Shown here: positions 1 to 64,000 of the stretch, in pieces
How the letters are laid out: every line of letters starts with the position of its first letter
How positions within the stretch are numbered: the first letter of the stretch is position 1
Virus record (IMG/VR): IMGVR_UViG_3300035701_000003
Source of the DNA: a virus
Length of the DNA stretch: 64,000 bases
Reading direction: 5' to 3' (one strand)
Notes under the pieces: model-generated
Told to the model about the DNA's origin: nothing
Seen by the model: only the letters and a program-made list of their open reading frames with translations
Database searches by the model: none
Made by a program: the position numbers and the translations under genes

Positions 1-1
1 T

Positions 2-2425
2 TCATTAATATTCTCCTCTTCTGTAAAACAAGCAGCGTCCGATATTCATGATTATTTAGCAGAGAATGTAAGAGATACTGAAGATTTAGATGAAAGAGAT
101 GTACAAAGAATAACAGAAAGAATATTATCACAACCATGGTGTAACTCTTCAAAGGAAAAAGTATTAAAACAAGTAAGAGATTGGATAGGATTAGAAAAAG
201 AATCCTCAGCTGACGAAATACATACGTGGATAAGAGTTAAAAGAGTATTAGATGAAATGGGCGTAGACGAAACTACAGCAGCCAAATTCGTTGAAGATGT
301 CAAAAAGTACTGGCAGGAATATATAGAATTACCTGATGAACAGATATATGATGCTTATAAAGCTTGGAAAGATGAAGAAGGCCCCAGAAAAATGACTGAT
401 GAAGATTGGGACCAAAGATTCGAAAATGATGCTTTCAACAGAGAACAATTTGGTAGCAAAAAAGCTTCCTTAAAATTCTCACAAACAGAAGAAGATTATG
501 ATTTTTATAATGATAATTATAGATTCAATTCTGGAGAAGAGCACGAGTGTGAAGACTGTGGAGCACCAGGAGCTAAATTATATAACACCTTCGGCCAAAA
601 ACTTCAAATAGGAGGTTTTAGTAGTGATTTAGAGTTATGCGATAATTGTCATAAAGAGAGGTTTCCAGAACACTGGCGTTACAAGAAAAAAGCATCTTAC
701 ATATATAAGCCCGGTGAGCAGATAGGTTATCATGGTAGGGAAGGCCGTATAGTTCGAGAAGATAATGGTGGTTACATTGTTTACTTTACGGATACCAACG
801 AAGAACAATGGTTAGATAAAGAGGAATTACTCGAGCAGGAAGGATTAAAAGAACCAGAAAATGAATTTGATAAAGTACTCAAACTAAGAGATAGAGCAAG
901 AGAAAGGAGAGACACAGATATGTCTAAAGAAACAAATTTTACCTTATGGTTTAACAAAAATAAAAATGAAACTTCCTATTGGGAAGGTTATTCTAATTTT
1001 ATTAAAACAGCTGCTCAACATAAACAGTTCAAAGATTGGATGAAAGAGAAGTTCGCAGATGTAGTAATAGAGGACGAACCCGAAACTAAGGATGGGGCTG
1101 CCTATGAATTACCTGATGGAAGTGGTTTTATGACTGGTACCGTTGGAAGTAAACAAGCTTCAGGAGTAGCCCTTAATATATTACCAGACCTCTTTGAAGA
1201 TAAGTTCGCGATGAGTAAGATACCTCCAGAATTAAGATTACTTCGCTCCAATGCTAAGCAAGCTCTTAGTAAAGTAGTAGAGCATATGCAAGTATTAGGA
1301 CGAGAGAGTACCCCAGCCGACTTCCCAATGGAATGGTTTTATAAGGATCAAGGTTATGTAGTTCCAGATAGTATAGGAGAGGTAAGAGCCCAATTACAAG
1401 AGATTATAGATTACGCCAACCGCGCAACTGGTAATAATTTCTATGGTAATATGAAGTCTTCTTTTAAAGTAATATCAAAGAGTGGGTTGCAAGGAGTTGA
1501 AATTATAAGAGAACTAATAGATGGAAAGATAAATAAATATGGTTACATCAATGAAAAGAACCAGTTTGTGGTGCTACCTAATTATAGAGAACTCCGTATA
1601 AACAGTCAATTAAATAGGCCTGATACAGGTGAAACAGTAAAAGTGATCAAATACGTTGATGTTTCGTTAGGTAGCACTGCTAATATGGTAGAGACTCTTA
1701 TGAAGAAGAAAGCAGGCGATGAAGCAGATGATTTAGCCGAAAAAGAGTGGTCTGATAAAGGGGAAGAAGATTGGAGTAGAAAACCCTCAGAAGGATTCAT
1801 ACCTACAAATAGAGGAATGCAGACACCCGACGATATAGTAAGTGATTTAACCTTTTTGAATTATGCTTATAATAGAGATAGATCTCCAGAAATAACTCCA
1901 GAGCGTTGGGCTAAGGTATATGGTCCCAACACAGAAACTATGGAAATGCGTTATCAAAGAGAAAAAGCTTCTGGCAAAACATTTACTAAAAAGGATATAA
2001 ATAAGGCTTTTATAAAATACGCTATTGATGTTAGCGATGAAATACCTCCAATGGGATGGGATGCTAGTACTCCTGGAAAACCAGCTGGGGCAGGAGCACC
2101 CAAGGAACCTATGCAGGGATTACAGGATAAGGATAAAGAACAAGAAGAAAAGAAGAATGTAATTTATGATAGTTCTAGTGATACAGGACCTCAATTCCAA
2201 ACTACTATTAATCCAGCTACAAAAGAGGTTACAGTGAAGTTTATGGATTCCCCTCAAAAGGAAGCTCTTGATGATGCAATGAAGACTCAAATGCAAAGCC
2301 CTCAGCTTCCTACGTTAAATACTACTCCACAGAATAATCAAGGAACACCAGGTACTCCAGGTGGACCGGGAGCAAACGAGGAACCGAATCAGTTTAAGAA
2401 TCAACAAGTACCAGTAAGTTTTTAA
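2..2425 (+). CDS. 5'-truncated large modular acidic protein, putative virion/head-associated; Zn-ribbon and SH3-like segments
   Basis: The frame of ORF 257..2425 is open back to position 2 (SLIFSSSVKQAASD...), so the true start lies upstream of the window. Contains KKASLKFSQ (458..484), CEDC...CDNC, several K-x-A/S motifs and a P/Q/G-rich C-terminus. Confidence 0.75.
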   Translation, partial: SLIFSSSVKQAASDIHDYLAENVRDTEDLDERDVQRITERILSQPWCNSSKEKVLKQVRDWIGLEKESSADEIHTWIRVKRVLDEMGVDETTAAKFVEDVKKYWQEYIELPDEQIYDAYKAWKDEEGPRKMTDEDWDQRFENDAFNREQFGSKKASLKFSQTEEDYDFYNDNYRFNSGEEHECEDCGAPGAKLYNTFGQKLQIGGFSSDLELCDNCHKERFPEHWRYKKKASYIYKPGEQIGYHGREGRIVREDNGGYIVYFTDTNEEQWLDKEELLEQEGLKEPENEFDKVLKLRDRARERRDTDMSKETNFTLWFNKNKNETSYWEGYSNFIKTAAQHKQFKDWMKEKFADVVIEDEPETKDGAAYELPDGSGFMTGTVGSKQASGVALNILPDLFEDKFAMSKIPPELRLLRSNAKQALSKVVEHMQVLGRESTPADFPMEWFYKDQGYVVPDSIGEVRAQLQEIIDYANRATGNNFYGNMKSSFKVISKSGLQGVEIIRELIDGKINKYGYINEKNQFVVLPNYRELRINSQLNRPDTGETVKVIKYVDVSLGSTANMVETLMKKKAGDEADDLAEKEWSDKGEEDWSRKPSEGFIPTNRGMQTPDDIVSDLTFLNYAYNRDRSPEITPERWAKVYGPNTETMEMRYQREKASGKTFTKKDINKAFIKYAIDVSDEIPPMGWDASTPGKPAGAGAPKEPMQGLQDKDKEQEEKKNVIYDSSSDTGPQFQTTINPATKEVTVKFMDSPQKEALDDAMKTQMQSPQLPTLNTTPQNNQGTPGTPGGPGANEEPNQFKNQQVPVSF

Positions 2426-2428
2426 GTT

Positions 2429-2782
2429 ATGAGTAATTGGCGAAAAGTATTAAGTTGGCAAGTACAACCCGAAGCTCCTAAAGATACTAGAGCTTTATTT
2501 AGAGATATATCAATGAGAAAACCAAGTAGCTGGGCGGAAGTAGGGACTTATGATTTTCATCAATTCGATACTTTACATCAACAGGCTCTTTTGGGAAAGC
2601 GTGTAATAGAAGGATATGTAGCAACTCCCTATAGTACTATTACACCACTTTATGATATCTCCGGAAGAACATCTGAATTTATATTACATAATCAAGCAGA
2701 TGATTTTTATTATTATATAAATACCGAAGGTTTCTCTTATGCAAGATATACATTTAGAATATTAAATTTTCCAAACGCGTGA
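2429..2782 (+). CDS. small protein with N-terminal NWRxxLSWQVQPE tag
   Basis: 117-aa ORF starting MSNWRKVLSWQVQPE, 3 nt after the upstream stop. Confidence 0.8.
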   Translation: MSNWRKVLSWQVQPEAPKDTRALFRDISMRKPSSWAEVGTYDFHQFDTLHQQALLGKRVIEGYVATPYSTITPLYDISGRTSEFILHNQADDFYYYINTEGFSYARYTFRILNFPNA

Positions 2783-3000
2783 AAAATTGGTTTACAGAAA
2801 ATAGTAAATGGCTATATCCAACTATAACCTTTTTCGGGGGGGCGCTGATTGGATTCTATCTTTGTATTTTAAGATATGAAAGCGAAATTGATGTTATGAA
2901 AGTAGAACTTAAATTGGAGATTTATAAGGTAGCTGACGCTATTTCGGATTTGAAAAATTTAATTCAAAATAGAGTATTGACAAAAGTAAAAGAAAAATGA
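2779..3000 (+). CDS. small membrane protein
   Basis: GTG start overlapping the upstream TGA; one hydrophobic helix (WLYPTITFFGGALIGFYLCIL) followed by a helical tail. Confidence 0.7.
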   Translation: MKNWFTENSKWLYPTITFFGGALIGFYLCILRYESEIDVMKVELKLEIYKVADAISDLKNLIQNRVLTKVKEK

Positions 3001-3128
3001 TAATTTATTATTGTACTGTTACAACTACTGATGGCCATACTTATATGTATGGTTATTATCCATATTCTTACTGGTTAAATACAACTGGTAATGTTATTGT
3101 AACTGAAATAAACAAGTTTGAAAGTTAA
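2997..3128 (+). CDS. hypothetical 43-aa protein
   Basis: ATGA overlap with the upstream stop; hand translation MIIYYCTVTTTDGHTYMYGYYPYSYWLNTTGNVIVTEINKFES fills the gap. Confidence 0.45.
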   Translation: MIIYYCTVTTTDGHTYMYGYYPYSYWLNTTGNVIVTEINKFES

Positions 3129-3149
3129 TTAAACACAGGAGATAAAACA

Positions 3150-5642
3150 ATGGGAAGGATCATAATACCCGAATTCAATAAACCAAAGAGTACAGCTCCC
3201 GCTTGGATTGATGCTGAAGCTCTTAAGGAAGCCAGTTCACAAGAAGCTGCGGAAAGAGAAGAGGTACTTTCCAAGATCTCTTCCCAAAGCGAAGACCTTG
3301 TAATTTCCTATATTGCCCCATCTACGGGGAAGATATATTTTGCTGGCGAACCTAGATTAGTTGTTCAAGCAAGAATGGCTAAGGCTAGTAATCAACCCGT
3401 AGAATTCACAGACCCTGAAACAGGGGAGAAATTACATTCCTATAGAGTATCTAAAAAGATTAGCCATATTGATAGTCTTAAATATTCTAATGAAACGGAG
3501 GTAATGCCTCGAGTCGAAAAAACATCAGGGGTATATACTAATACCTTTGTGGATAGGCATGTAGTCTATAAAACATTGGATGCGTTACAGAGATATGCTT
3601 CACAGAATGGGTTATCTTTAGCAAGAGCCCGTTACCTGAAGGGGGAATACGGCCAGAAGAAACTAGGGTCTGAATTAATAACTATAGCTAAGATACAAGC
3701 GGAACTAGAGTGGAGCTACGGTAGAAACCAAAAAGGTAGAATATTCGCTAATGCTGAAATAGATACTGCTGGTAAGATACAAATGCCTAAAACTTTTAAG
3801 ATAGCATCCGGCGAGGAATTTGAATTTAATAAGGATAATATTAGATTAATGGAGAAGGATTCAACATTTAGAGAGTTAATTGCTATTAAACCGAAAAAGA
3901 GTGACGTGCCTCAAATAAGGAGACCCGATATATCTAACTTTATGGCAACGTCTTCTATGAAGACTGGAGGTCCTGTTCCTACTAATGTACCTCCTCAGAA
4001 TACTAATACTACTAATCCTCAGGAACAGTTCCAGCCTGGTAGCCAATATATTAACCCTGCTGATAATAAAACTTATACTGTTAAGAATTATGATCCTCAG
4101 AAGGGAGCAACTGTTACATCACCAGAAGGCCAGGATATGTTAGTACCACAGGATCAAGTTCAGAATCTTAAACCAGTTATGAAAACATCCGCTTATGAAT
4201 TTTCTGTAGAGACTATGGCGGACGACCTTTTACGAAAACTTTCTAAGAAGGATAAAAAAGAAGAAGATAAAGGTGAGAAGAAGGATAAAAAAGAAGATAA
4301 AGATGATGAAGATGATATGGTTGATAAACTGACGAAAAAGGATAAGAAAGAAGATAAGAAAGAAAAGGAAAAGGATAAAAAAGAAGAGAAGGGCGAAAAG
4401 GACGAAAAGGAAGATTGTTCAGACCATATGTCTTCTCTTAAAAAAAAAGATAACGCCGTCCTCGAAACAAAGTCTTCGAGAGTAGCCAATATGGGAAGAA
4501 GATGGTTAGAGATAAGAGATGAAATACGTAGTAAACAAGCTTCTCAACGAACCGCCACATCAAAACATACTTTTCAGGATGAAGTAGTTGAAGAACTAAC
4601 TAAAAGAGGTTATAAAGCCTTAAAATCACTTGAGGTTAAACCCAACGAAGCCGGAAGAGACCCAAAGACCAATATACCTACCAAGAGTTCCGGAGACGTG
4701 GAAATAGGAATGACTGACTTCCCTGACTTTACTAAACCTATACAAGAAGCACAAGCGGAAATAATTAAAGATAGAGAACACTTCACTAATGAAGATAAAC
4801 TGCCAGTATACAATATGAGAAGAAACGAATTGAAGAAGTATATGGATGATGAAAAAGGTGGAGAGAAGAATTACGGTTTAAGCGAAGAAGCAAGAGGTGA
4901 TAAAGACTTTAAGAACCCAGATCCTTTTAGAAAGAAATCATCAACGGATGAGGATATAGCAAATGCACTTATCAATAAGACCGCAGCTGATGAAGAAGAA
5001 AAGGTAGATGTAAGACCTATTCAATATAAACCTCAAAAGAGAGCACCTGGGTTGGAGGAATTCAAAGAGCCTGAAGTTATACCAGAAGCTGAAGGTAAAG
5101 CAAAGGAAGCCATTACAAAGTTCCGGAAGGTACAAGCTGACATTGAACAAACTAGGAAGCAACTGCAGGAAGCTATAGCTCCAATTCAAAAACAACTAAT
5201 GGATACTCAAAAACCTTTTCAGGAAGATTTAGTAAAGAAACAAGAATCCTTTTCTAGTTACTTGGAGATGATTTATACCCAGTTAGGAGAAACCAAAGAT
5301 AAGATCGCAGCCTATGGCGATAAGATACTAGCTATAGTGGAGAGAGGCAAACGAGAAACTAAATCTCCCACGATAGCCCAGTTGTTAAAGAGATTAGAAG
5401 AAGTAGAACCCGAAGTGTTTACAGCTGTTCAGAATGTAAAGGAAGCTATGGAAAATGAACATGTGAGTAATGTATTAGAAAGATACTTATATGATTATGA
5501 TATAAGTAAAGAACATGAGAAGAAGAAAGTTATAAGAACAAGTGACGACGAAGGTTCCTTTAATGAAGCATTGAAAGTATTGAAAGTAGCTTTAATGGGA
5601 TTACTTAACCTCAACGATAAATTGCGATTCGAGGAGGTATAA
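3150..5642 (+). CDS. large charged protein, candidate head core/scaffold-like protein
   Basis: 830 aa, AGGAG upstream; K/D/E low-complexity tract at about 4240-4420, C-terminal coiled coil, many K/R-x-A/S motifs. The function is inferred from composition and context only. Confidence 0.55.
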   Translation: MGRIIIPEFNKPKSTAPAWIDAEALKEASSQEAAEREEVLSKISSQSEDLVISYIAPSTGKIYFAGEPRLVVQARMAKASNQPVEFTDPETGEKLHSYRVSKKISHIDSLKYSNETEVMPRVEKTSGVYTNTFVDRHVVYKTLDALQRYASQNGLSLARARYLKGEYGQKKLGSELITIAKIQAELEWSYGRNQKGRIFANAEIDTAGKIQMPKTFKIASGEEFEFNKDNIRLMEKDSTFRELIAIKPKKSDVPQIRRPDISNFMATSSMKTGGPVPTNVPPQNTNTTNPQEQFQPGSQYINPADNKTYTVKNYDPQKGATVTSPEGQDMLVPQDQVQNLKPVMKTSAYEFSVETMADDLLRKLSKKDKKEEDKGEKKDKKEDKDDEDDMVDKLTKKDKKEDKKEKEKDKKEEKGEKDEKEDCSDHMSSLKKKDNAVLETKSSRVANMGRRWLEIRDEIRSKQASQRTATSKHTFQDEVVEELTKRGYKALKSLEVKPNEAGRDPKTNIPTKSSGDVEIGMTDFPDFTKPIQEAQAEIIKDREHFTNEDKLPVYNMRRNELKKYMDDEKGGEKNYGLSEEARGDKDFKNPDPFRKKSSTDEDIANALINKTAADEEEKVDVRPIQYKPQKRAPGLEEFKEPEVIPEAEGKAKEAITKFRKVQADIEQTRKQLQEAIAPIQKQLMDTQKPFQEDLVKKQESFSSYLEMIYTQLGETKDKIAAYGDKILAIVERGKRETKSPTIAQLLKRLEEVEPEVFTAVQNVKEAMENEHVSNVLERYLYDYDISKEHEKKKVIRTSDDEGSFNEALKVLKVALMGLLNLNDKLRFEEV

Positions 5643-5647
5643 ATTGA

Positions 5648-5818
5648 ATGAAACTAGTAAATTTTTATTTCCGCTGTAAGTGCGGGAAATATTTAGCTTT
5701 TCATACTACTGAGGAGATTCAGGGATGCCCAAAATGTATGAGCATCCTTCGCTTACCTAAGGTGTTTATTAACTATCTATTGACACGTGAGAGAGATGGA
5801 AAAGAAGAACTGGCGTGA
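5648..5818 (+). CDS. small zinc-ribbon protein
   Basis: Hand translation of 56 aa: MKLVNFYFRCKCGKYLAFHTTEEIQGCPKCMSIL... (CxC and CxxC). Confidence 0.65.
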   Translation: MKLVNFYFRCKCGKYLAFHTTEEIQGCPKCMSILRLPKVFINYLLTRERDGKEELA

Positions 5819-6068
5819 AATACTGAGTTGGCAGATACAACCCGAAGAATCCTCTCGGAATATTAATAAGATGATAGCTATGAAGGCTTCTCAAGAAATT
5901 ATTGATGATTTGGCTATTATTATTCCCGATAAAGTTCAAAATCAAATAGATCCTTCTCTCGGAGACCAAATTGATAATATAGATGAAAATGTTGTTACTA
6001 AATACATTAAATTATATTTAGGAGCCTACATAAGACATTTAACGCGCGAGGATATTTTTGCCGACTAA
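5796..6068 (+). CDS. small protein with N-terminal NWREILSWQIQPE tag
   Basis: ORF 5787..6068; ATG at 5796 is the likelier start (MEKKNWREILSWQIQPEE). Confidence 0.75.
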   Translation: MEKKNWREILSWQIQPEESSRNINKMIAMKASQEIIDDLAIIIPDKVQNQIDPSLGDQIDNIDENVVTKYIKLYLGAYIRHLTREDIFAD

Positions 6069-6405
6069 CTGGAGACAAATATTAAAATTCGGTTGGTTGA
6101 ACGAAGAAGAGATTCGTAAAAACCAAAAAGAAGAGTATGAGACTAAGACTTGGGAAGAACATGAGATTCCTTTCAGTAGAGAAAAAGGTGAAGAATTGCA
6201 ACGGGCTTTGGCATATGCTACAGAAGGAGCTATTAATTACCTTTTTGAACCTAACGTATTTCACGATAGAGTGCGCATTCTCGGGACATTACAGAATTAT
6301 AAGGAATCTTATATAACAGCATATCAGCATAAAATGAAGCTATATGGTGAATTAGTCGAATTCTATACTAAACTAGTACAAGATTACCCTGTAGAGGAAT
6401 ATTAA
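6058..6405 (+). CDS. small protein with N-terminal NWRQILKFGW tag
   Basis: TTG start, 115 aa, MPTNWRQILKFGW. Confidence 0.75.
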   Translation: MPTNWRQILKFGWLNEEEIRKNQKEEYETKTWEEHEIPFSREKGEELQRALAYATEGAINYLFEPNVFHDRVRILGTLQNYKESYITAYQHKMKLYGELVEFYTKLVQDYPVEEY

Positions 6406-6420
6406 ATAGACGAGAAAACT

Positions 6421-9400
6421 ATGAAAAAGTTTTTATATCCTTTATTACTTTGCATATTGTTTACGGTATCGCTCTTTGGGCAATACACTGATGAGAAATA
6501 CGAAAAGTATGTAGGTTACGCCAGAGGTAAATATCCTTTAACGCTGAGCGGTTTACAGAGGGCGATAGCTGCAGTAGTAGCTGTAGATAGTGGAGTAGTA
6601 AATATTGCATATCCTGGAGTTGATACTACAGGTTTAGGAGTGCTTCCCCCAAGAATATACTTACGCGGTTGGATTAGTGGAGAGGAAATAGTAAGCGGGG
6701 TAGTAGCTGGAACTGGTACTTGGGGTTATATTACAGGTGATATAACTGAACAAACTGACCTCCAAGAGGCTTTATCTAATAAATTAGACCTATCCGATAC
6801 CTCTCACAAAGTATTAACTTCTAATTTAATTTATAACAATAAATCTGGTATGAGGGATACCTTATTATACAGCGACTTATACGAGAAGTTCTTAGGTATT
6901 GAAGATGGTAAATACGATTTGAGCGTAGCTGGAGTACAATCTGCCATAGCTGATTTACCTAATGATAGTGGAACTGTATATATTTCTTACCCCGGTATAG
7001 ATACTACAGGTTTAGGAACGCTACCAAACGACATAATATTATGGGGGTGGATTCTTACTTATGTTAGTGGTAACAATACCGCGGAGGTACTTACTTTCCA
7101 AATAGAAACCTCGGCTTCCTCTACTGGAAACTTCTATACTACTATTGATGATAGTACCTATACTACTGTTATAGATAATGGGGACGTTAATACTATAGTA
7201 GCTACTAAAATTTATAATACTTTATACGGAAATGTAACAGGATGGACAATTACTAAGAATTCTTTTAGAATAACTCTAACACATAATACTTATGGTGATA
7301 TTACTGATCCTACTTATAATGCTTCTGCTATTGGGGCTACCGTTACTACTTATTCGCGCGCAAACGGTACTTTAAAACTTTATAGTAGTTCTTATACTCA
7401 AGGGGCTGGTTATATAGTCGTCACCCCCGCGCAAAGTAAAGTAGTAGTAGCTAGTGATTCTATGAGAGTGCAAGGCAAATCAAAATTTGTAGGTAATGTA
7501 ACATTACCTAATACGAGTATCTGGAATACCACTGGTGTTGGTATAGGAACAATCACTCCAAGAACAACACTTGAAGGAGTTGGTGCTTTATTATTTACGG
7601 GGACGGCAGGAGCTGGATGGACTGAACCGAATTTAGGTGCTGGTACAAGATTACTTTGGTATCCGAGAAAAGCAGCTTTTAGGGTCGGAACGGTTACGGG
7701 GACTCAGTGGAACGATGCTAATATTGGAGAAAATTCAGTGGCATTTAGTTATAACAATATTGCTTCTGGTAAGGGGAGTATAGCGATTGGCTCAAATAAT
7801 TCTGTATCGGGAAGTTATAGTACAGTTATTGGTGATAATAATACTGCAACTTATCCTCAAGGTGTTGCACTAGGCACGGGTAATACTATCGATGGTGATT
7901 ATGGGGTAGCCATAGGAGTAAATAATAGTACTTATGGATCTAGTTCAAGGGCATTCGGAACAAGTTGTATCACTTATGGAATTTATTCTACGGCATTTGG
8001 CTTTACTAACATAGCAAGAAGTTATTTGGAATTTGTTATCGGTAGAAATGCACTAGATGGTGGAAGTTCAGATACTTGGGTTGCAACAGACCCTTTATTT
8101 AGTGTTGGAATTGGTACAAGTACAAATAACAGATTAAATGGGTTCACAGTATTCAAAAATGGCAATGCAGAAGTGTATGGGACATTAAAAGTTGGTCATA
8201 TTTATACTTTCCCCGCTACTGACGGGACCAGTGGTTATGTGTTAAAAACTAATGGTGCTGGAATAGTAAGTTGGCAGGCTGACGCAAGTGGTATTGGGGG
8301 CGCCGCTTATGCTGATTCTTTATTACACGATGGAAGACATGTCCCTGGCGACAGTTTAATAACAGACGCTGAAGGCAATTCTAGATTTCAAGCTAAAGGT
8401 ACTTATCTTATTCCAAGTGATAGTACTTCAATGAGAAGTTATTCTAATGCTAAATACCAAGCCAAAGGTACTTATCTTATTCCAAGTGATAGTACTTCAA
8501 TAAGAAATTATTCTAACGCTAAATACCAAGCCAAAGGTACTTATCTTATACCAAGTGATAGTACTTCTATGAGAAATTATTCTAATGCTAAATACCAAGC
8601 TAAAGGTACTTATCTTATTCCAAGTGATAGTACTTCTATGAGAAGTTATTCTAATGCTAAGTATCAATATAAGTTTAGTAATATAGCGGAAACTTCCGCC
8701 GGGGATAGTATTAAGTTTTATAATAAATATACCTTTCCAAGAACAGATGGAAACTCTGGCCAGATACTTAAAACTAATGGTAACGGGGAAGTAACCTGGC
8801 AAATAGACGCTAGTGGTTTAGGAGGCGCTTCCTTCGCGGATTCCGTCTCTCATGATGGAAGACATGTTGTAGGAGATAGTTTAATAACTGATGCCGAAGG
8901 CACCGCAAGATTCGAACCTAAAGGAGTAACTATTAGTGATGTATCTCTCTTACAAGATTCTCTGACTGTAAAATTAAATCGTAATGAACTTGATATAGCT
9001 CCTAGTAAAATACAAGATTCTCTGACTGTAAAATTAAATCGTAATGAACTTGATATAGCTCCTAGTAAAATACAAGATTCTCTGACTGTAAAATTAAATC
9101 GTAATGAAAGTATAAGATATACTAAAGTATTAGGTTTACCTGATACGACTGGAGTTACTACTGGTTATGTTATGAAGAAGCAAGCCGATGGTACTATTCA
9201 ATGGAATAACGACGCTACTGGAGGAGCTCCCGTTTGGGGTAATATATCTGGAACTTTAGCTAATCAAACGGATTTACAAGGGGCTCTTAATAGTAAATCA
9301 GCTACTGGTCACTTACACGCCGCCAGCGATATTACTTCTGGTATTATAGATACAGCTCGATTCCATGCTTACGCTGATTTAGTGGTAGAGAATAAAGTAG

Positions 9401-10245
9401 GGACTGGTTCTGCACAAGTAGCTGCCGGTAATCATACTCATAGTGGAGTATATGAACCCGTTATTACTAAAAATACAGCATTCAATAAGAACTTTGGAAC
9501 AGCTACTACTGATATTGCAGCGATAGGAGCCACTTTGGGTAATTCTCAAGTAGTAGAAACCGATGGCACTGGTAAATTGATAACAGCCGCGAAGGGAACT
9601 GCTTATAATAAGGCCTTCGGTACTACCTCTGGTACTGTTTCCGAAGGTAATCATGCTCATACTGGAGTATATGAACCAGCTTCTTCTACAATAATGAAAG
9701 AAGGCGAGAATATATCTCTCTTGAATAATAACTCTGGTTACATTACGGGTAATCAAACTATTACCTTGAGCGGTGATGTTACTGGCAGTGGGGCCGTTTC
9801 TATTTCAGCCACTGTTAAGGATAGTTCTCATATACATTCTATAGCTAATGTTACTCATTTACAAGATACTTTAACTAACAAAGTTAACTTATCTACTTTT
9901 AATAGTTATATAATAGAAGAAACTAAACAGCCAGGTTTCGTACTAGGGTCTAACGGTACCTGGAATGAATATAGTAGAACTACTTTTAAGGATTCTTTAA
10001 ATTTGTTTGTCTCTGGAACAGCTACTATTCCTGTAGGTGATGATTCAGTAATAGTAACCCATAATTATGGAAGTTCTCCTACTATAAGTGATATTAGTAT
10101 AACCCCTCAAACGAATACCTTTGGGTATCCTTACTGGATTACAGCTGTAGGTTCCGCTACCTTTAAGGTTAAACTTGGTAATGTGGGTTTAGAAACAAGA
10201 AATGCCAGTGTTTTATTTAGTTGGCAAATATGGAAAAGAGATTAA
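6421..10245 (+). CDS. tail-fibre/trimeric-adhesin-like protein with Sec signal peptide
   Basis: MKKFLYPLLLCILFTVSLFG|Q signal peptide; YadA-head-like GxxSxAIGxxN repeats (about 7720-8040); DGTSGYVLKTNG...W fibre linkers; HxH fibre motifs (HLHAASDIT, HTHSGVYEP); small beta-sandwich C-terminus. Confidence 0.75.
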   Translation: MKKFLYPLLLCILFTVSLFGQYTDEKYEKYVGYARGKYPLTLSGLQRAIAAVVAVDSGVVNIAYPGVDTTGLGVLPPRIYLRGWISGEEIVSGVVAGTGTWGYITGDITEQTDLQEALSNKLDLSDTSHKVLTSNLIYNNKSGMRDTLLYSDLYEKFLGIEDGKYDLSVAGVQSAIADLPNDSGTVYISYPGIDTTGLGTLPNDIILWGWILTYVSGNNTAEVLTFQIETSASSTGNFYTTIDDSTYTTVIDNGDVNTIVATKIYNTLYGNVTGWTITKNSFRITLTHNTYGDITDPTYNASAIGATVTTYSRANGTLKLYSSSYTQGAGYIVVTPAQSKVVVASDSMRVQGKSKFVGNVTLPNTSIWNTTGVGIGTITPRTTLEGVGALLFTGTAGAGWTEPNLGAGTRLLWYPRKAAFRVGTVTGTQWNDANIGENSVAFSYNNIASGKGSIAIGSNNSVSGSYSTVIGDNNTATYPQGVALGTGNTIDGDYGVAIGVNNSTYGSSSRAFGTSCITYGIYSTAFGFTNIARSYLEFVIGRNALDGGSSDTWVATDPLFSVGIGTSTNNRLNGFTVFKNGNAEVYGTLKVGHIYTFPATDGTSGYVLKTNGAGIVSWQADASGIGGAAYADSLLHDGRHVPGDSLITDAEGNSRFQAKGTYLIPSDSTSMRSYSNAKYQAKGTYLIPSDSTSIRNYSNAKYQAKGTYLIPSDSTSMRNYSNAKYQAKGTYLIPSDSTSMRSYSNAKYQYKFSNIAETSAGDSIKFYNKYTFPRTDGNSGQILKTNGNGEVTWQIDASGLGGASFADSVSHDGRHVVGDSLITDAEGTARFEPKGVTISDVSLLQDSLTVKLNRNELDIAPSKIQDSLTVKLNRNELDIAPSKIQDSLTVKLNRNESIRYTKVLGLPDTTGVTTGYVMKKQADGTIQWNNDATGGAPVWGNISGTLANQTDLQGALNSKSATGHLHAASDITSGIIDTARFHAYADLVVENKVGTGSAQVAAGNHTHSGVYEPVITKNTAFNKNFGTATTDIAAIGATLGNSQVVETDGTGKLITAAKGTAYNKAFGTTSGTVSEGNHAHTGVYEPASSTIMKEGENISLLNNNSGYITGNQTITLSGDVTGSGAVSISATVKDSSHIHSIANVTHLQDTLTNKVNLSTFNSYIIEETKQPGFVLGSNGTWNEYSRTTFKDSLNLFVSGTATIPVGDDSVIVTHNYGSSPTISDISITPQTNTFGYPYWITAVGSATFKVKLGNVGLETRNASVLFSWQIWKRD
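8389..8664 (+). repeat. 4 x 69-bp in-frame tandem repeat (QAKGTYLIPSDSTSMRSYSNAKY)
   Basis: Four near-identical units read directly from the sequence. Confidence 0.95.
8951..9108 (+). repeat. about 2.6 x 60-bp perfect in-frame tandem repeat (QDSLTVKLNRNELDIAPSKI)
   Basis: Identical 60-nt period at 8951, 9011 and 9071. Confidence 0.95.
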
Positions 10246-10259
10246 ATAAGGAAAGTAAT

Positions 10260-13200
10260 ATGAAAAAAATATTCTTAAGTTTACTTCTACTGATAGTTGT
10301 TTTATCGTCTGGAGCAATATATTCTCAAAGGTACGCAACTAAAGATACTACCGTAACCACAGCTTCTTTAGCGAGAGCTACAGCTATTTCTCTTGGGAGT
10401 ATATCGACTCAGGTAAGTCATATTGCAGGAGACTATTACAGCCAAGCCTATTTAGACGGTGTCATAGGAACTATGAATGATTCTATTGCAGCATTAAACC
10501 ATGAAATAGATAACATTTGGGCGTACTTAGGAAGATATCACTATGATTTACCGTATGCGCCTTATAATTTTATAGCTGATGGTACTAGTGGTGATGTTGA
10601 AATAATATGGTCTGATTCTACAAATAGCCTTGATAGCAATGTAATTTATATGAAATTTACTAACCCCGAAATAAGCGAAGTTCCTTCTGGGGGTACTCGA
10701 ATAGGAGCAACTACTGATACCGATACTACTTTTACATACAGCGGTACTAACCTCCCAAAAAATACTACTATGTGGTTTTGGGTAAAGAACTGGAAAGGGG
10801 GATTTTCTAACGTATCTTCTGTGGATACTACTTTTATTTATGAAGCTGGTGGGGGAGGAGGTACTATTACTTATACTCGTCAGTTAGCAGGTATTGACTT
10901 TGAAGAAGGCAATCTAACTGATTTTACCAGCGTTGATTCTACGAATGGAAGCCTATGGACAGTATCTACCCCTGTGAACATAGGTACTAAAAGCTTGAGA
11001 GTAGGGATTGATCAAGGTACCGCTGGATATCCCGTAGATGGATTAAAGACTTTTACTTCAGCTACCTATGATACTGTGTCTGGAGGATTCTTTGTTTATT
11101 TTCCTGCTATTATGAATACTGCTCAAACCGATGTAAGTTTTTGTGATCTTTTTATTCTTGGTTTATATGACGGGGGAAATGATTTATGTTACATAGGAAT
11201 TAAATGGGATGCTTCTCACTTAGTATCTCGATGGGCTTTATATATGGCAGCTGGTTCCTCTTTAGATACTGCTACTACTGCTGAGAATACTAATAATCCT
11301 ACTACGGGGGCTTGGTATAAAGTAACATGGCAATACTTTGGAAATCAAGGTTCTAACGGCGGGGTTAAAGTATATGTTAATAATAATTTAGTTTTGCAGA
11401 AGATGGGGATAGTAACTACTGGTTTCTTTCCCGATCTTATTCACTACGGCGCCGTTGAAGGTTATAGTATGGTTTGGGCGGCAGCTGGTTATTTTTATCT
11501 TGATGATGCTATAGTTTGTGATGGTATAATGACAGAAAACTTTGTAGGCTTTCCAACCGCGGGGGGAGCAGTCGAAGGTCCTTACGGGCACTTTGTGAAT
11601 GCTTACGCGACTGGCGGGGGTACTAATACTTACGATGGGACTAGTTGGGATAAGGCTTGGAAGACTATGCAGGATGTTACATGGAATGCTATAGTACCCG
11701 GCGATACTTTATATATTTCCGGAGGTAACGTAAATAGTTCTATTACTTATACTGGTTTAGTGAATATAGGTAGGAGCGGAACTCCAGGACATATAATTAC
11801 TATAAGACCTGGCATAAGTTTCGGGCACAACGGTGAAGTAATTTTCTACGGCACCTCTGTTTCTAATAAAGGTTTTGTTAAAATAGAAGATCAGAAATAT
11901 ATAAGACTCGAGCATATAACTATTAACTTTGCCCCCGTTAATGTTTCTGAAGGATATGCTCTTTTAGTAAGGGGTAATAGCGTAGGAGCTACTAAAGGGA
12001 TTTATCTAGATAGTTTGACCGTTACTTGTGCTTCCGGAGATAGATACGGAGGAGCGGATACTGATAACTTTTTAGTTAAAATAGATGGTTCTGGCGGGGG
12101 AGTAAGTACTTACGTAGATTCTGTTTACCTTATGTATAGTACCCTTGCAAATACGAGATATCCAGCGACTTGGGTGCAAGCCGACGGCATCGTGTTACAA
12201 TACGCTCAGAATATATGGATACTGAATAACCACGTAACTATAAATAACGACTGGCCTACAGCCGCTTATCCTACCGGTAATAATGCACACAATGATTGTA
12301 TAGCAAGTAATGCTATTACTAAAAATCTTACTATAGCTAACAACTATATGATAAATCTTCAAACTGCGAATCATCAATCTCAAGGTGCTATCTTAGGTAA
12401 CGGTAGTGGTTATATGCTTATTTATAATAATGTATTTGCTACTCCTAATTTTGTTAATGATGGTAATTGGATGCCTACTACTTTTGTAATATATCCAGGG
12501 TCTGCGTCTTGTGAATACTCTCTGTATCATAATACTATTGTAGCCGGCTCTAATTTTTATGGGGCTGATTTTCAAGATACTTCTGTCGTATATCACGTAA
12601 GATTAAAGAATAACATCTTCACCGCCGTAGGGCAAGGCTCGGCCGCTCCTAAGATACGATTTAGACAGTATTTAAGTTCCACTGGATTAAATCCTATATG
12701 GGCTAACATAAATGATAATATATATGGACAATACTGGGCTGGTAGCAGTAATCAATTGATGGTAACAGCTGATGGTTATTTAACTATGGCTAATTTGAAC
12801 GCTTCTCCGAGATTCGCCGAGTTAGCTAATACACCCGCGAATAGATGGAATGTAGTGAATTCTAATTTATTTTCAGATGTTACTAACTATGATTATACCT
12901 TAAAGACTGGAGCACCTGCCATTGGAGTAGGTTTAGATTTGGGTATTGATACTGATTTACTTGGCAATGCAAGAGACCCAAATACTCCTGATATAGGCGC
13001 TTATGAATACATGGGGGCAAGTACTCCTAATATTTACACTTCAGTAGCATCTCTTACTGATTTTGGTAATGTAGAAACAGGTACTAATTCCTCTCCTCAA
13101 AGTTATACAGTATCCGGAACAGATTTATTAGGTAACGTTACTATAGACGTTCCTACTGGATTCCAGATATCTTTAAGTAGTGGAAGCGGGTATGGTACAC

Positions 13201-14093
13201 AATTAGTATTACCTCCTACAGGACCTACTTTACCGGGTACTACAATTTATGCAAGATTTAGTCCCGTTAATTCCGTTCCTTATTCTGGTAATATTAGTCA
13301 TACTAGTTCTGGAGCTACTACTAAGAATGTTTCTGTAAGTGGTACTGGAGTAACTACTCCACCTTCTGGATATCCAAGGTCACTATTATTAGCCGACTTT
13401 GAAGAAAATAACTGGAGTGAGTTTAATAGAGCTTTTGCTTATTTCGCAGGGGCTTATGTGGGTAATCATGATATATCTACGGGACTTGCTTACAAACACA
13501 ATGGTAATTACGGTATGAAACTTCATTTAGATACTCTCAGTCAGACAAGAATAGATACTACTGCTATTGAAAAAACCTTTTCAACAGGAACCGGACAAGA
13601 TACTATTTCGGGATACTTTTACTTCTACGCCGATAATTCTATAAACACTTCTGTACCAACTAATTACTCTGATATAGAAATATTCGGACTTTATGACGGG
13701 CCTTATCCCTCTGATTGGCAAATATTTTTAGGATTAAAAACCGATGGTAGTAATAACTTTACCCGATTTTTATTAGAACAAATGGATAGTTCCGATGTTT
13801 TTGCTGAGTTTTCCTATAACTGGGGGAGTAGTCTTACGGGAGCTTGGCATAGAATAAAATGGCAATATTTTGGGCATCAAACCTCTCCTAATGGAGGTAT
13901 AAAGATCTGGTGTGATGCTACTCTTATATTTAATAGACAAACTCACGCTACTACAGGAATTTATCCGAAGAAAGTTCTCTGGGGGTTACCAGAGCTTAAC
14001 GGTAGTCTCAGAATCAGCGATAGTAATTCCTTTATATACTTCGATGATATTATAATTAGTGCTGGATTAATGGGAGACTTTACGGGCTTTTAG
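10260..14093 (+). CDS. secreted right-handed beta-helix (pectate-lyase-like) protein with two ConA/lyase-like beta-sandwich domains and an Ig-like domain
   Basis: ATG at 10260 gives the signal peptide MKKIFLSLLLLIVVLSSGAIYS|Q. Parallel beta-helix repeats (IYNNVF, YHNTI, LKNNIF), a D..G..R...PDIGAYE cap and two paralogous D-FEE...W..W domains. Confidence 0.8.
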   Translation: MKKIFLSLLLLIVVLSSGAIYSQRYATKDTTVTTASLARATAISLGSISTQVSHIAGDYYSQAYLDGVIGTMNDSIAALNHEIDNIWAYLGRYHYDLPYAPYNFIADGTSGDVEIIWSDSTNSLDSNVIYMKFTNPEISEVPSGGTRIGATTDTDTTFTYSGTNLPKNTTMWFWVKNWKGGFSNVSSVDTTFIYEAGGGGGTITYTRQLAGIDFEEGNLTDFTSVDSTNGSLWTVSTPVNIGTKSLRVGIDQGTAGYPVDGLKTFTSATYDTVSGGFFVYFPAIMNTAQTDVSFCDLFILGLYDGGNDLCYIGIKWDASHLVSRWALYMAAGSSLDTATTAENTNNPTTGAWYKVTWQYFGNQGSNGGVKVYVNNNLVLQKMGIVTTGFFPDLIHYGAVEGYSMVWAAAGYFYLDDAIVCDGIMTENFVGFPTAGGAVEGPYGHFVNAYATGGGTNTYDGTSWDKAWKTMQDVTWNAIVPGDTLYISGGNVNSSITYTGLVNIGRSGTPGHIITIRPGISFGHNGEVIFYGTSVSNKGFVKIEDQKYIRLEHITINFAPVNVSEGYALLVRGNSVGATKGIYLDSLTVTCASGDRYGGADTDNFLVKIDGSGGGVSTYVDSVYLMYSTLANTRYPATWVQADGIVLQYAQNIWILNNHVTINNDWPTAAYPTGNNAHNDCIASNAITKNLTIANNYMINLQTANHQSQGAILGNGSGYMLIYNNVFATPNFVNDGNWMPTTFVIYPGSASCEYSLYHNTIVAGSNFYGADFQDTSVVYHVRLKNNIFTAVGQGSAAPKIRFRQYLSSTGLNPIWANINDNIYGQYWAGSSNQLMVTADGYLTMANLNASPRFAELANTPANRWNVVNSNLFSDVTNYDYTLKTGAPAIGVGLDLGIDTDLLGNARDPNTPDIGAYEYMGASTPNIYTSVASLTDFGNVETGTNSSPQSYTVSGTDLLGNVTIDVPTGFQISLSSGSGYGTQLVLPPTGPTLPGTTIYARFSPVNSVPYSGNISHTSSGATTKNVSVSGTGVTTPPSGYPRSLLLADFEENNWSEFNRAFAYFAGAYVGNHDISTGLAYKHNGNYGMKLHLDTLSQTRIDTTAIEKTFSTGTGQDTISGYFYFYADNSINTSVPTNYSDIEIFGLYDGPYPSDWQIFLGLKTDGSNNFTRFLLEQMDSSDVFAEFSYNWGSSLTGAWHRIKWQYFGHQTSPNGGIKIWCDATLIFNRQTHATTGIYPKKVLWGLPELNGSLRISDSNSFIYFDDIIISAGLMGDFTGF

Positions 14094-14107
14094 AATTAAT
14101 AGAGAAC

Positions 14108-14126
14108 GTGTATTCTACGAATACAC
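14108..14126. promoter_or_regulatory. perfect 8-3-8 palindrome GTGTATTC-TAC-GAATACAC (operator or hairpin)
   Basis: Intergenic between two secreted-protein genes; its left arm matches the CGTGTAT motif found in other intergenic regions. Confidence 0.5.
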
Positions 14127-14159
14127 TTCATAATATTTAAATATAAAGGAGAAAAAAGA

Positions 14160-17100
14160 ATGAGACTACGAATAGTGTTAGCTACTATATTTATGTTATT
14201 AAATATGGTTTATGCTCAGGAGGTTATTACTATAACCCTTCCGAGCGGGGATGAGGACACAACTTACACAGTTCCAGCTACTGTTCCAATTGTGATACAA
14301 GCAACTATTAAGGGGATACCGAAACCACCTAAAGCACCCTCCGACTTAAGTGGGGAACCCGGGGAATTAGAGAATACTTTACATTGGAAAGATAACTCTA
14401 ACAACGAAACTAATTTTACGGTATACGCAAACAACGTTAAGTTAGTTACGCTACCAGCGAATACTATATCTTATTTGGATAAACCCAGAGGTAATTTAGA
14501 GACTGTGAAGTATTGGGTAACAGCTCTTAATCAGAGAGGTGAAAGTCCAGCTAGTAATATTATTTACGTTACTACTTTAGATACTACTCCCCCTACCGTT
14601 GATATTGTTGGTAACATTTCTACATCAACTGGTTTACTAGTGGGCGGGGTTAATATAACCTTCAGCGGCTACAGTATCCCAGCTGTAAGTGACGGAAATG
14701 GTAATTATTCTATGACCGTAGATTACAATTATACTGGAATTGCTATTCCTTCTGCTAATGGATACACCTTTAATCCAGTGAATCGTTCTTATACTAATGT
14801 TACTACTAATCAAATTAGTCAGAATTATACAGCCATCAACAATCCTGTTAATATATCAGGTTATGTAAAAGATAATGTTGGTAATGGTTTAATCGGGGCT
14901 ATTATAACTTTTAGTGGCGGTGGTGGTATAACAACTAATAGTATGGGATTTTATACAAAAGATGTTGTATATGGATTTTCGGGAACAACTACATTAACTT
15001 TAACGGGATGGACATTTAGTCCGTCAAGTATTTCATATAATAATATTGTTGTTAATCAAGTTAATCAAAATTATATTGGAACACATATTCCAATAACAAT
15101 TTCTGGGTATATAAGAGATGGTGCGAATAATGGAGTCAGCGGAGTCGTTGCCATATTTAGTAATGCTGGAAATGCAACAACAGACATTTCAGGATTTTAT
15201 ACAAAAGACGTTGTATATGGATATACTGGTACTGTTACGCCCACTTTAGCGGGATGGACTTTTAATCCTTCAAGCATATCTTATAATAACGTTATAATAA
15301 ATCAATTGAATCAAAATTATATTGGTGTGTACAATAATAATATTTCGATTTGGTATATAGATCCAAATGGAACGGCCCTCGATCCTCATACTTGGTTAGG
15401 AGCTTGGAAAACATTTTCTGCTATTAATTGGACTTCGATTAAGCCGGGAGATATAATATATATTTCTGGAGGTGTAACATCTCAAATTTATTATGAAACA
15501 TTAATTATAAAAAAGAGTGGAACTCCTGGGCATATTATTACTATAACAAAAGGAATAGACACAGGTCATAATGGCGAAATAATTATAGACGGTAAAAATA
15601 CGCTTGTAAGAGGAATAGATAATACTGGAACTAACTGGGACGGCTATGATTATATTAAAGTATCGTATTTAACAATTCGAAGAATAGGCGGTAATGGAGA
15701 TGGCGGAGGTGGAATACATTCTACTGGATTTAATGTAAATTATTTTGATCATATCAATATGCCAATGATGCATACGCGAGGCTTTCATTGTACTGGTATA
15801 TATCCAGGTACAATAACATCAGATTCGTTATTTATAACAAATTGCAAAATTATAAGCGACAGTATAAATAGTAATCAAACAGATGGAATGTATTTAAATT
15901 GGTTATCTAATATTTTTATAGAAGATAGTTATATAGAAGCATACAATCAAAATAATTTACATTGTGATATAGTATCGACTGGTAATTGGATAGAAAATAT
16001 AAATATAACTCGTTCATTTTTAATAAATAAGTCATATAAAAATGGTTATCCCGATAATTATGATAATGGATTGTTACTTCAAGCAAGAGGAATTGTAAAT
16101 ATAAATAACAGTGTAATTTCTACACCTAATTTTGATAATAGTTTAGGTTGGTGTATTTCTTTTTCGGGAACTAGTCCTAATCCAGCTACTATATATTTTT
16201 ATAATAATACTGTTTATACTAATAAAGCAAATAATGCCGTTGTGTTTCAATACGCGGCGATGAACTCTAATTCAATATTTAAGAATAATATATTCTATGG
16301 TAATCAAGGAGTAGGAAACGGATTTGATTACGGTTCTGGGTTTACTGCATCTAATATAAACTATAACTTATACTATACTGGCGGTAGTACAATATGTGCC
16401 TATAATGGAGTAAAGACTTTAGCCCAAATGAAAACAGCGGGCGCTGAATTAAACGGATTAAACGCTTTACCATTATTTAAAAGTCCTTCAACTTTTGACT
16501 ATTCTTTGTTAAATAATTCTCCTGGTATTAATGTTGGTATTGATTTAGGTTCTCAATATTCAAAGGATATTACTGGAAAAATTAGAACTGGCATTTGGGA
16601 TATGGGCGCTTATGAATCTAATGTATCAAGTTCTATTGTTTTAGAGGGTCCAAACAGTTGGAAAATTAATCCTAATGGAACGGGTTTAGCTCCGCATACT
16701 TGGGCAGGTGGATGGAAAACATTGTCTGCTATAAATTGGACATCAGTTCAACCTGGCGATACTATATTTGTTTTTGGAGGAGCTGATTCTGTTACTTATA
16801 ATGAAGCTTTAACTGTTGGTAAATCTGGTGCCCCTAATAAATTTATTACTATTATGCCAGGATTGAGTGCGAGTTATAATGGAAAGGTAATTATATCTGT
16901 CAGTTCCGGTAATGGTATAAACATTAATCAGCAAAATCCAATGGGAATAAAACAATATATTCGTATTAAAAATATTACGGTAAAAATGCAACAGATAACA
17001 GCGGGAGGATATGGCATATATGTAAGTAGTAGAGTTGCGCAAGGTTGTAACGTTATTTATTTAGATAAAGTGCAAGTTATTTGGAATTTAAATGGAACGG

Positions 17101-18014
17101 GAAGTAGTAGCACAGAGCAATTTGGTATAAAGGTAGATGGTTATGGTGGAGGTACAAGTTATGTTGATTCTGTTTTCATAATAAATTCATACGTACAAAA
17201 TATAAGAACTGTTCCATCTATAAATGTTCAATGTGACGGAATAGTATTGCAGAATTTGTCAAACATTTTTGTTCTAAACAACAAAGTGGTAGTTAATAAT
17301 GATACTCCTGGTAGGAATGATACTCCGCATAATGACCCTATAGGCGTAAACGCTTCTATTTATAATCTTACGATAGCTAACAACATACTTATCAATTCTC
17401 AAGATGTCAACACTTGTTCTAATGGTATTATATTAGGAGCCTTATCTGGTAAGTTCGATATGTATAACAACGTATTAGCAACTCCATTCTTTGGCTGGAC
17501 TAATGGCGAAGTACCGCAGTCCTTATCTATTTATAGTGTAACTACTGGTACTTATTTTTATATTTATAACAATACCTTCGAAGGTGGTTCAAGTCCTTAT
17601 GTAGTCATGTCCAGGAATTCTAATAACCCTTATGTATACTTTAAGAATAATATAGTAGCCGCGCGAGAATCCGGAAGTTTTAGGGTAGCTTTTGAAAACA
17701 GTACTCCTACTTGGAATCAGATTAATGGTAATCTTTATACTACTTACGCGAAGAGTAGTAGCAACGGTTTAATCAACGGATACTCTATGACTACATTAAG
17801 AACTACTTACGGAGCCGAAACAGTCGGTATAGGGTCTGATAGATGGAATATAGCGGAATCTAGTTTGTTTAATAACTACCTTAATTACGATTATTCATTG
17901 AAGGATGGTTCCCCGGCTATCGACAAGGGAGTTTATCTTGGGCCTCCTTACGATAAAGATATAACTGGAAAGACTAGAAGTAATCCTCCCGATATTGGGG
18001 CCTATGAAAAATAA
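14160..18014 (+). CDS. secreted protein: FN3, three Ig/carboxypeptidase-regulatory-like repeats and two beta-helix domains
   Basis: AAGGAG RBS; signal peptide MRLRIVLATIFMLLNMVYA|Q; FN3 (LHWKDNSNNETNF, YWVTALNQRGES); three ISG.V.D...G...GYTFNP repeats (about 14600-15330); two beta-helices each ending D.GAYE. Confidence 0.8.
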   Translation: MRLRIVLATIFMLLNMVYAQEVITITLPSGDEDTTYTVPATVPIVIQATIKGIPKPPKAPSDLSGEPGELENTLHWKDNSNNETNFTVYANNVKLVTLPANTISYLDKPRGNLETVKYWVTALNQRGESPASNIIYVTTLDTTPPTVDIVGNISTSTGLLVGGVNITFSGYSIPAVSDGNGNYSMTVDYNYTGIAIPSANGYTFNPVNRSYTNVTTNQISQNYTAINNPVNISGYVKDNVGNGLIGAIITFSGGGGITTNSMGFYTKDVVYGFSGTTTLTLTGWTFSPSSISYNNIVVNQVNQNYIGTHIPITISGYIRDGANNGVSGVVAIFSNAGNATTDISGFYTKDVVYGYTGTVTPTLAGWTFNPSSISYNNVIINQLNQNYIGVYNNNISIWYIDPNGTALDPHTWLGAWKTFSAINWTSIKPGDIIYISGGVTSQIYYETLIIKKSGTPGHIITITKGIDTGHNGEIIIDGKNTLVRGIDNTGTNWDGYDYIKVSYLTIRRIGGNGDGGGGIHSTGFNVNYFDHINMPMMHTRGFHCTGIYPGTITSDSLFITNCKIISDSINSNQTDGMYLNWLSNIFIEDSYIEAYNQNNLHCDIVSTGNWIENINITRSFLINKSYKNGYPDNYDNGLLLQARGIVNINNSVISTPNFDNSLGWCISFSGTSPNPATIYFYNNTVYTNKANNAVVFQYAAMNSNSIFKNNIFYGNQGVGNGFDYGSGFTASNINYNLYYTGGSTICAYNGVKTLAQMKTAGAELNGLNALPLFKSPSTFDYSLLNNSPGINVGIDLGSQYSKDITGKIRTGIWDMGAYESNVSSSIVLEGPNSWKINPNGTGLAPHTWAGGWKTLSAINWTSVQPGDTIFVFGGADSVTYNEALTVGKSGAPNKFITIMPGLSASYNGKVIISVSSGNGININQQNPMGIKQYIRIKNITVKMQQITAGGYGIYVSSRVAQGCNVIYLDKVQVIWNLNGTGSSSTEQFGIKVDGYGGGTSYVDSVFIINSYVQNIRTVPSINVQCDGIVLQNLSNIFVLNNKVVVNNDTPGRNDTPHNDPIGVNASIYNLTIANNILINSQDVNTCSNGIILGALSGKFDMYNNVLATPFFGWTNGEVPQSLSIYSVTTGTYFYIYNNTFEGGSSPYVVMSRNSNNPYVYFKNNIVAARESGSFRVAFENSTPTWNQINGNLYTTYAKSSSNGLINGYSMTTLRTTYGAETVGIGSDRWNIAESSLFNNYLNYDYSLKDGSPAIDKGVYLGPPYDKDITGKTRSNPPDIGAYEK

Positions 18015-18032
18015 ACAAGATAAGGTTTAATT

Positions 18033-21000
18033 ATGTATAGAAAAGTAAATGCTTTTTTAAGAACATTATTATATATAGTAATATCTTTTATGATAACTGG
18101 GGGAACTTTCCCCCAGGTTCATAAAATTATTATAGGTAATAAAATAAGTGGGCCCTCTCAAGTAGATTCTCTTCCCAGTACTTTTGTATTTAATGATATT
18201 ACTGGAGCTGAACTATCTACTCTTTATACTTCCAATGGAGTAACTTTAACCAATTTTGATAGTGCTTACGCTTACGGAGGTGGAAAGGAATTTAGAGTAA
18301 ACTTAGGAAGTTGGGGAAGTTCTTATAAGAGGGTTCACCGCGATGACGTAGTATACATTAGAAATACATCTTCCGGTTCTTATTTAACTACCGTGAATGC
18401 TACGCTAACTGTTGGAGGAGTTAGCGATGTTTATTCTATTACTACTAAGGCTTCTATTATAGATACCATACCTGCCGATTTTCAATTCGCAGATCAACTT
18501 AATGCGGAACTATCCACTTTGTATTCCTCAAATGGTATAACCTTAAATGCTTTTGATAGCTCCTACGCCTATGCAGCTGGTAAAGAATTTAAAGTAAACT
18601 CCGGTAGTTTTAGTTCTACTATAAGAAGAGTTCATCGTAACGATATTGTATACATTAGAAATACTTCTTCAAGTTCTTATTCAACTATAGTTAATGCTAC
18701 CTTAAACATAGGGGGGGTAACTGATGTTTATTCTATTACTACTAAGGCCCCACCAGATACAATACCGGCTAGTTTTGTATTTACTCCTGTTACTAATGCT
18801 GCTTTATCTACTCTTTACACTTCTAATGGCGTAACTTTAACTAGTCTCGATAGTGCTTATGCTTATGCTACTGGTAAAGAATTTAAAGTAAATTCTGGTA
18901 GTTTTAGTTCTACTATAAGAAGAGTTCATGGTAATGATGTAGTATACATTAGAAATACTTCTTCAGGTTCTTATTCAACTACCGTTACAGCTACTCTAAC
19001 CGTAGGTGGCGTGGGAGGAATTTATTCTATTACAACATCGACTGCTCCCGATACTGTCCCCGCGACTTTTGCATTTAATGATATTACTGGAGCTGAACTA
19101 TCTACCCTTTATACTTCTAATACTATAACTTTAACCAATTTTGATAGTGCTTACGCATACGCAGCGGGTAAATTATTTCAAGTAAATTCTGGAAGTTTCA
19201 GCGCTACTAGAAGAAAAGTTTATAATAATAATACCGTACGTATTCAAAATACTTCTTCTAGTTCTTACTTAACTACAGTAGATGCTACTTTAACAGTGGG
19301 GGGTATAAGTGATACTTATTCTATTACTACTAGATCTGCTACTCCTCCTCTTTATGTGGAAGGAGGGCATTTTATTTCCAAAAATGGTTCTAATACAGTT
19401 CCTTATAATACCTGGGCTAAAGCTTGTACCAACTGGACTGCTAGTAGCCCCCTTTGGCCATATTTAAATATCGGTGACACTATTTGGGTTGATGGTGGAG
19501 CCGATTCGACTAATTATACTGGCGTCGTACAAATCGATAATAAAACAGGGACCGCAGCTTTACCAATTGTGATTACTAAGGGTATATCTCCTGGGCATAA
19601 TGGAGAAGTATGGTTTGATGGACAAGATGCTACTAATAAGAATTTTATTCTCCACGGATGTAAGTATATGAAAGTACAAAGAATCAATACTTATCGCGGT
19701 GGTATATTAATTGACGAAAATGGTTCTTCTCTTGTAAATGTAATTTATCTCGATAGTATAAAAGTAAGAAATTCCTATACTCAAGGAATAGAAATATCAG
19801 GATACCCAGCTACTTCCAATGTAGATTCTGTACTTGTAAGATGGTGCGATATACGTAATGATAGAGTAACCTCTACCGAAACCGATGGTATAGCTTTTTC
19901 ATTCATGACTAATTTCTTCGCTCTAAATAATAATATCTATGTAAACAATCAAAATGCATCTCATGTTGATTGCATAATGGGTTATGCTTCTGTAAGCGGG
20001 CAGTCAATAACGAACGTTACTATAGCGAGAAATCATATGATAAATTACTCCCAGAAGACGGGGTATCCCAGTAACGCTGATAATGGCGTTATTATGTCTG
20101 AATTAGTAGGGACTATAAAGATTTATGATAATTTTCTTGCAGAACCGAGATTTGACTCTAATGCTGGTATAGGATTCTTTACTACAGGAACTAACTTCCT
20201 TTTATATTTTTATAATAATACTGTTGTAACCAATACTTCCAATAATGCTTTACAGATTGCTACTTATGCAGGTACTATAAATCCTGCATCAGAAATTAAG
20301 AATAATATTTTTTATTCAAAGGCAAGTAGTTCTGCTTATGAATTTAGTTCTAGTATAACAGCGGCTAATATAAACTATAATTGTTATTATTACACTACTG
20401 GTAATACTTCTATTTGTAATTACGGAGGCACTAAAAATTTAGCTCAAATGAAAACTGCAGGAGCCGAGACTAATGGAATAAATACAAATCCATTACTTGC
20501 TAATCCTAATTATGCTAATATAGCTCATTTTGATGATAGACTACAGGCAGGTTCCCCTTGTATAAATATAGGACTTAATACTTTAGGCTCCGATTACGCA
20601 AAGGATAGAGTAGACTATATCAGAACTGGTTCTTGGGATATGGGAGATTACGAATATGCTCCTCTTTATGTCGAACATGGACATTTTATTTCTCCTAACG
20701 GAAGTAATACATCTCCATATGATACTTGGCAGAAAGCTCAAACTACTGTTTCTAGTTCTAGTATATGGAGTCAAGTTACAGCTGGTGATACTGTTTGGGT
20801 AGATGGTGGGGTAGGCTATGATTCTTTAGTATATAATACTAATATGGATATTCAAACGAGCGGAAATGCTAATGCTTTAGTAGTTGTGAGAGCTGGAAAA
20901 ACACCCGGGCACTACGGTAAGGTTGTAATAGCAGGAAGTACTTCTGGTACTAATATTACTATTCAAGATAGAAAGTATCTTAAACTCGAGAAAATAACAG

Positions 21001-22040
21001 TTAGAATGCAAAATGGAACTAATCAAGGTATTTATATAAGAGGTAACAATACTTCAGAAGGACTTAATGTTATATATATAGATAGTTGTACTGTTACTTG
21101 TTATGATAAAAATTTCACAACTTGGTTAATGCGTATAGATGGTTACCCCGGCCCCGGTACAACTAGACTCGATTCTGTTTTTGTAAGATATGGATTTTAT
21201 AGAAATTGGATGATAACTCCGCAGGACATTCAAAAGGACGCTATTATAGCACAGTATGCGCAAAATATATTTATTATAGGAAACGATGTTGCTGTTATGA
21301 ATGATTATAATGTTTTCGATACACAAGCTCATAATGATTGCTTTGCAACCGACAATATTTGCAAGAACGTTACTATAGCATTTAATAGATTATTTAACTG
21401 GCAGGCGAACAACGGGAGATCCCAAGTTCTTATTTGTAGTGTTGATGGATTTTTTAAAATTTATGCAAATATAATAGCTTCACCTTATTTTAGAATAAAT
21501 GGTCAGGCTTGGCCCTCTACTTTAAATATGGGAGGGTCCAGTAATTCTCCAACTTGTTACATTTTCAATAATACCTTTATAGGGGGTTCTAATCCTTACG
21601 TAGTTCAGATAGACGGCGCTATAAATACCCCACAGACTCGTCTTAAGAATAATATTATTTATTCTATGTACCCGTGTGATTCTGGTACTAACCCCCGAGT
21701 TCATTTTAGAACAACTTCCCCGACTTGGAATTATATAGATGGTAACTTATATGCGGAATATTCCGATGGAAGTACTAATAATTTGATTAGTAGTTATACC
21801 ATGACTCAATTAAGAGCCTCTCCAAGATTCGCTGAAAGTATAGGTATTGGTTCTGATAGATGGAATATATCAAACTCAACTATATTTACAAATATAGCTA
21901 CTTGGGATTTAACATTAAAGGTAGGTTCCGCCGCTATTGATAAAGGAGTAGATTTAACTGGTGAGGGCGTAGAATATACAAAAGATATTACAGGAAAGAC
22001 TAGAACAGGTTCTTGGGATATTGGAGCTTACGAAAAGTAA
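18033..22040 (+). CDS. secreted protein: four ~98-aa Ig-like repeats and two beta-helix domains
   Basis: Basic plus hydrophobic N-terminus ending GGTFP|Q; four DT.P..F.F repeats; beta-helices ending WDMGDYE and WDIGAYEK. Confidence 0.8.
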   Translation: MYRKVNAFLRTLLYIVISFMITGGTFPQVHKIIIGNKISGPSQVDSLPSTFVFNDITGAELSTLYTSNGVTLTNFDSAYAYGGGKEFRVNLGSWGSSYKRVHRDDVVYIRNTSSGSYLTTVNATLTVGGVSDVYSITTKASIIDTIPADFQFADQLNAELSTLYSSNGITLNAFDSSYAYAAGKEFKVNSGSFSSTIRRVHRNDIVYIRNTSSSSYSTIVNATLNIGGVTDVYSITTKAPPDTIPASFVFTPVTNAALSTLYTSNGVTLTSLDSAYAYATGKEFKVNSGSFSSTIRRVHGNDVVYIRNTSSGSYSTTVTATLTVGGVGGIYSITTSTAPDTVPATFAFNDITGAELSTLYTSNTITLTNFDSAYAYAAGKLFQVNSGSFSATRRKVYNNNTVRIQNTSSSSYLTTVDATLTVGGISDTYSITTRSATPPLYVEGGHFISKNGSNTVPYNTWAKACTNWTASSPLWPYLNIGDTIWVDGGADSTNYTGVVQIDNKTGTAALPIVITKGISPGHNGEVWFDGQDATNKNFILHGCKYMKVQRINTYRGGILIDENGSSLVNVIYLDSIKVRNSYTQGIEISGYPATSNVDSVLVRWCDIRNDRVTSTETDGIAFSFMTNFFALNNNIYVNNQNASHVDCIMGYASVSGQSITNVTIARNHMINYSQKTGYPSNADNGVIMSELVGTIKIYDNFLAEPRFDSNAGIGFFTTGTNFLLYFYNNTVVTNTSNNALQIATYAGTINPASEIKNNIFYSKASSSAYEFSSSITAANINYNCYYYTTGNTSICNYGGTKNLAQMKTAGAETNGINTNPLLANPNYANIAHFDDRLQAGSPCINIGLNTLGSDYAKDRVDYIRTGSWDMGDYEYAPLYVEHGHFISPNGSNTSPYDTWQKAQTTVSSSSIWSQVTAGDTVWVDGGVGYDSLVYNTNMDIQTSGNANALVVVRAGKTPGHYGKVVIAGSTSGTNITIQDRKYLKLEKITVRMQNGTNQGIYIRGNNTSEGLNVIYIDSCTVTCYDKNFTTWLMRIDGYPGPGTTRLDSVFVRYGFYRNWMITPQDIQKDAIIAQYAQNIFIIGNDVAVMNDYNVFDTQAHNDCFATDNICKNVTIAFNRLFNWQANNGRSQVLICSVDGFFKIYANIIASPYFRINGQAWPSTLNMGGSSNSPTCYIFNNTFIGGSNPYVVQIDGAINTPQTRLKNNIIYSMYPCDSGTNPRVHFRTTSPTWNYIDGNLYAEYSDGSTNNLISSYTMTQLRASPRFAESIGIGSDRWNISNSTIFTNIATWDLTLKVGSAAIDKGVDLTGEGVEYTKDITGKTRTGSWDIGAYEK
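18165..19334 (+). repeat. 4 x about 290-bp in-frame domain repeat
   Basis: Four units sharing LSTLY.SN..TL..DS.YAY...K.F.VN.GS and NTSS.SY...ATL..GG...YSITT. Confidence 0.9.
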
Positions 22041-23533
22041 TGAAGAACTGGAGACAAATATTAGGTTGGCAAGTTCAGAATAGTTATACTGTTGAAGAAA
22101 TGATAACGATGTTAGCTCCTCACCAAATATGGAAGGACGCTCGAGACTACTCTTATCTTTTTATGATAGGTGATGTAATTGAAGTTGTATGGAAAGAGAA
22201 GGATTCTGGCGGGGAACCGCGGTATGTTATACAAGAGGCCATATGGGCAAGTTCTCTTCACAGTAGAGTATCTCCTGGTTGTTTCGCTTATCTTTATCTA
22301 GATGCCGGCCCTTTTGAATTATTGAGTGAAGAAGATATAAATAAACTCTCTTGGCAAGTATTCTTAGGAGATATAGACCCTATGGACAGAGGTATTATGG
22401 CTAGTTTACTAACCGCTGACGATGATCATGTAGTAGCTTTATTATGCATACCTTCCGATACTACTATAGATGATATAGCTAAAGATATGATCGATTCGGG
22501 GTTTACTGAAGAAGCTTTTTTGTTTCAAGATATGGTAAAAAGAGCAAAAGGAGTAGCATGGGAGGCTACCGATGAATTCTCTAACGTAATGAGAATAGAG
22601 GAAATTAAAAGATATTATAAAGTACATTATCCCAACGACGAACTAAACTTTATTCCCGACTGGTTGAAGGTTAAAAAGGCTTTTAAGGAGATAGTAGATA
22701 GTTATAACCTTCCTGATAAAGAATCCTCTAAACTATCATGGCAAGATTCGACTTATGGTGGTAAATATGATATTGGTGCTTTAGTATTTGACCCGCTATC
22801 TAAAAGATTTGGTAAGGTTACTTTTGTAGGACCTTTAAGTAAAGTAGAAGGACTAGATAAGGGTAAACAAGTTTATTTAACAAAATATAAAATAAGAAAC
22901 GAGAAAAAAGATATTCCTTCAGAAGATGACCCTACCGTAATGCTTTTGGACTTAAACGTAGGATTCGCCCACTATGAAGGAAATATACAATCTCCCAACG
23001 AATTTATGACTATAGACCCTCCTAAGACTGTTATAAGAGGTTTAACAAGTGGTGTTAAGAAGGTAAAGAAACTGCCAGAGGAAGGGGATTCCCACGAAGA
23101 TATATTCGAAACTTCTTCCCCCAATCATACTTACTTTAAAGACGCTAGACTTTCTTTAGAAGTAGTTGGACAAGGAATATTCAAACTATCATGGCAAATA
23201 CAAGAACCAGTTTTAAAAGTAGGGGATAAAGTAAAGATAATAGCATTTCTTAAAAAATTAAGAGATTTGGATATTGTTTTTTACGCTCGGAATACTGACG
23301 AATTCGATCCAAATACTATTTATGAGGTAGCATCTATAGATACTAGCGAGGTTGGAACGATGGGTATTTATAGTGATAACATGTGGGTAAACATAAGAGA
23401 AAACTCAATGGGGGCTGGTTGGTGGATTCCTTATCATTATTGGCAGGAATTTTTAGAGATAGTAGAATCTAAAGAAGCATCTTTAACACCCGCTGATAAA
23501 GAAGAATGGCTACAAATAATAGAAGGGGGATAA
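22040..23533 (+). CDS. tag-delimited modular protein (four modules)
   Basis: ATG at 22040 overlaps the upstream TAA; MKNWRQILGWQVQ, then INKLSWQ (22337), KESSKLSWQ (22718) and FKLSWQIQEP (23180). Confidence 0.8.
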   Translation: MKNWRQILGWQVQNSYTVEEMITMLAPHQIWKDARDYSYLFMIGDVIEVVWKEKDSGGEPRYVIQEAIWASSLHSRVSPGCFAYLYLDAGPFELLSEEDINKLSWQVFLGDIDPMDRGIMASLLTADDDHVVALLCIPSDTTIDDIAKDMIDSGFTEEAFLFQDMVKRAKGVAWEATDEFSNVMRIEEIKRYYKVHYPNDELNFIPDWLKVKKAFKEIVDSYNLPDKESSKLSWQDSTYGGKYDIGALVFDPLSKRFGKVTFVGPLSKVEGLDKGKQVYLTKYKIRNEKKDIPSEDDPTVMLLDLNVGFAHYEGNIQSPNEFMTIDPPKTVIRGLTSGVKKVKKLPEEGDSHEDIFETSSPNHTYFKDARLSLEVVGQGIFKLSWQIQEPVLKVGDKVKIIAFLKKLRDLDIVFYARNTDEFDPNTIYEVASIDTSEVGTMGIYSDNMWVNIRENSMGAGWWIPYHYWQEFLEIVESKEASLTPADKEEWLQIIEGG

Positions 23534-23535
23534 TA

Positions 23536-24312
23536 ATGGCTAAGCAAACGTCTAAAAAAACTATAACTTCTTCCCAGAAGTATACTTCTAAAGATTGTGA
23601 AGTTATAAAGAAATGTATCAATTCTGGGGTAAATGGTTTAAGGAAAGAAATACTACCCCGTATCGAAAATATCGATAAAAGATATAAAGATCAATATGAA
23701 AGCACTAAAAGAATAATAGTGGATGTTGATTTAATGATGGTAAAGCGTCAAGAGCATACCGAAAAAATAGTGGGGTTAGTAGAAAAGGAGTTAAAGTGTG
23801 TGTCTGAGAAACAAGATAGCGTAGTGACCAGTATTAATACTTCCATGGGGTCTTTACATAAAAAGTTTGACGATCATATAGTTGATGAAAATCTAACTTT
23901 TAAGGATATAAAAGTTACTTTAACTGATATACGCGATCACGGTACAAAACTTGCACGTGATATAGATGATAAACTTGACCATATTAATGTTAACGGTGGA
24001 GTATTTCCTTTGAATGAGGCCTTTCAATTTATATATACCCAAAGTACAGAAACCCATCAGAAGTTAGACGAAGTTTATGCTCTAGTAGCTCCTATGCAAG
24101 CTCGTAAGAAATGGTGGGAAGCTTCTAAGGAACTTATTAAGCGAAATGGTTTACTACATTTTGTGTTTAATACTAAAGTAGGCGCTATACTAGGAATATC
24201 CACTTTACTTTTAATAATAAATACTATTCTAGTAGATGTATTTAGGGTAAACTTTGATATTAAAAGTATATTTACTTGGATACTTAACCTTATTAAAGGA
24301 GTAACAAAATGA
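23536..24312 (+). CDS. coiled-coil protein with C-terminal transmembrane segment
   Basis: ATG at 23536 (ORF from 23506); helical body and hydrophobic C-terminus GAILGISTLLLIINTILV. A holin or lysis role is possible but unsupported. Confidence 0.6.
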   Translation: MAKQTSKKTITSSQKYTSKDCEVIKKCINSGVNGLRKEILPRIENIDKRYKDQYESTKRIIVDVDLMMVKRQEHTEKIVGLVEKELKCVSEKQDSVVTSINTSMGSLHKKFDDHIVDENLTFKDIKVTLTDIRDHGTKLARDIDDKLDHINVNGGVFPLNEAFQFIYTQSTETHQKLDEVYALVAPMQARKKWWEASKELIKRNGLLHFVFNTKVGAILGISTLLLIINTILVDVFRVNFDIKSIFTWILNLIKGVTK

Positions 24313-24812
24313 TAACTTACTGGAATCAATTTATAGCTACATTCAAGGATATTTTATTAGCATCTTTGTTCTTTGCTATATGCGCATTTTTAAATGCTTC
24401 TATGGATGTAACTAAAGATAAATTTTCTTCTAGTGTTTACAGTAAAATCTCCGAACCCGGCACTGCCACTTATAAATACTTTGAAAGTGACTGGAGAAAC
24501 AAATGGGAAACCTGGCCAGATGGGGGGTTAATATTGGATAAGGATGGTAATAAGATTCCAAAATGGTTTTTAGGAATACATATTGTACCTTTGAATCACC
24601 CCATGTTTTTTGATAGTTGGCATCTGTTTAAATCTGCAATGGTATTTTTCTTTGGAGTAACATTAATTGTTCTTTATTTTAAAGCTGCTAAAATTATATT
24701 TAAATTTAATAAGTGGTATTACTGGGTCGTATTAGGAATAGTGTTAGTATGGTTCTTTCTCGACTGGAATATTGTGTTTAATCTATTTTATGATCATTGG
24801 CTAATGGTATGA
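24309..24812 (+). CDS. conserved phage membrane protein
   Basis: Three hydrophobic segments; the A.MD, W.NKW and D.WHLFK motifs resemble a family I recall from phages of FCB hosts. Confidence 0.6.
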   Translation: MITYWNQFIATFKDILLASLFFAICAFLNASMDVTKDKFSSSVYSKISEPGTATYKYFESDWRNKWETWPDGGLILDKDGNKIPKWFLGIHIVPLNHPMFFDSWHLFKSAMVFFFGVTLIVLYFKAAKIIFKFNKWYYWVVLGIVLVWFFLDWNIVFNLFYDHWLMV

Positions 24813-27001
24813 ATGAACCGGACTTAAAACTAAGTTGGAAAGTTGAGATACTTCCGGACTCTAAAGAAATTCTTAAGGATAAATCATGGAGCGATTCTAA
24901 TTATGAAAAACAGACTCAATACTGGGTGGACGATGCTCGAGTGAAATCAGAAGCCTACCAAAAATATATTTTCTTTATAATAGATAACGGGCATATAACA
25001 CCAAGTTCTCATAGTATTTTTAATGCTTACATAAATGAGAATAAAGATAATTTAACTATAGAGGAGATAGCACAAGCTTTAAATGACTTATGGCCTACCA
25101 CCGACGAAGATTCTAAGGACTTTTTACTGTATAATGCTCGAAGATTAGGAATAAAAGAATCCTCCTCCAAATTAAGTTGGCAAGTACAAGAGCCTTCCTC
25201 CTTCGAGGAACTGGTTGGATATTTAATACATTATGGTAGTCCCCTTTCTCACAGTTACTACCGTAATGAATATGGCGTAATAACTAGTGTGGTAACATCC
25301 GACGACCCCAAATATAAGGATACAATTTTACTCTGGGGGTTTTGGGCGGGTTCTGCTGAAGACGCTTTATATTATTACGAACACCCCCAGAAGCTAGTCG
25401 AATCTAGATTACCTTCTTTTTGGCCCGTGCCCCTTACCGATTTTGATAAAATAAAAGTTATTAAAGAAGTAACTATTTCTTCTCTTAAACTCTCCTGGCA
25501 GACCTTTAATATCTATGAAGGTAAATATAGAGAAGGACCTGGTTTCGATTATATAGTTACTAAGGATGGTAAACCTTTTTCTCACGTTACTTCTCTCGCT
25601 ATAGAAAATCATTCTCCTACTGGATTCGCTTGGGGTTACGGTGGTTCTGGACCCTCTCAACTCGCACTCGCCATCCTTTATGATCATACTAATGATGCTG
25701 AATTTGCTAAAAAATGGAGATGGGCATTTAAGGATGATTATACTTCCAAATGGCCCTCTAATAGAGATTGGCAATTATCCGGAGATGAAATAGATAATTG
25801 GATAAACGAAAAGACTATACAAAAGGAATCCTGGGTTATTAGAAGAACTCTCTCTAAAGGCGAAATAAGAGACTTGATAACTTCGGTAGGTTTAACTCCT
25901 ATTAATTTCTACATGGGCAAACGAACTAGAAGAGTAGACGCTGGTTACTTAGTAAATGATAAATGGGAAAATATCCCTGGGGAAATGATTGAGAAATTAA
26001 AAAGTGAACTGTCGGCTCTTACTCCGGAAGGGAGAATAGAGCAATCAAGGTATAAAGGAAAAAGTATAATAGTAAAAGTCCCTGTTTATAGAGATACCCC
26101 TAACTTGCCTTGGAGGGAAGTTAAAAAACAATTAAAAGCTTTAGGGTTTGATAGAATAGATGTTATAACAGGAACCACCGAAATAAGAGTGGATGTTTGG
26201 GGAATAGACGACCTTCATCCTACTCATAGAAGGGAAATGGTTCGTGAAATTACTACTATATTAAGACAATTCAATCCTAATTTTAAAGCCTATGAAACCA
26301 ACTTACCAGGTTACTTTACCTTTACAGCACCAATAAAAATACAAGAATATCCAGATGAAGTTACTTCTAGTTTAGAAAAAGAATCTTGGGCTATGACTAA
26401 GAATATGAGTAAGCAACGCTTAAGGGAAATAATAAATGAAGTAGGTTTAACTGCTTTAAACCTTTATATAGGACGCCGCCAAAGAAAAGCGTTTGTAGGT
26501 TATAGACCTAATAATAGATGGGAAAATATACCTCCGGAAACCGTACAGCTTTTGAAAGATAGACTAGAACAAGAAGCCCCCGATACGGAAGTACAATTCC
26601 CCATTACCAGTCCTTATTTTCAATATTTAGGCCCCCGCGTAAGTGAAAAAGCCAAAAAGTTTCTAGTTATTTTCGTATCTATAAAAAGAGATAGACAATT
26701 GCTTCCAGTAAAAGAAGTTAAGGATGCTATTAAAGAGAAATTTCCTCAGTATGAAGTTAGACTTTTTACTCGAACTAATGAAATAGAAATTTCTATTGAT
26801 ACTCCTTGGAATATAGAAGGTAGATCCGAAAATTTAAGAGGGCCGACTAAAGAAGCAAGATGCCAAGAATTACTAAATATATTAAAACAGTTTAATACTA
26901 ATACTATAATATCACCGTCTAATAATTGGCGGAGGAACGAATCTGGATATCATTTCCTTATTCCCTTTTCTCCTTATCAAGAATATGTTACTGGAGAATG
27001 A
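24809..27001 (+). CDS. tag-delimited polyvalent protein with a DUF6166-like module and a duplicated ~190-aa module
   Basis: MNEPDLKLSWKVE; linkers at 25154, 25478, 25820 and 26366; HSPTGFAWGYGGSGPSQLALAIL (25610..25678). Confidence 0.75.
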   Translation: MNEPDLKLSWKVEILPDSKEILKDKSWSDSNYEKQTQYWVDDARVKSEAYQKYIFFIIDNGHITPSSHSIFNAYINENKDNLTIEEIAQALNDLWPTTDEDSKDFLLYNARRLGIKESSSKLSWQVQEPSSFEELVGYLIHYGSPLSHSYYRNEYGVITSVVTSDDPKYKDTILLWGFWAGSAEDALYYYEHPQKLVESRLPSFWPVPLTDFDKIKVIKEVTISSLKLSWQTFNIYEGKYREGPGFDYIVTKDGKPFSHVTSLAIENHSPTGFAWGYGGSGPSQLALAILYDHTNDAEFAKKWRWAFKDDYTSKWPSNRDWQLSGDEIDNWINEKTIQKESWVIRRTLSKGEIRDLITSVGLTPINFYMGKRTRRVDAGYLVNDKWENIPGEMIEKLKSELSALTPEGRIEQSRYKGKSIIVKVPVYRDTPNLPWREVKKQLKALGFDRIDVITGTTEIRVDVWGIDDLHPTHRREMVREITTILRQFNPNFKAYETNLPGYFTFTAPIKIQEYPDEVTSSLEKESWAMTKNMSKQRLREIINEVGLTALNLYIGRRQRKAFVGYRPNNRWENIPPETVQLLKDRLEQEAPDTEVQFPITSPYFQYLGPRVSEKAKKFLVIFVSIKRDRQLLPVKEVKDAIKEKFPQYEVRLFTRTNEIEISIDTPWNIEGRSENLRGPTKEARCQELLNILKQFNTNTIISPSNNWRRNESGYHFLIPFSPYQEYVTGE

Positions 27002-27005
27002 ATGA

Positions 27006-27833
27006 ATGAATGAATTAGTTGCTTTAAGTAAAAGACATCCCCTTTGTAAAATATGCACTGTATTCGAAGACGACCTCCTTAACGACATTACCCTTGATAT
27101 AGTATTACAAAGGAAAACGTATAAAGAAATATGTGAATGTTACTCTAAACTATTACCCCCTAACATCCCTGATATAAACGATATTAATGTTAGAAATCAC
27201 AAAAGACATTGCGATCCTGGCTTACTAGCTAAGGAATACTTACAACAACAGGGTATGGCTATTACTCCAGGTGAGATTGCTGTAAAGTTATACGCAGAAA
27301 TTTATAAGGATGAGATTGATAAGAACAACACATTAAATGAATTGTATAGAGAAAGAATCAAAAATATGCAATCTCTTCAATTAGTGCTAGATGAAAAGCA
27401 TTTAAGAGCCGATGAATTGGAAAGAACTTTACAAAAAGCAAAAGATGAAAGACAACCAGATTCTGTTATAAACGATATGGCTTACCGGTTAAAGGAAATA
27501 CAAGGTGATATAAGATCCTATATTAAGCAGATAGATTCCATGCAAGGGGAAGTTCAAGATGTAATATTAAAAGAGAAGCAGGCTGAAAAGACCCCGATGG
27601 AAGGGACTATCTATGTTACTCAAAACTATGTAAATATATTTCAAGTTCATATGCAATCCTTTCTTGATGAATTAGTACCTTCAATGTTACAAGAGTTTAG
27701 AGATATTCCCGAAAGAGGAAAGAAAACCATACAACTAATTACATCTTGTATGGATAGACATATTGGCTCTGCTCTTGATGAAACTAAGTTATTAAAGTAT
27801 ACAAAAGGTAAAAAAATATTAAATGGAGACTAG
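27006..27833 (+). CDS. putative terminase small subunit (N-terminal Zn-binding, coiled coil)
   Basis: HPLCKIC...H..H N-terminus, long helical body, just upstream of TerL; mainly a positional call. Confidence 0.45.
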   Translation: MNELVALSKRHPLCKICTVFEDDLLNDITLDIVLQRKTYKEICECYSKLLPPNIPDINDINVRNHKRHCDPGLLAKEYLQQQGMAITPGEIAVKLYAEIYKDEIDKNNTLNELYRERIKNMQSLQLVLDEKHLRADELERTLQKAKDERQPDSVINDMAYRLKEIQGDIRSYIKQIDSMQGEVQDVILKEKQAEKTPMEGTIYVTQNYVNIFQVHMQSFLDELVPSMLQEFRDIPERGKKTIQLITSCMDRHIGSALDETKLLKYTKGKKILNGD

Positions 27834-28194
27834 ATATACCGATACTAAGAGTAGAGGGTTGAAGATTTTATCTTGGCAAGTACAACTGCTTACTTGGGGC
27901 GATTTTCTAAAAGAGGTAGGCCCCAATCAAATTTGGGAAGCCAAGAATGGTCCGGGACTCGCGGGGCATTATTTACATACTACTATAGAATCTAATACGT
28001 ATCCTCTTTGGATGACCCATATAGATATTACAAGGGCGCTATGGTTACCTCAAGTGGATTACTCTTTATCCGATGACGACCACCATGCTTATAGGTTAAT
28101 ACAACTATATTTTGTATTTATAGGTTATAAAACCTATATTCTTATTACCGCTTGCGTTGTCGAGTCCCGCGGACCTTTTATGAGGGTTAAATAA
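27823..28194 (+). CDS. small protein with LSWQVQ tag
   Basis: LKILSWQVQ at 27859..27885; PNQIWE resembles PHQIWK in the first module of 22040..23533. Confidence 0.7.
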   Translation: METRYTDTKSRGLKILSWQVQLLTWGDFLKEVGPNQIWEAKNGPGLAGHYLHTTIESNTYPLWMTHIDITRALWLPQVDYSLSDDDHHAYRLIQLYFVFIGYKTYILITACVVESRGPFMRVK

Positions 28195-28209
28195 AATTTT
28201 AGAGGGCAA

Positions 28210-30723
28210 TTGTCTAAAATTATAAGTTTCTCAGACTACGCTAACGATCTTATCGATAGTTCCATATCTTCTTACGGAGAAATAGAACCGTTAGATGCCT
28301 TTGCATTTATAACCTCTTCAGATTATTTAAACGAAGATCCTACCCCCTTTCAAAGTTTAGCTATTAAAACTCTTTACAATCTTTGGGGTATATATCCCCC
28401 TATCTTAGAGGAAGAAGAACTAATAAGAATTCTCTACAGAGATTGGAATATAAAAGTAGAATTAGATAGAGAAGACCCTGTTACTCATTTTATAATGGTT
28501 TTAGGTCGAAGGAGTACTAAATGCTTAACGGGAGATTCCGAAATAATAGATGCTAATATGGGGAAGATTTATAAGTTAGGAGATTTATATGAATATAATT
28601 TACATCCCCCGATTTTTACATTAAAGAATGATTTTAAATTTACTAAAACTACTGATTACAGAGTACTTGATAATGGAATTAAACCCTGTTATAAAATATT
28701 AACTAAGACTGGGAGAACCTTAGAGTGTACTGATAACGAACCCTTTTTAACAATTGAGGGATGGAAAGAACTTAAAGATCTAAAAGAAAAAGATAGAATA
28801 GCTGTACCTTCTGTTTTACCTATCTTTGTAACTGATAAAGTTATAACGAAGAACGCAGCTAAAATGGATAATGCTTTTATTACTTCTATCCCGAAAGAAA
28901 TTTGGAATTATGTAGATAAGATAAGAATCGGAAAAGGATTAAAGAAACAGGATATACGAAAAGTGAAAAAGATTAGTGAATACTTAGACGATACCTATCT
29001 TAAGAACTTAGTTAAAGCTGATGTAATTTGGGATCCTATTAAAAGTATCGAGTACGTTGGGAAGAAGCAAACTTACGATTTAAACGTGCCAGATACTCAT
29101 AATTTTATAGCTAATAATATTGTAGTACATAATAGTACTTTAGCATCTTTCTTTGCTACTTATGCTCTTTACACCCTTATATGTAGAGGTAATCCCCAAA
29201 AATATTATGGAATAAGAGAAAGGCATCCTATTTATGTAACTCACGTGGCTGCTAAAGGAAAACAGGCAGAAAGCGTTTTTATACTAACTAAAGATAATCT
29301 GAGAAAAGTTCCTTTCTTTGACCCTTACTTAGATTTTGATAAAGATAGTCTTACAGAACTCCGACTTTTTACTCCTTACGATAAATACCTTAACGATCAG
29401 ATTAAACAGATGAATATATTACTTCCAAGAGGAGAACTTAAAAAGCCGAAGAGGCCCGGTTCGTTATATGCGAAATCTATTACTACATCCGCAGCTACTA
29501 ATAGAGGCGATGCTACTTTTATGTTAATGCTTTCCGAGTTTGCGCACTTCTTAAGGGCTAGGATGGATCCTTCTAAAACAGCAGACCAGGTAGCGGAAGA
29601 AAACCCTCAGAGTGATTATGCTATTTATAAAGCTTTAGTACCCGCTGTTAAAGACTTTGGAGAAGATGGTAAGATTATATTGGAGTCATCCCCTGCAGAA
29701 AAAGGTGGGGAAATGTATAGACATTATGGTATTGCTGGAGGTTCCGAACAAGAAGGTGGGCAGACTATGGAGAGGGAAGTAGGTTATGCTTTATTACAAT
29801 TACCTACTTGGGCCGCGAGACCCAGTATATCAAGAGAATCATTAGCATCTGAATTTAGGAGCGATTCAGTGGGGGCCAACGCTGAATATGGGGCTCATTT
29901 TCTTAATCCTTCTATGGCTTTTATATCTGAGAACGTTATAAATAGTATTCCTCAACCGGAAAGGGGTATAATACTTAGAAATCCAAGTAACTGGAGATTC
30001 GTTATATGTTTAGATCCAGGGGGAAAGGCTAAAGTTAAAGTGGCCGATACTTACGCTTTAGGATGGGGGCACGCTGACGTTAAACCCGACGAAAGAGATA
30101 CCACTTATTGGATAGATGGATTTAAAGGATGGGATGCTATTCCAAAAGATATAGGTTTTGGGAAAATAGAAACAATACCTGTGGACCCCAACGAAGTTTT
30201 GAACTATTTAATAGAGTTAATAAAAGACTTAGGAGGGAGAAACTTTGTATTAGAAATATGTTATGATCAATGGCAAAACCAACAAGCTGTATCTTCTCTT
30301 CAAGCTATAGGATTACCGGCTATCGAGACTACTTTTACTAATCCTTACAAAGGTCAGATGTATGGAGATTTCCTTTCTAAAGCCGAACACGGTCAAGTAA
30401 AAATGTATGGTCAAGATACCGAAGGTTGGGTAGATAGATGGAAACTGGAAATGAAATACTTACAAAGAATAATATCTGGTAAGTATACTTATTTTAAACA
30501 TCCCGATTCTGGCCCCGTAAGGCACGATGACTTCGCCGATGTTGCGAGTAACATTGTTCACAGACTTTCTATTTGGAGTTATCCTACTAAAGAAACTACC
30601 GAAAGAAACATATTAGACAAACAAGGTAGACCAGTACGAAAACGAACTACTGTATATCCAGTAAAAGGGCCTGGTTTATATAGAGGAAGTCCATTGGGCG
30701 GTAGAACTTCAGGAGGGCGTTAA
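28210..30723 (+). CDS. terL: terminase large subunit (intein-containing)
   Basis: TTG start; Walker A GRRSTK|S split by the intein; Walker B-like LMLSEFAHF; motif III ESSP; RNase H-type nuclease motifs ICLDPG, CYDQW and HDDFAD. Confidence 0.9.
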   Translation: MSKIISFSDYANDLIDSSISSYGEIEPLDAFAFITSSDYLNEDPTPFQSLAIKTLYNLWGIYPPILEEEELIRILYRDWNIKVELDREDPVTHFIMVLGRRSTKCLTGDSEIIDANMGKIYKLGDLYEYNLHPPIFTLKNDFKFTKTTDYRVLDNGIKPCYKILTKTGRTLECTDNEPFLTIEGWKELKDLKEKDRIAVPSVLPIFVTDKVITKNAAKMDNAFITSIPKEIWNYVDKIRIGKGLKKQDIRKVKKISEYLDDTYLKNLVKADVIWDPIKSIEYVGKKQTYDLNVPDTHNFIANNIVVHNSTLASFFATYALYTLICRGNPQKYYGIRERHPIYVTHVAAKGKQAESVFILTKDNLRKVPFFDPYLDFDKDSLTELRLFTPYDKYLNDQIKQMNILLPRGELKKPKRPGSLYAKSITTSAATNRGDATFMLMLSEFAHFLRARMDPSKTADQVAEENPQSDYAIYKALVPAVKDFGEDGKIILESSPAEKGGEMYRHYGIAGGSEQEGGQTMEREVGYALLQLPTWAARPSISRESLASEFRSDSVGANAEYGAHFLNPSMAFISENVINSIPQPERGIILRNPSNWRFVICLDPGGKAKVKVADTYALGWGHADVKPDERDTTYWIDGFKGWDAIPKDIGFGKIETIPVDPNEVLNYLIELIKDLGGRNFVLEICYDQWQNQQAVSSLQAIGLPAIETTFTNPYKGQMYGDFLSKAEHGQVKMYGQDTEGWVDRWKLEMKYLQRIISGKYTYFKHPDSGPVRHDDFADVASNIVHRLSIWSYPTKETTERNILDKQGRPVRKRTTVYPVKGPGLYRGSPLGGRTSGGR
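28522..29133 (+). mobile_element. 204-aa mini-intein without a recognisable LAGLIDADG endonuclease
   Basis: Begins CLTGDSEI, block B LECTDNEPFLT..GW, ends TYDLNV..THNFIANNIVVHN followed by Ser. Confidence 0.93.
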
Positions 30724-30724
30724 T

Positions 30725-30744
30725 CGTGTATATTATATATAAAC
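30725..30744 (+). promoter_or_regulatory. CGTGTATATTATA motif, here an imperfect 8-3-8 palindrome
   Basis: Immediately after the terL stop; the 13-mer is identical at 32038 and 44442. Confidence 0.5.
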
Positions 30745-30888
30745 ATTTATGTTTAACTATTTATAAGGTATTAAGTTGAAACTTTTTATTAGTGTTTTTA
30801 TACTTATTGTTCTATGGATATTACTATTATGCATAGTAAACTAATAGAATGATATTGAAGTCATTTACAACTTAGGAGAAAATAAATT

Positions 30889-31302
30889 ATGACAAAAAAA
30901 TTAGAAGATAAGTTATTTGAAAAATACCCTAAAATCTTTCGTCAAAAAGATTTGGATATGAAACAAACCGCAATGTGTTGGGGAATCGAGTGCGGAGATG
31001 GCTGGTATATGTTGCTTGATGTAATGTGCCATTTATTACAATGGGATACCGACCACAATAATTCCAAAAAAGGAAATAACGAAGGTAGAAACCCTCAAAT
31101 TGAGGTAGTCCAAGTAAAAGAAAAGTGGGGTGAACTTAGATTTTATACTACTGGTTATAATGACCATCAAAGTGGAATAATAAGTTTCGCTGAAAGTATG
31201 TCGCACCACATTTGTGAAAATTGCGGATCTACGGACGATGTGCAAGAAACAAAAACAAGTTGGATAAGAAATTTGTGTAAAAAATGTAGAGAGACAAAAT
31301 AA
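30889..31302 (+). CDS. conserved phage hypothetical protein (GW..L...QVKEK.G.LRFY...CxxC family)
   Basis: AGGAG RBS; DGWYMLL, QVKEKWGELRFY and ICENCG motifs. Confidence 0.8.
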   Translation: MTKKLEDKLFEKYPKIFRQKDLDMKQTAMCWGIECGDGWYMLLDVMCHLLQWDTDHNNSKKGNNEGRNPQIEVVQVKEKWGELRFYTTGYNDHQSGIISFAESMSHHICENCGSTDDVQETKTSWIRNLCKKCRETK

Positions 31303-31614
31303 ATGATACCTGAAGATGATATTATAAAAGTTTTGATAAAAGATTACGGATGGAAAGTTGAAGAAGACTTCGGTTTTATGAGTAAAGAACTAATCAGAAA
31401 CGTAGCGAAGATAGTAGAAGATAAGGTTAAGAGTGGTGTTGATAAAGATTTATTAAAGAAATTTTTAATATGGTGCTATAGAGTAGCTAAAATTGATGTA
31501 GTAGACCCCGAAATAAACATTGAGGTTAAAGGCTATAGTAGTAAAGATTCCGTTCCTATTTGGGATTTAGAGAAATTAGTTTCGCAATTTTTGCTGGAAA
31601 ATAAATATGGATAA
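31303..31614 (+). CDS. hypothetical protein
   Basis: 103-aa ORF abutting its neighbours. Confidence 0.7.
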   Translation: MIPEDDIIKVLIKDYGWKVEEDFGFMSKELIRNVAKIVEDKVKSGVDKDLLKKFLIWCYRVAKIDVVDPEINIEVKGYSSKDSVPIWDLEKLVSQFLLENKYG

Positions 31615-31843
31615 GGAAAGGATAAAAGAATTAGCGGGATTAGCCGGATTTAAATACTCGCACGACGGGCCTGATTATGTTTGTTTTAAAAGTGAGAATA
31701 CTAATATAATTCTTGTTTATACTTCTACTGGGGAACTGAGCCTTTTACGAAGGTTATTTAAAGAATGTAGAATTGCTGGTCAAATAAAATTACGACTGGA
31801 ATACGAGAAACTTATGAATCCTTTTAACTATCACCTACTCTAA
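31607..31843 (+). CDS. hypothetical protein
   Basis: 78-aa ORF overlapping the upstream stop. Confidence 0.65.
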   Translation: MDKERIKELAGLAGFKYSHDGPDYVCFKSENTNIILVYTSTGELSLLRRLFKECRIAGQIKLRLEYEKLMNPFNYHLL

Positions 31844-31844
31844 T

Positions 31845-32006
31845 ATGATTGAAAGTATCTTACATTTTATCGGTATATGTCCTGATAGCCTTTCACACCC
31901 TAATCTTCTTAATCTTTTAACACTTGGTATCTTAGTCTCCATTGGAGCGAAACTTAAGTTTTTTTATTATAAATCACGAAAAATTGTTAAAAATCTTGGT
32001 TTTTAG
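31845..32006 (+). CDS. small membrane protein (H..G.CPD..SH motif)
   Basis: Hand translation of 53 aa: MIESILHFIGICPDSLSHPNLLNLLTLGILVSIG... Confidence 0.6.
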   Translation: MIESILHFIGICPDSLSHPNLLNLLTLGILVSIGAKLKFFYYKSRKIVKNLGF

Positions 32007-32037
32007 TCTAAAAACAACTTCCTTATTTGAGCGAATT

Positions 32038-32050
32038 CGTGTATATTATA
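32038..32050 (+). promoter_or_regulatory. CGTGTATATTATA motif
   Basis: Intergenic; exact copy of the 13-mer at 30725 and 44442. Confidence 0.5.
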
Positions 32051-32070
32051 GATAGAAATAATAATAATTT

Positions 32071-32439
32071 ATGCGAAAGGATGCAAAAATGAATCAAGTT
32101 AAATTACCCCCTAGAAGGAATAATGAATTAAAAAAGGATTTAATTATCTGTCCTACTTGCAAAGGCGAAGGTACTAGAGCAGTAGTAGCTAAAATATTGG
32201 ACGAGAAGGGTTGGTATGATGCCCCCCCTGTTGTGATGAGTTGTAGTCTTTGTGAAGGAAAAAAAGTAGTGAGTAAAAAGTGGCTAGAAGCAAGAGAGGA
32301 AGCTTATAAAGATTTTTGGTGTGCCTGTAAAGGAGATGCTCTAAGAGATTCTATATACTATGCCGATGGAGAGCACCTGGGATGTTCAAAACATCATTAC
32401 AGATGCAGAACTTGTGGGAAGGTAACACAGGTAGGTTAA
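32071..32439 (+). CDS. DnaJ-type CxxCxGxG zinc-finger protein
   Basis: CPTCKGEG, CSLCEGK, plus CxC...C..H...CxxC; the start may be the ATG at 32089. Confidence 0.7.
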   Translation: MRKDAKMNQVKLPPRRNNELKKDLIICPTCKGEGTRAVVAKILDEKGWYDAPPVVMSCSLCEGKKVVSKKWLEAREEAYKDFWCACKGDALRDSIYYADGEHLGCSKHHYRCRTCGKVTQVG

Positions 32440-32440
32440 A

Positions 32441-32995
32441 ATGACTATATCAGACCAATTAGAATATTCGTCCGCCATCGTTTTTGGGATTGACTTTGAG
32501 ATAAATGTTATGCCAAAGAATATGTTACACGTAGTATTTGATAACCCTATACCATCCATAGCTGAAATGGAAAAGTATGGTCTTACTTCCAGCGATGCTC
32601 AAAATGAACATGACGTTTTAATACACCGTAAGAATCATAAATACGAATCAAAGCCAAGTAAAAAAGATAGGGAGAAGAAATTTACTTTTAGAACAGAACA
32701 CCCAACTGGACAATGGTGTTCCTTTTTCCCGGATAGCTATCATATCAAATTAAAAAGAAAAGAAGTTGGAAGTATTACTGATGGAGTTCCTTATAAAATT
32801 AGTTTGCAGGTAATTAAAAAGGATATTAACGAAGATGGTAATCCTAATTGTCCTTGGAAATGGATTACTCTAAAGAAGGAATCTCAGACCTTACAAGAAG
32901 CGAAAGATTTTTTGAATAGGTATATTGATAAAATTTTAGCAAAGTATAAATTATATTTAGGCGATGAAATTGAAATTAATAATGGATATAAGTAG
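32441..32995 (+). CDS. hypothetical protein
   Basis: 184-aa ORF, tightly packed. Confidence 0.7.
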   Translation: MTISDQLEYSSAIVFGIDFEINVMPKNMLHVVFDNPIPSIAEMEKYGLTSSDAQNEHDVLIHRKNHKYESKPSKKDREKKFTFRTEHPTGQWCSFFPDSYHIKLKRKEVGSITDGVPYKISLQVIKKDINEDGNPNCPWKWITLKKESQTLQEAKDFLNRYIDKILAKYKLYLGDEIEINNGYK

Positions 32996-33242
32996 AGGTA
33001 ACATATTTTACAATCAAGTAATTCCCGAAGACGAGCTTTGGGAAGATACTTTAAAAAGAAATGGCTTAAAGATAATTCAATTACATAAGCCTTCTCAAAG
33101 CATTTACGGAGAGAAGTTGAACGTGTGTATTATGGAAGTGAAGGAAGTGAAGGAAGGGGAACTAGTTATTGTTGAGAATGGTGATAAAACTATAGATGAA
33201 ATAAAAACTTTGTTAAAGGAGTCAAGTATATCAAAACAATAA
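32964..33242 (+). CDS. hypothetical protein
   Basis: 92-aa ORF; the start may be the ATG at 32982. Confidence 0.6.
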   Translation: MKLKLIMDISRGNIFYNQVIPEDELWEDTLKRNGLKIIQLHKPSQSIYGEKLNVCIMEVKEVKEGELVIVENGDKTIDEIKTLLKESSISKQ

Positions 33243-33278
33243 AAGTATTAACAAATCTTTTTTTTAGGGATACTACAG

Positions 33279-33425
33279 TTGCCGTTGGCAATAATAATCC
33301 ATTTTTTAATAGCGATAGTCGTGGCTATAATTATTACTGGTTATAATATCGAAAATAGAAAGCCGGGCAATTGGATATTAACTTGGGGGGCATATACACA
33401 AGCCAAAGGAAGAGATGCGAATTAA
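33279..33425 (+). CDS. small membrane protein
   Basis: Hand translation from a TTG start: MPLAIIIHFLIAIVVAIIITGY... (48 aa); fills the gap. Confidence 0.4.
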   Translation: MPLAIIIHFLIAIVVAIIITGYNIENRKPGNWILTWGAYTQAKGRDAN

Positions 33426-33849
33426 TTTAGTTCCCCCTTTTGAATTAACAGATCAGCACCTGGTAGCTGAATATTGTGAGATTTTAATGCTTTGCGGTAT
33501 CTTGCAAAGAACTTTACATAGTAAAAAAGGATTTCAAGTAACTAAAGTGCCAAAGGAATTTACTTTAGGTAAGGGGCATGCGTATTTCTTCTATAACAAA
33601 GGAGTATATTTACATAATAGATTTGTAACTCTCAAGACTGAAATGTTGAGAAGAGGAATTAATACGAATAAGAGTTTTCCAATCAATATGTGGCCGAAGG
33701 AATTGTTAAATAACTGGACTCCAACTTTCAAAGATTTAAGTATAATAAGGAAGCGAATTTCTGAAAGGCTTAAAGGAAAACCAGGGTGGTATAAAAAAAA
33801 TAAACTCTTAATAGATAACTTTATAAATAGATTTGAGGATGTTGCTTGA
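33415..33849 (+). CDS. denV: pyrimidine-dimer DNA glycosylase (T4 endonuclease V-like)
   Basis: RINL...EL.DQHL.AEY.E, F.LG.GH..FFY.K..L..R and EM..RG align with T4 DenV. Confidence 0.9.
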   Translation: MRINLVPPFELTDQHLVAEYCEILMLCGILQRTLHSKKGFQVTKVPKEFTLGKGHAYFFYNKGVYLHNRFVTLKTEMLRRGINTNKSFPINMWPKELLNNWTPTFKDLSIIRKRISERLKGKPGWYKKNKLLIDNFINRFEDVA

Positions 33850-34184
33850 GCGAATCTGGTTCTCTAACACACGAGGAGATAAAGCGGAAGACCTGGCCCG
33901 ATGAGAATACTGAAATAGGATTTGGTAGAAGTTCTAAACAGTTATCAAGTATGTTACTACCCTTTATACTTGCAAGTGGGATGACCAGCGCCGGCCTTGC
34001 GGGACTTAAAGGTACTTCTAAATTTGACTACCCCCTCAAGAAAACGAGAAAATGCCTGCTACCAGAATGTAATGTTACTTATTCTGGTGGGGATAATGTT
34101 TGTTGTTGTTCTAAAGAACACTTCCTTTTACTCCGCCAAAGACAAAAGGCGGCTCGTAAAGAAGAACAAAAGAAAAAAGGTTAA
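33846..34184 (+). CDS. hypothetical Cys-containing protein
   Basis: TTG start overlapping the upstream stop; C..PEC...CCC..H. Confidence 0.6.
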   Translation: MSESGSLTHEEIKRKTWPDENTEIGFGRSSKQLSSMLLPFILASGMTSAGLAGLKGTSKFDYPLKKTRKCLLPECNVTYSGGDNVCCCSKEHFLLLRQRQKAARKEEQKKKG

Positions 34185-34534
34185 TGATGTCTAAGATAGA
34201 CGAGCATACTTTAGAGAATGTTAAAATTATTAATAATAATTTTCACGAATTTTGTAAACAGAATAATATAGTCTGCGCTTTCACTTTATTTAATATGACG
34301 GATAGTGGTTATATGGCTACTCTGGAAATGGTACCTGTTTTGAAGAATCCAGAAATACTTGATGATATGGTACCTCTTGAACGTCTTTTTTATAACGAAC
34401 TTTTAGAGGTATGGGGACTAATGGAAACTTCTTTTAAGACAGGGGTTTACAATTTACAACGCCTTCTGGAAGAGCGCTATAGCGATGTTAAATTAGATGT
34501 TTATTCTAGTGATAATGAGGAGATAACTACGTGA
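34184..34534 (+). CDS. hypothetical protein
   Basis: 116-aa ORF. Confidence 0.7.
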   Translation: MMSKIDEHTLENVKIINNNFHEFCKQNNIVCAFTLFNMTDSGYMATLEMVPVLKNPEILDDMVPLERLFYNELLEVWGLMETSFKTGVYNLQRLLEERYSDVKLDVYSSDNEEITT

Positions 34535-34812
34535 AACTTTATAATTGCCCCAATCGTAAGTGGGTTATAGTTAAAGGGTCTGGTAGTATTGATACTGCTA
34601 ATATAAAGATACTACCAGCGACTCTTCCAGTAGAAAAAGAAGAGGAGATATTTTTTGATCATGTTGATGGTATGTATTCTTTTTGTTTGAATAAAGAAGG
34701 ACAAATATGTTATATAGCTGCTTGGACGGAAGTAGAAGTATGTAAAGAACAAAGGAAACTGCCAAAAGAAAAAGAGATAGTAGAAATCCAAAATAAGGAT
34801 CGACGTGTTTAA
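34531..34812 (+). CDS. conserved phage hypothetical protein
   Basis: GTG start; MKLY..., F.H.DGMYS.C and AAWTEV motifs. Confidence 0.7.
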   Translation: MKLYNCPNRKWVIVKGSGSIDTANIKILPATLPVEKEEEIFFDHVDGMYSFCLNKEGQICYIAAWTEVEVCKEQRKLPKEKEIVEIQNKDRRV

Positions 34813-34817
34813 TATTA

Positions 34818-36293
34818 ATGAAACAAATAAAATGCAGGAATACTAAGATGCGAAAAAATCAAATTTTTGAAGTAGACATCGAAGGTTTAAGACAACTTCA
34901 AGAAGGCAAACCTAAGTGGATTATCATCCGCGAACTCCTCCAAAACGCAATAGATGAAGATATTAACGAATGTATTATTTCTATGGAATACAAGAGGGGT
35001 AAATTACTTCTTACTGTAGAAGATGATTCCCCAACCGGCTTTCAAGACCTTACTGATATTTATACTCTTTTCAAAGATACCTATAAACGCTCTGACGTTA
35101 CTAAAAGGGGTAGATTTAACTTTGGAGAAAAACAAGTATTATGCCTCGCTGACTTTGCAGAGATAATTACCACGACCGGCGGTTACCATTTCGATATGAT
35201 TAAAGGTATAAAAACTCCTTTACGAACACGAAGGCAAAAAGGCAGTTCCGTTTATATAGAGGCGAGAATGTCTAAGAACGAATACTTTTCATGTAAAGAA
35301 TATTGTAATCAAATATTAATACCTCCCGGTATAAGCTTTTACCTTAATGAAACTAATGAGCCTATGTTACAATTTTCTTATCAGGCTCCAGATATGTCAT
35401 TCCCCGCTAACCTTCCTACAGAAATAAAGATGGAAGGCAAGATGAAAAAGGTTACACAGGCTACCCTTATAAATCTTCATAAAAAGGAAGGAGTTGCTTA
35501 TATTTATGAAATGGGGATTCCTATTTGTGAAATTGATTGTGCCTATTCTATTGACGTTCAGCAGAAGGTACCACTATCTTCCGATAGAGATACCGTCGAC
35601 TCTAAATACTTAAAACTTCTTTACGGAGAAGTTCTTAACTATACTATAAAAGAAATTAAGTCTGAACAAAGTTCCAACCTTTGGGTAAGAGAAGGGTTCG
35701 TATCTTCCAGAACTAGTAAAGAAGTTAGAAAAGAAGTACTAGAAAAACGCTTCGGAGAAAAATCCTTAATAGCTAACCCTATGGATAAGCGAAGCATGGA
35801 TGAGGCTATTACTAATAACTATAATGTAGTATATGGTTCCGAGATGAGTAAGGAGGAGTGGGGTATTATAAGAGAAGAAGAATTAATGGAGAGTACTTCT
35901 TCTAAATTCAAAATGCGTTTGGTAGACAGCAAGTGTATAGAAGGCACTGAGGTTCAGAAAAAAGTAGGAGAGTTTTGCGTAAAAATAGCTTACGAGTTTC
36001 TTAGTACTTTACCACTTAAAGTATCCTTTTATGATGCACCCGAAGCTACAGTGATGGCCGACTTTGATAGAGACGCTTATCACTTAAGATTTAATGTAGC
36101 TAAAATACCAACGACTTACTGGCATATAGGTAGTGGTAAAATTGATAATTGGAAATTACTTGATTTGATTATTCATGAGTTGGGGCACTATCGTGGAATG
36201 CATTACGAACAATCCTATCATGAATGTATTACGATGTTAGGTAGTAGGTTGGCCGTGAAAGCTTTGCGAGACCCAGCGTGGTTTAATATTTAA
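34818..36293 (+). CDS. GHKL-type ATPase with C-terminal HExxH motif
   Basis: N-box RELLQNAID, G1 VEDDSPTGF, G2 RGRFNFGEK; C-terminal IIHELGH. The start may be the ATG at 34848. Confidence 0.8.
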   Translation: MKQIKCRNTKMRKNQIFEVDIEGLRQLQEGKPKWIIIRELLQNAIDEDINECIISMEYKRGKLLLTVEDDSPTGFQDLTDIYTLFKDTYKRSDVTKRGRFNFGEKQVLCLADFAEIITTTGGYHFDMIKGIKTPLRTRRQKGSSVYIEARMSKNEYFSCKEYCNQILIPPGISFYLNETNEPMLQFSYQAPDMSFPANLPTEIKMEGKMKKVTQATLINLHKKEGVAYIYEMGIPICEIDCAYSIDVQQKVPLSSDRDTVDSKYLKLLYGEVLNYTIKEIKSEQSSNLWVREGFVSSRTSKEVRKEVLEKRFGEKSLIANPMDKRSMDEAITNNYNVVYGSEMSKEEWGIIREEELMESTSSKFKMRLVDSKCIEGTEVQKKVGEFCVKIAYEFLSTLPLKVSFYDAPEATVMADFDRDAYHLRFNVAKIPTTYWHIGSGKIDNWKLLDLIIHELGHYRGMHYEQSYHECITMLGSRLAVKALRDPAWFNI

Positions 36294-36303
36294 GGAGTAT
36301 GAA

Positions 36304-36480
36304 ATGAAAAAAGAAGTTAACGAAACTAAGGTAAAGTTTATTCTTCGCATACTAGCTGAGAACAACCTTCTTACCAGACAACTAATATATGCTATAAGCG
36401 CTATATATGATATTGACTCTATGGTAATAGTGAAAAGGGAAGAATACTCTTACAGTTATGAAACATCTAATAAAGGATGA
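36304..36480 (+). CDS. hypothetical 58-aa protein
   Basis: AAGGAG upstream; hand translation MKKEVNETKVKFILRILAENN... Confidence 0.6.
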   Translation: MKKEVNETKVKFILRILAENNLLTRQLIYAISAIYDIDSMVIVKREEYSYSYETSNKG

Positions 36481-36710
36481 ACAATTTATATAAACAGTGT
36501 TTAATAAAGTATGAAAGTGGAGCTCTTTCTACTGTATGGATACCTTTAAAGTTCGCTGAAAAGGGAAAGGATATTATAGTAGGTAAGTATAATATAGATG
36601 GAGTAAGCGTTAAAGTAGTCAGGGTATACAACGGGGTTAGTTTAGAGGAAGAACAAATAAACTTAAATAAAAAATCTAAATTTGATAGTATAAAGGAGAT
36701 GCAAAAATGA
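36477..36710 (+). CDS. hypothetical protein
   Basis: 77-aa ORF, ATGA overlap. Confidence 0.7.
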   Translation: MNNLYKQCLIKYESGALSTVWIPLKFAEKGKDIIVGKYNIDGVSVKVVRVYNGVSLEEEQINLNKKSKFDSIKEMQK

Positions 36711-37030
36711 ACCTAAATGAATGGATCAAAAATAAAGTAAAATCTGAGAACTCTTGTCTTGGATTTTCTATCAGATATAATGCTCATTATATTAACCTTT
36801 ATCTTGAACCCCCTAAGAACTTTTACGCATTCAAAAAGTATTTTGATTCTAAGTTATCTACTAAAGAAGTAAACCTTGGAATAACTATAAAAGTCGAGCA
36901 GAAGGAGTTTCATAAGTTTATATTAGGAGGCGTGAAGTTGATAACTAAAGATGCGTTTGGTACTTTTAAAAGATCAAGAATGCAGTTAACCTTATGGACA
37001 TCTCCAAATTTCGTTTCTATTAGGCCTTAA
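36707..37030 (+). CDS. hypothetical protein
   Basis: 107-aa ORF, ATGA overlap. Confidence 0.65.
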   Translation: MNLNEWIKNKVKSENSCLGFSIRYNAHYINLYLEPPKNFYAFKKYFDSKLSTKEVNLGITIKVEQKEFHKFILGGVKLITKDAFGTFKRSRMQLTLWTSPNFVSIRP

Positions 37031-37154
37031 AATACGTCTTATTTCAAGCATAAATGGTCTATAAACAACTTCTATAGTAAACATGGTATAAAGTATAGGT
37101 TTAACGAATAACAACTGAAAAACTAATTTATAAAGATTATGATTACAAATAACA

Positions 37155-37499
37155 ATGGTTAATATATCCCCTTCTCATTACAAACCTTTAAGCGCTAAAA
37201 TACCCTTAGGTGACCTTTCCTTCAATTTAGATGGCGAAAAGAGTTTTGATAAAGTACCTTCTTTGAAAGATATTTTACTTTCTCAAGAAGTATTTTTGGA
37301 TTTCGAAATAAAAATAAAAGATTGTAAGTATCAAATTAATACTTCTAAAGGGAAAATGCAAAAAGCGAAAGTAGTAAGTTTCGATGGCAAATACTTTTCC
37401 TTCGTTAGCTTTAACTACACGTGTTTTATAATAACGAAAGCTGTCAAAGCATCCGATTATTGTTTATTGGGAAATATTTTATATAAAGTTCGGAAATAA
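37155..37499 (+). CDS. hypothetical protein
   Basis: 114-aa ORF. Confidence 0.6.
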   Translation: MVNISPSHYKPLSAKIPLGDLSFNLDGEKSFDKVPSLKDILLSQEVFLDFEIKIKDCKYQINTSKGKMQKAKVVSFDGKYFSFVSFNYTCFIITKAVKASDYCLLGNILYKVRK

Positions 37500-37500
37500 A

Positions 37501-37725
37501 GTGACTTCTATAAGAGTATTAAAAACCCCTAAACGCGGGGAAAAATATTACTACATTGGATGTAGTTTAGGTTTATTCTCTGTAAAAGAAGAAATTTTTG
37601 CTGATGACACAACGGATCAACTGCGTTTGAAGCATTATAACATGTTTGAATTTTCTAGAGATGCTGAAAAAGTGCTTAAAGAAGTTACTAAGATTTTTGA
37701 GGATATAGGAGGTAATAAGTTTTGA
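37501..37725 (+). CDS. hypothetical protein
   Basis: 74-aa ORF with GTG start; P..G..YYY...D...GN-like pattern. Confidence 0.6.
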   Translation: MTSIRVLKTPKRGEKYYYIGCSLGLFSVKEEIFADDTTDQLRLKHYNMFEFSRDAEKVLKEVTKIFEDIGGNKF

Positions 37726-39125
37726 ATAAATATATTTCCTGGAAACTTTTAATAGTTATAGTAGGAGTTATTTGGGCGTACTCTTCTCATTGGCTTACCG
37801 ATGATATTTTTATTACCTTTAGATATATCGATAATTTATTAGCTGGTAATGGATTAGTTTACAACGTAGGAGAAAGAGTTGAAGGGTTTACACATCCATT
37901 GTGGTTGACTATGTTAATTCCCTTTCATCCTAATCTTGAATTAGGCGCTCAATTACTCGGGCTATTCTCCTTTGCCGGAGTGATCTTTCTTCTGACTCGT
38001 TCCGGTTGGTTAGCTGCAGCTCTAGTTGTATGTAATATGGATATGCGAATATGGGCAACTGGCGGACTTGAAACGATGTTCTTTACGTTCCTGATACTTT
38101 TATCTGTTTGGGCAGTTCGAGAAAAGAAGAATTGGGTAGGTTGGGTACTATTAGCTATAGTATTAACGAGACCCGATGGACTTCTAGTAGCAGGTATAGT
38201 ACTATTATTTACTGGATGGAAGACTGGGAAACCTTTATTACTACTGATTCCCTTTTTAGCCCTAAGATATTTTTACTATGGAGACTTATTACCTAATACT
38301 TATTACGCTAAATCTGGAGGTAATTTTTTATTTTCTACAGGACTTTATTACATCTGGATTTATATATCTGTCCATGTAAGTATCTTTTTAGTATTAGCGG
38401 GTTTCAAGTTTATTAAGAAAAAAGAAATAGCATTACCAATGGCCCTTATATTTGGCTATCTATTTTTATTTGTAGTAATGGTAGGCGGCGATTTTATGTA
38501 CGGGAGATTTATTACACCAGTAGTACCTTTGATTTATTTTGTTATAGAATACTTTCTACAAACATATAAGAACGTTTTTATACTTGCTACAGTATTATTA
38601 TTATCCTTTGTAATCGAAACCGGTCTTAGACAGAATTTGTTTTATGATAACAATCAACATAAACCAGCTTTTATATTACATGGTATTACCGATGAAAGTT
38701 GGTATTGGACCCACGATTTAGGTAATGGATTTAGTATTAGGGATATGGATAAGATGTCAGGAACAAGTATTAAAAATCTTTTCGGGGATACTAGATATGT
38801 AGTGTTACTTAGAAGCCAATGCGCTTTTGCTTATTACTTGGGAGTAAAACAAACTTGTGTCATGAGTGAGGGTCTAACCGATAAATATATCGCTAGATTA
38901 CCTAGTAATGGCGAGGGTAGAGTAGGGCATGAACGAAAAGCACCCGTGGGATATATTCAAAGGCGCGGGGCCCAATTTTTATTTAGTAGGGCGCGTTTGA
39001 GCGATTACTACCCCGATAAACCCAACATAGGAGGCTTATTCGCCAACTTTCCAATCGGTAATGGATTTCAGATACATGGAGAAATTTTGAAATACGATTC
39101 TTTAGTAGCTTTATTATTCAAATGA
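37722..39125 (+). CDS. polytopic GT-C-fold glycosyltransferase-like membrane protein
   Basis: DDIFITFRY..N...GNGLVYN.GERVEGFTHPLW, GGLET, TRPDG and YYGDLLPNTYYAK, plus about 10 hydrophobic segments. Confidence 0.8.
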   Translation: MNKYISWKLLIVIVGVIWAYSSHWLTDDIFITFRYIDNLLAGNGLVYNVGERVEGFTHPLWLTMLIPFHPNLELGAQLLGLFSFAGVIFLLTRSGWLAAALVVCNMDMRIWATGGLETMFFTFLILLSVWAVREKKNWVGWVLLAIVLTRPDGLLVAGIVLLFTGWKTGKPLLLLIPFLALRYFYYGDLLPNTYYAKSGGNFLFSTGLYYIWIYISVHVSIFLVLAGFKFIKKKEIALPMALIFGYLFLFVVMVGGDFMYGRFITPVVPLIYFVIEYFLQTYKNVFILATVLLLSFVIETGLRQNLFYDNNQHKPAFILHGITDESWYWTHDLGNGFSIRDMDKMSGTSIKNLFGDTRYVVLLRSQCAFAYYLGVKQTCVMSEGLTDKYIARLPSNGEGRVGHERKAPVGYIQRRGAQFLFSRARLSDYYPDKPNIGGLFANFPIGNGFQIHGEILKYDSLVALLFK

Positions 39126-39196
39126 ATAGGTTGTTTGGTTTTAAATCGGAGAAAAACGAAAATACTAGACGACTTAACTTATAAATAGGAGGTAAT

Positions 39197-39511
39197 ATGA
39201 AAAATAGCATGAGGGACAGAATAATAAATTGTTTAAACTTATTAAAAGAAGAAACTAATAAAAGACTCACAATCTATAATCAAGGCATAGATTTAATTAA
39301 TTATGAAAATAATTATACAAAAGTTGCATTGGATTTGATTACATTTAATCTATTTTTAATGAATAAAAAAACTAAAAAAAGTGAAGAAGATATAAAAGAG
39401 GAAATCGGGTGGTGGTTATATGAAGATGTCGAAAAGAAATATTGGGTGGGTAAAAAAGAATATGATGTAAAGGATGCTAAAGATTTTATAAAATTCATGT
39501 TGGAGAAATGA
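39197..39511 (+). CDS. conserved phage hypothetical protein
   Basis: AGGAGG RBS; I.WW.YE motif. Confidence 0.7.
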   Translation: MKNSMRDRIINCLNLLKEETNKRLTIYNQGIDLINYENNYTKVALDLITFNLFLMNKKTKKSEEDIKEEIGWWLYEDVEKKYWVGKKEYDVKDAKDFIKFMLEK

Positions 39512-39678
39512 ATATGACACAATTACAAGTAAAAAGATTATTAAGACAAAATAAACTAAAATGGAGCGGTTTTTCTAAATGGATGAATGGTCAAACTGTT
39601 AAAATGAAATTTGGTAAAATTGATTACTATTCGGCCGATGTTCTTAGATATATAGATATGAAAATTAAAAAAAAATAA
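39508..39678 (+). CDS. hypothetical 56-aa protein
   Basis: Hand translation ...KWSGFSKWMNGQT...DYYSADVLRY...; ATGA overlap. Confidence 0.6.
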   Translation: MNMTQLQVKRLLRQNKLKWSGFSKWMNGQTVKMKFGKIDYYSADVLRYIDMKIKKK

Positions 39679-39703
39679 AATACAACTTAAAATATGGTAT
39701 ATT

Positions 39704-40020
39704 ATGAATTGGATGTTAATAAAAGAGAAATACAAAAAGGGATATAGATTGTGGATGCAAAACGAATTCCCTGATATTGAGGAAGATTCATTAACCCTTA
39801 TGGGTTTACCAGAAAATTATAACAATAGAAATCTCTACGACTTCTTTGATGAGCAGGGGATATATATATAAACGTATATAAATACTCTGCCAAATGGTGG
39901 GCTTGTGATATTGCCTCAAAGAAAGTAGATGAATCAGAAATACAATTCCATTCTCACACACTCGCAGAAGAACAAGCATTTCTTAAAGCGTTTGAAATAT
40001 TAGAGGAGAAGCTAAAGTGA
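39704..40020 (+). pseudogene. hypothetical gene frameshifted in an (AT)n run
   Basis: Frame 1 ends ...LYDFFDEQGIYI at TAA 39869-39871. Removing one TA from 39860-39870 continues into NVYKY...AEEQAFLKAFEILEEKLK* (104 aa in total). Confidence 0.7.
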
Positions 40021-40074
40021 AGCGAAACAGAAAAGTAACTATATTTAATAGATAACAAATTAGGAAGTTTAATT

Positions 40075-40368
40075 ATGATAGAAGATTTAACACCTTTGAT
40101 AGAAGCCGCTACTAATGAATTTCAAATTACTTTGAATTACTTAAAAAAGACTACCGGAGAATTTGTAACTCACACTGGCGGTATTTATGAAATAGGCCCC
40201 GACAAGAACACAGGAGCAACTGTTATATGGTTATGGGATACTGCGCTAAATGATACTATAAGAAAATTTTTGCCAGAGAATGTTCAAAGTTTTCAAGTAT
40301 TAGGTATCAAGTTTTTTAGACCACAACCATGGCCTATTAAAATTAATGGGGCTATAGTAGTACCTTAA
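40075..40368 (+). CDS. hypothetical protein
   Basis: 97-aa ORF. Confidence 0.65.
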   Translation: MIEDLTPLIEAATNEFQITLNYLKKTTGEFVTHTGGIYEIGPDKNTGATVIWLWDTALNDTIRKFLPENVQSFQVLGIKFFRPQPWPIKINGAIVVP

Positions 40369-40557
40369 ATGCCCTTACGTTTTATTTATCATATTTACAA
40401 GACCTCTGAAAAGAGTTTATGCGGTAAACCTCATAAAGATATATTAGGGATAGATATGGATTACGATCAAATTCTAAAAGTGGTAGAAGAAGCTAATGGA
40501 TTTATTAGTTTATGCAAGATTTGTGAATCTATAAAAAAGAAGGAAGAAAAGAAATGA
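40369..40557 (+). CDS. small Cys/His (Zn-binding?) protein
   Basis: H.Y...LCG...CKIC. Confidence 0.6.
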   Translation: MPLRFIYHIYKTSEKSLCGKPHKDILGIDMDYDQILKVVEEANGFISLCKICESIKKKEEKK

Positions 40558-41099
40558 AATTATGTATTATAATTGATGGAGAAGAATTATTTTTCGATGC
40601 TAAAACATTTGAAATAACTAACAACCGTTATGGAGACGTCGATGTAGCGATTGAGGTTTGTACCGAAGATTATATTAAAAGTCCCTTACTGCCCGCGGTT
40701 GATACAAATATTAAGTACAAAGTGCCTGGTTTAAGAAAACCCTCACGCGGGGGTATTTCTAGCGACACTACTGAAACTTTTCCTACCAAGTTTCCTTTAG
40801 TAGATGTTAAGGATAACTTATTATTTATTTTAAGAGCCGAACGTAACCTACATGTGGTAGGGGCATTGAACCCAGAAGAAGGTTACGAAGCCGTGGAGAA
40901 AGTTATAGTGACCCCTGCTATATCTTGGAATAATGATAACTATTATGAAACGATGGAGAATCTAATTAAAAACTTAGTAAAAACAGAAAAGGAAATTATA
41001 GGGGAAGATTTCTTTCTTATATTAGAAGCACCTATGGTGTTAAATAATTTAAAAGAATGTTACGTTGAAGAAAAAGTTAAAATATTTAAGAAAAAATAA
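40554..41099 (+). CDS. hypothetical protein
   Basis: 181-aa ORF, ATGA overlap. Confidence 0.7.
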   Translation: MKLCIIIDGEELFFDAKTFEITNNRYGDVDVAIEVCTEDYIKSPLLPAVDTNIKYKVPGLRKPSRGGISSDTTETFPTKFPLVDVKDNLLFILRAERNLHVVGALNPEEGYEAVEKVIVTPAISWNNDNYYETMENLIKNLVKTEKEIIGEDFFLILEAPMVLNNLKECYVEEKVKIFKKK

Positions 41100-41451
41100 C
41101 GTAAGAGGTTCCCTTTGGAAAATGGGACCTTTATCCCGACTTCGTTTCGATAAAATCTCTGAATTGTATCATAACGAGTTGTTTACTGTAGTTCCTCGAA
41201 GCGTTGATATAAGACAAGGTATATTTCCTGATGATCAAGGCATGAATAAAAAGAGTGTTATATTATGGGATAATGTTTTCAGTTTAATCACGTTTCCGGA
41301 TGACAAATATAAAATTATTTCCGTTGAAATCCCCCACTATATTAAGTATTCTAGATTACACCGTTTAATAGGATCTACCTATACCCTCCCTTATATTTCC
41401 AACAAATGGAAATTAGAAGAAGTTACTTCTTTACCTTTGTATAGCACTTAA
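41065..41451 (+). CDS. hypothetical protein
   Basis: 128-aa ORF; true start uncertain. Confidence 0.5.
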   Translation: MKKKLKYLRKNNVRGSLWKMGPLSRLRFDKISELYHNELFTVVPRSVDIRQGIFPDDQGMNKKSVILWDNVFSLITFPDDKYKIISVEIPHYIKYSRLHRLIGSTYTLPYISNKWKLEEVTSLPLYST

Positions 41452-41505
41452 AAGTTCACGTGTGTTTTAAAGTATATAAGTTTTAACTATTAAGATAGGA
41501 ATTAT

Positions 41506-41640
41506 ATGTATGTATTTGTTATAGGAATACTTTGTTTTATAACGGGAATTTTTGTATCCCCTTTTGTTTCTATCAAATCAGCTTTTCTAATTGGAAGAGT
41601 AGCCGGTTTTTGCGAAGGTTTAATTAAAAAAGTTAAATAA
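41506..41640 (+). CDS. small membrane protein (44 aa)
   Basis: Hand translation MYVFVIGILCFITGIFVSPF...; AGGA upstream. Confidence 0.5.
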   Translation: MYVFVIGILCFITGIFVSPFVSIKSAFLIGRVAGFCEGLIKKVK

Positions 41641-41701
41641 AAAAGAGAAAAGTTATTCTGTTAAGGAGTAACGTTTTTATTTCACAAATAGAGGTAATCT
41701 T

Positions 41702-42448
41702 ATGAAAGCGACTACTAAATTGCTTATTAAATCACTAACCTTCTGCTTCGCGGTAACTGCCTTGTTTTATGTAGCTTGTCTTAAAATCTTTATACCGAGT
41801 GTTCAGGGACTACCGACGAATCCTTATACTTCTAATTCTTATGAGTTATCTTTAGTTAATGCTGACTTGGGTATGTATGATTACATTTCTGATGTTACTA
41901 AGTTAACTATATTAACTGCTATGGATTCCGCTCACAAAAAATTCCCCGATGTGCCTATTGGGTTAATGCACGCTATTACTAGAACCGAATCTGAGTATCG
42001 TTTCTGGATTGATCATCCTATTGTTAAAGTTAGTGTAAAAGGGAAATTAGTAACTACTAACGCTATAGGTTTAGGTGGAGTTATATGGGACTTTTGGAGT
42101 GATTCTCTTATTGCTCACGGCATAGCTTATAACAGATCTGACCTTTATATTCCCAATGTTGGTATAATGGCGGAGGCGTGTATATTACATATTATAATTA
42201 AAGATGTGATGAGCAATTTACCGAAAGAAACTAGTATTCTTTCACGAATACAATCTCAATATTATGGCGCCTATAGTAATATATATATGAGTAGGATGCA
42301 ACAAGTAACTTCCGACCTTTGGATGAAGCGAATGGCAAGAGAGATAAAGGACGTGTATTTAAACATTAATAAGTTGGTAGTACCACTAACGGATACTATA
42401 CCGAGTTGTTATAAAATTTCGGAAGGGCAAAAGGAGTTAAAGAAATGA
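41702..42448 (+). CDS. membrane-anchored lytic-transglycosylase (SLT/lysozyme-fold)-like protein
   Basis: N-terminal TM; LMHAITRTESEY (catalytic-Glu-like ES), AIGLGGV, DLY.P..GI. Confidence 0.6.
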   Translation: MKATTKLLIKSLTFCFAVTALFYVACLKIFIPSVQGLPTNPYTSNSYELSLVNADLGMYDYISDVTKLTILTAMDSAHKKFPDVPIGLMHAITRTESEYRFWIDHPIVKVSVKGKLVTTNAIGLGGVIWDFWSDSLIAHGIAYNRSDLYIPNVGIMAEACILHIIIKDVMSNLPKETSILSRIQSQYYGAYSNIYMSRMQQVTSDLWMKRMAREIKDVYLNINKLVVPLTDTIPSCYKISEGQKELKK

Positions 42449-42594
42449 TAATGTTTATATCGGGCTGGATAGTTGGTTATATAGTTATTATAGTAGCACT
42501 TTGGATGGGTATTAGTTATATATTCAAAGAACAGGAAGAAATGAAAGATATACAAACCGAATCTGATTTATTTAATTTTAGGAAGAAGAAATGA
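42445..42594 (+). CDS. small membrane protein (49 aa)
   Basis: Hand translation with ATGA overlap; hydrophobic N-terminal half. Confidence 0.5.
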   Translation: MIMFISGWIVGYIVIIVALWMGISYIFKEQEEMKDIQTESDLFNFRKKK

Positions 42595-42645
42595 TTCGGG
42601 TAATAATAGCAGTTGTTATTATACTTTATTTATTTAACTAAATCT

Positions 42646-43404
42646 ATGAATAATGTACCTTTTGATCTTTTAGGTAAATCACCTTGTAAATATCATATAG
42701 CCTTTACAGGTTCTTTAACTGCTGGTAAGAGTACTTCCGCCCAAGCTGCTCAATTTCTTTTATCCCCTTTTTATAAAGTACATGTGTGTCATTTTGCTTA
42801 CGACTTAAAGAAAATAGCTACTGAACATTTTGGGTGGGACGGCAAGAAGGATGATAAAGGAAGGCGGTTATTACAAGCTATAGGTCAAGAAGTAGGAAGA
42901 GATTATGACCCTTGGATATGGGTAAGAAAGTCCTTAGAAAGAGAAAGAGAATTATTTGGGGCTAGAATAGGTCAGGAAGATTGTATTGCTATTTATGATG
43001 ATTTAAGGTATGATAATGAGGCAGCTTGGATTAAAGATGTTACAGCTGACTGCGCGGGTTTAATTATTTATGTAAGCGATAATATTGAGAAGGATGCATC
43101 TGTTCTTAATCACGAGTCAGAGAGAGGACTTTCTTTTCATAAGGCTAACTACCGCATCCACAATAATTATAATGCAGTCGCTTTGGTAAACGCTATTTGG
43201 GCTATGCTAAATAGTTATGGATTTCATACTTTAAGAAGGGATATAGAAACTTCTCCTATTGAAAATGTCTTAAAAGATAAGTGCCCTTATCATTTTGTAG
43301 TGTACGGGAGGTTATATGCGTGGGTAACCTCCCCCCACTTTATGGCAGACGAAGTTACTATTTGTCCTCATTGTAAATTTATATTATCCAATAAAAAGGA
43401 GTAA
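42646..43404 (+). CDS. deoxynucleoside monophosphate kinase
   Basis: P-loop GSLTAGKST, FA.DLK, R.LLQ.IG.E.GR..DP.IWV, DD.R..NE and HESE; ATG at 42646 is likelier than TTG at 42613. Confidence 0.85.
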   Translation: MNNVPFDLLGKSPCKYHIAFTGSLTAGKSTSAQAAQFLLSPFYKVHVCHFAYDLKKIATEHFGWDGKKDDKGRRLLQAIGQEVGRDYDPWIWVRKSLERERELFGARIGQEDCIAIYDDLRYDNEAAWIKDVTADCAGLIIYVSDNIEKDASVLNHESERGLSFHKANYRIHNNYNAVALVNAIWAMLNSYGFHTLRRDIETSPIENVLKDKCPYHFVVYGRLYAWVTSPHFMADEVTICPHCKFILSNKKE

Positions 43405-43407
43405 TAA

Positions 43408-44211
43408 ATGCCAGACGAATCGACAAAAAAATGTAATTGTATTTGGTGGGCTTTAGGTACCCTCGTAATAGCCTGTTTAGGGGTACTACTTTATATGCAC
43501 GTTCTCACTCTTCAAAAGAATTTAGAAATAGCCCGTCAAAACCTTGCGGCAGCGAAGGATTCTGTACGTTATTATCAAACTCAGTATGGTATATTTACTC
43601 AAAAATACGTGAGAGTAATTACAGATAAAGATAGTTTAGCTCAACTCTTAGAAAAACAAAATAGGGAATTAGTAGTATATCAGGAAATGAATACACGATT
43701 ACTTTTACAGTTAAAAGAAACTCAATCTCACGTAACACAAATAGATGAAAATACCTTAATGTCGCCTATTTATAACACTTACAGAGATCCGGGGTTAGTA
43801 GTTAATATTTATGATACCGTAACCTTTAGAAGAGCTAATTTAGAAGCGCCTTGGGTTTCTTATAGTAAACCTACCGTGGAAGCTTTAATGTATTACAGAA
43901 TGGTAATCTTTAAAGACGAAAAGGGATTATTAACCGGTTCTGTTGAAACTTTCTCTCCTTATCTTAAAGCTACTAAACTCTCCACAAGTATAGTAGATAA
44001 CTATATTCCCCCTTCTTGCACCGACGAATTTCCCAAAGTATTTGGTTTTTCTATGGGGGGTAGTAGCCAATCTGTAGACCTTGGTATCTTTCTACGTGTT
44101 GGTTCTTGGGGTATTAACCCCGCTTATTCTTTTATGATGCGATCCTATGAGGGGTTCCATCCTAAAGCATATGATAAATTAAGATTAAACATTGTTAAAT
44201 TTATATGGTGA
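43408..44211 (+). CDS. membrane-anchored coiled-coil protein (spanin-like candidate)
   Basis: N-terminal TM, coiled coil, beta-rich C-terminus; near the SLT gene. Confidence 0.45.
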   Translation: MPDESTKKCNCIWWALGTLVIACLGVLLYMHVLTLQKNLEIARQNLAAAKDSVRYYQTQYGIFTQKYVRVITDKDSLAQLLEKQNRELVVYQEMNTRLLLQLKETQSHVTQIDENTLMSPIYNTYRDPGLVVNIYDTVTFRRANLEAPWVSYSKPTVEALMYYRMVIFKDEKGLLTGSVETFSPYLKATKLSTSIVDNYIPPSCTDEFPKVFGFSMGGSSQSVDLGIFLRVGSWGINPAYSFMMRSYEGFHPKAYDKLRLNIVKFIW

Positions 44212-44214
44212 CTT

Positions 44215-44436
44215 ATGCCAAAAGGTATTTTAAAATTTGATTTAAGCGATGCTTTTGAAGAAGAGCTGTTTAAATTGGCTGTAAAAAGCAAAGATTTTTA
44301 TTTTGCTGTTCAAGAATTTGATCAATATCTTAGAACAGAAGCTAAATATATGAATGATAAAAAAGCCCGAGAAATGAGAGAGTTATTATATGCTTACTTA
44401 GGGGATCATGGTGTAAATTTAGACATGCTATCATGA
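44215..44436 (+). CDS. conserved phage hypothetical protein
   Basis: L.F.L...E...A...DQ.LR...KY pattern. Confidence 0.7.
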   Translation: MPKGILKFDLSDAFEEELFKLAVKSKDFYFAVQEFDQYLRTEAKYMNDKKAREMRELLYAYLGDHGVNLDMLS

Positions 44437-44441
44437 AATAA

Positions 44442-44454
44442 CGTGTATATTATA
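44442..44454 (+). promoter_or_regulatory. CGTGTATATTATA motif
   Basis: Third exact intergenic copy. Confidence 0.5.
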
Positions 44455-44459
44455 CTCAT

Positions 44460-44759
44460 ATGATAGAAGCATATACAAAAAAAGATAAAAAAGTCTATTC
44501 TTTTAATACGAATAACGTTAACGGGGTACTTTATAAATTAAGCGCTTTGAAAATAATTAACACTATTAAATATTTACTAATAACTACTTTTGAAAATTTA
44601 TCTACTTATTATTGTAGTAATTGCAAGAAGAGAAGTTACTTTGAAACAAGTATCTTGTTCTTAGATCTTATTTGTAAACATTGTAATACTGATAACAATT
44701 TATTTTTCGTAGGGTTTAAACCTTCCGAGAAAGGGGTAAAACATAGATATGATATTTGA
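44460..44759 (+). CDS. zinc-ribbon protein
   Basis: CSNC...CKHC. Confidence 0.65.
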   Translation: MIEAYTKKDKKVYSFNTNNVNGVLYKLSALKIINTIKYLLITTFENLSTYYCSNCKKRSYFETSILFLDLICKHCNTDNNLFFVGFKPSEKGVKHRYDI

Positions 44760-45114
44760 ATTCTCCTCCGAATTACCTATAGAAGATTCTACTATAATAT
44801 TAAAGCATCTTAAAAGTGAAATAGTTACTATAAAAGATTTTGAAGGTAACGAAAGTAAATGTGCTCAATGTATGATGCCTTTGAAAAACGGCGAAAGAGT
44901 ATTGCTTTTATATGATACTATAATCCAAGACCAGCAAATAGAAATGAATAAAGAACTTTATATAGTTCATATAAAGAATTCCGCGGGGAATCTTTGTTTA
45001 GAAGAATTCATTTCTAGATTATTAAATAGCCATTCTCTCCCGGATGGATCTACTGGTGGTAGTGGCGAGTTAACTATTGTGGGCCCCATCGTAAGCACCC
45101 CCAATCCTACCTAA
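44749..45114 (+). CDS. hypothetical protein (CxxC...H...C)
   Basis: 121-aa ORF. Confidence 0.65.
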   Translation: MIFEFSSELPIEDSTIILKHLKSEIVTIKDFEGNESKCAQCMMPLKNGERVLLLYDTIIQDQQIEMNKELYIVHIKNSAGNLCLEEFISRLLNSHSLPDGSTGGSGELTIVGPIVSTPNPT

Positions 45115-45238
45115 ATGTGATAAACATTTAGATTTTGTTATATATTAGTTATAAAAGTTTAACTTATTAAGTATAATGAAGTCTTCCTCCTTAAAATCCA
45201 ATTGACGACTTAGAGAATTTTATGAGGATAATGTAAAA

Positions 45239-47476
45239 ATGGTTCCACTAGATCCTAAATTCTCTTCTGAAACTTTTGACTCTATTAACTGGGAGTTAGA
45301 TAATATTTTTACCTATGGAGCTAAAGACAACTATGATATTATTTCTAAACTTGTTATGAAGAGTTCTTTAGAAGACACTTTAAATATTAAGAATAATATT
45401 CTTTCCTACAAAGATTTCCCCGAGCGTATAAGAAAATTTACTAGAAATTACTTCGTTAGAGAGATAGAAGAGTTTCCAGATTTAGTAGAACATCTTGGTA
45501 CTTTAAAAGTATTTGCAGCTGAAAGACCTCATTATTATGATGCTGATATAGGAGCCGAATACTTTGAGACGCCTAATTTAATTTTATCTTATATTCCTTT
45601 GGATAACCTTTTTACTACGTATGCTAATGGTTTAGTTCACGAAATAGTACATTGCGTTCAGTACTTCTTGCAAAAGAAAGGAGTAGATGAGACAACACCC
45701 GACTATAATAATATTTGTTATAGTAAAGATAGTAAGTTCTATTTAGAAGATAAAGGAGAGAAGAAAGCTAAGGATGCTGAACTTGCCTTTGTTAAAGAAG
45801 CATGGCAAATACAACCCGACTTCGAAGAATTCGAAAAAATACTAAAACAACGCGGTTACTCTTATTATATTGATAACTATACTCTTATTATAGATTATAA
45901 AGGTTCTGTTAATCTTCCTTTTCTTACTACTCTTCCTGATAACATACAGTTTAATAATAAAGGTTTTGTTTATCTTTATTCTCTTACTACTCTTACTACT
46001 CTTCCTGATAACATACAGTTTAATAATAAAGGTTATGTTTATCTTTCTTCTCTTACTACTCTTACTACTCTTCCTGATAACATACAGTTTAATAATAAAG
46101 GTTATGTTGATCTTTCTTCTCTTACTACTCTTCCTGATAGCATACAGTTTAATAATAAAGGTTCTGTTTATCTTCCTTTTCTTACTCAATTACCTGAGAA
46201 CAAATATGATATATTTAAGAATGAAGGAATAGTATACTTATACTATAACCTCAGAAACGATAACTGGTCTAGATTCGACCCAAGATTAAGAGAAGGTAGT
46301 TTGAAATTAGGTTGGCAAATACAACCAGAAACTCTAGATGATTTTATTGGGTGTTTAGTAGATTATGAAGGTGCTGAAGCTATAGAATCTATAAATAGAT
46401 TCGGATTGATTACTCGTATAGAAAAATCTGATAGGCCGGGCGATGAACCCGGTACCTTAAAAGTTTGGGGATATTGGTCCGATGACCCGGAATATGTTAT
46501 GTATATGGTTCACTATTTTAATAGGGACAGATACTTTGCTGAAACTTTTTGGCCTATGCTTCCAGAAGATGCTAATAAATTGAAAGTTTTAAAGAGAGTA
46601 ATTAATTCTTCTCTTAAATTTTCTTGGTCTCAATTTCCCGCCTTTATTCAAGATTTACAAGAAGGGGATATTATTTGGGATGACGGTAACGATAAGTATA
46701 GAATTAAAAAAATAAATTATGAAGATAAAGAAGTATTATTAGAAGAAGTATTCGCCTCTGGTAATTTTGATGCGCCTTTTTGGATTAACGAACAAGATAT
46801 GCTAGAACATGGTTTTTATAAAGACCCTCCCCACGAGAGATTTCGAAGGGGTATGGAGAGTTCCCTTAAATTTTCTTCTCTTACTGATAAAAACGAACAG
46901 CTTTTCAATCAACGCTATAAAAACTATGGGGAAGATGGTGGAAATCTCTTCTGGAGTGATAAAGAGAATCAATATAAAAGATTCAAGTTACTATCCGATA
47001 TTGGTATACTTAATGAAGCCACCATATTAGATGTCGGTGTGGGGTTTGGCGATTTACTGGATTACTTCGAAGAAAGCAATATTAAACCTGAAAAGTACTT
47101 GGGAATTGACGTCGTTCCCGCTATAATTCAAATAGCAAAGAAAAAACATACAGAATATCCTTTTTATGTTAGAGATATAGTTAAAGAACCCTTTCCCGAG
47201 AATTCCTTTGATTTTTGTATAGGTTCGGGTTTATTTGCACTTAATGATAAGGACTGGAGTGAATCTGTTGTAAATTTAGTTAAATCTATGTATAATACTT
47301 GTAAAAAAGGAGTTGCTGTTAACTTTCTTTCTGGTAAAGTATTAAGTGATATGTTTAGGACTACTACTAAGGAAGAAATATTTAAGTTGACTAAAGATAA
47401 TGTTACAAATGATATGAAGATTATAGAGTCTAATGATATAGAAGATATCACCCTTTATTTGTATAAACAGGAGTAA
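45239..47476 (+). CDS. tag-delimited polyvalent protein: HExxH metallopeptidase-like, LRR-like, shared module, SH3/Tudor-like and class I SAM methyltransferase modules
   Basis: LVHEIVH (45638); linkers at 45794, 46289, 46607 and 46856; ILDVGVGFGDL and GIDVVP...FDF..GSG in the last module. Confidence 0.8.
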   Translation: MVPLDPKFSSETFDSINWELDNIFTYGAKDNYDIISKLVMKSSLEDTLNIKNNILSYKDFPERIRKFTRNYFVREIEEFPDLVEHLGTLKVFAAERPHYYDADIGAEYFETPNLILSYIPLDNLFTTYANGLVHEIVHCVQYFLQKKGVDETTPDYNNICYSKDSKFYLEDKGEKKAKDAELAFVKEAWQIQPDFEEFEKILKQRGYSYYIDNYTLIIDYKGSVNLPFLTTLPDNIQFNNKGFVYLYSLTTLTTLPDNIQFNNKGYVYLSSLTTLTTLPDNIQFNNKGYVDLSSLTTLPDSIQFNNKGSVYLPFLTQLPENKYDIFKNEGIVYLYYNLRNDNWSRFDPRLREGSLKLGWQIQPETLDDFIGCLVDYEGAEAIESINRFGLITRIEKSDRPGDEPGTLKVWGYWSDDPEYVMYMVHYFNRDRYFAETFWPMLPEDANKLKVLKRVINSSLKFSWSQFPAFIQDLQEGDIIWDDGNDKYRIKKINYEDKEVLLEEVFASGNFDAPFWINEQDMLEHGFYKDPPHERFRRGMESSLKFSSLTDKNEQLFNQRYKNYGEDGGNLFWSDKENQYKRFKLLSDIGILNEATILDVGVGFGDLLDYFEESNIKPEKYLGIDVVPAIIQIAKKKHTEYPFYVRDIVKEPFPENSFDFCIGSGLFALNDKDWSESVVNLVKSMYNTCKKGVAVNFLSGKVLSDMFRTTTKEEIFKLTKDNVTNDMKIIESNDIEDITLYLYKQE
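45899..46200 (+). repeat. 60/69-bp in-frame LRR-like tandem repeats (LTTLPDNIQFNNKG.V.L..)
   Basis: About five units; two carry an extra CTTACTACT 9-mer. Confidence 0.9.
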
Positions 47477-47478
47477 GA

Positions 47479-50400
47479 TTGGATAAGGTTTTTGTAAGTA
47501 AAGTTTCCGCTTTACTTAATAACAGAGAAGGCAGACCGATTAATGAAGAAGATATTTATCAATATTTAACTTCTCAAGGTTATCCTATATCGTCTATGGA
47601 GGATTTAAAAATCGACCTCCACGAGATGTATAGTAAAGGTTTCATTTATCCTTACCAAGGTTATTGGTATCCCACCTATCATTCCGAAGTTTGTGGTGCT
47701 GCTAATATTTCTCCAGATTCTAAAAATACTTTTAGATATCCAGCGGTTCAATATAGTTCTTTATTAACTAACTATGAAAAAGTAAAACCCGAAACTAGAG
47801 ATAAATATAAGGAGGAGTGGAAAGATAAATTAACTAAGTATTATGATTACTTTAAGAAGAGCCATCCTGAGTATAGTAACTTCTTTAAGTGGGTAGACCA
47901 AAGTTCGCCTAATTATTATGAATTTATAAAAGACGCTATGGCTATATTCTTACAAATGAATATGGAGCATAATAATATTAAATACCCTGGTACTCAGTAT
48001 TCCATCCCCGATGAGTTGACTACTATAGAGCACGCTATGAACGAGGCTGTTTATAGATTAACTACTTTTATGAAGAAGGAACATGGGGCTAAAGTTATTT
48101 CCCCGGACATTTATAGAAAAGCTTATGATAATGTAGCTGAGTTATCTGCTGAGATTCAATCTAAATTTATACTGGAAGTAATTTCTACTTCTCCTTCTGG
48201 TACTGTTATATCAGCAGATACTGTTAAAAAGTTTACTGAAACGGCTTTAAAGAAAAATCTTCCTAAGGAAGTCTCTCCTGATTTCTTTCTTAACGTAATA
48301 GAAGGAAAGTTGTCTAATCTAAAGCATTCTAAAGAAAAAGGGGTATTTTTATATAATACTTCAGCAACTACTATTGCTACTTACTTACAAGATGCTTTAC
48401 TTAAGAGTCCCGAATTTGTTAGTGCTTGGAATACCTTTATGAAAACTAAAGGTGGTTTCCAGGGTAAAGCCGATCAAATAACTACTAAAGTTTGGTCTGG
48501 TATTACAGCACCTGGTATTGATTTCTTTAAAGAAAAAGGATTAGATTTAGAGAAAGTAACTATAAGTAATTCTAATCTTAGTAATTGCAATTTTACTAAC
48601 GCCGACCTTTCTGGAACTTCTATAACCAATTGTAACTTACGTGGTAGTTTATTTAAGGAGAGTGTTTTTAAACCCTCTACTTTTACAGGTAATGATATTA
48701 CTAAGATGGACGTAGACGGCGCTGTTTTAAGTAAAAATATAACGTGGGATGAGAATAAGGGGCAACCTATTAACTTAGTTTACCGAGAAGTATCTTATGA
48801 TAAAAAGGACTTAGATAATATTGTAAAAAGCCCACAGGTATACTCTTACGCCTTCCCTTTGTCAGAGGCCGAAGAAGGAGACGCTTTAAATTTAGTTTAT
48901 GCATTGAAGGGTTATTTAGATAGTCTTCAAATACTTAGTTTTAAAAAGAATAACTTACTTAAACTTGGATGGCAAATACAACTCGAATTCTCTAAATTTG
49001 AAAATATTTTAAAAAATAAAAACTATTCTTATTATATTGATAACTATACCCTTATTATAAATCACAAAGGATATGTTGACCTTGATGCTCTTACTCAATT
49101 ACCTGAGAACATACAATTTAACAACAAAGGATATGTTAACCTTAATTCTCTTACTCAATTACCTGAGAACACGCAATTTAACAACAAAGGAGATGTTGAA
49201 CTTCGCTCTCTTACTCAATTACCTGAGAACATACAATTTAACAATGAAGGATATGTTTCCCTTGATTCTCTTACTCAATTACCTGAGAACATACAATTTA
49301 ACAATGAAGGATATGTTTCCCTTGATGCTCTTACTCAATTACCTGAGAACAAATATAATATATTTAAGAATGAAGGGGAAGTATTATATAACCTCAGAAA
49401 CTATATATGGTTGGAATTTGACCCAAGAGTAAGAGAAGGTAGTTTGAAATTAATTAAAACTTCTTCTTTATCTGATAATGAAATAACTTCATTAAAGAGT
49501 TGGTTAGAGTCACCTGAAAATATTCCTGATATAGAAGCAGAAGATTTAAGGAAGTGGTTAGCTGATAAAAATAAATCTGGCGAATTAACCGAAGCTGGTT
49601 TTAATAGAAAAGATATTAATTTACTTTTTGGAAGAGCTTCTACTTTAACAGGAGGACCAAAAAAACCCCCTTCTGAAATAGCCCGGGATAAACGAAATGA
49701 ATTATCTCAGAATTTCGCTAAAGCATATGGAGGTAAAGATAGTATTCCTAAAACGGCTCTCCTTGGAGTACTAACTAATAATGAAGGTAATTTATATGAT
49801 TGGTTGCTGGACTTGCCTGATAAAGTTACTTATAAGGATATTTTTAACCTTTATCATGCATTACTATCTTCTCTTAAGCAATTCCACCTTACCTCTGGAG
49901 CGACTACTTTAACTAGGAAATACGAACACCTTCCTTATACTACTTATGTAACCGACCTTTCTGATACTGAACGGGGCGTATCCGGTAAAGGTACTCAATT
50001 TGGAGTAGCCTTAGTACCTATTTACAATCTTATGCCAAGTGGAGTAGCAGAGGTTGCTCAGAGAGCTGTACATGAGGGTACTACTCACATGTATGAAGGA
50101 TTAGCTTTTTCTAGGATAGCTCCTGTAATATACCACGAAATTAGAAGTGGCGTAAAAGGAAAAATATTTAAAAAGGTTTGGGCTATAAGCGAGATGCAAT
50201 CGGATTCTTACCAAAAGTCTGGTAAATCGGAGGACCCCGACTCTAAAGAAGTAGGCGACGAGCGAGAAAATTTACATAAAGAATATTATAAGACAGAGGC
50301 TGAATTAGATAAGGCTATGAAGAATTTTCGTAGATATACACATCATTGGCCTGAAAATTTATTAAATGCTATTATTGAATTGGCCCAAAAGCACAACGTT

Positions 50401-53400
50401 GATGAAATTTGGATGCCTACTAGTAAGGATGTAGTTATGAAGACTGGCAAAAATGAATATACTCAAGAGGCTTGGTATAAATATTATGATAGACCCGCTA
50501 AAACCTTCGGGGGTAAGTTAAAGAACGTCGGGGCAGATATATCACTAGACCCTGGTTCAAGTTATTCTCATAAAAGGGCAGAATGGTATGTAATTCCCGT
50601 GAAGAAACAGACTAAAGAAGGAAGTCTAAATTTTTCATCCCAAGATCCTTCCTTTAATGATTATGATTCTACTCGTAATGATTTCTTTATGTACGATAAA
50701 GACCAACCCTCCGGTAATGACTCTCTTGATATGCAGCAGTCTTATTATACGGACTTAATGTATTTGAAGGATACTGATAAAGAGAAAAAAGAAAGAGACT
50801 CTCTTGATTGGACTGGAAGAGAAAATTTACAATTAGGTTTCGGTTCTCTTAAACTCTCTTGGCAAGAGCAGCCTGAAGAACGTCACTTTTATGACATTTA
50901 TATAAGAACAGAACAAGGTAGATTACTTCCTATTACTACTGTTTATGCAGTTGATAAGGAACAAGCCTTGAAAGAAGGTAAAAGTTCCGCACAAAGGTCT
51001 TCTATTGTCAGAAGAGTAATGAATTACGAGGAGAACTATACTTTTGTAGCAATAGAAAAAAAATCTTCTTCTCTCAAATTTTCTAACGATATCTATTTTG
51101 ATTCGACTCCTTCTGAAGATACTACTCCAGAAGAGAGAAACTTTACAAACCCCCTTCCCGATAAAAAACTTAGAAGAACCGACCCTAAGAAATACGATAG
51201 GAGACATGATTGGTATTCTCAATCCCCAGACTCCGAAGTAAGTAATAGATATGATAATTCTATTCCTTTAGAGGCTAGTTTGAAATTAGGTTGGACTTTT
51301 CAACCTCCTGTAATAGCTAAAGATTTATATGAATCTGGAGAATGGTTAAAATATATTCCCCGCAGTATGAAACCCGCTAAATCTCGAAAGTATATAGTAG
51401 GGGAACCTGTTTACATTACAATTGGGGGTAACAAACCTGTTTATCCCGATGTTTTTTATTTCGTGGGTTCTTGTAATAGTCCCTATACTGGTTATTATAT
51501 ACTTGTTAATGATAAAGGAGAAATTAGAAGAAGTAATAATATTAAAAAAGTAGAAGAAGTCAATCCTAAACTTATTGAGAAATTGAGGAAAAAGAAAACT
51601 TCTTCTCTTAAATTAGGTTGGAGAACTACCCCGGAACTTGGTACTTTGGATGCTCTCAAGAATTTCATTTCTACTATGGAACCTAACGTTAGGTATAAAT
51701 TTCCTAATTACCCTTATGAAGGAATAGAACTTGAATATGAGGATCCTGATGATGAAGGTATAATGCTATATACCTGGACTTTGCAACGTAACTGGGATTA
51801 CATACAAATGCCCGGACCAGTGTTTCCTTTGCATGGTAATATGGTAGTTTTTTGGAGAAAAAGGCAAAGTGCTGAAAAATCTTTATACAAGGAATTGAAA
51901 TGGTTCTATGATGAAACTACTGGGGAATTAAGCGAACGATGGAAAAATAAAAAGACCAGTTCTCTTCACTTTGGTTGGAAAATGCCCGAAAATATTAATG
52001 AAATTGCTAAAATGTTAGTAGCTCCTGAAAACTGGTATATAAGAACTTTTGTAAATAAAAAAACACGCGCGCTTATTCTTTATTTAGATGAGAAATTTAT
52101 AGAAAAATACGAAAAAGGATATGATAGAATGAGGGCTATGGAATATTCGCCTCTTCCAAAGGGGACTCTCGATAGTGCTGTAAATAGTATTAAGGAGCAA
52201 CTGGATAATTATGGAATGACTAACTATACTGTAAAGGTAGATAAAGACTTCCCGCATGCTATACGATTTTACTTTCCAATAGAAAGAACTTCTCTTAAGA
52301 CTCCTTGGAAAGACGTAATGAAGGAGATTAAGGAAAAATATGATAGATATGTTATGTGGGTTCAGAATAATATAGGTGGTTATTCTCTTTTAATTAGCCT
52401 GACACCGCGTAGCCCTAAATTAAAAGAAATAGTTGATTTATTAAGAGATCGTACTGGTATAGAACCCGAAGTAGTATCTCCAGGAGGACCTCCTCATTAC
52501 GGACCCTCTACTAGAATTTATATTACAACTCCTATTACTTCTTCTCTTAAACTCGGCTGGCAGCTATTTAATGATATAGAAGTAGGCGATACAGTAGAAG
52601 TGATTAAAGAGATAAGTGATGGCAGTTATAGATTACACATTGGTACTAGAGGTGAGGTCGACAATATACAAACTAGCACCCCTAGCTTTAATAGAATGGG
52701 TATAACTGTTTATATGTTTAGAGATAGAGATGTACAAAGACCAGAGCATTGGTATGTATTTTCAGATGAAGTAAAAAAGGTTACAGAAAGCTCTCTTCAC
52801 TTTAGTTGGCAAGTACAACCAGATGTTAATAATCTTTCCGGAATAGATTTAGCCCGGGCGCTCTCTACAGATGGTTGGCGTTATGTATACGACTCCGGAG
52901 CGAGACATTTTTACTTAGAAAACGATAATAATCATTATATTATTTTCCTACCTTATGATTTTGAAAAAGATGAATCCGGCATTAGAGAAGAAATGGGCTT
53001 AGTGGCGGATCCTTATAAGAAATGGATGATACAAGTAGGAAATGAATTTAAAGGTACTATAGATATGGAATATGTACCTACTATAGCGGAAGCTATACGA
53101 ATAATTGGGGAATGGAAACAGAAATACATCCGTAAAAACGACCCGAGAAGGGCGTCTCTTAAATTCTCTGATTTACAAGACTACCCTTGGGATGAAATAA
53201 AACATAACCTCGAACATCATTTTGATTACATTATAAATGAAAACCGAAAGAAATTCCCCGATGTAGAAGAGTATGTTACTGATGAGATGATGGCGCAATT
53301 CGCCTACAAAACCTTTTTTATGGAATATAATATTCCAGGTGTGTGGAGAGGAGACCCTGAATTTGTTGATGAAGTAAAAAGAATTATTAAAGATGATTTA

Positions 53401-56199
53401 GGTTATAAGATTTACAGTCCTCCTTATATTGACTGGTTTCACTGGATACAAAAGGCCTGGGACGATATAAGATATTTTTTAAAGAACCAAAGAGAAAATA
53501 TAGCCCCTGATATGAATGTTTCTGATCAAGAGTTAGCGAGGGACTGGTTAAAACTATGGCAAGAAGAGAAGCAAGTGCCAATGGATATTCAAAGAGCCGT
53601 TTGGTATCATAGTGTATTTCTAAAGGCTATTCAAATTATGTTCGAAGATAAGGGTTTAGGTGATGTATTAGGTACTGAATATCAAGCACCCCAATCTCCA
53701 GAGGAAAGAACCGAACAGATTTTGAGACCGAATACTGGAGTTAACGAAGATGAAGGAGACATACCCGTTGATAGAGAAGGCAACCCAATACCGAAGGAGG
53801 AAGATATATGGGCAGGTACTAATTATAAACCTTCTAAAGAAGAAGTACCAACTGAAGAAGTTCCCGAAGTAAATACTGATGAACTTTTAGATGAATTACA
53901 TGATGCTATAAGTAAAGGAGATACAGCTAAGGCTGATGAGATAAAAAAGAAATTAAATGGATTACAAAGTAAATCCTCCTTAAAACTAGACGGAAATTAT
54001 GATGATGAAGAAGAGAGAGAAGAAGATTATTTTAGCACTAAAGGGGACATCTCTCATTCTGATGAAAATGCTCTCATGGTAGTTTTGAATACTTACGGTA
54101 AAGACTTAAATATTAAAGATATCCAGAAGGAATTACTTATAAACGGTATTTTAGCAGAGCAATTACTAACCGATATCTTAGAAGAATCTTACCCCGATAC
54201 ATATTTATTAAAATTCTGGAGGGCTTTCCATAAAAAGTATCCGCAATGGGATTATATTTTAAAAAACAGTATGTTTGATAGTGAGGGTAATCAAATACCT
54301 TTTCATAATATAAGAGAATCTTCTCTTAAACTATCTGGGCTTACTCCAGATGATATTTTTTCTGGTTATCCTTTTATATATGATAAAAAAACACATCGGC
54401 TTTATGTAGGTGAATATAACAGCACTCATCAGGAGATGCCTGAGCTATATTCTGGGGAATTAAAAGAATACGGGGTAGGTTTACAGAGACAGGAAGATCT
54501 GCAAGATAACTACAATATGGGAATAAAATACATACAGGGGAGAGTTTCTGGCGGTAAAGACACCGTAGCTTTTTGGGAGCAATCATCTCCTACTGTAGAT
54601 AATAAAGATGATTATACCGATTGTATCTTTCAACTTCAACAAAAGGAAGTAGTAGGTTCAAATCCTTACATATACTTTACAGGAGGTTATAAAAGATCCT
54701 TTAAAGATTTTGTAGAGTTTCCGGCAAGAGAAGCAAGTCTTAAACTCTCTTGGCAAGTACAACCAGAAACTAAAATAGAAGTTGGTGGTATAAAACATAG
54801 AATACTTCAAGTTATTTGGAAGTCTCCGGATCATATAGGTAAGTATATTGATATACAACCTGTTTACGGGCAAGCTTTTCAATACTTCAGTCAATTACAA
54901 GATAAAGGATGTGTAGAGAGAGTAGCGCCTGGTAGGTATGCGCTTACTCTTACGGGTAGAACGATTCTCGAAATTTTAAATGGTAGAAAAGCTTCCTTAA
55001 AGTTTAGTTGGGAAGTACAACCTGAAACATATACTGTATCCCCCGAAGACTGGAATAAGCATTTAGAAGAAACCGTATTGTATTTAACGACAGTGCAGTT
55101 CCGTTCCGAGGCTCTTTTTTGGAGGGTTATGAGAGGAATTGCTTCTACTAATCATACTGTACTTACACCTGAATTACTTTATGCAGGAGATTCTTATAAA
55201 GACGCTAAAAAGTTTGTTAATGAATATGTAAACTATGATTTTTATTTTATATCGAGAGGGGAATACGATTATTTACAGAAAAATAAGAAGCAATCCAGTC
55301 TCGTGTTTAATATAGATAAGAAAGGACAAGAAAATGAGCAAAATAGTGGAAGCCAAACGCCCCAAATCCCCCAAGAAACCCAAATACAATTGGAAGAGAA
55401 GCACCACGAGAAAGCTAATGAAGAAACATCACAGCACCTTCAAAAAACTGTCATAAGTTATCCTACTCTTTATGATATAATAAGGGAGCACGATGATATA
55501 ATACAAGAATTCGGAGGGCTTCAGGGGATATTAGCCGGTGGAGAAAATAGAATAGAAGCAGCTATCGGCAGAATGCAATCCGGTTTTGGTGATCTAGAGT
55601 TCTATGTTAGTGTTTTAGAAAAAGCTGCTGTACTATGCCATTCAATAGTTACGACGCATCCCTTTAATGACGCAAATAAAAGAATTGCTTTTATGTCTGT
55701 AGTACATTTCTTATATGATAACGGGTTTGCTTTGGGGGAAGCGGATACTTTTGGGGATATTATTATACAAGTAGCTGATAACAACGCTGGTTATGAACAT
55801 TTGATTCAATGGTTACAGGCTAATGCTAAAGAAATAGAAAGTACTCAAGGAGAAACTTTAGAGAAACTAACTTGGAAAGTACTCGACCCTCAAGCAGAGG
55901 AAATTGATGTAATTCAAAAACTCTTTCCCGGAGCTAAGTTAATAGTTTTTGATAATATAGATGGTCAAGGAACCTCAGAAGTTAACGTTCTAGTTAAGGA
56001 TTTCTTGAAAAAGTTTCCGGCCGAAACTGATTACTTTTTGGATGATTGGAAAGAAACAGAATATGGAGGATATACCTGGAATATTAGTGATGATGATCGT
56101 ATGTATATATCTACTTTTATTCACGGCCCGAGCGAAGAAAACACAATGTCTAGTCTCATATTAAAAAATACAATATTAGAATTTAAAGAAGGTGAATGA
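47479..56199 (+). CDS. 2906-aa tag-delimited polyvalent protein (wHTH-like, pentapeptide repeat, LRR-like, SH3-like and Doc/Fic modules)
   Basis: TTG start; about 18 linkers between 48958 and 55878; pentapeptide repeats at 48541-48760; HPFNDANKR at 55657-55683. Confidence 0.85.
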   Translation: MDKVFVSKVSALLNNREGRPINEEDIYQYLTSQGYPISSMEDLKIDLHEMYSKGFIYPYQGYWYPTYHSEVCGAANISPDSKNTFRYPAVQYSSLLTNYEKVKPETRDKYKEEWKDKLTKYYDYFKKSHPEYSNFFKWVDQSSPNYYEFIKDAMAIFLQMNMEHNNIKYPGTQYSIPDELTTIEHAMNEAVYRLTTFMKKEHGAKVISPDIYRKAYDNVAELSAEIQSKFILEVISTSPSGTVISADTVKKFTETALKKNLPKEVSPDFFLNVIEGKLSNLKHSKEKGVFLYNTSATTIATYLQDALLKSPEFVSAWNTFMKTKGGFQGKADQITTKVWSGITAPGIDFFKEKGLDLEKVTISNSNLSNCNFTNADLSGTSITNCNLRGSLFKESVFKPSTFTGNDITKMDVDGAVLSKNITWDENKGQPINLVYREVSYDKKDLDNIVKSPQVYSYAFPLSEAEEGDALNLVYALKGYLDSLQILSFKKNNLLKLGWQIQLEFSKFENILKNKNYSYYIDNYTLIINHKGYVDLDALTQLPENIQFNNKGYVNLNSLTQLPENTQFNNKGDVELRSLTQLPENIQFNNEGYVSLDSLTQLPENIQFNNEGYVSLDALTQLPENKYNIFKNEGEVLYNLRNYIWLEFDPRVREGSLKLIKTSSLSDNEITSLKSWLESPENIPDIEAEDLRKWLADKNKSGELTEAGFNRKDINLLFGRASTLTGGPKKPPSEIARDKRNELSQNFAKAYGGKDSIPKTALLGVLTNNEGNLYDWLLDLPDKVTYKDIFNLYHALLSSLKQFHLTSGATTLTRKYEHLPYTTYVTDLSDTERGVSGKGTQFGVALVPIYNLMPSGVAEVAQRAVHEGTTHMYEGLAFSRIAPVIYHEIRSGVKGKIFKKVWAISEMQSDSYQKSGKSEDPDSKEVGDERENLHKEYYKTEAELDKAMKNFRRYTHHWPENLLNAIIELAQKHNVDEIWMPTSKDVVMKTGKNEYTQEAWYKYYDRPAKTFGGKLKNVGADISLDPGSSYSHKRAEWYVIPVKKQTKEGSLNFSSQDPSFNDYDSTRNDFFMYDKDQPSGNDSLDMQQSYYTDLMYLKDTDKEKKERDSLDWTGRENLQLGFGSLKLSWQEQPEERHFYDIYIRTEQGRLLPITTVYAVDKEQALKEGKSSAQRSSIVRRVMNYEENYTFVAIEKKSSSLKFSNDIYFDSTPSEDTTPEERNFTNPLPDKKLRRTDPKKYDRRHDWYSQSPDSEVSNRYDNSIPLEASLKLGWTFQPPVIAKDLYESGEWLKYIPRSMKPAKSRKYIVGEPVYITIGGNKPVYPDVFYFVGSCNSPYTGYYILVNDKGEIRRSNNIKKVEEVNPKLIEKLRKKKTSSLKLGWRTTPELGTLDALKNFISTMEPNVRYKFPNYPYEGIELEYEDPDDEGIMLYTWTLQRNWDYIQMPGPVFPLHGNMVVFWRKRQSAEKSLYKELKWFYDETTGELSERWKNKKTSSLHFGWKMPENINEIAKMLVAPENWYIRTFVNKKTRALILYLDEKFIEKYEKGYDRMRAMEYSPLPKGTLDSAVNSIKEQLDNYGMTNYTVKVDKDFPHAIRFYFPIERTSLKTPWKDVMKEIKEKYDRYVMWVQNNIGGYSLLISLTPRSPKLKEIVDLLRDRTGIEPEVVSPGGPPHYGPSTRIYITTPITSSLKLGWQLFNDIEVGDTVEVIKEISDGSYRLHIGTRGEVDNIQTSTPSFNRMGITVYMFRDRDVQRPEHWYVFSDEVKKVTESSLHFSWQVQPDVNNLSGIDLARALSTDGWRYVYDSGARHFYLENDNNHYIIFLPYDFEKDESGIREEMGLVADPYKKWMIQVGNEFKGTIDMEYVPTIAEAIRIIGEWKQKYIRKNDPRRASLKFSDLQDYPWDEIKHNLEHHFDYIINENRKKFPDVEEYVTDEMMAQFAYKTFFMEYNIPGVWRGDPEFVDEVKRIIKDDLGYKIYSPPYIDWFHWIQKAWDDIRYFLKNQRENIAPDMNVSDQELARDWLKLWQEEKQVPMDIQRAVWYHSVFLKAIQIMFEDKGLGDVLGTEYQAPQSPEERTEQILRPNTGVNEDEGDIPVDREGNPIPKEEDIWAGTNYKPSKEEVPTEEVPEVNTDELLDELHDAISKGDTAKADEIKKKLNGLQSKSSLKLDGNYDDEEEREEDYFSTKGDISHSDENALMVVLNTYGKDLNIKDIQKELLINGILAEQLLTDILEESYPDTYLLKFWRAFHKKYPQWDYILKNSMFDSEGNQIPFHNIRESSLKLSGLTPDDIFSGYPFIYDKKTHRLYVGEYNSTHQEMPELYSGELKEYGVGLQRQEDLQDNYNMGIKYIQGRVSGGKDTVAFWEQSSPTVDNKDDYTDCIFQLQQKEVVGSNPYIYFTGGYKRSFKDFVEFPAREASLKLSWQVQPETKIEVGGIKHRILQVIWKSPDHIGKYIDIQPVYGQAFQYFSQLQDKGCVERVAPGRYALTLTGRTILEILNGRKASLKFSWEVQPETYTVSPEDWNKHLEETVLYLTTVQFRSEALFWRVMRGIASTNHTVLTPELLYAGDSYKDAKKFVNEYVNYDFYFISRGEYDYLQKNKKQSSLVFNIDKKGQENEQNSGSQTPQIPQETQIQLEEKHHEKANEETSQHLQKTVISYPTLYDIIREHDDIIQEFGGLQGILAGGENRIEAAIGRMQSGFGDLEFYVSVLEKAAVLCHSIVTTHPFNDANKRIAFMSVVHFLYDNGFALGEADTFGDIIIQVADNNAGYEHLIQWLQANAKEIESTQGETLEKLTWKVLDPQAEEIDVIQKLFPGAKLIVFDNIDGQGTSEVNVLVKDFLKKFPAETDYFLDDWKETEYGGYTWNISDDDRMYISTFIHGPSEENTMSSLILKNTILEFKEGE
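49066..49350 (+). repeat. about 4.7 x 60-bp in-frame LRR-like tandem repeats (LTQLPENIQFNN.G.V.L..)
   Basis: Exact 60-nt periodicity at 49081, 49141, 49201, 49261 and 49321. Confidence 0.95.
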
Positions 56200-56201
56200 A
56201 T

Positions 56202-58196
56202 ATGGCAAAACCACGAATAACCGGCGGACCACCGAAAATTATATTGCCAGGCGCGGAGAGTAATTTCAAACAAGTTATAGCGTCTCAAAATGAAGGGACC
56301 CCGGGAAATAAATTTGCTAACGCTGCTAAGGCCCCTGTAAGAGGTTACGGTAATACTAATATTTCGCGAGACTCTATTCTCAAAACAGCTTCTTATTTAG
56401 ATGTAACTAGAAATGCCCCTTTATTTAATGATCCGCGTTACACCAGTAGTACCCTTTCTATTCCTACAGATAATAGAACTTTGCATGGTTTATATCGTTT
56501 CTTCACGGAAACTGACCCTATCGTAGGAGCCTCTTTAAAGATGCATTCGGAGTTACCGCTGGCTAATGTTGCCCTTGGTACTTGTGAGGACGAGGGTATT
56601 CAAAGACATTTCGATGCTATGTGGGATAGAATTAACGGTACTAAGTTATTAACAGATATGGTATCTGAGTATTATGAAATTGGAGATTGCTTCCCCTTCG
56701 GCGCGTTTAATGAAACCGATTATATGTGGGATCAATTTGCTATTTTGAACCCCGATTATGTTAAGATAGAATCTACCTGGTTGAATCAAAATCCTTTAAT
56801 TAAACTTATTCCAGACGAGAACTTAAAGAAAATAGTACAAACGAGAAGTCCAAGATTTATTTATGATCAACTTCCGCAAGAAATAGTCCGTTACGTATTA
56901 TTTAATAGAGAGATTCCTTTAGACCCTAATAATGTATTTCATATTTCTCACGCAAAGAGACCTTATGAATTAAGAGGCAGGTCTTTAATAAAGAGAATTC
57001 TCAAAACGTTAATGTTAGAAGATAGATTTAATCAAGCCAATTTTGCATTAGCTACTAGGCACGCAGTTCCTTTGACTGTAGTTAAGGTCGGCGATCCTAC
57101 TACTGGTTGGACGCCCAATGAAGAAGAATTAAACGCTGTGAGAGATTTGTTCGCCGCGTGGGAGTTGGACCCAAATTTTAGCATCTTCTACCACTATGGG
57201 ATTGACGTTCAATTTTACGGCTCTAATGGAAGGGCGCTCCCAGTAGGCCCGGAACTAGATAGAATATATAGATTAAAGTTTATTGGATTACAAGTTCACG
57301 AACAGTTACTAGCTGGCGGCGGTGGTAGTTACTCTCAAGCTTATATTAATTTGGAAGTACAAAGACAAAGATATTTAAATTTACAATTAAAACTCGAACA
57401 ATTTTTACACGAAGGTTTATTTAAACCTGTTGCCGACCTTTGCGGTTTCTATAGAGTCCATAATAGTACTACTTCTGGACATGGTGGTGTTAAGAAATAC
57501 TCTTACGGTAAAGAAGATGATTTCCAAAAGAGATTATTAAAGCAGTTTACTACTTTAAGAGATTTAAAAGATAACGAGGAATTTTTAAGATACGTCAGAA
57601 GTAAGTTAGCTGAGTATGAAGAGAATACTAATAAACAAGAAAGAGAATATGTATTTCCTAAGATTGATTGGGGGGCAATGTCTGCAGCTAGTGATGAGAA
57701 TCTAAAGAATTATGTTAAATGGTTATCGAAAGAAAGACCTTATTTAATAGATGATGCTACCTTGGCTAGACTAGCTAAATTAGATAGAGATACTCAAGAA
57801 GATGCTTATATAGAAGATTTAAGAAGAGCTAAGACTAGATTTACAGAAGTTAATAAAGAAGGTTTATTACCTTTTGCACAATCAAGAACTGGTAAAGGCG
57901 GTGGAGACTTTGGAGGAGATGTTGGAATGCCTTTGGATATGGGCGGGATGCCCGCTGGGGGAGGACCTGGGGCTGGAGGACTTGGAGAAGGTGAAGTTCC
58001 TAATGTTCCTGCCGGGGCCGGTGGACCTCCCGAGACAGCCGGTGGTCAAGTAGCACCTGCTGGAACAGAAGCTTCTATAAAAGAAAGTACCGTTTTAGAT
58101 GATAGGTTCATTACTAGTGAAAATAAATCATTACTAAAAGAAAAAGAGAACTGGAGTAAAGCTATTGCTGAAGCTATTATTATAAAACCAGAATAG
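56202..58196 (+). CDS. probable portal protein
   Basis: DPIVGASLKMH, LNPDYVKI and FH......RG.S...R motifs typical of portal folds; G/P-rich C-terminus; directly upstream of the protease. ORF from 56196. Confidence 0.7.
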   Translation: MAKPRITGGPPKIILPGAESNFKQVIASQNEGTPGNKFANAAKAPVRGYGNTNISRDSILKTASYLDVTRNAPLFNDPRYTSSTLSIPTDNRTLHGLYRFFTETDPIVGASLKMHSELPLANVALGTCEDEGIQRHFDAMWDRINGTKLLTDMVSEYYEIGDCFPFGAFNETDYMWDQFAILNPDYVKIESTWLNQNPLIKLIPDENLKKIVQTRSPRFIYDQLPQEIVRYVLFNREIPLDPNNVFHISHAKRPYELRGRSLIKRILKTLMLEDRFNQANFALATRHAVPLTVVKVGDPTTGWTPNEEELNAVRDLFAAWELDPNFSIFYHYGIDVQFYGSNGRALPVGPELDRIYRLKFIGLQVHEQLLAGGGGSYSQAYINLEVQRQRYLNLQLKLEQFLHEGLFKPVADLCGFYRVHNSTTSGHGGVKKYSYGKEDDFQKRLLKQFTTLRDLKDNEEFLRYVRSKLAEYEENTNKQEREYVFPKIDWGAMSAASDENLKNYVKWLSKERPYLIDDATLARLAKLDRDTQEDAYIEDLRRAKTRFTEVNKEGLLPFAQSRTGKGGGDFGGDVGMPLDMGGMPAGGGPGAGGLGEGEVPNVPAGAGGPPETAGGQVAPAGTEASIKESTVLDDRFITSENKSLLKEKENWSKAIAEAIIIKPE

Positions 58197-58215
58197 TTTT
58201 TAAGGAGTAAAAGAA

Positions 58216-59226
58216 ATGTTAATAAAACAAGCCATACAAGAAGTTAGAGCTATCCCTTTGAATTCTATATACTCTAAACAGGAGAAAAGAGTAGTTCCTA
58301 TAAATACAAATGAGTTTCGATATCTTCGATTTAGAGCTATTGGTAATATGGAGGTATCCGGTTTTAATGGAAATCTTGATGGTTTTCCTTATGAGTACTT
58401 TGAAGATGATGAACCCGGGTATGGCTATAAATCTTTTAGAGGGAAGAGAGCCCATCATGAACACAATAGTAATCTTGGAGTAGTAGGTAGTATAGGAGAT
58501 TTACCAGATGCTTATTTAAATAAATTTAATTACCCAGAAGATGTACCTGAAAAGAAATGGGCTTCCTTATTAAATAAAGTATCTGATTCTAAGAGAATAG
58601 CTATTTTACAGATGCCCGGTCAAAAGTTAGGGGATATAGAAGTGTTGATGCGTATAGATACTACTCTTTTGAAAAGTTCTTCTTTAGATAAAAAAGTAAA
58701 ACAAGCTCTCGAAAGAATAGTTAGGATGATAGACACCGGCCAGAGTTTAAGTTGTTCTATGGGTACTAACGTTCAGTACAGTGTTTGCAGCGCTTGTGGT
58801 AATGAGGCGAGATTCGCATCGGATTATTGCAACCACCTTTCTAAGAGAAAAGGCGCTTTAACAGTAGTTACTGCTAATGAATTGAGAGACCTTTTAGATA
58901 AAGGAATACTAAGACCTGAGTGGTTAAAACATATTACTACTTCTAAATACGATGCTAAGGATGTAGTGGAAGGAATTAGTAATAGAGGTGTTCCCGTAAA
59001 GAATGGAGAATTAAATCATAAACTATCCTTCTTTGAATTATCTATTGTTGGAATCCCCGCATTTCTCGATGCAAAAATGTTAGAGAAACTGGCAAAGAAA
59101 GCCGAAGGCGATAGAAAGACTTATTTAGATTTATTGCGAAAAGAAATAGGAGATGATAACTTATTAGATATTTATGGGTTGTTACAAGATGATGGTATAA
59201 TTTCAAGTCAATGTCAAGTATACTAA
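58216..59226 (+). CDS. probable prohead (capsid maturation) protease with Zn-finger insertion
   Basis: AAGGAG RBS; N.N.DGF, H.EH, SMG..V..S.CS.CGN...C.HL and FFELS.V..PA...A. Confidence 0.7.
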   Translation: MLIKQAIQEVRAIPLNSIYSKQEKRVVPINTNEFRYLRFRAIGNMEVSGFNGNLDGFPYEYFEDDEPGYGYKSFRGKRAHHEHNSNLGVVGSIGDLPDAYLNKFNYPEDVPEKKWASLLNKVSDSKRIAILQMPGQKLGDIEVLMRIDTTLLKSSSLDKKVKQALERIVRMIDTGQSLSCSMGTNVQYSVCSACGNEARFASDYCNHLSKRKGALTVVTANELRDLLDKGILRPEWLKHITTSKYDAKDVVEGISNRGVPVKNGELNHKLSFFELSIVGIPAFLDAKMLEKLAKKAEGDRKTYLDLLRKEIGDDNLLDIYGLLQDDGIISSQCQVY

Positions 59227-59227
59227 A

Positions 59228-59551
59228 ATGGAAAAGACGTCTTTAAGTTTTGAAGATTACTTAAATACAGATATTTCTGATGTTATTTATAAAGATCACA
59301 AGTATAATTTATCTAATAAAACTGTTAATATTATTGTTACTAGTCCTTTTGACGTAGAAGACGATACAAATAACCTAATATCTCTAGAAGCTGGTGATAG
59401 ACTAATTATAACAGGATTACGGCCGGATTTTTATGAGATGAAATACAATGAAATTACAGTTTATCAACATTATAAAATAGTAGATAAAAATACTGTACTA
59501 AGTAAGCAAATAGAAGGTAATTGGAGAGAGGTGTTACAATGTTTAAAATGA
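59228..59551 (+). CDS. hypothetical protein (SH3-like segment)
   Basis: 107 aa; SLEAGDRLII; C-terminal GNWREVL. Confidence 0.65.
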   Translation: MEKTSLSFEDYLNTDISDVIYKDHKYNLSNKTVNIIVTSPFDVEDDTNNLISLEAGDRLIITGLRPDFYEMKYNEITVYQHYKIVDKNTVLSKQIEGNWREVLQCLK

Positions 59552-60393
59552 CTATTAAAAAAATCGGAAACCTTTATCAAATAGATGATAATGAGACTCC
59601 TATAGACTCTGCGACCCTCAGAAACACATTGGCATCTCTTACTAATTCTGATGATCCTAAGGTAAGTAAAATAATGGATGATATTGATGAAAAAGAAGAG
59701 ACTTCTTTAGAAATTCAAGGTAGCAAAGGAGTGGTAGTTGATTTATATGAAGTAGATTATCAATCAGCAGACCCTATGAAAGAAACTCAAAATTTAGCGA
59801 AGAGTTTAAATGAAAAAAGAGATTTTGTAACTCAATATTTGTTTCCGGATAGTACTACTGATGATGTTTTAGTGGGATTAAGGCAAGATGTTTTAAAAGG
59901 ACAGGATCAATCCCAACCAACTAGAGGTCCCCAGGAACAAGAACCTGCGAGACTTTCCAATTTAGAAAGTATGAGTTCTCTTTTTCAACTTTCTTACGCC
60001 AGAGACTTAAGTGAGGACCAGAAACAAGATATCTTAGAAACACAGACTATTTCTTCAAATCTACTCTTTAGTAATCTTAAACTACAGCAGGATAATTGGG
60101 TTAGACTAAAAGCTAAAAGTAACAAGTTAAATATAGAAGCCCTCATTGGAACCGATACTTTCAGATATTTAATATCTTTACAAAAAGAAAGAGATGTGGA
60201 ACATTACAGTATAGATTATGCTTCTTTAGTTAAATTAGGAGTTAATCCTTTGGATTTAATTGATGTAGTAGAAGCGTGCCAGTTGGGGAGTCCTAGTAAA
60301 GTAGATGAAGATACTACATTAGATCAATTAATAAATGCATGCCAAGAACCGATAATACAAATATATGGCAGAAAGGTAAAGAGAAGTGGATAA
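59539..60393 (+). CDS. hypothetical acidic protein
   Basis: ORF from 59521; ATG at 59539 is the likelier start. Confidence 0.7.
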   Translation: MFKMTIKKIGNLYQIDDNETPIDSATLRNTLASLTNSDDPKVSKIMDDIDEKEETSLEIQGSKGVVVDLYEVDYQSADPMKETQNLAKSLNEKRDFVTQYLFPDSTTDDVLVGLRQDVLKGQDQSQPTRGPQEQEPARLSNLESMSSLFQLSYARDLSEDQKQDILETQTISSNLLFSNLKLQQDNWVRLKAKSNKLNIEALIGTDTFRYLISLQKERDVEHYSIDYASLVKLGVNPLDLIDVVEACQLGSPSKVDEDTTLDQLINACQEPIIQIYGRKVKRSG

Positions 60394-62452
60394 GTTAGAA
60401 GGTACAATTTTAGCAGATTACGACACTATTTACTTTGACCTCGATAAGACACTATGGGAGTGTTATACTTCTCAAGGTACTAGTATCGGCGCTTATGATA
60501 TGACTCCTCCTTTTGAATTAAAGACTGGAGTTATGATTAAGGATATAGAAGGAAATTTTTGTAAACTTCAAGACGGTATTAGAACTATATTACGGTTGCT
60601 AGATGAAAGAAACACTAATATGGGTACTTTAAGTAGCGGAGAGGCAGAGAACGTAACCTCAGGCGCTCAACCTTCTGTTTTACTTCTTAAGAAATTTGAT
60701 TTATATGGTTACTTTAATATGGGCGTTGTTTGTAAAAGAGGAATCGATAAAAGAGAATACGCTCTTCCTTTTGGAAAGACTTTACTTATAGACGACGACG
60801 ACGAAAATTTAGATAGCGTAAAAGAAAACGAATTAGTAGATATTTTAGATAGGAAGGCTTTTGAAGATTGGGATCAATTACTACAAAAGAAAACAAGTAA
60901 TTTAGTTTTAGGTTTATATTCTTTTTTAACTAAAAGAGCCCAAAAAGAATTTGAGTTTCGTTCTGGGGCTAGTATATTATTAGACTTATATAAAGCTGAA
61001 CTTGATTATACCCCGGCTAAAAGGAAACAAGGCGGCGAAGAAGAAGTATCCGATGAAGAAAACGTAAGATTTTTACAAAGTAAAAGTAATATACCAAGGT
61101 TATTTGAGGAGGCTGTTCAATATTTAAGAAATATGTTAAATGATACTATAGAATATAGTTCTAAAAGATCCGACTATATCACGGATAGCCAACTAGTAAT
61201 AACTACCTTCAGTGAAGCTTTGCGAGTATTAAACGAAACTTCTAAATATATTTATAATGCAGATCACTGGCCTCAAGTTTTTATAGTTATAGATAACGTA
61301 ATAAATCTCATGCATACTGATATGACTTTTATAGAGCATATATTATTATCTGATGAATCTACTTTAAGTAAATCTTATGAAGAACATATTGGAGCTGAAG
61401 CTATTACTTTCGAAGATAAAGATGACTTTGGATATTATCTTAATAAATTACAAGAAGAGTGGAATGAGTTTAAAGATTTTCTTATCCAGCAAGGTAAGAG
61501 TCTCCAGTTTACTTCCGAATCTAGTAAGTTATCTTGGCAAGAACATTTAGACCCGGAAAAGATTTATAATGGGGATATTGAGATGCCAGACCTTTTTTGG
61601 GAAGATATTCCTGATAAAGTACGGTGGTATTGTGAGGGTAGGGGTATATCTTATAGAGAAATGCCAGAAGCTATTAAGACTAGTTTTGATACTGCCCTAT
61701 TAAAGTGGGAAGCACGTTGGGAAAAGGAAAAGAAAAAACTTTCTTGGCAAACGCAACCCGAAGGCATGACAGAGGAGCAATTTTGGCAGATAATGGGCGC
61801 TAGTGATACACCGGCTAATGTTAGAAAGAGATTAAGAATGCTTACCCCCGAGCAATTGATTGTATATCAGGATATGTTTAATATTTTATTTACTAAAATG
61901 TTACCAGTTGTCCAGGATGAATGGATGGAAGCAAGTTCTGATAGTTTAGATTATTCTATATTTAATGTTATATATTCAGGGAAAGATGACTATTATTATG
62001 TTCTTGCTCATCCACGGTATATAAACAACGTAGGTGAATATGAAGAGGTTTCTTACTTTGCAGGAGAAATTTATGAGGAAAAAACTGGGGATGATAAGGC
62101 TTTTTGGGATGGTATTAAACCTTATGGAAGTTTGAAACTTGGTTGGCAAATACAACCCGAAGAACAAAATCCAAATTTATCTTTTCAGTATGATTTAATT
62201 AAAAAAGCTATAGAGAAGTTAGACTTCCTTGATTTTGGAGAACAGGATTTAGTACAGGATGCTATTTATGAAGCTAAAGAATACTTCGAAATGATAGGTA
62301 GTAATTACAATCTAAAAAATTTAAATCAAACTATGAATTTACTTGATAGAGTATACCAAATGTGCGGCATACCTTCTTTCCCTACAACTGAAGAAACTAG
62401 AAATCTAAGCAAAGCTCAAACTATAATAGATACTTTGATGGATAAGTTATAA
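60386..62452 (+). CDS. tag-delimited polyvalent protein: MDP-1-like HAD phosphatase and DUF4240-like module
   Basis: YFDLDKTLW (DxDxT, 60437), LSSG, LIDDDDEN; linkers at 61517, 61733 and 62126; MTEEQFWQIM...LTPEQL...SGKDDY. Confidence 0.75.
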   Translation: MDKLEGTILADYDTIYFDLDKTLWECYTSQGTSIGAYDMTPPFELKTGVMIKDIEGNFCKLQDGIRTILRLLDERNTNMGTLSSGEAENVTSGAQPSVLLLKKFDLYGYFNMGVVCKRGIDKREYALPFGKTLLIDDDDENLDSVKENELVDILDRKAFEDWDQLLQKKTSNLVLGLYSFLTKRAQKEFEFRSGASILLDLYKAELDYTPAKRKQGGEEEVSDEENVRFLQSKSNIPRLFEEAVQYLRNMLNDTIEYSSKRSDYITDSQLVITTFSEALRVLNETSKYIYNADHWPQVFIVIDNVINLMHTDMTFIEHILLSDESTLSKSYEEHIGAEAITFEDKDDFGYYLNKLQEEWNEFKDFLIQQGKSLQFTSESSKLSWQEHLDPEKIYNGDIEMPDLFWEDIPDKVRWYCEGRGISYREMPEAIKTSFDTALLKWEARWEKEKKKLSWQTQPEGMTEEQFWQIMGASDTPANVRKRLRMLTPEQLIVYQDMFNILFTKMLPVVQDEWMEASSDSLDYSIFNVIYSGKDDYYYVLAHPRYINNVGEYEEVSYFAGEIYEEKTGDDKAFWDGIKPYGSLKLGWQIQPEEQNPNLSFQYDLIKKAIEKLDFLDFGEQDLVQDAIYEAKEYFEMIGSNYNLKNLNQTMNLLDRVYQMCGIPSFPTTEETRNLSKAQTIIDTLMDKL

Positions 62453-62454
62453 TT

Positions 62455-64000
62455 ATGGGAAATTTCTGGAAAATATTTTCGCTTGAATTACCTAAAGGAG
62501 AAGACTATTCTGATTATTACGATTCTATAGATGTTTCACCTCCTGAAACAGAAAATTGGAGTCCTACTGAAAGAAAAAGAAAAATAAACCCTCTGAAGTT
62601 TCGTTCTGAAGATGATGATAATATGATGTTTTTTGAAAAAGGTTTACATCAAACTATAAACAACCCCGAATCAGAACGTCCTCTTACACCTTACGGCGGA
62701 TTAAACTTTTCTACTCCTGATTACTGGATATCTCCTACTGGAAATAGTATACTATCTACTCCCGATCATATCAGAAGTATTTTTAAATATCTAGGACAGA
62801 TAGATTCCACACTACTCGATAATTTTAAAGAAGGCAAAGACGTAGAAGAAATTATTCAAAAGGTTATTGCTAAAGGTTGGATTAGAGTTATAACAGATAA
62901 CATGGTAGCACACTTTGAAGTTTCTAGGTTTACACCTCGAGAGAAACATCTTATCGAAGATTTTTTAGTTGCTAAAACCATAGATAAATTAGCAATATAT
63001 ACTACCGGTGGTATAAAGATTTTTGAAGGCACTGCAGGAGAGTTTTTTGATTTTGATAAATTCAGTAGTTTGAAACTAGGATGGAGAGTACCTCAAGTAG
63101 GAGATGAAATATATAATAACATAACCGGCGAGATCGGAAGACTTGTTGCTATAGGAACCCCTTCTGAATTACGGAACTGGGCCGCGTGGAATCTAAAGAA
63201 TGACTTTCATTTTCATATATCCGACGTGATAGACGGGGCTTTAGTAAGCGAAGATAAGCAATATTGTATAGTTAGATCTTTAGGAGGAAAGTACTATGAC
63301 CTTTTACCTTTAGAAGAAGTAGACTTAAATAAATTCTCCTGGCAAATAAGTTACGAAAATAAACTAGAAGAAATAGACGATCTTTGTCACTACATAACTG
63401 ACGATAGCGGTTATACTTGGGAGCATGGAATTACTTTAAAAGATTTAAGAAGAGTATGGCCGGAATTTCTTAACGAATATAATATTAATTTCTTATATTC
63501 TAGGGGAGGAATGTTTGTATTATATGAAGATATTGAGAAATCTATTAAAGAGAACTGGAAAAAACTCTCCTGGCAAGTGCAGGAGGAATTCAGACTTTTA
63601 TCTCCTCAAGAATTACAGAGATCTTATTATAAATTAAGAGGGCTCGAGGATACTTTTAGTTATAATATAAATCCCACTCCCGGTAATCCTATTTTAAAAA
63701 TCTTACTTAGTTTAACTCCAACTAGTGGATGGTTTAATACGAATGCTTATGTATTTGAAAAAAGTGGTAAATATTTTGAAGTTGTGTTATATAAACCCGA
63801 CGCGCGAATTACTATTCATAATGATCAATCCCGGGAACTCGAGAATTATTTACGTGCTATAAGCACTACTGGTTCTTTTAAATTCAGTAAAAAAGAACCA
63901 AGTGACGCTCAATTAGATGCAGGTAACTATAAGAAGAAATATGTAAAGAAAGATGGTTTAGATATTTCAATTGAAAATGAAAAAGGTTCTACAAGGTCTG
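62455..64000 (+). CDS. 3'-truncated tag-delimited polyvalent protein ending in an InPase-like domain
   Basis: Not in the ORF track; hand translation is open from ATG 62455 to the window end. Linkers at 63064, 63325, 63553 and 63871; YWISPTG...GWIRV module; AQLDAGNYKK...GLDISIENEKGSTRS. Confidence 0.8.
   Translation, partial: MGNFWKIFSLELPKGEDYSDYYDSIDVSPPETENWSPTERKRKINPLKFRSEDDDNMMFFEKGLHQTINNPESERPLTPYGGLNFSTPDYWISPTGNSILSTPDHIRSIFKYLGQIDSTLLDNFKEGKDVEEIIQKVIAKGWIRVITDNMVAHFEVSRFTPREKHLIEDFLVAKTIDKLAIYTTGGIKIFEGTAGEFFDFDKFSSLKLGWRVPQVGDEIYNNITGEIGRLVAIGTPSELRNWAAWNLKNDFHFHISDVIDGALVSEDKQYCIVRSLGGKYYDLLPLEEVDLNKFSWQISYENKLEEIDDLCHYITDDSGYTWEHGITLKDLRRVWPEFLNEYNINFLYSRGGMFVLYEDIEKSIKENWKKLSWQVQEEFRLLSPQELQRSYYKLRGLEDTFSYNINPTPGNPILKILLSLTPTSGWFNTNAYVFEKSGKYFEVVLYKPDARITIHNDQSRELENYLRAISTTGSFKFSKKEPSDAQLDAGNYKKKYVKKDGLDISIENEKGSTRS

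Follow-up and report, generated by a model that had tools for sequence, protein, structure and literature searches.

A large uncultured phage makes repeated use of a short peptide tag, with the consensus Ser-Leu-Lys-Leu-Ser-Trp-Gln-x-Gln-Pro-Glu, which lies at the module borders of very long proteins and also heads small stand-alone proteins. We see about an even chance that this tag is a signal for head cargo similar to the capsid-targeting sequence (CTS) of T4, reused as polyprotein punctuation and cut by a gp21-type protease.

In the window, that is the whole stretch of 64,000 nucleotides analysed, a position-weight scan identified 25 strong copies of the tag ([S/A]-S-L-K-[LF]-[SG]-W-Q-x-Q-P-E), located in six open reading frames (22013-23533, 24797-27001, 45239-47476, 47479-56199, 60386-62452 and 62455-63999; these and the other tagged, portal, protease and scaffold-like genes given below are on the + strand) and in none of the non-coding frames. 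The iterated PSSM gave 25 matches with scores of 19.8-43.3 and none from 10 to 19.8, while 20 protein shuffles gave 0-1 matches. The core K[LF][SG]W, taken exactly, has 22 matches, all of them in two + frames, and none in the remaining four. There are also about seven N-terminal leader forms (M..NWRxILSWQxQPE; sites 2429, 5796, 6061, 22037, 24809 and 27823, with a degenerate leader at 62455) and about six Trp-less half-tags (SSLKFS), the Trp-less or degenerate forms being found at 458, 45785, 46856, 49426, 51064, 53149 and 54319. All forms together amount to ~38 copies, spread over 11 ORFs. The original prediction came close to this with about 40 copies in about 12 genes, and all 17 positions that it listed (17/17) translate in frame to the peptide claimed. 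Since the two halves of the tag are also found separately, its earlier description as bipartite is a fair one. The Ser and Leu codons vary freely and synonymously from copy to copy, and thus the repeat is one of peptide and not of DNA, with selection acting on the peptide. The terminase (28210-30723) and the accessory block (30889-45114) contain no copy, as had been noticed before, and neither do the protease, portal and scaffold-like genes of the window.

The longest tagged protein is a polyprotein of 2906 amino acids (47479..56199), with 11 strong tags (48952, 50842, 51274, 51601, 51958, 52540, 52789, 54319, 54733, 54991 and 55855) and three Trp-less tags besides degenerate ones (49426, 51064 and 53149); site 54319 counts both among its strong tags and among the Trp-less/degenerate forms. 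It contains pentapeptide repeats (aa 356-412) and a Fic/Doc-like domain (aa 2663-2786), with a tag at aa 2796, 9 aa beyond the domain end. The preceding 745-aa protein (45239..47476) is composed of a module of 20-aa repeats, tags at 45785 (degenerate), 46295, 46607 and 46856 (Trp-less) and, downstream of the last tag, a methyltransferase (Methyltransf_25, aa 596-678). In the 688-aa protein (60386..62452), a HAD phosphatase-like and helical module is followed by a tag (61517), a second module, a tag (61727), DUF4240, a tag (62126) and a C-terminal module; the full DUF4240 profile (1-129) covers aa 461-565, and the flanking tags end at aa 459 and start at aa 581. The next ORF (62455..63999; degenerate leader at 62455, tags at 63064, 63322 and 63553) runs off the window and reaches at least 940 aa, judged from the strain variant L002; its InPase domain begins at aa 485. 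Two further tagged proteins are a 506-aa one (22013..23533; leader 22037-22078, tags at 22334, 22721 and 23174) and a 734-aa one (24797..27001; leader/tag 24809-24853, tags at 25160 and 25478), in which DUF6166 (aa 251-337, E 1e-24) starts about 10 aa past a tag.

Every recognisable domain is free of tags, and the tags flank the domain models without overlap. Homology breakpoints with related phages follow the same pattern, 25 of 54 internal HSP ends falling at a tag, where 7.3 ± 3.5 would be expected (0/5000 randomisations), so that both domain envelopes and breakpoints back the earlier claim that the tag delimits modules. P0255 consists of module A, a tag and module D; in the window, modules B and C stand between A and D, again with a tag at each junction. 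P0261 and P0262 end shortly before a tag. In L002, a population or strain variant, a CAA-to-TAA change inside tag 2 of 60386..62452 splits the gene and the next ORF begins right after QPEG, which indicates that the modules tolerate separation. It had been proposed to check by AlphaFold whether tags lie in disordered linkers: tag 1 of 60386..62452 is coil with pLDDT below 50, right behind the last helix of module A, in agreement with this placement, but of the three tags tested only this one lay in a part modelled with confidence, and for the other two the AF2 model gave no information.

The same motif serves as N-terminal leader of small stand-alone proteins in the window, in L006/L010 and in L011. 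A 117-aa protein (2429..2782) begins with the leader MSNWRKVLSWQVQPE and a small protein of about 90 aa (5796..6065) with the leader MEKKNWREILSWQIQPE; a 115-aa protein (6058..6405) has a leader-like N-terminus (..TNWRQILKFGWLNEEE) and in a 123-aa protein (27823..28194) the tag LKILSWQVQ forms residues 13-21. A Trp-less half-tag, KKASLKFSQTEE (458..493), is present within the ORF ending at 2425. Phosphatase and repeat modules are found both inside polyproteins and as leader-headed genes. A passive linker would be useless at an N-terminus, and therefore the use as leader counts in favour of a portable signal. Some of the leader-bearing small genes are adjoined by fibre-like and not by head genes, which speaks against a signal for head cargo.

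The tagged genes cluster around the portal, protease and scaffold-like genes. The portal protein (56196..58196; phrog_16240 portal, E 3e-57) has 100 homologues; the uncultured contigs that encode them measure up to 194 kb. The product of 58216..59226, previously called a protease and here taken as the prohead (capsid maturation) protease and candidate reader and cutter of the tag, is predicted to fold like T4 gp21 and herpesvirus assemblin, which bears out that assignment: the AF2 model (pLDDT 87) has as best VIA-align matches T4 gp21 (5jbl_A; Z 9.2, rmsd 2.9, 132 aligned) and the VZV protease (Z 8.9), followed by the KSHV and HCMV proteases (Z 6.1), while Foldseek alone gave no significant match and the match to phrog_18299 (head maturation protease) is weak. 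Residues H83 and S181 (SMG) of this serine protease, its candidate catalytic His and Ser, are invariant in 34 homologues. The serine is followed by a CxxC...CxH insert that may bind a metal; H207, which might otherwise be considered as third member of the triad, is nearly invariant but lies within this cluster. The protease gene directly follows the portal gene in the window, L004 and L005, with one or two genes between them in L006 and L007. A conserved gene after the protease (59539..60393), with no tag and no family match, is possibly a scaffold gene, judging by its position; homologous N-termini come after the protease in L010 and L011. The capsid gene of the phage falls outside the window.

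With some drift, the tag is common to at least three related uncultured phages. Its Trp and Lys are strictly conserved, and an acidic residue is present 1-5 positions past the Trp in all three lineages, the Glu being at +5 (Q-P-E) in the window, at +1/+2 in L005 and at +2 in L006. The protease of L006, which uses the tag, is 56% identical to that of the window; the protease of L007 is nearly as close (53%), but L007 has only three or four Trp-less half-tags (e.g., SALQFNAS and SLKFGAS), so that full tag and protease are not strictly coupled. The one readable capsid protein of a tag-using relative (L010:16620-17552) carries no tag, which implies that the tag is not a general site of the protease.

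From these observations we infer the following route. A tag that heads a small protein, or that precedes each module of a polyprotein, would draw the protein into the assembling prohead. There the protease (58216-59226) would cut at the tag or immediately behind it, the bond after its Glu being the most probable site. Leaders would thereby be removed and the proteins of 500-2900 aa broken down into numerous small effectors (Doc/Fic, methyltransferase, phosphatase, InPase, pentapeptide repeats, DUF4240 and DUF6166), which would leave the virion together with the DNA. Modules would be readily exchanged between genes and phages because every one of them has the same junction. The cut site suggested originally, basic-x-A/S, found no support: characterised proteases of this fold, such as those of T4, phiKZ, 201phi2-1 and SPN3US, cut after Glu (PMC5694885, PMC10052503), and a cut would thus be expected after the Glu of the tag. 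A cut after the Glu of Q-P-E would have Pro at P2, which would be unusual. If the tag does direct loading and release, it would account for how large uncultured phages bring into the cell, along with their DNA, dozens of small effectors directed against the host or its defences, and for the quick reshuffling of this arsenal. It would also widen the capsid-targeting idea of T4 from single small proteins to polyproteins of 2900 residues, offer a short defined peptide for tests of how cargo is loaded into capsids and of what the protease recognises in a clade without cultured member and, together with the gp21-type protease, provide a simple marker by which virion cargo could be predicted from metagenomic phage genomes.

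The literature searched contained no description of this tag system, but several known systems share parts of it. The T4 internal proteins IPI, IPII and IPIII and Alt are likewise unrelated small proteins with only a short N-terminal targeting leader in common, which is removed by gp21 (PMC3012670, PMC5694885), and in both cases the leader is closed by an acidic residue, the head module encodes a protease of gp21/assemblin fold and the cargo resembles host-takeover or anti-defence effectors. However, the sequences are unrelated (LSWQxQPE here, MKTYQEFIAE-type in T4), T4 leaders end in the hydrophobic-x-Glu cleavage motif of their prohead protease while the tag follows no (L/I)-x-E rule, and the present putative signal is also repeated within single chains, with about 14 copies at most. 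The phages phiKZ, 201phi2-1 and SPN3US (S80 proteases gp175 and gp245, site [S/A/G]-x-E) are also large, with many packaged proteins, as would be the case here, and a gp21-related protease; theirs cuts after Glu and several times per substrate, both of which we would expect here too (PMC10052503, PMC5694885). In that group the cuts mostly take off long N-terminal propeptides, and the motif recognised is a minimal one of three residues, whereas here a conserved tag of 12-15 residues with an invariant Trp stands between unrelated functional modules. The polyvalent proteins of phages and conjugative elements (Iyer, Burroughs, Anand, de Souza and Aravind, 2017; PMC5512222) are giant multi-domain proteins encoded near virion genes, with much domain shuffling, predicted to be packaged and injected, and combine InPase, methyltransferase, Fic-like, 2H-phosphoesterase and other effector domains. 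The genes round the portal share their defining feature of two to fifteen unrelated effector-type domains per chain in a late/virion context, with pentapeptide, Fic/Doc, methyltransferase, HAD phosphatase, DUF4240, DUF6166 and InPase domains. Processing of polyvalent proteins was proposed to depend on a frequent, though not obligatory, zincin-like MPTase within the chain, and no conserved inter-domain tag was described (PMC5512222); in the present proteins no MPTase was found by Pfam or PHROGs and the junction itself is the conserved element.

A bolder form of the load-and-cut proposal, to which we give a modest chance, well short of even, is that the tag is a self-contained and transferable code for loading and release, which docks directly in the prohead, possibly to the HK97-fold shell as in encapsulins, before the module is cut free. 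Encapsulin cargo-loading peptides are short terminal peptides with a G-S-L-K/R-like core that send unrelated cargo inside an HK97-fold shell, and they are usually C-terminal, single and uncleaved. The (G/S)-S-L-K of the tag presumably resembles this core. With such a code the phage clade would evolve its injected arsenal by shuffling cassettes at one universal junction, and the tag would be a natural programmable grammar of protein delivery, undescribed for phages.

The tag might instead be an addressing or docking signal only, binding a scaffold-like protein, the portal or the inner face of the HK97-fold shell, with the polyproteins staying uncut and leaving the head as beads on a string. We regard this as unlikely, even if the alternating hydrophobic pattern of the tag (L-x-L-x-W-x-[VI]) suits a docking β-strand, the position of the Glu is variable and several tags per chain would give avidity. 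The N4 virion RNA polymerase is packaged unprocessed (PMC5512222), and both the capsid protein of a relative and the scaffold-like gene of the window are without tag, although one would expect a site of general use by the protease to be present in them. Nevertheless, for docking one tag per chain would suffice, yet nearly every module is preceded by one; a clear N-terminal tag is absent from four of the polyproteins, which counts against the load-and-cut proposal as well; and both the gp21-type protease gene beside the cargo genes and the tolerated separation at the tag in L002 argue for cutting. The tag might also be a cleavage site for another protease, either a host enzyme (Prp-type, as borrowed by phages of Firmicutes) or a hidden peptidase module in the polyproteins, the role suggested for MPTase domains in polyvalent proteins; the loose coupling of tag and prohead protease seen in L007 would fit this. 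The L27/Prp motif MLxx(D/N)LQ(F/L)F'A(S/H)KK (PMC9405229) bears a loose likeness to the first half of the tag (S-L-[KQ]-F-x-[AS], L-K-L-S-W-Q) and a closer one to the half-tags of L007, but the full tag shares L-K-L-x-hydrophobic-Q with the Prp site and not its F-F-A core. Most modules are unannotated and might hide a peptidase, but Pfam and PHROGs gave no match to Prp, MPTase or other peptidase families in the ORFs tested; we consider this alternative quite improbable.

We give still less weight, as very improbable, to the tag being a junction kept mainly for cassette exchange, comparable to the VENN or Rhs junction motifs of polymorphic toxins, or for domain capping, with no dedicated reader. 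The homology breakpoints at tags, the module order that varies between phages and the module copies that are 76-91% identical in DNA among three polyproteins would fit such a junction. However, the synonymous variation of the tag codons leaves little DNA identity for recombination, and the strict conservation of Trp and Lys, together with the use of the tag to head proteins that have a single module, argues for a reader at the protein level.

Every position at which the original prediction had placed the peptide [S/A]-S-L-K-[LF]-[SG]-W-Q-x-Q-P-E (the tag) was found to encode it on translation. There are 22 occurrences of the core K[LF][SG]W in two forward frames and none in the other four frames of the window, and an iterated weight matrix retrieved 25 strong tag sites, spread over six ORFs, which scored 19.8–43.3 with none at 10–19.8 (shuffled proteins gave 0–1). 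The serine codons of the tag vary among copies (TCT, TCC, TCA and AGT), as do those of leucine (TTA, TTG, CTA, CTC and CTT), and the repeat is thus kept at the peptide level; a DNA-level repeat or recombination site was rejected for the same reason. We also noticed a leader form, M-(x)n-N-W-R-x-[IV]-L-S-W-Q-x-Q-P-E, heading small proteins (at 2429, 5796, 6061 and 27823) and tagged proteins (at 22037 and 24809), a Trp-less half-tag, S-S-L-K-F-S (at 458, 46856, 51064, 53149 and 54319), and decayed half-tag copies (at 45785 and 49426), all on the plus strand. Strong, leader and Trp-less forms together amount to about 38 copies in 11 ORFs, in line with the 40 or so predicted. Only two homologues of the leader protein 2429–2782 were found, too few for comparing the conservation of leader and body.

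The window is a single coding array on the plus strand, with 31–38% G+C. Its phage recurs at 99.5–100% identity in JGI metagenomes and SRA runs, three of each; blastn gave no cultured-phage relative, and an IMG/VR exact-match search with the window end gave no match. As predicted, there are no tag copies in the large terminase (28210–30723, +), which contains an intein (Pfam Intein_splicing, aa 151–308, E = 1e-21), or in the accessory block (30889–45114, +), which includes a dNMP kinase, and none were found in the portal of the head block (56196–58196, +; phrog_16240, E = 3e-57), the protease or the post-protease gene. Homologues of the portal number about 100 and lie on uncultured contigs as long as 194 kb; inteins or LAGLIDADG domains also occur in many portal homologues of the clade and in the protease of L005, a related locus. 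After the portal, the head block continues on the plus strand with the protease ORF (58216–59226), a 107-aa gene and a conserved scaffold-like gene of about 284 aa (59539–60393). The 107-aa gene has the C-terminus ..GNWREVLQCLK (59516–59551), like the leader start N-W-R-x-[IV]-L; a frameshift fusing this ORF (end ..NWREVL) to the next gene was rejected, since the other frame holds no tag continuation. Four consecutive fibre-like paralogues, each about 1280 aa long (6421–22040, +), gave weak phage-tail-repeat and YadA-head-repeat matches, and the first of them has a tag-like C-terminus, ..VLFSWQIWKRD.

The proposal that tags sit at domain boundaries agrees with the placement of the DUF4240, DUF6166 and Doc/Fic domains and with alignment breakpoints. 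In the 688-aa protein encoded by ORF 60386–62452, the whole DUF4240 profile (1–129) falls on aa 461–565, between tags that end at aa 459 and start at aa 581; DUF6166 starts about 10 residues downstream of a tag, and, in the giant polyprotein (47479–56199), the Doc/Fic domain (phrog_577, profile 6–127 of 128) stops nine residues short of the tag at aa 2796. The AF2 model of the 688-aa protein has a folded first module (module A, aa 1–370, pLDDT 70–90). The expectation that tags lie in disordered linkers was borne out here for tag 1 only (aa 372–393), which is coil with pLDDT <50, tags 2 and 3 being in a region (aa 449–688) modelled at pLDDT 23–45. Homologues align along module A, and divergence sets in precisely at the tag: P0255 combines module A, one tag and the last module of the window protein, P0256–P0259 carry different modules after module A, and P0261 and P0262 end just before the tag. 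When all tagged ORFs were compared with related phages by BLASTP, 25 of 54 internal alignment ends fell at −12 to +18 residues from a tag, against 7.3 ± 3.5 under random tag placement (25 was reached in 0 of 5000 randomisations). The idea that the tag is an edge strand conserved in a single repeated domain was rejected, as the folds of the flanking domains are unrelated.

The protease ORF gave a confident AF2 model (pLDDT 87), whose nearest structures by VIA-align are T4 gp21 (5jbl_A, Z 9.2, 132 residues aligned at rmsd 2.9) and VZV assemblin (Z 8.9); the KSHV and HCMV proteases come next. Foldseek against the PDB gave no significant match, and phmmer and profile searches of PDB sequences gave none. 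His83 and Ser181 are kept in 34/34 homologues, and an invariant CxxC...C-x-H cluster right after the presumed catalytic serine (aa 191–207) may be a metal-binding insert; we know of no such insert in T4 gp21.

Tags of varying form were identified in related uncultured phages: S-S-L-K-[LV]-[SA]-W-E-E in L005/L011 (portal identity 67%), D-L-K-L-S-W-I-P in L004 (67%), and K-L-S-W-[KQN]-E in L006/L010 (59%; 29% G+C), where it occurs in polyproteins and as N-terminal leader of at least six small genes. L007 (61%; 55% G+C) has only Trp-less forms (SALQFNA, SLKFGA and SALKFAT). Since its protease and that of L006 are equally similar to the window's, this comparison of sequences shows that full tag and protease are not obligatorily coupled. 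Tagged proteins of L005, L006 and L011 include modules annotated as Tad6, DMP19, Imm5-like, 2',5' RNA ligase (2H) and InPase, and these annotations suggest that the cargo is largely anti-defence. No tag is present in the more distant L008 and L009, where the protease carries long fused extensions rich in Glu and Lys; in the distant fusions (P0112–P0121 and L008:17047–20943) the C-terminal extension measures about 1000 aa, with no repeated tag and no match to the relative's capsid protein. In L008 the fusion gene is located two genes upstream of an ORF that resembles a capsid protein, judged solely by a common ATWEIFSPxxIRL motif.

Polyvalent phage proteins were described by Iyer et al., who proposed processing by an MPTase and described no conserved junction tag (PMC5512222), and no description of such inter-module tags was found in the literature searched; the distinguishing features are the Trp-centred tag and its double role as leader and punctuation. 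The closest precedent is T4, in which diverse internal proteins have just a capsid-targeting sequence in common; it directs them to the scaffolding core, after which gp21 removes it (PMC3012670, PMC5694885). The window phage resembles T4 in that unrelated proteins share a leader, the head block encodes a protease of the gp21 fold, and an acidic residue ends the tag; unlike T4, it also reuses the signal between modules. Because these T4 ingredients are present, we favour, by analogy, reading the tag as a putative load-and-cut signal. The proteases of T4, phiKZ, 201phi2-1 and SPN3US alike cut after glutamate (PMC5694885, PMC10052503), and cleavage would most likely occur after the tag's glutamate, rather than at the basic-x-A/S site originally predicted.

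Three observations run counter to load-and-cut: the Glu–Trp spacing varies across lineages; the capsid protein of the tag-using L006/L010 (L010:16620–17552), identified by phrog_2522 (E = 7e-49), carries no tag; and L007 pairs a similar protease with Trp-less forms only. Alternatively, the tag could be a docking signal on polyproteins that stay uncleaved, or the cleavage site of another protease; as to the latter, the L27 motif of Prp resembles the tag only loosely (PMC9405229), and no Prp or MPTase was found in the tested window ORFs. A transglutaminase Lys/Gln cross-link motif was rejected, since the Gln positions are Glu, Lys or Asn in relatives, as was a 2A-like or ribosome-arrest peptide, since relatives lack the proline and tags occur at extreme N-termini. 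The tag could also be a junction retained for cassette exchange, and docking, another protease and a cassette junction might act in combination.

An LRR-like module of 20-residue repeats (LTQLPENIQFNNKGYVxLxS) lies behind a tag in three polyproteins, with DNA identity of 76–91% (window 45800–46310 and 48969–49452, and, beyond the window end, L002:14758–15069). This module also occurs in free-standing genes: the leader precedes it in L006, and in L004 it stands at the start of the gene with no leader. In L002, a metagenome-derived strain that shares 99.9% identity with the window, a CAA-to-TAA change within a tag stops the gene at KLSWQT and the next ORF has its Met start directly after QPEG, so that the 688-aa gene is split into genes of 456 and 228 aa (L002:11500–11600, corresponding to window 61727–61780).

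Follow-up and report, generated by a model that had tools for sequence, protein, structure and literature searches.

The window analysed here is a 64,000-nucleotide stretch of DNA from a large uncultured phage (IMG/VR record IMGVR_UViG_3300035701_000003), in which a long gene, P0001, lies directly upstream of the genes for the portal protein and the prohead protease (Table 1). This position next to head genes, recognised in the original prediction, is a conserved feature: the order methyltransferase gene, polyprotein, portal, protease is kept in at least six relatives. Equally confirmed is the proposed reading frame, which runs for 2906 codons and is free of in-frame stops under translation table 11. 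Its start codon is a TTG, 2 nt past the stop of the upstream gene and with GGAG directly 5' of it, and the N-terminus so defined agrees with that of relatives beginning MD..FV; P0003 to P0005 and other homologs have both the N-terminus and modules in common with P0001. The tags described below are a peptide motif and not TAG codons; given the open frame, we rejected TAG stops and an alternative code as readings. At its 3' end, the gene shares the ATGA noted earlier with the portal ORF (ATG at 56196, TGA at 56197-56199), but the start of the portal is ambiguous, a second ATG at 56202 being better spaced from the GGTGA Shine-Dalgarno sequence; on identical contigs, gene callers give the portal 664 aa. 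Judged from this nucleotide context, translational coupling of the two genes, by overlap or across a 2-nt gap and with the Shine-Dalgarno sequence within the last codons of P0001, is plausible.

The tags bound 17-19 modules. Fourteen of these are 69-138 aa long and the remainder 162, 187, 274, 394 and 492 aa, much as had been estimated. Recognisable function is confined to two of them, both correctly named at the outset: the pentapeptide repeats of the A(D/N)LXX type (PF00805 at aa 356-389, 3e-8, 33.5 bits, cutoff 20.2) and the Doc-type Fic domain (PF02661, 1.6e-10, 42.1 bits, cutoff 24; phrog_577, a Doc-like toxin, 4.5e-25). Doc also provides the only matches of the whole protein to cultured phages in tblastn, to Doc toxins of Streptococcus phages. 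Like Doc of the Phd-Doc system, a protein of Fic fold, M18 passes the Pfam Fic threshold and carries the Doc-type motif HPFNDANKR, which fits the pattern H-x-F-x-[DN]-[AG]-N-[KG]-R, but it forms one cassette of a polyprotein, follows a Gln/Glu-rich spacer and lacks a phd-like gene next to it. The acidic modules proposed earlier do contain acid-rich stretches (30% D+E), while of the LRR-like module, M2, the five tandem repeats of about 22 aa stand and a Pfam LRR match is lacking; M2 is missing from P0003 and P0004. Apart from the PF00805 repeats in M1, the three modules M1, M3 and M13 have no match in Pfam, and M13, the most widespread module (21 relatives, including the stand-alone proteins P0015 and P0026), has no usable atlas match. 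The Pfam families MuF, MPTase and ART are not matched in P0001, and a model of M7-M11 yielded no significant fold with Foldseek.

Table 1. Genes, modules and tags at the P0001 locus, with positions in the window.
Feature	Position	Strand	Basis or remark
Upstream 745-aa multi-module gene	45239..47476	+	three tags
P0001, multi-module (polyvalent/cargo) polyprotein gene	47479..56199	+	open frame; homologs share N-terminus and modules
M1 (aa 1-492), conserved core module	47479..48954	+	end-to-end alignment of 16 relatives
Pentapeptide repeats within M1	48544-48714	+	PF00805
Tag NLLKLGW(QIQ), canonical	48952..48972	+	profile scan
M2	48955..49440	+	five tandem ~22-aa LPENIQFNNKG-type repeats; LRR-like
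Degenerate tag GSLKLIK	49438..49458	+	M3 homology begins here in 16 relatives
M3 (aa 655-1048), conserved core module	49441..50622	+	16 relatives; no Pfam match
Degenerate tag GSLNFSS	50620..50640	+	motif variant
Tag GSLKLSW(QEQPE), canonical	50842..50862	+	motif and profile scan
Tag SSLKFSN, canonical	51067..51087	+	motif and profile scan
Tag ASLKLGW, canonical	51274..51294	+	motif and profile scan; coil, pLDDT<50 in model
Tag SSLKLGW, canonical	51601..51621	+	motif and profile scan; coil, pLDDT<50 in model
Tag SSLHFGW, canonical	51958..51978	+	motif and profile scan; coil, pLDDT<50 in model
Tag-like TSLKTPW, degenerate	52288..52308	+	structured stretch, higher pLDDT
Tag SSLKLGW, canonical	52540..52560	+	motif and profile scan
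Tag SSLHFSW(QVQPD), canonical	52789..52809	+	motif and profile scan
Tag ASLKFSD, canonical, N-terminal edge of M13	53152..53172	+	ancestral junction
M13 (aa 1893-2166)	53155..53976	+	acid-rich tail and terminal helix; 21 relatives
Tag SSLKLDG, canonical	53974..53994	+	motif and profile scan
Tag SSLKLSG, canonical	54319..54339	+	motif and profile scan
Tag ASLKLSW(QVQPE), canonical	54733..54753	+	motif and profile scan
Tag ASLKFSW(EVQPE), canonical	54991..55011	+	motif and profile scan
Degenerate tag SSLVFNI	55294..55314	+	kept as SSLVFNI/SLVFNIKK in P0003/P0004
Doc-type Fic domain within M18	55465..55713	+	HPFNDANKR at 55657-55683 (aa 2727-2735)
Second-half tag KLTWKVLDPQAEE, end of Doc module	55864..55902	+	M18 homology stops here
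C-terminal first-half tag MSSLILK, 10 residues before stop	56146..56166	+	
Portal protein	56196..58196 (start 56196 or 56202)	+	phrog_16240, 3e-57; 32% identity to Bacillus phage G portal
Prohead protease P0002, assemblin/gp21 fold	58216..59226	+	AF2 mean pLDDT 85; 112 homologs
Two more tag-bearing multi-module genes	60386-62452 and 62455 to beyond window end (60386..63999)	+	

A recurrent peptide between shuffled modules

The tag has the consensus [KR]-x-[SAG]-S-L-K-[LF]-[SG]-W, often followed by Q-x-Q-P-E, and occurs in P0001 as 13 canonical, 4 degenerate and 1 half copy. Of the 18 linkers that had been listed, every one proved to contain the motif or a variant of it, but the site at 52288 is probably not a linker, since it falls into a confidently structured stretch and the flanking modules M9 and M10 are invariably collinear in relatives, where QPIKTPW is read at this place. 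The core pattern SL[KH][LF] is found 13 times where 0.23 copies are expected (2000 shuffles, maximum 3). In a six-frame profile scan of the window, all 24 matches fall into coding frames of the plus strand, while the other four frames have none and shuffled sequence gives 0.1; as the profile was trained on these same sites, it is the contrast between frames that counts. Five further multi-module genes of the window also carry the tag, as do relatives from other metagenomes, in which the profile yields 56 matches in 35,184 residues; the tag is conserved even across relatives whose modules are only 30-50% identical. At the edge of M13, for example, it reads SSLKFSDL.DY in P0003, P0005, P0009, P0010 and L028 and persists in a degenerate form in distant relatives. 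The Q-P-E tail follows about a third of the tags, a Glu stands at position -3 in 12 of 31, and the invariant core is free of Glu. As the serine codons include both TCN and AGY and the leucine codons both CTN and TTR, selection acts on the peptide and not on the DNA; this synonymous variation led us to reject a DNA recombination site. A strict back-translated pattern searched against IMG/VR gave 10 single matches, about the estimated chance level. In a multi-module AlphaFold2 model, whose overall confidence is low (mean pLDDT 59.5), three canonical tags (51274, 51601 and 51958) appear as coil with pLDDT below 50 between folded cores.

The relationship of P0001 to its relatives is strictly one of single modules and breaks at the tags. 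Module alignments span the first to the last residue, and 96 of 148 free ends of BLAST HSPs lie no more than 12 aa from a tag, against an expectation of 16%. Shorter relatives of residues 1049-2906 were found by exhaustive HMMER search, and M7-M11 were compared with their relatives in an alignment spanning 536 aa. A metagenome scan with the alignment of the core module M3 retrieved only 5 loci. The order of modules varies among P0001, P0003, P0004 and P0005, and M8, M12 and M13 also have homologs as stand-alone proteins of 98-316 aa, those of M8 starting and stopping at the module limits without a tag. In L028, L030 and L031, the core gene ends just past a first-half tag and the next, separate gene carries modules homologous to M4 and to the Doc module; fused and split forms are thus interchangeable.

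Free termini retain opposite halves of the tag. Small stand-alone ORFs of the window begin with leaders of the form M-x-NWRxxL[SG]WQxQPE, which recall the capsid-targeting sequence of T4 and from which the SSLK half is absent, while half tags are found at the natural C-termini of 8 of 38 proteins, against a background of 5%. Among the P0001 homologs themselves, N-terminal second-half tags are not significantly enriched (2 of 38), the leaders being carried by other ORFs of the window. We considered ribosomal skipping of the 2A type and rejected it, as the motif is also present at N- and C-termini where there is no need to skip, and such skipping is not known from bacteria.

Two candidate proteases

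While Pfam and phrog searches detected no protease domain in P0001, candidates are encoded on either side of it. Downstream, P0002 was recognised as an assemblin-fold protease by an exhaustive structural aligner only, sequence searches of PDB and Pfam as well as Foldseek having returned nothing. Its best structural match is T4 gp21 (Z 9.1, rmsd 3.0, 132 residues aligned), and the others among the top four are the proteases of VZV (Z 8.4), KSHV (6.2) and HCMV (6.1); His83 and Ser181 are invariant among its homologs. The profile scan found no tag in the portal or the protease of the window, the window's own capsid gene lying outside it. In L018, a close relative, the tag is likewise missing from the portal, the protease and the major capsid protein of 312 aa. 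Relatives with proteases 51% and 42% identical to P0002 have no canonical tags.

Upstream, the 745-aa gene consists of a zincin-like HExxH...E module, LRR-like repeats, two modules without assignment and a class I methyltransferase. The zincin-like motif, HEIVH at 45638-45652, belongs to a GLVHE-x-x-H pattern that is invariant in seven genomes, together with a Glu 36 residues later; this motif suggests a peptidase fold, for which profile searches of Pfam and PDB gave no match. Wherever the flank of a relative is available, the module immediately precedes the polyprotein, so that its presence or absence does not discriminate between the two candidates.

Possible roles of the tags

What can be deduced from this arrangement about the function of the tags? 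The beads-on-a-string architecture, the position beside the head genes and the role of the tags as functional junction signals are strongly supported, the last by module-wise homology, shuffling, stand-alone and split-gene versions, conservation at the peptide level and coil linkers in the model. The proposal of a viral-style polyprotein thus stands as regards modular architecture and junction signals, while its cleavage is a deduction and a protease within the gene is not recognisable; if the chain is cut, the products would number nearer 17-18 than the 19 once envisaged, as the site at 52288 looks structural.

We consider it somewhat probable that the tags are cut by some phage protease. The best explanation for the whole, which we put forward tentatively, is a capsid-carried effector polyprotein cut at its tags, with the prohead protease slightly favoured as the enzyme. 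P0001 would be made late, along with the head proteins, and its cargo would comprise a DNA-mimic-like pentapeptide repeat, a putative Doc-type kinase toxin and about 15 modules without assigned function. A phage-encoded endopeptidase would then cut at the [SAG]-S-L-K-[LF]-[SG]-W tags and free each module as a separate protein able to pass into the next host cell together with the DNA. The slightly favoured assemblin-fold enzyme, encoded two genes further downstream, would perform this cut inside the prohead, much as T4 gp21 and SPN3US gp245 act on internal and ejection proteins; that it is specifically this protease is a possibility we regard with reserve. Here, capsid packaging, the cut, the enzyme and the scissile bond are all what we infer; if one site serves all three contexts of the tag, it would lie around K-[LF]-[SG]. 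Against the prohead protease speak the absence of the tag from its usual substrates (portal, protease and the capsid protein of L018), a tag core that, with no Glu, differs from the x-x-E sites of the T4/phiKZ type, and the lack of canonical tags in the relatives with 51% and 42% identical proteases. Against cleavage as such speak C-terminal tags followed by only 1-10 residues, which mere separation of modules would not need; the low overall confidence of the AlphaFold2 model also counts against this scheme.

In an extension of this scheme, the tag could be a portable code for cargo, made of two parts and used by a clade of large phages, by which the flanked domains are loaded into the capsid and then freed. 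The first half (S-S-L-K-[LF]) would act at the C-terminus of one module, and the second half, which is [LF]-[SG]-W-Q-x-Q-P-E or, in a sister lineage, W-E-E, at the N-terminus of the next. We offer this as a speculative reading; if true, cassettes could be plugged in, swapped, fused or split without loss of function, and the system would be a counterpart, in dsDNA phages, of polyprotein processing combined with capsid addressing.

The half tags at free termini could also indicate that there is no cleavage and that the tags serve as docking or address peptides for a common partner, one copy arriving with each fused cassette. A packaging receptor, scaffold, the portal, a chaperone or the inner capsid surface might be such partners. 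The hydrophobic/polar alternation of the tag is beta-strand-like and could extend a sheet of the partner, at the tag-bearing natural C-termini there is nothing to separate, and some polyvalent proteins, such as the virion RNA polymerase of N4, are packaged intact (PMC5512222). However, a single address per chain would be enough, yet a well-conserved full tag stands at nearly every junction, and the N-terminal leaders are devoid of the SSLK half. Moreover, the free alternation of fused and split forms at the tags would most readily be neutral for a chain that is cut in any case, and in an uncut chain of 335 kDa the Doc toxin and other enzymes would have limited access to their targets. We hold a purely docking role to be doubtful.

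That cleavage is instead performed by the zincin-like module of the upstream gene, either in the producing cell or post-ejection in the new host, seems to us rather unlikely. Many zincins favour a hydrophobic residue directly after the cut, which K-[LF] of the tag would offer. The module belongs to a tag-bearing protein of several modules and itself closes with a second-half tag, K-x-[SA]-W-[QK]-I; its constant position upstream of the polyprotein fits as well. Metallopeptidase domains of polyvalent proteins have been proposed to act after ejection, and the invariant HExxH...E agrees with the active site described for them (Iyer et al., PMC5512222). However, no profile of a Pfam family or solved structure matches the module, it is also present in L027, a relative whose polyprotein is poor in tags, and the N4 virion RNA polymerase has such a domain and is packaged uncut nonetheless (PMC5512222). 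It is highly improbable that the tags are mainly evolutionary joints, microhomology that recombination left behind or that favours it, with little present function in the protein: the order and content of modules do change between relatives exactly at tags, and 12 of 20 copies use CTT for Leu(0), a codon with a share of 27% in the gene as a whole, but the free variation of synonymous codons, those of serine included, leaves no conserved DNA site, and neutral scars would have decayed between relatives with such divergent modules.

Relation to known systems

We regard P0001 as a variant of the polyvalent virion effector proteins. Polyvalent proteins of the phage type have been predicted to be packaged, injected and processed by peptidases (Iyer, Burroughs, Anand, de Souza and Aravind, 2017; PMC5512222). 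P0001 is alike in being very large, in combining many unrelated effector domains that also occur independently, shuffled or as stand-alone proteins, and in its place among head genes by the portal. Neighbouring genes give candidate matches to two families defined in the same study, InPase (PF18823, 26.6 bits, just short of the cutoff of 26.8) and, weakly, a DarB-like family. P0001 differs in other respects: that study reports 2-15 domains, no shared junction motif and does not use the word 'linker', while in P0001 a single conserved peptide connects some 18 modules and recurs in other genes, at the free ends of proteins and among related phages. No MuF domain was detected in P0001, and the peptidase-like module is encoded in the adjacent gene rather than within the chain.

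The prohead-protease systems (T4 gp21, phiKZ gp175, SPN3US gp245) likewise have an assemblin-fold protease by the portal and short conserved signals on cargo proteins, and the leaders on the small proteins of the window resemble the capsid-targeting sequence of the T4 internal proteins and Alt. In SPN3US, gp245 processes nine proteins of the head and ejection apparatus at a total of 14 sites (PMC10052503), so that several cuts per substrate have a precedent. Known sites are of the form x-x-Glu (L/I-x-E; A/S/G-x-E), mostly serve the removal of N-terminal propeptides (PMC10052503, PMC5694885) and occur also in capsid, portal and protease. In contrast, the tag is longer (S-L-K-[LF]-[SG]-W), parts whole modules and spares the latter proteins. 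With the polyproteins of RNA viruses, P0001 has in common one long ORF, conserved junctions and products presumably in fixed proportions, but it belongs to a dsDNA phage, the modules that its putative cleavage would release are accessory effectors rather than replication or structural proteins, and the protease that a classical viral polyprotein contains within its chain is not recognisable in it. MARTX-type toxins are delivered as a chain of unrelated effectors, which an internal protease splits at inter-domain linkers after delivery; as they have no kinship with P0001 in sequence or fold and use another delivery machine, the resemblance is one of logic only.

The processing of polyvalent virion effectors was predicted in 2017, with no cleavage signal defined so far, and the P0001 family offers a junction peptide that is precise, conserved and open to testing, a pair of candidate enzymes, and cargo that occurs naturally both fused and split. 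If confirmed, tailed phages would be able to use polyprotein logic to deliver a stoichiometric set of about 18 effectors for host takeover or counter-defence, some 15 effector modules without known function would be catalogued, delimited by sequence alone, and the short tag might serve for loading phage capsids with proteins of choice. The tag also provides an annotation rule for cargo genes of uncultured large phages.

A chain of exchangeable modules

What kind of protein is encoded directly upstream of the portal in this large uncultured phage, whose contig of origin measures 176,978 bp? As originally predicted, the multi-module protein P0001 is read from one uninterrupted frame, 2906 codons long when the standard bacterial code is applied. 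Because this frame is open throughout, a reading of its tags as TAG codons is ruled out; the tags are a recurring peptide at the module junctions. The gene starts with TTG, 2 nt past the preceding gene's stop and with GGAG immediately 5', and the resulting N-terminus, (M)DKVFV..., agrees with relatives starting MDNTFVQQV or MADSVFIQKV. At the other end, the proposed ATGA overlap with the portal ORF holds insofar as the stop codon (TGA, 56197-56199) overlaps ATG 56196, but a second ATG at 56202, better spaced from a GGTGA Shine-Dalgarno sequence, is also a candidate. Depending on which ATG is used, the portal gene begins 4 nt ahead of, or 3 nt beyond, the end of the P0001 gene; on identical contigs, gene callers predict a 664-aa portal.

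With only 37 of 1.84 billion representatives matching modules M7-M15 (numbered from the N-terminus), the family is rare. Homology runs per module: alignments to the relatives P0003, P0004, P0005 and others span the first to the last residue of a tag-bounded module, and module order varies, M7 lying for example at 1918 in P0003 and M12 at 895 in P0004. In unsegmented BLAST, 96 of 148 free HSP ends fell within 12 residues of a tag, versus 16% expected (nominal p ~1e-39, the HSPs not being independent). M1, M3 and M13, present in 16-21 relatives, make up the conserved core, the remaining modules being cassettes; distant relatives have a shorter M1-M3-M13 protein with a few degenerate junction motifs. 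Stand-alone versions (98-316 aa) of M8, M12 and M13 exist. Those of M8 have both their ends precisely at the module limits and carry no tag, and in other polyproteins M8 is flanked by tags on both sides despite differing neighbours. Relatives keep the gene order methyltransferase gene, polyprotein, portal, protease. The beads-on-a-string architecture of the original prediction therefore stands, with about 17-18 cassettes; the roughly 19 products it foresaw would presuppose cleavage.

The expected pentapeptide repeats (PF00805, in M1) and Doc-like module were recovered, the latter as a Fic domain of the Doc type in M18, with the motif HPFNDANKR, a Gln/Glu-rich spacer ahead of it and no phd-like neighbour. 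The Pfam search found no family for M1 or M3; neither a family nor a look-alike was found for M13, and no known fold for M7-M11. Neighbouring tag-bearing genes match Acid_PPase, DUF4240, SMODS (weakly), InPase and DUF6166. Such a set of domains agrees with the polyvalent effector proteins of Iyer et al. (PMC5512222), whose genes lie beside that for the portal and for which packaging, injection and processing are predicted. Those proteins, however, comprise 2-15 domains with no shared junction motif described, whereas P0001 joins its cassettes through one conserved peptide.

Features of the window
Position	Feature	Observation
257-2425	Tag-bearing gene	Profile scan
2429, ~5796, 6058, 22040	Stand-alone ORFs	Second-half tag as N-terminal leader, M-x-NWRxxL[SG]WQxQPE
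6421-22040	Four consecutive genes, 1274-1335 aa	Tagless
24797-27001	Tag-bearing gene	Profile scan
24809, 27868	ORFs	Tag-like N-terminal variants
28210-30723	ORF, 837 aa	Intein splicing domain PF14890, 1.2e-21
34818-36293	ORF, 491 aa	Second HExxH (HELGH at aa 453, near C-terminus); possibly a metallopeptidase unrelated to the zincin-like module
45239-47476	Tag-bearing gene	Profile scan, three copies
45239-45838	Zincin-like module, ~185 aa	HEIVH at 45638-45652
47479-56199 (+)	P0001, 2906 aa	Tag-bearing, profile scan
52288-52308	TSLKTPW, residue 1605	
58216-59226	Prohead protease, assemblin fold	
59228-59551	ORF after protease, 107 aa	C-terminus ...GNWREVLQCLK, a leader-like motif
59521-60393	ORF, probable start MTIKKIGNLYQIDD	Resembles N-terminal domain of relatives P0017/P0022, which also carry an M8-type module
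60386-62452	Tag-bearing gene	Profile scan
62455 onward	Tag-bearing gene	Profile scan

The junction peptide

Counting residues column by column in 31 copies (this window plus two relatives) yields the consensus [KR] (-4), often E (-3), [SAG] (-2), S (-1), L (0), K (+1), [FL] (+2), [SG] (+3) and W (+4), with Q-x-Q-P-E following in about one third. All 18 positions originally proposed as linkers hold the motif or a variant: 13 are canonical, four degenerate (GSLKLIK, GSLNFS, TSLKTPW, SSLVFN) and one consists of the second half only (KLTWKVLDPQAEE). TSLKTPW, listed there at 52285, is not counted as a linker, since it lies within a confident structured stretch of an AlphaFold2 model of residues 1255-1790 (M7-M11; 9-row alignment) and since relatives without exception keep M9 and M10 collinear, never separated by it. 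Conserved there as [QS][PQS][IL]KTPWKD, it may once have been a tag and since have become part of a two-part module. Overall confidence of the model is low (mean pLDDT 59.5, pTM 0.33), with alpha/beta cores at 65-93. Segments below 50 at model residues 1-19, 118-125 and 236-249 are the canonical tags at 1267, 1376 and 1495, all coil; the other low parts are internal loops and M11, which had no alignment.

SL[KH][LF] occurs 13 times in P0001, versus 0.23 in shuffled sequences. A profile scan of the window in six frames gave 24 matches (0.1 in shuffles), every one in plus-strand coding frames and none in the four other frames; as many of the sites scanned had also served to train the profile, this frame contrast is the informative part. 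No match fell in the portal, in the protease or in any of the four ~1300-aa genes at 6.4-22 kb. Tag codons vary synonymously (Ser as TCN and AGY, Leu as CTN and TTR), and selection therefore acts on the peptide. Relatives carry tags of the same consensus (56 profile matches in 35,184 residues), and one whose protease is 61% identical uses the variant tail ...LKFAWEDDPE.

Half tags at free termini

In two related loci, L030 and L031, the core gene is complete, with a genuine stop, and its product ends in a first-half tag plus short tail (...ASSLKLY and ...LSSLNFTNVAKVLRK); between this gene and the portal lies a separate one. Such cargo genes hold homologs of M4 and the Doc module in L028 and L031, and start MRGYLW[QE]..., a second-half tag, in L028 and L030. 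The 2906-aa gene is thus the counterpart of two neighbouring genes of relatives, fused and enlarged at tags. Of 38 family proteins, 8 have a first-half tag in their last 30 residues, versus a 5% background (p ~7e-4); P0001 itself ends ...MSSLILKNTILEFKEGE. The leaders on the window's stand-alone ORFs resemble a capsid-targeting leader and have the tag's second half in common. The L030 cargo gene (L030:7427-9007) has precomputed 2',5'-RNA-ligase/Acb1-like Pfam matches, internal tags and a C-terminal GSLKFTEN, which suggests that the family carries cargo of an anti-signalling (anti-CBASS-type) kind.

Virion effectors of the polyvalent kind are already known, as is capsid cargo processed by proteases. 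New are the single junction peptide punctuating so many cassettes, the fact that several genes and a clade of large phages use it, and the tag halves at natural termini, with fused and split forms interchanging; no description of such tag-punctuated cargo was found in the searchable literature.

Proposed cleavage, possible docking and candidate enzymes

Conserved at nearly every junction, selected as a peptide, present in several genes and genomes and exposed as coil, the tag must be recognised by a common partner. We lean towards a phage protease that would cut the chain at the tags, because free alternation of fused and split cargo is easiest to understand as neutral when cutting at those points happens regardless; capsid packaging of the modules is likewise a prediction. 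As each half is kept at free termini, a single cut serving all three contexts would, we infer, have to lie near K-[LF]-[SG].

The tentative first candidate for such cleavage is the prohead protease encoded after the portal, a gene with 112 well-conserved relatives. Foldseek and sequence searches missed its protease relationship, but the best four matches of its predicted fold (mean pLDDT 85) in an exhaustive structural comparison are capsid maturation proteases only: T4 gp21 (Z 9.1, rmsd 3.0, 132 residues aligned) and the VZV (Z 8.4), KSHV (Z 6.2) and HCMV (Z 6.1) enzymes. Two residues, His83 and Ser181, do not vary across 51 sequences. In favour of this enzyme are precedents in T4, phiKZ and SPN3US (the last with 14 A/S/G-x-E sites cut in nine head and ejection proteins; PMC10052503) and the leader-like N-termini on small ORFs; however, the portal, the protease and the L018 capsid protein lack the tag, the tag core lacks Glu, and canonical tags are missing from more distant relatives whose protease belongs to the same family.

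The main alternative, that the chain stays uncut with the tags serving as docking or address peptides, we hold to be less probable, although half tags at free termini point to some role beyond separation. If cleavage occurs, the second candidate enzyme, a somewhat less likely one than the prohead protease, would be the zincin-like module of the upstream gene, itself a tag-punctuated chain with LRR-like repeats, two unknown modules and a class I methyltransferase. Its GLVHE-x-x-H, with Glu 36 residues on, is invariant, its C-terminal end reads K-x-[SA]-W-[QK]-I, and it adjoins the polyprotein at a constant upstream position in seven genomes, in line with the prediction of Iyer et al.; yet it also adjoins a tag-poor polyprotein, and Pfam and PDB profile searches gave no match for a peptidase fold. 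It may represent an undescribed zincin-like family. That the tags are pure recombination scars is very unlikely.

The gene directly after P0001 is indeed a portal (phrog_16240, 3e-57; 32% identity to the Bacillus phage G portal). Portal and prohead protease genes of relatives carry inteins with LAGLIDADG/Hint domains (L001:2456-5638, L001:5983-7893, L018:6617-9967, L023:11691-14894); those of the window are uninterrupted.
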